NCBI GenBank assembly: GCA_964648855.1
Contig: CAZYLT010000025.1
Span: 1-25,335 of the forward strand
Direction of reading: 5' to 3'
Origin: an uncultured archaeon
GTDB taxonomy: Archaea > Asgardarchaeota > Thorarchaeia > Thorarchaeales > Thorarchaeaceae
DNA length: 25,335 bases
Below, one piece after another: positions 1 to 25,335 of the stretch; position 1 is the first letter of the stretch; each line of letters begins with the position of its first letter. The notes under the pieces are model-generated. The model had not been told where the DNA came from and made no database searches. It saw nothing but the letters and a program-made list of their open reading frames with translations. The translations under genes and the position numbers were made by a program.

Positions 1-82
1 TTTCAGACACGTTGAGGTCACTCAATCCGTCAGAAATAGTTTATCTAGACAACTGCTATCTGAAATGGCTTAGAAAGCGGCT

Positions 83-1213
83 TTAGGAAACCTGCCTAAT
101 CTTTTGGAGAATTTCACTGGGCAACTGTGGCATTCCTGCGGGTTTAGCCATAAGATGAACTGGCGTTGTACCTGCCTCCGGTCGTACGCTATGGTAGACC
201 TGTCCAAGATTCTGTTCAGGAACGATAATCTCTCTGACCTTGGTTGCCAAGTCTGCAACCAACTTCGCTGGAAACGGCCAAACCGTCTTCAGTCTGAGCA
301 GTCCCGCTTTGATTCCCTCCTCTCGAGCGCCCTTTATTGCCTTCTTAGCGCTTCGGGACGGGGTACCATAAGCAATGACGGCTATTTCCGCATCATCTAG
401 CATGAATTCCTCGTATTCTGAGATTTCATCTATATTTTTCAGAATCTTGTCATTCAGTCGAGTAACAAGCTCAATCTGAGGTTTCTCTTTGTCTGTGGGA
501 TAACCTCTCTCATCATGGGTCAGGCCGGTGGCGTAAAATTGGTATTTGGACCCAAAGACAGCCATTGGTGGCACTAAATCATCATCAGGCTTGAAGGGTA
601 AGTATTCCTCTGGATCAACAGTGGGTTGCTTCCTGTTAACAATCTCGATATCTTTCTCATCAGGGATGACAAGTCTCTCACGCATGTGTCCAACAGTCTC
701 GTCCGCGAGTACAAATACAGGACATCGGTACTTCTCTGCAAGATTGAATGCCTTGACGGTCTGATCGAACATCTCCTGTACAGATGCGGGTGTCAGGGCT
801 ATGATTTGATAGTCACCGTGACTTCCCCATTTTGCCTGCATAATATCTCCCTGCTGCCCTCTTGTCGGCTGCCCAGTACTTGGTCCACCTCGCATAATGT
901 TTACCAATACCAAGGGAGTTTCGGTCATGACTGCAAGTCCAATAGCCTCCAGCATTAGGCTGACTCCAGGACCTGATGTGGCTGTCATTGCTTTTGCCCC
1001 GGTCCATGATGCACCGATGACACTTGTAATAGATGCAATCTCGTCTTCGTACTGAACATATGCTCCTCCTAGCTCAGGCATACGCTGGGCCATCCATTCT
1101 GCAATCTCTGTTGCTGGTGTTATGGGATATCCCCCAAAGTACCGACACCCTGCAGCTAGTGCGCCTTCAGCACAGGCAACATCCCCCATTGTGAACATCT
1201 CACGTTTAGCCAT
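83..1213 (-). CDS. korA: 2-oxoacid:ferredoxin oxidoreductase alpha subunit (KorA/VorB-like)
   Basis: 376 aa with the GYPITPATEI motif, EDEIASITSVIGASWTGAKAMTATSGPG, MRGGPSTG and a C-terminal PEQNLGQ; directly downstream of a delta ferredoxin. Substrate specificity cannot be determined from sequence. Confidence 0.92.
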   Translation of the reverse strand: MAKREMFTMGDVACAEGALAAGCRYFGGYPITPATEIAEWMAQRMPELGGAYVQYEDEIASITSVIGASWTGAKAMTATSGPGVSLMLEAIGLAVMTETPLVLVNIMRGGPSTGQPTRGQQGDIMQAKWGSHGDYQIIALTPASVQEMFDQTVKAFNLAEKYRCPVFVLADETVGHMRERLVIPDEKDIEIVNRKQPTVDPEEYLPFKPDDDLVPPMAVFGSKYQFYATGLTHDERGYPTDKEKPQIELVTRLNDKILKNIDEISEYEEFMLDDAEIAVIAYGTPSRSAKKAIKGAREEGIKAGLLRLKTVWPFPAKLVADLATKVREIIVPEQNLGQVYHSVRPEAGTTPVHLMAKPAGMPQLPSEILQKIRQVS

Positions 1214-1214
1214 G

Positions 1215-1559
1215 CTAGTCTTCCTCCTCCCCTTGTTCCATCAACTCAGGAATCAGAGTATTCTCCTCAAGGGCGCCATCATTAATGGCTCTTTGGGCCT
1301 CATCTTTATCAGCAAGAAAAATTGCCATATCAGGGCATATGCGCTCACAGAATCCACAATTAACACACGCATCGATGTCACAGGCAGTAACGGGATGATA
1401 CCCCTTCTTGTTGTACTTCGACATGTCAAAACATAGAACATTCTTTGGGCAGAATGTTATGCAGAGCTCGCACTGCTTGCACTGCTCCTGCAGTATCACG
1501 AGTACCTTTTGTCGCGTACGTCTGGGTTTTGGTGTAATTGGCTTTCGTGCCGTTGACAT
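1215..1559 (-). CDS. korD: 2-oxoacid:ferredoxin oxidoreductase delta subunit, 2x[4Fe-4S] ferredoxin
   Basis: CKQCELCITFCP and CVNCGFCERICP motifs. Start revised to the ATG at 1559 (MSTARK...), with GAGGAG SD at 1569-1574. 1-nt gap to korA. Confidence 0.85.
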   Translation of the reverse strand: MSTARKPITPKPRRTRQKVLVILQEQCKQCELCITFCPKNVLCFDMSKYNKKGYHPVTACDIDACVNCGFCERICPDMAIFLADKDEAQRAINDGALEENTLIPELMEQGEEED

Positions 1560-1573
1560 CGCTAACTTCTCCT

Positions 1574-1666
1574 CGAGCAGCACGGACAGCTTCACGAGCC
1601 GCTATCCATGACCCGGAGCATTTACCAAGACAATTGCCAGTCTGGCTGGTGATGGCCTGAATGCTC
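1574..1666 (-). promoter_or_regulatory. Candidate structured 5' leader of the korD-korA operon
   Basis: Minus-strand stems GAGCAUU/AAUGCUC (1666-1660 / 1622-1616) and CAUGGAUAGC/GCUGUCCGUG (1610-1601 / 1590-1581). The second extends via CGGGU/GCUCG to the first base of the SD. The G-U pairs work only on the mRNA strand. Confidence 0.4.
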
Positions 1667-1793
1667 GGCTATTTAGACCTTGCCTTGGGGGATATGAAAT
1701 CTCCAAATGGTTTTTGTAGTTTCTGTGTCTGGTATGCGATATTCAGCATGAGCAGAGTTAAAGGAACTCCCACATACGTCGGGAATATTAGAA

Positions 1794-2276
1794 TTGGAGG
1801 AGCTAGACTTGTCGGAAGATGATAACTTGTCAGAAACTGAACTGGCAAAGCAAATCAAAGGCAAGACATTGCGTGTATATTGGTATATGCTCCGCCACCC
1901 ACAACCAATGACCGCACGAGAGATACAACATGGTACGAATCTCTCTAGTCCCTCGCTCTCCATGCACCATCTGGAGAAAATGAAAAACCTCGGGGTTGTA
2001 GAGAAAGATGTGCATGGACAGTATACCATCAAGAGGGATGTTCGCGTTGGTTTACTGAATCTTTTCATAGGCCGTGGCCGGCTGCTTGTTCCTCGATTTC
2101 TATTCTATGCAACATTCTTCACATCTGCCACCGCAGCTCTATCCACGATGCTTTGGCAATTTCTTGAATGGTATTCTGTCATTCTTATACTATTGTTGGT
2201 CCTAGCTTGCATAATACTCTGGTATGAAGCGCTTACTATTTGGAGAGAACAACCATTTCCGGAGGGAACCGAATGA
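1794..2276 (+). CDS. Membrane-anchored winged-helix (ArsR-like) transcriptional regulator
   Basis: N-terminal wHTH (KGKTLRVYWYML...MTAREIQHGTNLSSPSLSMHHLEKMKNLGVVEKDVHGQY), then two hydrophobic helices (FLFYATFFTSATAALSTMLW; YSVILILLLVLACIILWY). TTG start. Confidence 0.8.
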   Translation: MEELDLSEDDNLSETELAKQIKGKTLRVYWYMLRHPQPMTAREIQHGTNLSSPSLSMHHLEKMKNLGVVEKDVHGQYTIKRDVRVGLLNLFIGRGRLLVPRFLFYATFFTSATAALSTMLWQFLEWYSVILILLLVLACIILWYEALTIWREQPFPEGTE

Positions 2277-3268
2277 GTTCTAAAATTAGAACTATTTACC
2301 TAGAATATACTCGTAAGGCTGAGCGAGCAATAATGAAATCATTGAAGAGCAAGTCCGGCGCACGTTTTTTAAATGGAGGAAACTTCTATTCTGCTCTGGC
2401 TATTCTCTTTGTCATATCATTATCACTTTCATTAGTATTTGGAACTAGCTCCTATCTTCATTTTCCACAGAATCAAGAGCAAGAACAAATGCTTGCTGCT
2501 GAACTGCCGACACTTAGCCTCTCCTACTACTCAAATTGGAATGACACTCTCATTCCGGTAGATTCAGGGGATAGAATCTCGGGCGACCACATTGTTCTCA
2601 ATGTCACTTGGAGTCCCTCGGAAAATGCGAATGGTTCACTCATTGAGGTTAATGCCACAGCAATTCCAATGGTAATCAGTGAATCAACTAATGAATCATC
2701 TGTTGAAATCGATACTAGAGCGCTCGGAAACAATGCAACCGTGAAAATCAACTGCACAACATGGTTGACAAATGGTACCCCCATCTCACAGATTATTGAT
2801 AACGTATTTTTGGGCAACTTCTTCAAACCCCATGTTGAGCTTGTCAGCCCTAATGGTGGCGAAGTGTGGACTGGAATTCATAACATCACCTGGCAGGCAT
2901 GGGATAACAACACGCAAGAGTCTCTAACGTTTGAAGTCTTACTATCTTCTGATGGTGGAATGACCTTCCAATTACTGGAATCCGACCTTACAACAACTTG
3001 GGTCGAATGGGATACTAACGGTTTCTCCAATCTGTCTACATATATGGTGCAAGTTCGTGCAAGTGATGGTATATACATCACAACTGATACTTCGGACTCG
3101 CCTTTTACAGCAGGTAATGTAGATACAGGTCCGCCCTCGGGTACTACCACAAGCACGATTACAAATGACATTGAAGAACTCCGCACTGCTTTATTTATCG
3201 CTGCAGCGATTATTCTGAGCGCTCTCTTTGCTGTAATAGTCTATTATTTGGCCAAGAGGGAATTCTAG
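2273..3268 (+). CDS. Membrane-anchored cell-surface glycoprotein with Ig-like (SPNGGE-type) beta domain
   Basis: ATG at 2273 overlaps the regulator stop (ATGA), with GGAGGG SD at 2261-2266. N-terminal TM/signal helix, beta-rich extracellular part with SPNGGEVW and about 11 N-x-S/T sequons, Thr-rich linker, C-terminal TM plus short basic tail. Confidence 0.75.
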   Translation: MSSKIRTIYLEYTRKAERAIMKSLKSKSGARFLNGGNFYSALAILFVISLSLSLVFGTSSYLHFPQNQEQEQMLAAELPTLSLSYYSNWNDTLIPVDSGDRISGDHIVLNVTWSPSENANGSLIEVNATAIPMVISESTNESSVEIDTRALGNNATVKINCTTWLTNGTPISQIIDNVFLGNFFKPHVELVSPNGGEVWTGIHNITWQAWDNNTQESLTFEVLLSSDGGMTFQLLESDLTTTWVEWDTNGFSNLSTYMVQVRASDGIYITTDTSDSPFTAGNVDTGPPSGTTTSTITNDIEELRTALFIAAAIILSALFAVIVYYLAKREF

Positions 3269-4167
3269 CGGTTCTGCAGTGCCTTTTCAAGAAATGGATT
3301 TGTGTTAATGACATGCTTATGCAGACCTAGGCTCTCTGGATCCAAACCAAGTGCTAGACCAAGCAATTGTGTGTAGTAGATTACAGGTATCTGATACTTT
3401 TTCTCGCCTAGTTCTTTGTTAAGCTGTGCCTGTGACGCCTCATATTGTAGGTGACAAAATGAACACACATTGACCAAGCAGTCAACGCCCTCATCAATTA
3501 GGATATCCAGTTTATCCTTTGCGATGTCTACTGAAACCGGAACGTTACTGCCTCTTACTCCACCGCCAGCACCGCAGCAGATATATTTATCGCGATAATC
3601 GATACTCTCAGCCCCGGTCGCCTCTACAAGCTCATCCAAAAACACATGGCGATATTTGTTTTCCCAAGGTCGAAGCTTACTAGGTTTCAAAAGATGGCAT
3701 CCGTAATGAACGGCCGCTTTGATATGCTCCAGTGGATGAGTGACCATCTCTCTAATTTTCTCGTGCCCAATCTCGTAAATCAACTCAATGATATGTCTGG
3801 CTTCAACTTCTGCGTTATACTTGAGGCCAATTTCCTTCAGATGCTTTTGCACTTCCTTGAGGCGCTTCGGTTGATCGCGGACAATATGAAGTGCATCCTT
3901 GAATGTACCATAGCAACCATTGCATCCAGTTACAATATCGTGACCCGCATTTTCAGCCAATGCTAGATTTCGAGATGCCAAAGCCAGCCAAGTTGGTTCA
4001 TTGAACGACCTTATGACTCCCGGAGCTGGGCAACAGCTTGCACCCTCTAGTTCTTCTAGTTCGATACCGAGTTGAGGCAAAACTGTTCTGATACTCTTCT
4101 CTATATTTGGGAATCTATTTGGCATTACACAGCCCAAAAAGAATGAATATGTTTGGCTCTCTGTCAT
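3265..4167 (-). CDS. hdrB: Heterodisulfide reductase subunit B (copy 1)
   Basis: Two CCG domains: GC...SCCPAPG...GCNGC and HYGCHLLKP...CCGAGGG...CSFCHLQ. Stop overlaps the convergent gene's stop (CTAG). Confidence 0.93.
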   Translation of the reverse strand: MTESQTYSFFLGCVMPNRFPNIEKSIRTVLPQLGIELEELEGASCCPAPGVIRSFNEPTWLALASRNLALAENAGHDIVTGCNGCYGTFKDALHIVRDQPKRLKEVQKHLKEIGLKYNAEVEARHIIELIYEIGHEKIREMVTHPLEHIKAAVHYGCHLLKPSKLRPWENKYRHVFLDELVEATGAESIDYRDKYICCGAGGGVRGSNVPVSVDIAKDKLDILIDEGVDCLVNVCSFCHLQYEASQAQLNKELGEKKYQIPVIYYTQLLGLALGLDPESLGLHKHVINTNPFLEKALQNR

Positions 4168-4170
4168 CTC

Positions 4171-4716
4171 TTACTCTTCCTCTCCTTGCCTCTCAATCAG
4201 CTTCTTGAAGCCAGTTATATCCATGAGCTTCTTGACATCCTTCAGCGCCTCTTCATGAGAATGGACTGTTTCAGGCACTTCGTCTAGTCCTAATTCCCCT
4301 CTCATCTCTTGGTTAGCCTCATCCAGGGGAACCGCGTGTCCTGTGTCCAATAGTTTCTGCGAAACCTTCTTGTGTTGTGGAAGCATGTAACCTTCTTCAA
4401 CTGCCATATTTCGCAAAATCACTATGGCATCCGTGACCTTGATTTGTCTGGGGCACCTTTCAAGGCATGTTAGGCAAGTTGAACACAGCCATAAATCTGG
4501 GCTCGACAAGACATCATCCTTCAGTCCCAAAATCGCTTTCCTCATCAACTCCCTTGTTCTGAATGCGGTCCTTCGACCGCTTGGGCAAACGCTTGAGCAT
4601 GTCCCACATTGAATGCATGTCTTTATTCTATCTGCTCCAGCATCCACCACTCTCTCTACAAAATCAGGGTCAAACCTATCGGAGTCGATTGTTTCGCGTT
4701 TAATTGAATCGGTCAT
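4171..4716 (-). CDS. hdrC: Heterodisulfide reductase subunit C (copy 1)
   Basis: CIQCGTCSSVCP and LWLCSTCLTCLERCP; immediately upstream of hdrB. Confidence 0.93.
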   Translation of the reverse strand: MTDSIKRETIDSDRFDPDFVERVVDAGADRIKTCIQCGTCSSVCPSGRRTAFRTRELMRKAILGLKDDVLSSPDLWLCSTCLTCLERCPRQIKVTDAIVILRNMAVEEGYMLPQHKKVSQKLLDTGHAVPLDEANQEMRGELGLDEVPETVHSHEEALKDVKKLMDITGFKKLIERQGEEE

Positions 4717-4809
4717 TGGAAGCCCTCTGGCGGCCTTTTCGATACCGGCCCAGACGAAAGGAGTGTTATAAGAATGGCGCTTCTGACAACGCAGCTATTG
4801 ACTTTTTTC

Positions 4810-5877
4810 TCAATCGTACGCATATTCTGCATTAGATAGAAGGGTTTTGTTTCCAATCCTAACATTTGTCAATCCTGAATCTTTCGCGATGCGCAAGGCG
4901 ATGTCAGCATGTTTTTTGCTTGTTCTTGGCAGATCCTTCATTTGAAGATGGGGCATGAATCCTAAGAGAGATGTCGGTATAGTTACATCGAGGCTTGCAA
5001 TGAATTCAGTCAGTTTCCGAACCTCGTTTGCCCCTACATATCCAGGAATAAGAAGGATACTAGCAACCAAAAACTCTCCCTCACAGTCCTTGCCCATCTG
5101 GGCGAGCTTCCTAAAATTGTTGATTACAGTTGTGTTAGATACACCTGTTAGAGCTGTATATAGGCTGGGAGTAATGGCTTTGAGGTCAATCTTTATCGTA
5201 CCACCAGATTTTCTAACAATGTCTGCTATATTGCGTAGCCATTTTCCTGAGATGTTTCCATTTGTTTCATAGCATATAGCCACTCCTGCTTCTTCCATCA
5301 AGAGTTGTGCCGTCCTCTGCGAGTGCTGTGGATTACAGGATGGGTCTCCGCCAAAGAAGCAGACACACGCTGTTCTGCTATCCGCAATATCTGCTAGTTG
5401 TTTGGGAGTCAATCGAGGTTCTCCCAACTTCATCATTCTTCTATAGCTTGAATTTTGACAAAAAAGGCAATCCGAATTGCAGGAGCCGTAGAAGACAGCT
5501 AGATTCTTCAGACCAATTCCGCATTTATCTTTCACTGGACAAATCCAATCTGCAACACAATTTGTCGGTAGTGGGTCAAAATACCACCTGACTGGTGCGC
5601 TATCCGAATGCTTTCTGACCACTTCCGAATCAACAACCTCTCTTAAATGACAAAATCCAAAATCGCCTTCATTCATTTCACAATGATTTCCGCAGTCAGA
5701 GCATACTATATTACCCTTTGATGGAGGTTCAGGAACCAAACCAGCTTGTATCCTTGTGTTTATGTGTGCTGCAAGTGCTGTTTCTATAAGAACCGGGTCA
5801 CTAGAAATACAAGAGCCACAGTACCCAATAGAAGCCGATGCTAGCATACCATCTTTATCATGATTCGGACATCTCAT
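4810..5877 (-). CDS. Radical SAM protein, PflA/COG1180-like with Cys-rich N-terminal extension
   Basis: CNSDCLFC (CxxxCxxC), FFGGDP, YETNGN, IKIDLKA; N-terminal CGSC, CSDCGNHC...GFC and DPLPTNCVADWICP. ATG at 5877 (alternative TTG at 5880). Confidence 0.85.
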   Translation of the reverse strand: MRCPNHDKDGMLASASIGYCGSCISSDPVLIETALAAHINTRIQAGLVPEPPSKGNIVCSDCGNHCEMNEGDFGFCHLREVVDSEVVRKHSDSAPVRWYFDPLPTNCVADWICPVKDKCGIGLKNLAVFYGSCNSDCLFCQNSSYRRMMKLGEPRLTPKQLADIADSRTACVCFFGGDPSCNPQHSQRTAQLLMEEAGVAICYETNGNISGKWLRNIADIVRKSGGTIKIDLKAITPSLYTALTGVSNTTVINNFRKLAQMGKDCEGEFLVASILLIPGYVGANEVRKLTEFIASLDVTIPTSLLGFMPHLQMKDLPRTSKKHADIALRIAKDSGLTNVRIGNKTLLSNAEYAYD

Positions 5878-5997
5878 CAAACCAACTACTTATCGAAACA
5901 CGATTAATCTTGTCATTATATGTGTCAAGGGAAAGGTTGATTTAACAATGGATTTAAGGCAAGATTCCAAGCGCAGGCCCGTAGTCGGTGTATCAAT

Positions 5998-6549
5998 GTG
6001 ACAACAGCCGAAGAGAAGCCAGCAATATCAATTGATGACCTTAACTCTGACTTTGTTAGTATGGTCAAAAGAGCGGGAGGTCCGAATATTCAGAGCTGCT
6101 ATCAGTGCGGAACTTGCAGCGGCAGTTGTCCCGCTGGGGCGCGGACGAATTTTCTCGTTCGGGGAATTATTCGAAAGGCACTGCTTGGCCTAAAAGAAGA
6201 GTGTCTAAAAGCTCCCGAGCTTTGGTATTGTACTACTTGCTATACCTGTACTGATCGATGTCCACAGGACGTGACCCCTACTGAGGTTATCAAGGCAATT
6301 CGAAATATCGCGGTGGCGGAGGGTTATATGCTCCAACCACATCAGAAGGTTGCCCAGAAAGTCTTGGAGTCTGGTCACGCGGTCCCCTTAGATAAAGACA
6401 CTTGGGCAAAATTACGAGAAAATGTTGGCTTACCCAGTAGACCTCCAAATGCCAGTACCCATCCTGAGGCAATTGAGGAGGTTCAGAAGCTGGCCAAGAA
6501 GACGGGATTTGATATTCTCGTACAAGACAAACAAGATGATGACGAGTGA
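5998..6549 (+). CDS. hdrC: Heterodisulfide reductase subunit C (copy 2)
   Basis: CYQCGTCSGSCP and LWYCTTCYTCTDRCP; GTG start. Confidence 0.93.
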   Translation: MTTAEEKPAISIDDLNSDFVSMVKRAGGPNIQSCYQCGTCSGSCPAGARTNFLVRGIIRKALLGLKEECLKAPELWYCTTCYTCTDRCPQDVTPTEVIKAIRNIAVAEGYMLQPHQKVAQKVLESGHAVPLDKDTWAKLRENVGLPSRPPNASTHPEAIEEVQKLAKKTGFDILVQDKQDDDE

Positions 6550-6555
6550 TTCGTG

Positions 6556-7500
6556 ATGGCTAAGAAAGAGCAATTCATGCATTTTTTGGGCTGCATAATT
6601 CCCCACAGATATCCGAGCATTCAGAAGGCTACTGAGATAGTCTTTGAGGACTTGGGAATGGAGCTCTTGGATATGGAAGGGGCTACCTGTTGTCCCGCGC
6701 CTGGTGTCTTCGGATCATTCGACAAGGAGACATGGGCAACCATCGCGGCAAGGAACCTCACTATTGCAGAAGAGGCTAACGCTGCCATTACAACTGGCTG
6801 CAATGGCTGTTTTGCCAGTCTATGGGATGCAAATCACGAGTTAAAGCATGATGATGAACTGCGAGAAAAAGTCAATGAGAATCTTGCAGTAATTGGTCGC
6901 GAATTCAAAGGCACAATCGAAGTCACTCATTACGTCGACGCGTTGGTAGACACTGCCGGTCTAGAGAAGATAAGAAAGCGAGTGACGCGACCGTTGAAAG
7001 ATGTACGAATGGCACTGCATCCTGGTTGTCATTGGATGCGACCAAAGGCTGTCAAACAGAAGGACGATTCGGAAAGACCACATATCTTCCGTGAGCTCTG
7101 CGAAACTACTGGTGCTACATACGTACCATACAAGGACGAACTCATGTGTTGTGGAGCTGGTGGAGCAGTCAGGACAGCTGATGTAGAGGTAGCTCTTGAC
7201 TTCACAAAGCAGAAGTTCGATAGTATTGAAGCAGCTGGGGGCGCTGATGTCATCGTTACTCCTTGTCCATTTTGCGAACTACAGCTAGATTTGGGTCAGG
7301 TAGAAATTCAGAAGTATTTCGATGTGAAGTATGTATATGATGTTCTTCATGTCACAGAGATGTTGGCTTTAGCTTTCGGACATAATCCTGATGAATTTGG
7401 CCTCAAGACACATCTGCAATATATGCAGCGCAAGAGTGAACCCAACTGGAAAAAGATTGGTCTTCCAGATATGCTGACGGCTTCCGAATCATCAGATTAG
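6556..7500 (+). CDS. hdrB: Heterodisulfide reductase subunit B (copy 2)
   Basis: GC...TCCPAPG...GCNGC and HPGCH...CCGAGG...CPFC. ATG at 6556 (alternative GTG at 6553). Confidence 0.93.
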   Translation: MAKKEQFMHFLGCIIPHRYPSIQKATEIVFEDLGMELLDMEGATCCPAPGVFGSFDKETWATIAARNLTIAEEANAAITTGCNGCFASLWDANHELKHDDELREKVNENLAVIGREFKGTIEVTHYVDALVDTAGLEKIRKRVTRPLKDVRMALHPGCHWMRPKAVKQKDDSERPHIFRELCETTGATYVPYKDELMCCGAGGAVRTADVEVALDFTKQKFDSIEAAGGADVIVTPCPFCELQLDLGQVEIQKYFDVKYVYDVLHVTEMLALAFGHNPDEFGLKTHLQYMQRKSEPNWKKIGLPDMLTASESSD

Positions 7501-7659
7501 CATAGCTCTTCAACTATCCGAATTAACAAGCTATTATACAGCCATATTTATTCCCACGTATAGCTATCTATGATGAAGCAGGTTTTGTATCAAAACGAAT
7601 CTCAATATCACTCATGTCATCAATCTGTTTGTTACTCTCCCGTGAGCGAATTCGCGTCA

Positions 7660-7830
7660 AGTATACGCGTGTATATAACCGAGCCGCCTTCATACTATTC
7701 TTGTATTATGTGGGCAATATATAACTCCCACAGTTTCTGGGTCATGCTATGGCTGTGTTTCGCGCCATTGACCGTCGAATAATCGAGTCATCCTTTTATT
7801 TCATGACCCGTCAGCTCATCTATGGAGCTA
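7660..7830 (+). promoter_or_regulatory. Promoter/operator region and candidate structured RNA upstream of hdrA-mvhD
   Basis: TATATAAC at 7672-7679 and 7718-7725. TGTGGG-N12-CCCACA inverted repeat (7709-7732) around the second TATA. Multibranch fold closed by GGGTCATG/CATGACCC (7739-7746 / 7802-7809). Confidence 0.4.
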
Positions 7831-7922
7831 CCACATCATCAACCCAATCAACGCGCAATGACAAACATTTTATCATACAGGTAGAGCTTGCCTCGCCTAA
7901 CAGCCGTGGAGTGAAATCAGGA

Positions 7923-10900
7923 ATGACAGAGGCTGAACATAAGCCAGTAGTAATAGTCGGTGCAGGCATTGCAGGAATGCGTGCGGCGCTGGATTTGGCA
8001 GATATGGGTGCGAGCGTCTATCTCGTTGAGAAGAAGCCTTCAATCGGAGGGCATATGTCTCAGCTGGACAAAACCTTCCCCACCCTAGATTGCGCTATGT
8101 GTATTCAAGGCCCTTGGATGGTTGACTGTTCTCGACATCCAAATATTGAGATTCTAGCATACTCAGAAGTCACCAATGTGACTGGGAAGAAAGGCGACTT
8201 CACCGTGGAGGTGCTTAAGCATACACGACGTGTCAATCCTGACAAATGTACTGGGTGTGGAGATTGTCAGAGAGTGTGCCCAATTGAGGTTCCAAATGAG
8301 TATGATGAGGGCCTCAAAATGCGGAAGGCTTCATACATACCCTTCCCCCAAGCAGTGCCAAATATAGCAACGATTGATATTGAAAATTGCATTCAGTGTA
8401 TGACTTGTGCGAAGTCATGCAAGGCGGAAGCTATCAATTTCGGCATTGAAGATGAAACTGTTAAGATTAACGCTGGCTCAATAATTCTTGCTACAGGATA
8501 TGAACTTCTTGATCCCTCCTCAGTTCCGGAATATGGGTTCGGAAGGATTCCAAACGTTGTCAGTGCTCTTGAATATGAACGGATGGTATCGGCAAGTGGT
8601 CCCACTGAAGGCGTTGTCATGCGCCCCTCAGATAGTAAAGAGCCCCATCGTATTGCATTCATTCAATGTGTTGGTTCTCGAGATGTAAACCATTGTGCTT
8701 ATTGTTCAAAGATATGCTGTACCTATGCGACAAAAGAGGCAATCATCACCAAAGAACATGCTCCAGAAACTGAAATTGATATTCTGTATAATGATATGCG
8801 GGCCTTCGGAAAGGGATTCGAAGAATTCTTAGTTCGGGGCGAAGACGAATACGAAATCAACTATGTCAAAGGCTTGCCTAGTGAAGTCCATGAAGACCCG
8901 TCTACCGGTGATCTCTTGGTAAGACACAGCAATCAGAAGGGTCACGAGGTTCTCGAAGACAGATATGATTTAGTTGTCTTGTGCCCCGCAATGGTGCCTT
9001 CTCACGACACAGCAATCTACGAACAGCTAGGAATTGCCGTAGATGAATATGGGTTCCTGCATGGCTCTGGAAATAAATTGGAAAAATCCTCCTCTGGAAT
9101 TCCAGGAGTTCATATATGTGGCGCCTGTGAATCTCCCAAAGATATTCCTGACTCAGTGGCACAAGGTAGTGCTGCTGCGGCTCTTGCGGCATTGGACATT
9201 TCTATTCCACCACCTGACGAAACCGAGGCATTGACGGAAACCGACCTTGAGTTGATAGCATCAGAACCCCGAATTGGGATTTTCGTGTGCTCTTGCGGCG
9301 TCAATATTGCTGGAACAGTTGATGTTGAGCAAGTCACAGAATACGCGAGCAATCTGCCGGATGTAGTACATGCTGAGAACCTCCTGTATTCTTGCTCATC
9401 GGATGCTCAAGAGGTCATCAAAGAAGCAATTAAACAGAATAATCTGAATAGAGTTATTGTTGCCTCCTGTACTCCACGAACTCATGAGCCACTCTTTCGA
9501 GCAACCATCGAAGAGGCTGGTCTCAACAAGTACCTCTTCGAGCTTGCAAATATTCGGGAGCATTGTTCTTGGGTACATCAGAATACCAAAGATGAGGCAA
9601 CCTCGAAGGCAATGGATTTAGTGAGAATGGCGACGGCACGCTCAAAGCTATTGCAGCCCCAAGAAGAGGCAATAACACAAATAGAGCCAGCAGCATTGGT
9701 CATCGGAGCTGGCGTGGCCGGCATGGCAGCAGCAGATGCCATTGCAGCCAAAGGCTATCAGGTATATCTTGTTGAAAAAGAGGATCGGGTCGGAGGATTT
9801 CTTAACAAACTCCATACTGTGAACTTTGACAACAGACCTACGTCCGAGATAGTTTCCGAGTACGAGGAAAGAATCAATGCTCACTCAAACATCGATTTGA
9901 TGTTAAATTCTAACGTTGTAGGTGCCAAGGGCTCTATAGGTGACTTCGAAGTCACTATTCGTCACGGTGAAGAAGAACAAGAATTGAAGGTTGGTGTTGT
10001 TATAGTTGCGACGGGTGCCGTTGCTCTTGAAGAGGAAGGTCTCTATGGTTACAAGGAGCTTCAAGAAGTTATGACCATGCCGGAGTTCAATAGACGTATC
10101 ATAGAGAAGGATGGCTTAGAAGATGGAGAAACATTCGCAGTCATACATTGTGCAGGCTCTAGAGAAGAACGGAGCCTTGAGGGAGCACGAACTTGGTGCT
10201 CAAGTATCTGTTGCACAGTTGCCCTTGAACATACCCTAGAATTACTTGAAGCCTATCCGAACTCCCGCGTTTTCCATCTCTATCGTGACATGAGGCTGTT
10301 CTACTCAGCGGAGGACAAATACCGGGAAGCCAGAAAGAAGGGTGCAGTATTTGTTCGATTTGGTCAAGACAGTCCCCCTGAAGTAAAGGCAGGAGAAAAC
10401 AAGGAATTGCGTGTATCTGTGAAGGATCAAATCCTAGGTGCAGTTCTAAATCTCAATGTCGACCACGTTGTCTTGGCTACGGCTACTGTTCCGCGGGAAG
10501 GAAACAAGGAGCTATCGGAGGCTTTCAAGATTCCAATGAATCTCTCTGGATTCTTCATGGAGGCACACCCAAAACTCAGACCTGTCGACTTTCAAACTGA
10601 TGGTATCTATGTTGCAGGCTCTGCAACCGCACCAAAAGGCATAGCAGAATCAGTAGCCCAAGGTCGCGGAGCTGCAGCTAGAGCACTCACTCCTCTTATT
10701 CGGGGAATTCGGAAAGCAGAAGCCATAGTATCAGTAGTCGACCCCGAGGTCTGTGTGGGTTGTGGCACCTGTGAAATCAACTGCTCCTACAATGCTATTG
10801 AGGTAATTCCTGGCGATGGAGGACATGATTATGCAGAGAGTAATCCTGTTCTCTGTCAAGGATGTGGAAAGTGTGCTGCAGGATGTCCTGCTGGTGCAAT

Positions 10901-11381
10901 AACCATGAAACACTTCACGGATGACCAAATACTCGCCCAAATCCGTAGTGCCTTGAAAGATGTTCCACCAAGTGAACCTAGGATTCTCACCATCATGTGC
11001 AATTGGTGTACGTATGCAGGTGCCGACCAAGCGGGAGTTGCCAGACTACAACAGCCCACAACTGTTCGTGACATTCGAGTCATGTGTACAGGTCGTGTGA
11101 GCGTTCCTCATATCCTAGAGGCATTTCGGCAGGGTGCAGATATGGTATGGATCTCGGGTTGCCATATTGGTGACTGTCACTACGTGGATGGCAACATAGC
11201 ATTTGAACGAAGGCATGCAATTGCCAAGAAGATTATTGAGAAAGCTGGACTCGAACCCGAGCGACTTCAATTCACACATATCAGTGCAAGTGAGGGTGCG
11301 ATATGGGCTGAGAAAGTGAAGGAGTTCACTGAATTGGTAGAAAAGCTAGGACCAAGTCCGTTACGAGAAAGGGGGCGATAG
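7923..11381 (+). CDS. hdrA: Double-FAD heterodisulfide reductase subunit A fused to C-terminal MvhD (1152 aa)
   Basis: Start revised to the ATG at 7923 (MTEAEHKPVVIVGAGIAG). Order: FAD domain 1 (LDKTFPTLDCAMC, inserted 2x[4Fe-4S], CVGSR...YCSKICC); HdrA N-type domain (IGIFVCSCG...ANIREHCSWVH); FAD domain 2 (VIGAGVAG...CAGSR...WCSSICC); 2x[4Fe-4S]; MvhD (CNWCTYAGAD...RVMCTGR...GCHIGDCHY). Confidence 0.93.
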   Translation: MTEAEHKPVVIVGAGIAGMRAALDLADMGASVYLVEKKPSIGGHMSQLDKTFPTLDCAMCIQGPWMVDCSRHPNIEILAYSEVTNVTGKKGDFTVEVLKHTRRVNPDKCTGCGDCQRVCPIEVPNEYDEGLKMRKASYIPFPQAVPNIATIDIENCIQCMTCAKSCKAEAINFGIEDETVKINAGSIILATGYELLDPSSVPEYGFGRIPNVVSALEYERMVSASGPTEGVVMRPSDSKEPHRIAFIQCVGSRDVNHCAYCSKICCTYATKEAIITKEHAPETEIDILYNDMRAFGKGFEEFLVRGEDEYEINYVKGLPSEVHEDPSTGDLLVRHSNQKGHEVLEDRYDLVVLCPAMVPSHDTAIYEQLGIAVDEYGFLHGSGNKLEKSSSGIPGVHICGACESPKDIPDSVAQGSAAAALAALDISIPPPDETEALTETDLELIASEPRIGIFVCSCGVNIAGTVDVEQVTEYASNLPDVVHAENLLYSCSSDAQEVIKEAIKQNNLNRVIVASCTPRTHEPLFRATIEEAGLNKYLFELANIREHCSWVHQNTKDEATSKAMDLVRMATARSKLLQPQEEAITQIEPAALVIGAGVAGMAAADAIAAKGYQVYLVEKEDRVGGFLNKLHTVNFDNRPTSEIVSEYEERINAHSNIDLMLNSNVVGAKGSIGDFEVTIRHGEEEQELKVGVVIVATGAVALEEEGLYGYKELQEVMTMPEFNRRIIEKDGLEDGETFAVIHCAGSREERSLEGARTWCSSICCTVALEHTLELLEAYPNSRVFHLYRDMRLFYSAEDKYREARKKGAVFVRFGQDSPPEVKAGENKELRVSVKDQILGAVLNLNVDHVVLATATVPREGNKELSEAFKIPMNLSGFFMEAHPKLRPVDFQTDGIYVAGSATAPKGIAESVAQGRGAAARALTPLIRGIRKAEAIVSVVDPEVCVGCGTCEINCSYNAIEVIPGDGGHDYAESNPVLCQGCGKCAAGCPAGAITMKHFTDDQILAQIRSALKDVPPSEPRILTIMCNWCTYAGADQAGVARLQQPTTVRDIRVMCTGRVSVPHILEAFRQGADMVWISGCHIGDCHYVDGNIAFERRHAIAKKIIEKAGLEPERLQFTHISASEGAIWAEKVKEFTELVEKLGPSPLRERGR

Positions 11382-11384
11382 CAA

Positions 11385-11903
11385 GTGGCTGATAGCTGGG
11401 GCTCACTGGAGAGTTTTGAAGGGAAGGAATTCGATACATTAGATCCTGAATTCACAAAAGAGGCATCCAATCTCATTGGAGGTCAGGACCTCACAACCTG
11501 TTTTCAGTGTTCGAAATGTAGTGCAGGTTGTCCAGTGAGTGACAAAGTGAATATTCAAATCCATGAGGTTATGCGGATGCTTCTCTTCGGACTGAAAGAG
11601 GTACTCGATTCTGATATGATTTGGCTCTGCACAACTTGCTACCAATGTCAGGAGAGGTGTCCCCAGGGCATAGATATAACGGACATACTCTTTGGACTGA
11701 AGAACATGGCATTCCGGAAAGGTATTCGACCTCAGGGGTATGTTTCTGCAAGACAGAATCTCTATGACAACGGCAAGCTCTATGCACCCACCGACTGGGA
11801 ACGAGAGGATCTTGAACTCGATCCAGTACCTGAATTTGATATCAATGATACCAAGAAGATGTTCGATAAGAACAGGCTTCTCACGCTTGAGGAGGAAGAG
11901 TAA
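11385..11903 (+). CDS. hdrC: Heterodisulfide reductase subunit C (copy 3)
   Basis: CFQCSKCSAGCP and IWLCTTCYQCQERCP; GTG start 3 nt after the hdrA stop. Confidence 0.92.
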   Translation: MADSWGSLESFEGKEFDTLDPEFTKEASNLIGGQDLTTCFQCSKCSAGCPVSDKVNIQIHEVMRMLLFGLKEVLDSDMIWLCTTCYQCQERCPQGIDITDILFGLKNMAFRKGIRPQGYVSARQNLYDNGKLYAPTDWEREDLELDPVPEFDINDTKKMFDKNRLLTLEEEE

Positions 11904-12779
11904 TTGACCCAGCAATACGAGGTCTTTCTAGGCTGCGCAATACCAAATCGTTTCAACAACTATGAGAGCTCGATGCGTTTGGTCGCCAAGGAGCTTGATG
12001 TAGAGCTTCTAGACTTTGATGGTGCATCATGCTGCGGCACTGTTGTATTGAAATCCATAGATGAAACCAACTGGCTTGGGCTATCAGGAAGAAATATAGC
12101 TCTCGCAGAGAATCGTAATCATGATATCGTTACTCCCTGTAACGGATGCTACGGATCGCTAAGGGATGCAGGTCATCTGCTCCATGAAGACAAATCCTAC
12201 AGGGACTTACTCAATGAGACTTTGTCAGAAGTTGGATTGAAGTACACGGGTAGTTCTAAGATTCTCCATTTCGTAGAGGTTCTTTACGAGCTAAGAGATA
12301 AAATCAAAGAGAAAATTGTACATCCTCTCAACGGCCTCAAAGTTGCGTTTCATCCTGGTTGCCATCTTATACGACCATCTAATGTGGCTGGTTTTGATGA
12401 CCCAGAACTTCCTAGAAAGGTGGACGAGCTAATAGAGTTGACAGGAGCAAAGAGTGTTCCCTGGAACCTCAAGCTTCGATGCTGTGGATCGCCATTACTG
12501 ATTGCAAGCGAAGAAGTTGCAACAGATATATTGAGAGAGAAGATGCAGTCCGCAATAGATGCAGGGGCCAACTGTGTTGTAACAAATTGCCCTGCCTGCC
12601 ATACACAATTTGACGTGCAGGTTTTGGGCCTTGAGAATGATAAAGGCGAGTCCTTGGAGCTTCCAGCATTGTTTGTGACCCAAGTATTAGGCGCCGCGAT
12701 GGGCCTCGATTCAGAGCTTCTTGGCTTTGAACTGAATAGAGTTCCTCTCGATGAAATTAGTGATATTCTAGGATTATAA
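11904..12779 (+). CDS. hdrB: Heterodisulfide reductase subunit B (copy 3, divergent)
   Basis: GC...SCCG...PCNGC and HPGCH...RCCG...NCPACH; TTG start abutting the hdrC stop. Confidence 0.92.
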   Translation: MTQQYEVFLGCAIPNRFNNYESSMRLVAKELDVELLDFDGASCCGTVVLKSIDETNWLGLSGRNIALAENRNHDIVTPCNGCYGSLRDAGHLLHEDKSYRDLLNETLSEVGLKYTGSSKILHFVEVLYELRDKIKEKIVHPLNGLKVAFHPGCHLIRPSNVAGFDDPELPRKVDELIELTGAKSVPWNLKLRCCGSPLLIASEEVATDILREKMQSAIDAGANCVVTNCPACHTQFDVQVLGLENDKGESLELPALFVTQVLGAAMGLDSELLGFELNRVPLDEISDILGL

Positions 12780-12813
12780 CTGCTCTAACTCAGCTCCATG
12801 GGAGGCATGAATA

Positions 12814-14592
12814 TTGACCAAACACACTAGCAACGAATATGAAGAAGAATGGCTCCAGTTCTTCTTCCAAGACGTGCCTGTGGGACTAGCAAGAAGTCGA
12901 CTAGACACAGGTGAAATCTTAGACTGTAACGAGCGACTAGCTAAGATATTCGGGTACTCGAATAAGGATGAATTCATGCAATCCGTGAAAACCTCAGAAT
13001 TATCTGTTGGTCGTGAAGAATGGGCTGGGATTCTAGATGAACTCCGACAAGAGGGAAGAATTGCGGACATCAATCTGAAGCTCAAACGAAAGAACGGTCA
13101 GGAGTTCTGGGGGCGATTCTCTGCCAAACTTATTCCAAAGGAGAATCAACTGCAAATAGCACTGATTGATGTAACGAAAGAACGCGAAGTATTTGAACAG
13201 CTAACAGAAGAGGCACAAAAGTGTAAGGCTCTCTTCGAATCTCTAGGTGACGCTGTCTTCATTCATGACCTAGAGGGCAATTTTCTTGAAGTCAATGATG
13301 TGGCGCTCGAGAGACTTGGCTATTCGAAGGAGGAGCTCTTGAATCTGTCACCTATGGATATTGACGCAGAAGAATTTGCTCCGAAGGTACCGGCTCGAAT
13401 CAGAGAACTAGAAGAGAAGGGACATGTCTTCTATGAAACAGTGCACATCGCAAAGGATGGTACGAGGTTTCCCACTGAACTTAGTAGTAGGGCTGTAGAC
13501 CTGGGGGGAGAAACAGTCATTGTTTCGGTCGCACGTGATATCTCTCAGAGACTTGAAACTCAAAGGCAGCTGCAAGAACAGAAGGACTTCCTTGAAAAGG
13601 TAATCAACTCCCTTAATCATCCCTTTTTTGTTATTGATGTTGACACGTATGAAATACAAATGGCAAATGAGGCAACGAGATATCAATATGGAGATGTGGG
13701 ACGAACTTGCTACGAAGTCACACACGGAAGAATCGATCCCTGTGCTGCTAATGGTCATATTTGTCCCCTGAACGAGATGAGAAGTAGTAAAGAACATGTG
13801 ACTGTAGAGCATACTCACACCACACGAAGCGGGGAAGAGAGGGTTTTCGAGGTTCACGCTCACCCTATCCTGGATAATTCAGGGAATCTCACTCAGATGA
13901 TAGAGTACTCCCTGGACATCACTGACCGCAAGAGAGCTGAAACTGAGCGAGTCGGACAGCAACGTGAACTAGAGCTATATGCATCTCTATTGAAGCACGA
14001 TTTATCGAATGATCTCCAAATCATAATAGGGACGATGGATATCGCCAGTGGCTCCATTGATGAAGATGTCAAGGAATTGCAGGAAATCCTTGAAACCGGT
14101 GTTGCGGCTGCAAGGAGGATGTCATATCTTCTTTCCGTGCTGGGTAGACCAGAGGAAGAAGCAGATAATAATCTGATTCACATTCTGACCAGAGAATTGG
14201 AGGAGGCTGCTGAAGTTCATAGCAATTTCAGTTTTGAGTTGACCCCTCCTGATGATAAGGAGGAAATCAGAATAAGAATCTCGAAGTTGTTACCGATGGT
14301 CTTCGAGAATCTCTTTAGAAATGCAGCTCAACATGCGGGAAAGAACCCTCATGTTCGTGTTGATGTCACTCTCCGAGGCAACTTGGCGAATGTTGATATT
14401 GTTGATAATGGTCCTGGAATCCCTCAGAAGCTACGAAACGAGATATTCAAGAGAAAATCATCAGAGAAAACTGGATTTGGCTTGTATTTGGCAAAGGAGA
14501 TTCTACGTATGCTTGATGGTGACATCACACTACTGAGTCAGCAAAAGGATGCGGGAGCTGCATTCCGAATCTCCCTTCCTCTCGAAAAATAA
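12814..14592 (+). CDS. Cytoplasmic PAS-domain sensor histidine kinase (3 PAS + HisKA + HATPase)
   Basis: Three PAS/PAC repeats (ending DVTKE, RDISQR, DITDRK), H-box KHDLSNDL, N-box ENLFRNA, DNGPGI, GFGLYL. No TM helix. GGAGG SD at 12801-12805, TTG start. Confidence 0.92.
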   Translation: MTKHTSNEYEEEWLQFFFQDVPVGLARSRLDTGEILDCNERLAKIFGYSNKDEFMQSVKTSELSVGREEWAGILDELRQEGRIADINLKLKRKNGQEFWGRFSAKLIPKENQLQIALIDVTKEREVFEQLTEEAQKCKALFESLGDAVFIHDLEGNFLEVNDVALERLGYSKEELLNLSPMDIDAEEFAPKVPARIRELEEKGHVFYETVHIAKDGTRFPTELSSRAVDLGGETVIVSVARDISQRLETQRQLQEQKDFLEKVINSLNHPFFVIDVDTYEIQMANEATRYQYGDVGRTCYEVTHGRIDPCAANGHICPLNEMRSSKEHVTVEHTHTTRSGEERVFEVHAHPILDNSGNLTQMIEYSLDITDRKRAETERVGQQRELELYASLLKHDLSNDLQIIIGTMDIASGSIDEDVKELQEILETGVAAARRMSYLLSVLGRPEEEADNNLIHILTRELEEAAEVHSNFSFELTPPDDKEEIRIRISKLLPMVFENLFRNAAQHAGKNPHVRVDVTLRGNLANVDIVDNGPGIPQKLRNEIFKRKSSEKTGFGLYLAKEILRMLDGDITLLSQQKDAGAAFRISLPLEK

Positions 14593-14600
14593 CATAAGAA

Positions 14601-15497
14601 TCAATTAGAAAAAATCTCGGGCAGAGGTTCTCTCTTGGAAATCCATTGTTTCGGAATTCTATCCCCTCCGACATGGCATGCTACTATTCCACCGACCATT
14701 GCGCAGGTTGTGTCCATGTCTCCACCTCCGCTTACTGTCTGCCAGAGCGCCTCTTCGAAGTTACTCAAGTATCTACTTGCACACCAAATCACGTAGGGAA
14801 CGGTATCTTGAACCGTGATTCGATGACCTGCTCCAAGTAATTTTGCCACGGCTTTGGTTTCCATATCCCTGCATTCCAGAGCTTGTCTCAATCCATTTTT
14901 CACATCCCCTTCGGGAACATGAGCTGCAATTTCCTCAATGAATTCATTGGGATTGAGGGGTGCTTCTCTTGTTTGATGTGCAATTGCAGCCGCAACTGCC
15001 ACCGTAATAGCACCTGCGGTGGCTTCTGGGTGATGATGAGTGACCTGTGCTGAAAGAGCTGCATTTTCGATGACCAAATCGAGGTTTCTAGCGAAATAGG
15101 CTCCAACTGGAGCTACTCGCATTGCAGCTCCGTTACCAAATGATCCCTCTCCCCCGAAGAGAGAACCGAAAAGTGCTCTCCAGTCTCCGCCTCTCCTGAC
15201 TTGGGGAAGGATTGAATACATAGATGGACCATAACCTCTTGTTGGGTCGAAGGCCCTGGCAAACTCCGTTGCTAGTTCATCTTGAATAATCTTATCGTGT
15301 TTCAGAAGTATCTCTGCAATTGAGATGGCCATGAGTGTATCATCGGTATATCGCCACGTTCCTGGAGGTAGTTTTCTCTCTCTTTCCCAGCCTCCTATTA
15401 TCTTTCGTGCATCAAAGAAATTCTGACCGAATGCATCTCCAACAGAGAGGCCTTCAAGAGATTCTACGAGTCGTTCTTCTTTCGTATCCTTCATCAT
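14601..15497 (-). CDS. ADP-ribosylglycohydrolase (DraG/ARH family)
   Basis: GDAFG, YTDDT, SFGNGAAMRVAP, VTHHHP and GGDMDTTCAMVGGI metal-binding motifs. Confidence 0.92.
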   Translation of the reverse strand: MMKDTKEERLVESLEGLSVGDAFGQNFFDARKIIGGWERERKLPPGTWRYTDDTLMAISIAEILLKHDKIIQDELATEFARAFDPTRGYGPSMYSILPQVRRGGDWRALFGSLFGGEGSFGNGAAMRVAPVGAYFARNLDLVIENAALSAQVTHHHPEATAGAITVAVAAAIAHQTREAPLNPNEFIEEIAAHVPEGDVKNGLRQALECRDMETKAVAKLLGAGHRITVQDTVPYVIWCASRYLSNFEEALWQTVSGGGDMDTTCAMVGGIVACHVGGDRIPKQWISKREPLPEIFSN

Positions 15498-15580
15498 GTT
15501 TTACGCAGTCCTATTTGTGACCAGTAATTCAACATCCAAATGAATTTTCCCGATTGAGTGCAAGAACTCTGAAAACCATC

Positions 15581-16147
15581 TCATCGTAGCTTACTCTCTC
15601 CGTAGAATAGTTCACCAAGACGACTCATTGCTTTTCTGACACATTCTCTCTCACCACTGACTTGCAGATGTCGCCTTCCGTCCAATTGAATTAGCACTCC
15701 ACAATCTTCCGCAACAGCACCAACTGTTTCTACTGGTATATCTTCTGGCAGCTTGATTCTAAAAAAGCTCACATCTTTTTCGCGAGGGATATCTGAGATT
15801 GAAGTCATCGGCTCAACCTTTGGTGGGTCATTCAACCCATGGATGGCATCTTCGATTTTTCCTTCCCACTCTTTTCGATATTCCACTCCATTAGCATTCT
15901 CAGCCCATGCTAGAAGGGTTTCTCGCAAGCTGAGAATCTTGTTCTCCATATCCTGTCGCAGCTGTAAGTCAGCATTTTCCTGTTTTCTGATATCTTCATT
16001 GAATGAGCGGAGATATTCTAGAACCATCTTGGAGTTTCTGAAGTCTGCGTGAGTTATGCTGGGTATGTCAACACCTTCTCTCCGAAGATCTCCCATCAAA
16101 TCATTAAGAACCATCCAACCGGCATATAACCCATCAAGAGTGACCAA
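15581..16147 (-). CDS. DUF2096-like conserved archaeal protein
   Basis: N-terminal WMVLNDLMGDLRREGVDIP...DFRNSK pattern and C-terminal RIKLP...VAEDCGV...VSGERECVRKAM, recognised from memory as DUF2096. TTG start 7 nt after the hdrA stop. Confidence 0.7.
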   Translation of the reverse strand: MVTLDGLYAGWMVLNDLMGDLRREGVDIPSITHADFRNSKMVLEYLRSFNEDIRKQENADLQLRQDMENKILSLRETLLAWAENANGVEYRKEWEGKIEDAIHGLNDPPKVEPMTSISDIPREKDVSFFRIKLPEDIPVETVGAVAEDCGVLIQLDGRRHLQVSGERECVRKAMSRLGELFYGESKLR

Positions 16148-16154
16148 TGCTACC

Positions 16155-19100
16155 CTACTCCCTCAGCATCTCTTCGATTTGGTCGAGAAAACTCTTCTCA
16201 CGCCACCAACGGAGGTCTCTGGCTCCTGTTGGGCATATTGCACAACACGCACCGCACCCCTCACATCTCATCTCATCGGTCACGCTCTTTTTAACGCCCG
16301 GTTCAATTTCTATCATACTCACCGCATCATACGGACATATCTCCGAGTAATGGCACAAATCGCAGCCGACACAAAGATCTTGATCTACTTCTGCAGTCAA
16401 CAATTCTATCTCTACTGTACCGAGTGTCAATGGTATCGAGGCTTGACTAGCTGCGCCTCGTGACTGATTTACCGAGTCGGCAATATTCTTTGCATAGGTC
16501 ACTCCCAAGAAGATTCCCGGTACAGTCGTTTCGACAGGTCTGAACTTCATATGCATCTCTGCCAGAAAACCATCCTGGCTCTTGTTGATGCCTAAGGCTT
16601 TAACCAGTTCATTGACATCATGTGGAGCTTCAAGTCCCACAGCAAGAACTACCATGTCTGATTCAATCTTCAGAGTTTCTTGAGATAAAGTGTCGTAAAT
16701 TGTTACAATTGCCTCAGAAGTTTCTTCTGCCTTTTCAACTGTGATGGGATTCTCTCTGAGCCAACGAAGGTAAGTTACACCATTCTGTCTGTTTTCTCTC
16801 CACATCTCTTCCATCTTATTTGCATAGGGGCGGATGTGTTCCTTATATGCAGAAAAGATCCTAATATCTGGAAACATCGCCCTCAGCTCTTTTTGCATAG
16901 CAATGACTGCAGAGCAGCAAACACGAGAGCAGTACTTGTTCCCTTCACCCGGAGTCTGCCTTGAACCTACACAATGAATAAAAACTGGGTTCTTTGGGAG
17001 ATCCTTGATTTCGCCGGCCCTTAGTTTTTCTTCTAGATTTTGAGTTGTTATGACTGCTGGCGTTTCTTCCCAACCATATTCGCCCTTCTTGGGTTCGTAG
17101 GTATCGTTTCCCACTGCAACAACCATAGACCCTATTGTGTGTACGCTCTCCTCCCCCGTTTCTAGATTCCTGATTGTCATATCATAGTTTCCATAGGACC
17201 CCTCCCGTTCAACGACTTTGGAGTTCAGAAGCACCTTGATTTTCTTTTCCTTTTCTACTCTTGAAATCAGGTCCTTTACAATGTCTTCTGCGTTCTCCAT
17301 GTTGGGAAAGACGCGATAGAGCCTATTCAATCTACCACCCAATCTATCCTCTTTTTCTACAAGAATGACCTCAAAACCCTTTTTGGCCAAATCCAGGGCT
17401 GCAGTCATTCCCGAAACTCCACCACCGACCACCATGGAGGTGAGCGTCACCTCTACTCTCTCAACAGGGACAAACTCGTTATTGATTGCCTTAGCAACCC
17501 CACTCCTAATCAGATCCTGAGCTTTCTCTTGTCGAACCTCTGGAGGTGCATTTGCATTAACCAACGCCAGATGTTCCCTTAGACCCACCGGCCCAACTAG
17601 GTAATATCCGGAAAGACCTGCAGCTCTCAAAGCAGACCTAAAGGTGGCTTCATGTTGAAGCGGCGAACATGAACCGACCACAACCCTGTTGAGATTATGC
17701 TCCTTTATTGCTTCAGTAATCATCTCTTGACCTGGGTCACTACACATGAACAAATAATCAGTGCTATAAGCTACTCCAGGAATATCCTTTGCCCACTCTG
17801 CTAATCCTGGCGAATCAATGACATTTCCGATAATTCCTCCACAATGACATATAAAGACGCCAACTCTTGGTTCCTCTCCCTCAGGAAGTGGGTCAATGGT
17901 ATCCGGTGGTTTGCTCTCTGGAATTGGTAGTGAACTATGAGCGGCAATGGCTGCTCCCTTTCCTTCATTCACAGTATCAGTTCCATCTCTCGGTCCATGA
18001 ATACATCCTGCCATGAATATGCCTGGTCGACTGGTTTCCAACGCATTCTGATTGGGATGTTTCTCTGCTATCCAACCGGTATCGGCAAGTTCGATATTGA
18101 GTGTCTTTGCCAGCTCCTCATGCCCCTCATTAGGTCTAAAGCTGGAATTGAGAACTACCATAGATACACCCTCTATCTCCATTATCTCTCCTGTATCAGT
18201 ATCCTCAATCTTTACAAAGAGATCATTGGTGTCTAGGTCCTCCGAAATTTCTGCAACTCTACCACGAATAAAATCAATTCCTTGATTCTTTTCGCTATCC
18301 CAGAGAAATTCCTCCAGAGCCTTTCCCGCGGTTCTCATATCCATGTAGGTGTAAATAATCTCACAATGGTCCTCTGGATAATGCATTCTTGTTACTTGTG
18401 CCAATTTGAGTCCAAAAGAGCAACAAACACGATTACAGTGATTGCTGTATCCATCTACTTCCTTTCGGACATCCCTGCTGCCAACACAATTAACGAATAG
18501 AATTTTCTCTGGTTCCTTTCCATCTGAAGGCCGGACCATATGAGCATCGGTTGGTCCTGTTGGATGCGTCTGTCGATCATATTCCAGCGAAGTAACTACA
18601 TTGGGAAACACACCATATCCGTATTCGCCATAATCAACGGGCTTGTACTCCTGGAATCCGGTGGCAACGACAATGGAACCTACGCTAAGGTCGAAGACCT
18701 CATCTTGATCTTCATAATCAATACAGTCCTGAGGGCAAACCCCTGCACAAGTTCCACACCCAATACATGCCTCCCTATCAATGGTGGCAACGAGTGGAAT
18801 CTGCTGTGGAAAATTCAAGTAGATTGCTTTCCTAGTTGAGAGACCAAAATCATATGGGTTTGGTACTTCGACTGGGCAGTTTCTTATGCACATCTTGCAT
18901 CCTGTACATTTGTCTTCATCTACGTATCTAGCCTTCTTTCGCACAGATACAGTGAAATCGCCTGCGCGGCCTTTCACCCTCTCAACTTCCGACAGAGCAT
19001 GGATTGTAATATTCGGATGTTTTCCAACGAATGATGTGAGAGGGGTCATAACACAGGCTGAGCACTCGAGCATTGGGAATATCTTATAGATGGCAACATA

Positions 19101-19259
19101 GTTGCCTCCGATGTTCACCGTCTTCTCGATAATATGGGCATGATGTCCGGCATCCGCCAGGTCTAATGCGGCATTTATGCCAGCCATTCCACCACCTATG
19201 ATTGCAACATCTGTGGGTTTTGGTTTCTCTGAGGTCTTCTTTGCTGAGTCACTGGCCAT
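16155..19259 (-). CDS. hdrA: Double-FAD heterodisulfide reductase subunit A-like protein without MvhD (1034 aa)
   Basis: Start revised to the ATG at 19259 (MASDSAKK...IIGGGMAG), preceded by GAGGT. Same domain order as the other HdrA (two FAD domains with CVGSR...CxRVCC, inserted and C-terminal ferredoxins, VFICHCG domain) but ends after the last ferredoxin. Confidence 0.92.
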   Translation of the reverse strand: MASDSAKKTSEKPKPTDVAIIGGGMAGINAALDLADAGHHAHIIEKTVNIGGNYVAIYKIFPMLECSACVMTPLTSFVGKHPNITIHALSEVERVKGRAGDFTVSVRKKARYVDEDKCTGCKMCIRNCPVEVPNPYDFGLSTRKAIYLNFPQQIPLVATIDREACIGCGTCAGVCPQDCIDYEDQDEVFDLSVGSIVVATGFQEYKPVDYGEYGYGVFPNVVTSLEYDRQTHPTGPTDAHMVRPSDGKEPEKILFVNCVGSRDVRKEVDGYSNHCNRVCCSFGLKLAQVTRMHYPEDHCEIIYTYMDMRTAGKALEEFLWDSEKNQGIDFIRGRVAEISEDLDTNDLFVKIEDTDTGEIMEIEGVSMVVLNSSFRPNEGHEELAKTLNIELADTGWIAEKHPNQNALETSRPGIFMAGCIHGPRDGTDTVNEGKGAAIAAHSSLPIPESKPPDTIDPLPEGEEPRVGVFICHCGGIIGNVIDSPGLAEWAKDIPGVAYSTDYLFMCSDPGQEMITEAIKEHNLNRVVVGSCSPLQHEATFRSALRAAGLSGYYLVGPVGLREHLALVNANAPPEVRQEKAQDLIRSGVAKAINNEFVPVERVEVTLTSMVVGGGVSGMTAALDLAKKGFEVILVEKEDRLGGRLNRLYRVFPNMENAEDIVKDLISRVEKEKKIKVLLNSKVVEREGSYGNYDMTIRNLETGEESVHTIGSMVVAVGNDTYEPKKGEYGWEETPAVITTQNLEEKLRAGEIKDLPKNPVFIHCVGSRQTPGEGNKYCSRVCCSAVIAMQKELRAMFPDIRIFSAYKEHIRPYANKMEEMWRENRQNGVTYLRWLRENPITVEKAEETSEAIVTIYDTLSQETLKIESDMVVLAVGLEAPHDVNELVKALGINKSQDGFLAEMHMKFRPVETTVPGIFLGVTYAKNIADSVNQSRGAASQASIPLTLGTVEIELLTAEVDQDLCVGCDLCHYSEICPYDAVSMIEIEPGVKKSVTDEMRCEGCGACCAICPTGARDLRWWREKSFLDQIEEMLRE

Positions 19260-19285
19260 TGACCATACCTCTTGGGGCTTTGCGC

Positions 19286-19319
19286 CAACGCGACCGTTGA
19301 CAGCTTGGGCGATATAATC
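19286..19319 (-). promoter_or_regulatory. Putative promoter/operator of the second hdrA
   Basis: TATA-like GATTATAT (19319-19312) preceded by a purine-rich CAGAAA; perfect inverted repeat CAACG-N4-CGTTG (19286-19299) near the expected transcription start. Confidence 0.35.
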
Positions 19320-19432
19320 TTTCTGTCGTGGCGAAGAACATTTTTCCTTGCTCAAATAAGCTCTGTAAAAAGAAAGGAATTTAGTTCCCTACTCAAAGAG
19401 GTCTAGTTAGTCCGAGAACTGGAGGGTATCGC

Positions 19433-19921
19433 GTGGATGAAATGGAACAATCTCATGAATGGCTACTAACTGCGTTCCTTTTGTTGACTCTCTTATTTCT
19501 CCCCTATATGCTCCAAATACAGCGTGATTTTGTTTCTTCTGATCCAAACTACTCTTGGTGGGCTTGGGTGTATACAGTATACTCACATGGAATACAATTC
19601 ACATCTCCATAGTCCTTTATCGGTAAATCATACGATACGGTTCTGTATCTTACTTTCATTATAGCATTTGACAGATATTACAAGAGAAAAACTAGTCTAA
19701 GAGTAGTCAAGATTCTTGCAGTTGTCAGCGTACTTCCTCGTCTTCTGCCAACCATATCCAATCTTTTGATTTCTATATTCAATCTCGAGGTGAATTATCT
19801 GCTAATTGGCATTCCTTTGCCATCTTCTATCATATTTGGTTTAGTTTTTCTGCACTTCAAGCCTCTACCTCCTTCAAAGCATAAATGGCTCGACGAGAAA
19901 AAAGATCCTTGGAAGGATTGA
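19433..19921 (+). pseudogene. Membrane protein gene interrupted by a single in-frame TAG (pseudogene, sequencing error or readthrough)
   Basis: GGAGGG SD at 19421-19426, GTG start at 19433, 59 codons, TAG at 19610-19612, then 102 more open codons in the same frame to TGA at 19919-19921. Hydrophobic helices lie on both sides of the TAG. Absent from the ORF track. Confidence 0.7.
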
Positions 19922-20066
19922 TAGGAAGAGAGTGTGCGTTTGAATCAGTTTCCTGTTTTTTGCAGACGAGCACACAAAGCGTTGTATCTTGGCAGGGAAA
20001 TGGTCGATTGACTCGCTTAACTTTTACAATCCTTATTGTTACTATAGTAGATCTCGTATCAATGAA

Positions 20067-20918
20067 CTATGATTTTACTCTGTAATATGCTTCCCATGGC
20101 ACTGGATCGGAATAACCTAGCTTTTCTGCGAGTTTTATGGATGCCAAATTAGCGGCATCCCAGTGAGGAACAATGTCATTTTCGAGGGCGTATTCGATAA
20201 GAGCTGCTGAAACAGCGGTTGCAAGCCCTCTTCTTCTATAATGGGGGCTCTCCACTGTATCAACCTGCACCTGAAATTCATCAATAAACGGGAATGCTGA
20301 GTATGCTAAGCTAAAGATCTGATTCTCTTGAACCGCACAAAACCCTACACCATGTTGGAGCAGCCCGTCAACGCCTCTAAAATGCAAGTCTATTATTCTA
20401 CAAACCGCCGGATTTACCCTCCTGAGGTTGTCACGATTTATCTTCTGCAATTCGAATCCTGAAGGAATATTGTTTTTCAAGCGGCGAATCATTGCAATGT
20501 CAAGCGAATCTGGGTTGAATTTGGTTCTCTGTTGTACTCGCAGTTCCTCGCCATACTGTTCCTTTACAAGCCGCGCCCAGTCGTCATCGGGTACTATTAT
20601 GATATTTAGATAGGGAATTGTTTCGACAAGTAGTTGTGCCTCATCAGAGTGAGGGTTTCCAGCTACAAAATTCATGGGGTAATAACTGAACCATGCTACA
20701 TTCGGTTCTGACACGGAATCAACTCGGAGATGACCGAGACCTAATCTCAAAGTTTGAAATAAAATCGCCTCCGCATGCCTATGCCCCGCGAACACATGTA
20801 CAATATTGGTCCTATCGTCCATCCACTCTATAAACAAAGCATAATCCTCAGGAGCATCAATTGTAATCGTGATGACTTCATCTGTACATATTTTGCTTGA
20901 ATTTATTATTTTTGACAC
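20067..20918 (-). CDS. GNAT-family acetyltransferase
   Basis: YRRRGLATAV acetyl-CoA motif and PHWDAANLASIKLAEKLGY. Start uncertain; it may be downstream of the GTG at 20918. Confidence 0.85.
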   Translation of the reverse strand: MSKIINSSKICTDEVITITIDAPEDYALFIEWMDDRTNIVHVFAGHRHAEAILFQTLRLGLGHLRVDSVSEPNVAWFSYYPMNFVAGNPHSDEAQLLVETIPYLNIIIVPDDDWARLVKEQYGEELRVQQRTKFNPDSLDIAMIRRLKNNIPSGFELQKINRDNLRRVNPAVCRIIDLHFRGVDGLLQHGVGFCAVQENQIFSLAYSAFPFIDEFQVQVDTVESPHYRRRGLATAVSAALIEYALENDIVPHWDAANLASIKLAEKLGYSDPVPWEAYYRVKS

Positions 20919-20928
20919 ATTTTTGAGC

Positions 20929-20967
20929 TATGTACAAGTATGTACTTATGCACGGCTTTATTAAAAA
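20929..20967 (+). promoter_or_regulatory. Putative hydrogenase operon promoter with TATGYAC repeats
   Basis: TATGTAC (20929-20935), TATGTAC (20939-20945), TATGCAC (20947-20953), then TATA-like TTTATTAAAAA; SD GAGGTG at 21003-21008. Confidence 0.4.
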
Positions 20968-21016
20968 TCGGGGGATAGAATCTGCTGTCTACTAGAATAT
21001 CAGAGGTGTTTCATCC

Positions 21017-22045
21017 GTGCGCTATATCAAGATATCAAAAGAGAATACATACAAGTTCCTAGAGCGGCTCAAAGAGGTTGGAACTCTTCATGCTCCGATG
21101 AAGATCTCTGAGAAGTTCTATGATTTCTGCGAAGTTGATGACGTAAAGGAAGTTGCATTCGAATATAATCGAACCATTAGACCTCCTCGTCGTTTCTTCT
21201 ATCCCGAAGAAGAGGTCATGTTCAAGTTTGACACAGCTCGGGGCGAAATGTATGAAAACACCCCACGTGACAAGAGAGTCATCCTATTTGGAGTGCATAA
21301 TTGTGACATCGTTGGTCTGCGAATTATGGACTCTGTATTCATGGACGAACAACCAGACCCATATTATCAGAAACGAAGAACGAGCGGCATAATTATCGGC
21401 CTATCCTGCCTTCCAGATGAGTATTGCTTCTGCAATGTAAGACGTATTGAATTTGTGGACGCTGGCTTTGACTTATTTTTCCATGAGCTGCCTGACGGAT
21501 TTTTAGTCAGGGTTGGAACCGTAACGGGTCACAAGTTAGTAGACCCCTACCCTGAGCTCTTTGAGGAAATCACTGACAAAGATACCAAAAACCTGGAGGA
21601 ATTCGAAGCGAAGAAGGCAAGTATGTGGACTGTAAAGGGCAACTGGGATGATTTGAGATACTTCCTTGAGATGCGAATGGACCACGAGATGTACGACCGT
21701 GAGAGCGACAAATGCCTCGGCTGTGGAAATTGTACTCTAACCTGTCCGACCTGTCGCTGTCATACCTACAGAGATATCCCAAGCATTGACGGACGCACGG
21801 GTGAGAGAATAAAATACTGGGATTCATGTCAGTTTCGGTCACATGGGCTTGTTGCTGGGCCTCACAATTTTCGGCCCACTAAGAAGTCCAGATTTTTCAA
21901 TCGTTACCAGTGTAAGAATGCATATTGTCCCGATACAACTACTGCGTACTGTGTGGGATGCGGCAGATGCACCTATTTCTGTCCAGCTGAAATCAACTTC
22001 AAGAAAAACCTCATGGAGATTGGTGGCTATAAGGAGGTGGTCTAA
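21017..22045 (+). CDS. hydB: Group 3b [NiFe] (sulf)hydrogenase beta subunit, Fe-S
   Basis: MRYIKISKENTYKFLERLK N-terminus like Pyrococcus SHI beta; CLPDEYCFC, CLGCGNCTLTCPTCRC, CVGCGRCTYFCP. Confidence 0.92.
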   Translation: MRYIKISKENTYKFLERLKEVGTLHAPMKISEKFYDFCEVDDVKEVAFEYNRTIRPPRRFFYPEEEVMFKFDTARGEMYENTPRDKRVILFGVHNCDIVGLRIMDSVFMDEQPDPYYQKRRTSGIIIGLSCLPDEYCFCNVRRIEFVDAGFDLFFHELPDGFLVRVGTVTGHKLVDPYPELFEEITDKDTKNLEEFEAKKASMWTVKGNWDDLRYFLEMRMDHEMYDRESDKCLGCGNCTLTCPTCRCHTYRDIPSIDGRTGERIKYWDSCQFRSHGLVAGPHNFRPTKKSRFFNRYQCKNAYCPDTTTAYCVGCGRCTYFCPAEINFKKNLMEIGGYKEVV

Positions 22046-22912
22046 TTGACAAATAACAATGGCTCTAAGGCTAACATCTATGATACAAACAAGTGCCGTC
22101 TGCTCAGAAGATACCCATTGACTGAACAAGAAGATTTGTTCCTATTTCGCTTTGAAGACTCTGAAGTCGCACAGAACTGGCGCTTTAAGCCAGGTCAATT
22201 TGTTCAGGTGTCTCTGCTTGGCCTTGGAGAAGTGCCTATATCCATCTGCTCATCGGCGAGAAGAATGGGTTTCTTTGAGTTGTGCATACGAAATACAGGG
22301 AAAGTGACTTCACAAATTCATCAGCTGGAACCGGGTGATTTGGTTGGTATCAGAGGGCCATACGGAAACGGGTTCCCCATGGAGCAGTTCCACGGACGGG
22401 ATTTGCTCTGTGTTGCTGCAGGACTTGGAATGGCACCGCTGCGGTCAGTATTTCTCTATGCTATTGACAATCGATGGCAATTTGGGAACATCACTATAAT
22501 CAATACTGCCAAGTATGGCAAAGAATTGTTGTTTGAGAAAGAACTGGAAGCAATGAAGGATATTGCTACCGCGGAGAACATTGCAATAGTTCAAAGCGTC
22601 ACCAGAGACCCCGAATATCCAAGTTTCCATGGCAGGGCGACCGAGCATATGGATAAGGCCAATGTAGACCCGAAGAATTGTGCCGTTGCAATGTGTGGGC
22701 CTCCAGCAATGTATCGAGGCATGTTCGACCACTTGGTTGAATCTGGTTATGACCCGCGCTATATATGGGTCACTCTAGAGCGAAAGATGTACTGTGGGAC
22801 TGGAAAATGTGGACACTGTAACATCGGTACCGCGACCTCATGGAAGTATGCGTGTAAGGATGGTCCGGTGTTTGACTACTACGCAATAACTTCCATTCCG
22901 GGGTTGATATAG
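22046..22912 (+). CDS. hydG: Group 3b [NiFe] (sulf)hydrogenase gamma subunit, FAD/NAD(P)-binding, [2Fe-2S]
   Basis: FKPGQFVQ, GEVPISICSS, RGPYGNGF, AAGLGMAPLRS, CGPPAM, CGTGKCGHC...CKDGPVF. Confidence 0.94.
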   Translation: MTNNNGSKANIYDTNKCRLLRRYPLTEQEDLFLFRFEDSEVAQNWRFKPGQFVQVSLLGLGEVPISICSSARRMGFFELCIRNTGKVTSQIHQLEPGDLVGIRGPYGNGFPMEQFHGRDLLCVAAGLGMAPLRSVFLYAIDNRWQFGNITIINTAKYGKELLFEKELEAMKDIATAENIAIVQSVTRDPEYPSFHGRATEHMDKANVDPKNCAVAMCGPPAMYRGMFDHLVESGYDPRYIWVTLERKMYCGTGKCGHCNIGTATSWKYACKDGPVFDYYAITSIPGLI

Positions 22913-22913
22913 A

Positions 22914-23732
22914 ATGGCCATTATTGACGAATGCAGAACTGATTGTAAACCAAGAGTCGGTGTATACGGGCTCACTTCTTGTTATGGCTGTCAACTGAAA
23001 CTAGCAACCGTTCAGAAGATTCTGGAGATTGCCGATGCTTTTCAAATCGAGAGTTTCTACATGATGTCCAGCAATAGCAAGATTCCAGCAGATGTGGATA
23101 TCGCATTTGTTGAGGGTTCAGTTTCTACCGAGAAGGACTTGGAGGAACTAAAGGAGATACGAAAACACTCACGCATTGTTGTCGCATTAGGTGCATGTGC
23201 TGTCCATGGAGGTGTACAGAGTTGGGCGGAAGGAGAGATGAGCATTGATGAACTCCACTCAACTGTTTACGGGGATGCTAAGATAGATATGAAACCACTT
23301 CAAGCAACTCCAATAGAACAACATGTTGAAGTTGACTATTCTCTTCCTGGTTGTCCCCCAGAGGAAGATGAATTGATGTATTTCATATCGGCCTTCTTAT
23401 TTGGCACGTACCCGGAGCCAAAGGACTATCCAGTCTGTGCTGAGTGTCGACTTGCAGGCAATCCTTGTATCCTTATTGAGAGAGACGCTCCCTGTTTAGG
23501 GCCAGTGATCACTGCAGGATGCAAGGCAAGGTGCCCCTCATTCAACGTACCATGTGTGGGCTGTAGAGGTCCAGTACCGTATGAAACCGCTTGGTTTGAC
23601 TCATTGGCTAAGACATTTCGGATGAAAGGAATGGATAAGGAATTTATCCGGGACAGGTTGCGTGTTTTTGGGGCACACGATTCCAATCTTGAGCCCATGC
23701 TTAGGGAAATTTTCGGAGAGGAGAGCGAATGA
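22914..23732 (+). CDS. hydD: Group 3b [NiFe] hydrogenase small (delta) subunit
   Basis: LTSCYGCQ, VEGSV, GACAVHGG, PGCPP, PVCAEC...PCLGPVITAGCKARCP...CVGCRGP. Confidence 0.94.
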   Translation: MAIIDECRTDCKPRVGVYGLTSCYGCQLKLATVQKILEIADAFQIESFYMMSSNSKIPADVDIAFVEGSVSTEKDLEELKEIRKHSRIVVALGACAVHGGVQSWAEGEMSIDELHSTVYGDAKIDMKPLQATPIEQHVEVDYSLPGCPPEEDELMYFISAFLFGTYPEPKDYPVCAECRLAGNPCILIERDAPCLGPVITAGCKARCPSFNVPCVGCRGPVPYETAWFDSLAKTFRMKGMDKEFIRDRLRVFGAHDSNLEPMLREIFGEESE

Positions 23733-25066
23733 CATCGACTGAAAAGAAGAAATCAAGTAAGAAATCGAAATTGACTCGTCCAATCAATGTTGATCATATT
23801 GCCAGAATTGAGGGAAAGGCAGGCATTGAGGTTATCTATGATGGAAAGACTGTTGAAGTCGTAAACGTGAACGTCTTCGAGGGACCACGTTATTTCGAGG
23901 CGATAACATTGGGCAAACCCGTCGAAGAAGCTGCAGCTGTCTTTCCCCGAGTCTGTTCTTTCTGTGCTGCAGCACACAAGATCACTGCAGTTGAAGCAAT
24001 AGAGGATGCTATCGGCCTGGAGCCTACAGAGCAGACCAAGAAATTCCGAGAGCTACTATACATAGGCGACTATCTGGAGAGCCATGCTCTTCATCTCTTT
24101 CTACTGGTTTTGCCAGACTTTCTCGGTTATCCTGGCGCCTTTACAATGGCGAAGGACTATCCTGACACTGTGAAAGCTGGAATGAAAATGAAAGACATCG
24201 GTGCAGACATCCAAACCGTAATCGGGTCTAGGTATATTCATCAGGAGAATCTACTCCTTGGTGGTTTTGGTTCTCTCCCCCCCAAGAATAAACTACTCTC
24301 TCTAGCGAGCAGATTGAAATCTCTCCGAAATGAATCTGAAGAGGCCCTTGAACATCTCGTCAGCTATCGGAATTGGCCTGAAGTTCAGGCTGCTCGCAAT
24401 CATCTTGCTTTGCAACCTCTAGGCAAGCACTATACAATGTTTGGCAGCGAAATCCACTCAACTGATGGTGGAAAATTCAAGAATGATGCATATGAGATGA
24501 GAATTTCAGAATCTGTGGTTCCACATTCGTTTGCAAAACATTCTCACTATAATGATGCTCCATTCATGACTGGTGCACTATCTCGCTATACACTCTTCAA
24601 TGGTACGCTTGAAGGACGAGCGAAGGAACTCGCTGGAATGTACAAAACCTATCTTGATTCGGACAATCCTATGTCCAATAATTTCGCTCAGGCGATCGAG
24701 CTTGTCTATTACACTCATAGAGCAGAAGCCATTAGTCGTGATTTGGCTGATAATTTGAAACGCTATGAACAGAGAATACAACCAAGGATTGTACCTGGAA
24801 CTGGGGTGTCTGTAACAGAGGCTCCAAGGGGTCTATTGGCATATACAATAGGTGTTGATAAGAACGGGAGAGTCAACAAATGCGACATCATAACGCCCAC
24901 AGCCATGTTTCTTCCTATCATGGAGGCGGATCTTCAACGGATGTCACAGGGATTATTGAACAAGGGTTTGAAAGATACCAAAGAGATTGGCAAGAAACTG
25001 GAAACCGTTGTCCGCTCTTACGACCCGTGTGTTTCTTGCAGTGTCCATGTCACCGAACTAAAGTGA
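23729..25066 (+). CDS. hydA: Group 3b [NiFe] hydrogenase large (alpha) subunit
   Basis: ARIEGK, L1 motif RVCSFCAAAH, EAPRG, L2 motif RSYDPCVSCSVH plus short cleavable tail VTELK; ATGA overlap with hydD. Confidence 0.95.
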   Translation: MTSTEKKKSSKKSKLTRPINVDHIARIEGKAGIEVIYDGKTVEVVNVNVFEGPRYFEAITLGKPVEEAAAVFPRVCSFCAAAHKITAVEAIEDAIGLEPTEQTKKFRELLYIGDYLESHALHLFLLVLPDFLGYPGAFTMAKDYPDTVKAGMKMKDIGADIQTVIGSRYIHQENLLLGGFGSLPPKNKLLSLASRLKSLRNESEEALEHLVSYRNWPEVQAARNHLALQPLGKHYTMFGSEIHSTDGGKFKNDAYEMRISESVVPHSFAKHSHYNDAPFMTGALSRYTLFNGTLEGRAKELAGMYKTYLDSDNPMSNNFAQAIELVYYTHRAEAISRDLADNLKRYEQRIQPRIVPGTGVSVTEAPRGLLAYTIGVDKNGRVNKCDIITPTAMFLPIMEADLQRMSQGLLNKGLKDTKEIGKKLETVVRSYDPCVSCSVHVTELK

Positions 25067-25093
25067 TCTAATAACTTCCGAGGGAAGGAACTG

Positions 25094-25335
25094 ATGCATG
25101 GTTACATGGGGAAAATACTCACTGTTAACCTCACAAAAGCAGTAGTTTCGGATATCTCGATAGAACCCGAAATTGCTCAATCATTCATAGGAGGAAGTGG
25201 CTATGCAGCAAGGTTACTGTATGATTACCTGGATCCAAATGTACAACCACTCGATCCTGAAAATCCACTCTTATTCATGACTGGTCCGCTGACCGGAACC
25301 CTAGCCCCCTGTACCGGTCGTCATGTGGTTTGCTC
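25094..25335 (+). CDS. aor: Aldehyde:ferredoxin oxidoreductase family protein (only the 5' portion is in the window)
   Basis: Manual translation MHGYMGKILTVNLT...FIGGSGYAARLLY...PLDPENPLLFMTGPLTGT...GRH is the AOR N-terminal signature; 27 nt after the hydA stop. Confidence 0.88.
   Translation, partial: MHGYMGKILTVNLTKAVVSDISIEPEIAQSFIGGSGYAARLLYDYLDPNVQPLDPENPLLFMTGPLTGTLAPCTGRHVVC

Follow-up and report, generated by a model that had tools for sequence, protein, structure and literature searches.

A conserved two-module Hdr island with single-chain HdrA pseudo-dimers in one Thorarchaeota family

The 25,335-nt window analysed here, an entire contig of a Thorarchaeota MAG, carries an Hdr gene island that belongs to one Thorarchaeota family and represents a lineage-specific form of a known system. 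Each of its two large HdrA proteins is shown below to be a single-chain, one-sided pseudo-dimer. Taken as a whole, the explanation that we favour, and hold to be rather probable, is that the island encodes two soluble Hdr-type units for flavin-based electron bifurcation (or confurcation).

Gene content and conservation of the island

Genes were called on the window ORFs with Pfam and NCBIfam profiles. The left flank of the island, on the reverse strand, is made up of a KorA-like 2-oxoacid:acceptor oxidoreductase alpha subunit (83-1213; POR_N/PFOR_II; NF006412, 566 bits for a cut-off of 411) and a small 2x[4Fe-4S] ferredoxin-like gene (1215-1595), and is conserved in G009, G013, G019 and G023. 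An HTH protein (1794-2276; HTH_5) and a 342-aa protein whose translation has hydrophobic stretches close to both ends (2240-3268) follow on the forward strand; this pair is retained in relatives and probably does not encode redox components.

The Hdr genes divide into two separable modules. Module 1 comprises a 1066-aa double HdrA without MvhD (hdrA-hdrA'; 16155-19355, reverse strand; Pfam), a DUF2096 gene 7 nt after it (15581-16147, reverse strand; Pfam), and two heads unlinked to this hdrA, namely hdrC1-hdrB1 on the reverse strand (4171-4716 and 3265-4167) and, divergent from it, hdrC2-hdrB2 on the forward strand (5998-6549 and 6553-7500). Module 2 lies on the forward strand and consists of a double HdrA with a C-terminal MvhD/FlpD (hdrA-hdrA'-mvhD; FlpD and two FAD domains) followed 3 nt on by hdrC3 (11385-11903) and then, with no gap, by hdrB3 (11904-12779). 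The ORF of the fused HdrA spans 7749-11381 but, since its homologues are about 1150 aa long, the start is probably ATG 7923, giving 1152 aa rather than 1210 aa. G008 and G015 keep module 1 and lack module 2, and the module 2 operon occurs also in another Asgard family (genome G031). Orthologues of the MvhD-less HdrAA, at 74% identity or more, were found in 24/24 family genomes, DUF2096 adjoins its gene in all 13 islands inspected, and 11 complete islands were examined in 10 genera, all with an identical order; the clustering proposed in the initial annotation is thus conserved in relatives.

A radical SAM gene (4810-5880, reverse strand; Pfam Radical_SAM), lying 93 nt upstream of hdrC1, encodes a Cys-rich N-terminus in which CxxxCxxC is visible. 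Its AmmeMemoRadiSam/PflA-like NCBIfam matches are weak and under cut-offs, and it had no sequence match among solved structures and none to lipoyl-synthase-type families. It is present in 19/24 family genomes and missing from the otherwise intact islands of G009, G013, G019 and G023, and is an optional accessory of module 1.

Three further genes are interspersed: a PAS/HATPase_c sensor kinase (12814-14592, forward strand; Pfam), which starts 34 nt past hdrB3, an ADP-ribosylglycohydrolase (ARH; 14601-15497, reverse strand; Pfam), and a GNAT acetyltransferase between hdrA and the hydrogenase (20067-20918, reverse strand; PF12746). The kinase occupies this position in G000, G001, G009 and G023 only; among the relatives inspected, ARH is confined to the same genus and the GNAT gene to G001. 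These three genes, previously taken as parts of the locus, are non-core, being genus-level or sporadic inserts. The right end carries hydB-hydG-hydD-hydA of a group 3b-like [NiFe] hydrogenase (21017-25066, forward strand; NCBIfam sulfhydrogenase-1 subunits), divergent from the MvhD-less hdrA, and the N-terminus of an aldehyde:ferredoxin oxidoreductase (AOR; 25094-25333, forward strand; AFOR_N) that is cut by the contig end and runs on into contig C24, where C24:3-1595 and residues 68-598 of the G001 orthologue share 85% identity and the gene order downstream is collinear. The initial annotation had listed three hdrCB pairs, two HdrA proteins of more than 1000 aa, one MvhD, a 3b hydrogenase, AOR, KOR and the interleaved genes, all of which we confirm; it was also right that mvhAG, fdh, mcr, dsrC and aprAB are absent from the window ORFs.

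One-sided HdrA proteins and their HdrBC heads

Domain maps were drawn against PDB 5odc_A and 5odc_D for the MvhD-fused HdrA and against PDB 9sfi_A for the MvhD-less one. Half 1 has the cysteines for the partner cluster, an inserted ferredoxin domain and the key bifurcation residues; the cluster domain at the N-terminus and the ferredoxin domain at the C-terminus come from half 2, as does MvhD in module 2. Only half 1 of either protein retains the equivalents of E356 and K409, whose roles in bifurcation have been published as key (PMC12054007). Across 30 homologues of the fused HdrA, from Asgard archaea and Bathyarchaeota, half 1 had these equivalents and both Cys in 30/30, and half 2 had the K in three and the Cys in none. 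The AlphaFold model of the fused protein (pLDDT 81.7, pTM 0.84) matched 5odc_A in Foldseek with a TM-score of 0.76 over the target. These data show that each large HdrA is a one-sided pseudo-dimer within a single chain; half 2 may nevertheless bind FAD and have a separate role.

Among the heads, hdrC1-hdrB1 (TIGR03288 382.8, cut-off 345; TIGR03290 207, cut-off 160) and hdrC2-hdrB2 (381 and 194) exceed the equivalog cut-offs. HdrB1 matched PDB 5odc_B at 334 bits, retaining the CCPAPG and CCGAGGGVR cluster motifs, and HdrB2 matched PDB 8rvv_B at 328.6 bits. By these sequence criteria, both pairs are methanogen-type HdrBC heads. HdrB3 and HdrC3 fall under the cut-offs, and the surroundings of the CCG motif are divergent. 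The cluster cysteines are retained in all three HdrB proteins (total Cys: HdrB1 11, HdrC1 8, HdrC2 9, HdrC3 8). We infer the pairing of heads with HdrA proteins from gene order and co-occurrence; the heads outnumber the flavoproteins by three to two, and one of the heads may work instead with an orphan canonical HdrA (653 aa) on contig C6, whose gene is 22 kb away from mvhD-vhuG-vhuA and has no hdrBC next to it.

Because residues and domains are split one-sidedly between the halves, one complete electron path per HdrA protein is predicted. By homology with methanogen structures, electrons would enter via half 2 and pass to the flavin of half 1, where they would be split. One electron would go to ferredoxin through the inserted ferredoxin domain of half 1, and the other by way of HdrC to the pair of non-cubane clusters in HdrB for reduction of a disulfide. 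The mid-potential partner may vary: H2 via VhuAG encoded elsewhere, H2 or NADPH via the neighbouring 3b hydrogenase, or F420H2.

Electron donors, substrate and alternative explanations

As regards donors, the best NCBIfam matches of HydB/G/D/A are the four sulfhydrogenase-1 subunits, all under equivalog cut-offs, and the L1 (RxCxxCxxxH) and L2 (DPCxxCxxH) Ni-Fe motifs of HydA are intact. Orthologues of this hydrogenase occur in 12/24 family genomes, on the island contig in ten (2-7 kb from hdrA in nine, about 15 kb in one) and at contig breaks in the other two. The MAG also encodes a second 3b hydrogenase, F420-related genes (two CofE and one FrhB-like) and two group 3c hydrogenases of VhuG/VhuA type with MvhD (on C6 and C23). 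On C23 the VhuAG set is found about 5 kb upstream of an operon, hdrC-hdrB-hdrA-hdrA'-mvhD, whose HdrA has the same split-domain design. The claim that a canonical partner is missing therefore stands for the window but not for the genome. G002 and G005 have the full island and no group 3-type hydrogenase gene, their NiFe large-subunit matches all being sub-cut-off, and since the island persists there, H2 is not an obligatory donor.

At 94.6% completeness the MAG lacks mcrA, which marks a non-methanogen, as initially proposed. Genome-wide searches found no ComA, DsrC, CdhC or molybdopterin enzymes, and no recognised disulfide system came to light. The MAG has six HdrB genes and 11 HdrD-like CCG proteins, eight of which adjoin a GlcD/Dld-like flavoenzyme. 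A candidate disulfide is probably common to the island and these eight GlcD/Dld-HdrD pairs; the result would be a cytoplasmic thiol/disulfide hub in which KOR/AOR ferredoxin is balanced against H2 and nicotinamide/deazaflavin carriers.

We considered the possibility that the system is an ordinary MvhADG-HdrABC reducing CoM-S-S-CoB, with CoM and CoB made or imported in an unrecognised way and HdrB1C1 or HdrB2C2 serving the C6 HdrA and VhuAGD, as in methanogens with unlinked hdrCB and hdrA. HdrB1, HdrB2, HdrC1 and HdrC2 do pass the CoB-CoM Hdr equivalog cut-offs with CCPAPG and CCGAGG kept, but HdrB passes in 31/41 Asgard genomes, with no known methanogen among them, and the cut-off is thus undiagnostic of substrate. 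The MAG encodes two MtrH proteins and a split decarboxylase resembling ComDE, although the latter scores under cut-offs and matches phosphonopyruvate decarboxylase about equally, and mcrA and ComA are missing. The position of the canonical HdrA, near mvhD-vhuG-vhuA and with no hdrBC beside it, fits this reading, and G002 and G005 lack both VhuA and canonical HdrA, consistent with a joint function; yet both module 1 heads are kept there and in G012, which also lacks canonical HdrA. We consider this explanation unlikely.

We think it quite unlikely that the island is a new self-contained network in which any HdrA works with any HdrBC head, regulated by the kinase, ARH and GNAT proteins and needing no Mvh-type partners. 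The presence of three diverged heads and two flavoproteins within a single conserved island, the persistence of that island without group 3 hydrogenases, and the closeness of the PAS kinase to hdrB3 would all suit such a network. However, the supposed regulators are non-core inserts, the intergenic regions yielded no common regulatory motif, and MvhD-type partners are encoded in the MAG, while the fixed place of hdrC3B3 in the MvhD-fused HdrA operon, the other Asgard family included, argues for dedicated pairing.

The clustering might also be inherited gene order, with the modules, hydrogenase and KOR/AOR not functionally coupled. All island genomes are of one family, and shared ancestry may account for the conservation; the modules are transcribed from different strands and separated by variable inserts (3-7 kb), and half of the family lacks the 3b hydrogenase. 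Against this stand the core pairs, joined across the 10 genera despite inserts and losses, and the 3b hydrogenase, on the island contig wherever its orthologue is encoded and contig breaks do not intervene, and mostly within a few kb of hdrA. Moreover, hdrB clustering exceeds chance: when six hdrB loci were placed at random in 3.11 Mb, about 6 of 10,000 trials put three of them within 9.6 kb. Absence of coupling is, in our estimation, improbable.

The sHdr clusters of sulfur oxidisers combine two hdrCB pairs with lipoate-related radical SAM genes. That the module 1 heads likewise act on a protein-bound or sulfur-carrying substrate, or only transfer electrons, no free disulfide being reduced, is highly improbable: the radical SAM gene is flanked by two different hdrCB pairs and the Hyphomicrobium HdrA-like subunit (PDB 6tjr) significantly matches half 1, but the radical SAM protein lacks matches to lipoyl-synthase-type families, having only the weak PflA/AmmeMemoRadiSam-like ones, and is dispensable in 5/24 genomes, Pfam calls gave no lbpA, dsrE or tusA in the window, DsrC is absent from the MAG, and HdrB1 and HdrB2 are far closer to methanogen HdrB (328-334 bits) than an sHdr type would predict.

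Comparison with known systems

We return to the preferred reading of two bifurcating or confurcating units. All HdrA domains, HdrC, HdrB and MvhD of the MvhAGD-HdrABC complex of hydrogenotrophic methanogens (5ODC; 8RVU, 9SFI, 7BKB) are recognisable here with strong scores, with cysteines for every cluster and, in HdrB1 and HdrB2, the methanogen active-site motifs. The methanogen HdrA is a symmetric homodimer, whereas here it is a fused one-sided pseudo-dimer, with MvhD fused in one copy and absent from the other, mvhAG outside the locus, a genome without mcr or a recognised CoM pathway, and islands also in genomes without group 3 hydrogenase.

Type II (fused) HdrA of ANME and methanogens (PMC12054007, PMC9012536) has two thioredoxin-reductase domains per chain, as here, with the N-terminal cluster domain and Cys197 in complementary halves, a class without N- and C-terminal Fe-S domains apparently being joined to a fuller class. 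K409 and E356 are in both halves of type II HdrA (PMC12054007) but only in half 1 here and in the 30 homologues, and the half order of ANME HdrA3/4 is the reverse (PMC9012536). The partners differ as well, a molybdopterin protein and F420 dehydrogenase there, and DUF2096, radical SAM and 3b hydrogenase here. Self-heterodimeric fused HdrA has already been published, in a model that also points to the Moorella MetFV-HdrABC-MvhD complex (PMC9012536). HdrA2B2C2 of Methanosarcina acetivorans, which is F420H2-/ferredoxin-dependent (PMC5296606), shares the C-terminal MvhD fusion and hdrCB in the same operon, and F420 genes are also present in our MAG. NCBIfam HdrA2 is the best match of the MvhD-fused HdrA (1159 bits, cut-off 1100), a score inflated by the duplication; HdrA2 has a single flavin domain and a methanogen host, in contrast to the double HdrA of a non-methanogen.

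In the searchable literature we found no description of the two-module family-wide island with DUF2096 and radical SAM accessories, nor of the one-sided residue pattern or island persistence without hydrogenases. Since mcr is absent and the clustering conserved, the initial finding is not refuted and its interpretation is supported in part, but its claim to novelty, for a bifurcation network using an unknown thiol, was too strong: a working model in which Asgard Hdr acts on an unidentified or assumed heterodisulfide has already been published (PMC11291895, PMC9723677). The Asgard models cover confurcation by Hdr-Mvh in MK-D1 and Sif/Jordarchaeia, together with Dld-HdrD pairs (PMC9723677), and an HdrABC acting on an unidentified heterodisulfide in Atabeya/Freyarchaeia (PMC11291895). 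Thorarchaeota have been reported to carry multiple as well as fused HdrA-MvhD genes (PMC11237513), and in Helarchaeota the 3b hydrogenase subunit genes cluster with a disulfide reductase that bears MvhD (PMC6478937, PMC9723726). The island shares with these systems the phylum, the gene families, the question of the disulfide, the GlcD/Dld-HdrD pairs and the linkage of 3b hydrogenase to Hdr.

Genes of the window and their assembly context

The assembly comprises 3.11 Mb in 62 contigs (completeness 94.6%, contamination 4.75%), the window being the whole of contig C25. The nearest homologues of its largest protein (71-94% identity) were almost all named Candidatus Thorarchaeota; more distant homologues, at 47-50%, belonged to Lokiarchaeota, Helarchaeota and Bathyarchaeota, and a single sequence at 77% carried the label Hermodarchaeota. 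The initial annotation had listed three hdrCB pairs and two large HdrA proteins together with hydrogenase, oxidoreductase and accessory genes, and Pfam and NCBIfam searches bore out every gene on that list. An Rfam scan of the window found no family. Three of the six hdrB loci of the genome fall inside 9.6 kb, an arrangement that random placement gives in about 6 of 10,000 cases; the clustering of hdr genes is real and non-random.

The genes are tightly arranged. Gaps within the three hdrC-hdrB pairs are 0-3 nt, hdrC3-hdrB3 starts 3 nt after the MvhD-fused HdrA (the three genes spanning 7923-12779, plus strand), and the DUF2096 gene lies 7 nt downstream of the second, MvhD-less HdrA (16155-19355, minus strand). 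The radical SAM-hdrC1-hdrB1 and hdrC2-hdrB2 groups diverge around a 117-nt spacer. The first HdrA ORF is 1210 aa long, and its start is probably the ATG at 7923, giving 1152 aa as in its homologues. A search for regulatory motifs shared among the intergenic regions of the island gave none linking two promoter regions; almost all repeats found were in coding sequence, many of them between paralogous hdr genes. Upstream, at 1794-3268, an HTH gene overlaps the start of a gene for a 342-aa protein with a hydrophobic stretch near each end, and in most of the family genomes inspected this pair likewise lies immediately upstream of hdrB1.

At the right contig end, the aldehyde:ferredoxin oxidoreductase (AOR) gene is cut (25094-25333) and its remainder is C24:3-1595. 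The genes after AOR on C24 are collinear with the same-genus genome G001, and C25 and C24 are therefore neighbours. We rejected a join to the end of C23, where an AOR fragment lies together with an hdrC-like gene and a DUF2096_N paralogue, since by blastn the G001 region downstream of AOR showed no similarity to C23 and was collinear with C24.

Double HdrA proteins with bifurcation residues in one half only

Domain maps of both large HdrA proteins were drawn against the solved chains PDB 5odc_A and 9sfi_A, to which both gave three-segment matches with the same domain order. A first FAD domain with an inserted two-cluster ferredoxin domain, lacking the N-terminal cluster domain, is followed by a linker, an N-terminal cluster domain, a second FAD domain that lacks the ferredoxin insertion and a C-terminal two-cluster ferredoxin domain, to which MvhD is added in the first HdrA only. 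This [2Fe-2S] adaptor, present on the first HdrA alone, was recognized by its FlpD domain (E 3.4e-45) and by matches to 5odc_D and 7bkb_F. The AlphaFold single-chain model of the MvhD-fused double HdrA was confident (pLDDT 81.7, pTM 0.84) and matched methanogen HdrA with TM-scores by target of 0.76-0.92.

The two halves were then compared at positions of known function, numbered as in 5ODC HdrA. Cys197 is the ligand donated to the N-terminal cluster of the partner (PMC9012536), and E356 and K409 are key residues for flavin-based bifurcation that tune the bifurcating FAD (PMC12054007). When the halves were aligned, half 1 of both proteins was found to retain a Cys-x-x-Cys with the Cys197 equivalent, as well as the K409 equivalent, the E356 position being E in the MvhD-fused HdrA and D in the MvhD-less one. 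In half 2 of both proteins the cysteines are gone and Glu or Ala stands at the K409-equivalent position. Among 30 homologues of the MvhD-fused HdrA, ranging from Thorarchaeota to Bathyarchaeota, half 1 had all four residues in 30/30, and half 2 had the Lys in 3/30 and the Cys in none. This comparison shows that each large HdrA has one half only that is predicted to be competent for bifurcation.

A split version of the double-HdrA design is found on C23, as hdrC-hdrB-hdrA(443 aa)-hdrA'(589 aa)-mvhD, with an identical residue pattern. We also observed one or two in-frame TGA codons in three orthologues of the MvhD-less HdrA from related genomes (G017:C6:31342-34515, G018:C45:3-3104 and G021:C185:12799-15978), which possibly encode selenocysteine; the MvhD-less HdrA of the window has no such interruption.

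A two-module island in the family

Conservation was assessed in 24 genomes of the same family, covering 16 genera. An orthologue of the MvhD-less HdrA with at least 74% identity was present in 24/24, and most of these genomes had the fused HdrA on the contig of this orthologue, 2-10 kb away. Thirteen islands were inspected, of which 11, from ten genera, were complete. All 11 share one order: KorA-ferredoxin, HTH-surface protein, hdrB1C1, (radical SAM), hdrC2B2, hdrA-A'-mvhD-hdrC3B3, a variable insert and DUF2096-hdrA-A'. The clustering is thus conserved in relatives, one of the points on which the initial annotation had made its reading depend. The kinase, ADP-ribosylglycohydrolase (ARH) and GNAT genes that it had counted among the parts of the locus proved not to be conserved parts of it: a PAS kinase occupies the variable insert in four genomes, and ARH and GNAT, the latter between hdrA and the hydrogenase, occur in the same genus only. 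In the window, the PAS sensor kinase (12814-14592) begins 34 nt after hdrB3 and has HATPase_c, with no Pfam HisKA match; the DraG-like ARH (14601-15497) converges on it. As kinase and ARH together are common only to the same-genus genome, a regulatory link to Hdr would be local at best.

The fused HdrA-hdrC3B3 operon is missing from two family genomes (G008 and G015) that keep all else, and it was found by itself in another Asgard family. The island therefore consists of two modules: module 1, the MvhD-less double HdrA with DUF2096, hdrC1B1, hdrC2B2 and usually the radical SAM gene, and module 2, the fused HdrA with hdrC3B3. Operon structure (0-3 nt gaps) and co-occurrence are the basis on which we predict HdrA-HdrB-HdrC complexes; gene order and co-occurrence favour hdrC3B3 serving the fused HdrA, and hdrC1B1 and hdrC2B2 serving the MvhD-less HdrA.

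All three HdrBC heads have the residues of a soluble HdrABC, namely two CxxCxxCxxxC motifs in HdrC and ten cluster cysteines in HdrB. HdrB1, HdrB2 and HdrB3 each contain two CCG domains with all cluster cysteines kept in alignment with 5odc_B and 8rvv_B; cysteine counts are 8 for HdrC1, 9 for HdrC2, 8 for HdrC3 and 11 for each HdrB. HdrB1 and HdrB2 keep the methanogen CCPAPG and CCGAGG surroundings (334 and 328.6 bits to PDB chains), and together with HdrC1 and HdrC2 they exceed the curated NCBIfam cut-offs of the CoB-CoM Hdr equivalogs. HdrB3 and HdrC3, in the operon of the MvhD-fused HdrA, fall under these cut-offs and have different motif surroundings. We considered whether the HdrB cut-off is evidence for CoM/CoB and rejected it: of the 41 Asgard genomes searched, 31 had an HdrB above the cut-off, scores in other families being higher, and the cut-off therefore does not discriminate substrate. 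The canonical HdrA of the genome (653 aa) has no adjoining hdrBC; in three family genomes (G002, G005 and G012) canonical HdrA is absent and both methanogen-type heads are still present.

Module 1 includes two accessory genes. DUF2096 has two cysteines only, and its AlphaFold model is a helical bundle with a KH-like domain, for which Foldseek returned weak KH-like matches to the C-terminal domain only, all at E >0.1. On this model DUF2096 looks like an adaptor or regulator, not a redox protein. A literature search on its function gave nothing. Homologues among the matches listed were only Thorarchaeota-type proteins, and the family also occurs in Methanocaldococcus jannaschii, used as the search control. 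A second DUF2096-hdr linkage in the genome was observed at C23:28011-29410 (locus L003, 2012-3414), where an hdrC-like gene of 181 aa, an ORF of 107 aa with weak similarity to HdrB and a 173-aa paralogue with DUF2096_N alone adjoin the AOR fragment that closes this contig. Of the family genomes, 19/24 have the radical SAM gene, and some otherwise intact islands are without it. Its product did not match lipoyl-synthase families (NCBIfam, sub-threshold matches only) and gave no sequence match to solved structures. A linkage of radical SAM to hdr outside the family was looked for and rejected: nine other Asgard genomes have homologues at 33-46% identity, and none of these has hdr neighbours.

Electron partners and comparison with known Hdr systems

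The window encodes a four-subunit hydrogenase, hydBGDA, which we call group 3b-like from its family matches, subunits and motifs: the best matches are sulfhydrogenase-1 HydB/G/D/A, all under the Thermococcales equivalog cut-offs, HydG has FAD_binding_6/NAD_binding_1 domains, and the L1 and L2 Ni-Fe motifs of HydA are intact. Orthologues occur in 12/24 family genomes, ten of them on the island contig and the other two at contig breaks; nine of the ten lie 2-7 kb from hdrA, and that of G012 about 15 kb off. VhuA-type genes were found in 20/24 family genomes, so that mvhA/mvhG do not always accompany hdr. G002 and G005 have the full island with no group 3 hydrogenase and only sub-cut-off NiFe large-subunit matches. 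Survival of the island without group 3 hydrogenases indicates that the mid-potential partner of its Hdr is probably not fixed, candidates being VhuAG, the adjacent 3b hydrogenase/NADPH and F420H2. In a genome of another Asgard family, a double HdrA and separate MvhD are directly followed by HydB- and HydG-like genes (G032:C10:1-19900, locus L049), with no hydrogenase catalytic-subunit match in this stretch, an arrangement hinting at an Hdr variant linked to NAD(P)H.

The initial annotation had proposed that a non-methanogen lacking a canonical donor and acceptor uses the locus as a candidate new bifurcation network. A non-methanogen is what we found: neither McrA nor ComA was detected in the genome at 94.6% completeness, and the pair Mcr and CoM biosynthesis expected of a CoM-S-S-CoB reductase was thus not found. 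With the DsrC family also absent genome-wide at this completeness, the statement that there is no recognized acceptor, or disulfide system, stands; Apr/Dsr partners were likewise not found in the window. The missing donor holds for the window, whose ORFs include no mvhA or mvhG by Pfam, and fails at genome level, where two VhuG/VhuA-type group 3c hydrogenases with MvhD are encoded, one on C6 as mvhD-vhuG-vhuA and one on C23 that precedes the split hdr operon by about 5 kb. Novelty had been overstated.

In the 94.6% complete genome, CdhC (acetyl-CoA synthase) was not found, nor was any molybdopterin oxidoreductase, hence no Fdh or Fwd. The genome encodes two MtrH, two CofE and one FrhB-like gene, an hdrCB and two-HdrA set on C4, a truncated HdrA-MvhD on C14 and a second 3b-like hydrogenase on C3. 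A split ThDP decarboxylase resembling ComD/ComE (C3:184552-185810; locus L051, 1276-2534) has both halves under curated cut-offs, and phosphonopyruvate decarboxylase is matched about as well; its substrate bears on possible coenzyme M synthesis. Eleven HdrD-like CCG proteins are present, eight of which adjoin a single family of GlcD/Dld-type flavoenzymes. These eight pairs of FAD-linked oxidase and HdrD-like protein (ferredoxin domain plus two CCG domains) lie on C1, C2, C3, C7, C8, C9, C14 and C26, for example at C8:47365-49925 and C14:28557-31183. The abundance of CCG enzymes is consistent with a cytoplasmic thiol/disulfide pool on which they all draw.

Homology with the solved methanogen complexes and with the published self-heterodimer model suggests a path in which electrons would come in at the C-terminal ferredoxin domain of half 2, or in module 2 through MvhD, pass to the N-terminal cluster completed by the half 1 cysteine, and reach the half 1 flavin, where they would be split. 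One electron would leave through the inserted ferredoxin domain to ferredoxin and the other through HdrC to HdrB. Working in the opposite direction, the Hdr unit would merge electrons from ferredoxin and thiol. We consider it improbable that module 1 is a new kind of Hdr complex, a one-sided HdrA pseudo-dimer bound to both HdrB1C1 and HdrB2C2, with DUF2096 replacing MvhD as adaptor, wired to the adjacent 3b hydrogenase so as to interconvert H2/NADPH, ferredoxin and one or two Asgard thiol cofactors, and with the radical SAM protein acting on the complex or the cofactor.

Asgard archaea are the closest known relatives of eukaryotes, and their energy metabolism has been inferred almost wholly from genomes. 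Among their metabolic genes, those for Hdr rank with the most highly expressed (PMC11291895). Our analysis narrows the Hdr problem in Thorarchaeota to two modules, a single predicted competent half in each large HdrA, independence from group 3 hydrogenases and two testable accessories, DUF2096 and the radical SAM protein. No new principle is revealed; the value lies in precise constructs and pairings for the biochemistry of the Asgard heterodisulfide.

Several features of the island have precedents. Multiple hdrA copies were reported in 16/18 Thorarchaeota assemblies, as was a double HdrA fused to MvhD in Thorarchaeota (PMC11237513), and for ANME it has been proposed that a fused HdrA serves as its own heterodimer (PMC9012536). 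Type II HdrA, with two thioredoxin-reductase-type FAD domains per polypeptide as in the window proteins, has been classified, with the statement that no biochemistry exists for it; in methane-metabolising archaea both halves are said to keep the key bifurcation residues (PMC12054007), whereas in the window proteins only half 1 does. Models for other Asgard lineages include an 'unidentified heterodisulfide', Dld-HdrD pairs and confurcating Hdr-Mvh (PMC11291895, PMC9723677); the Dld genes collocated with an HdrD complex in Sif- and Jordarchaeia are similar to the GlcD/Dld-HdrD pairs described here. In Helarchaeota, 3b hydrogenase subunits cluster with an MvhD-bearing disulfide reductase (PMC6478937, PMC9723726). 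The sHdr of sulfur oxidisers has the order hdrC1B1-hdrA-hyp-hdrC2B2 together with genes for a lipoate-binding protein and sulfur carriers. The window has a radical SAM gene alongside two hdrCB pairs, and its genes include no lbpA, dsrE or tusA. The family-wide two-module island, the association of DUF2096 and the radical SAM gene with it as accessories, the conserved absence of bifurcation residues from half 2 and the hydrogenase independence appear to be undescribed in the searchable papers. The island represents a known system in a lineage-specific form.
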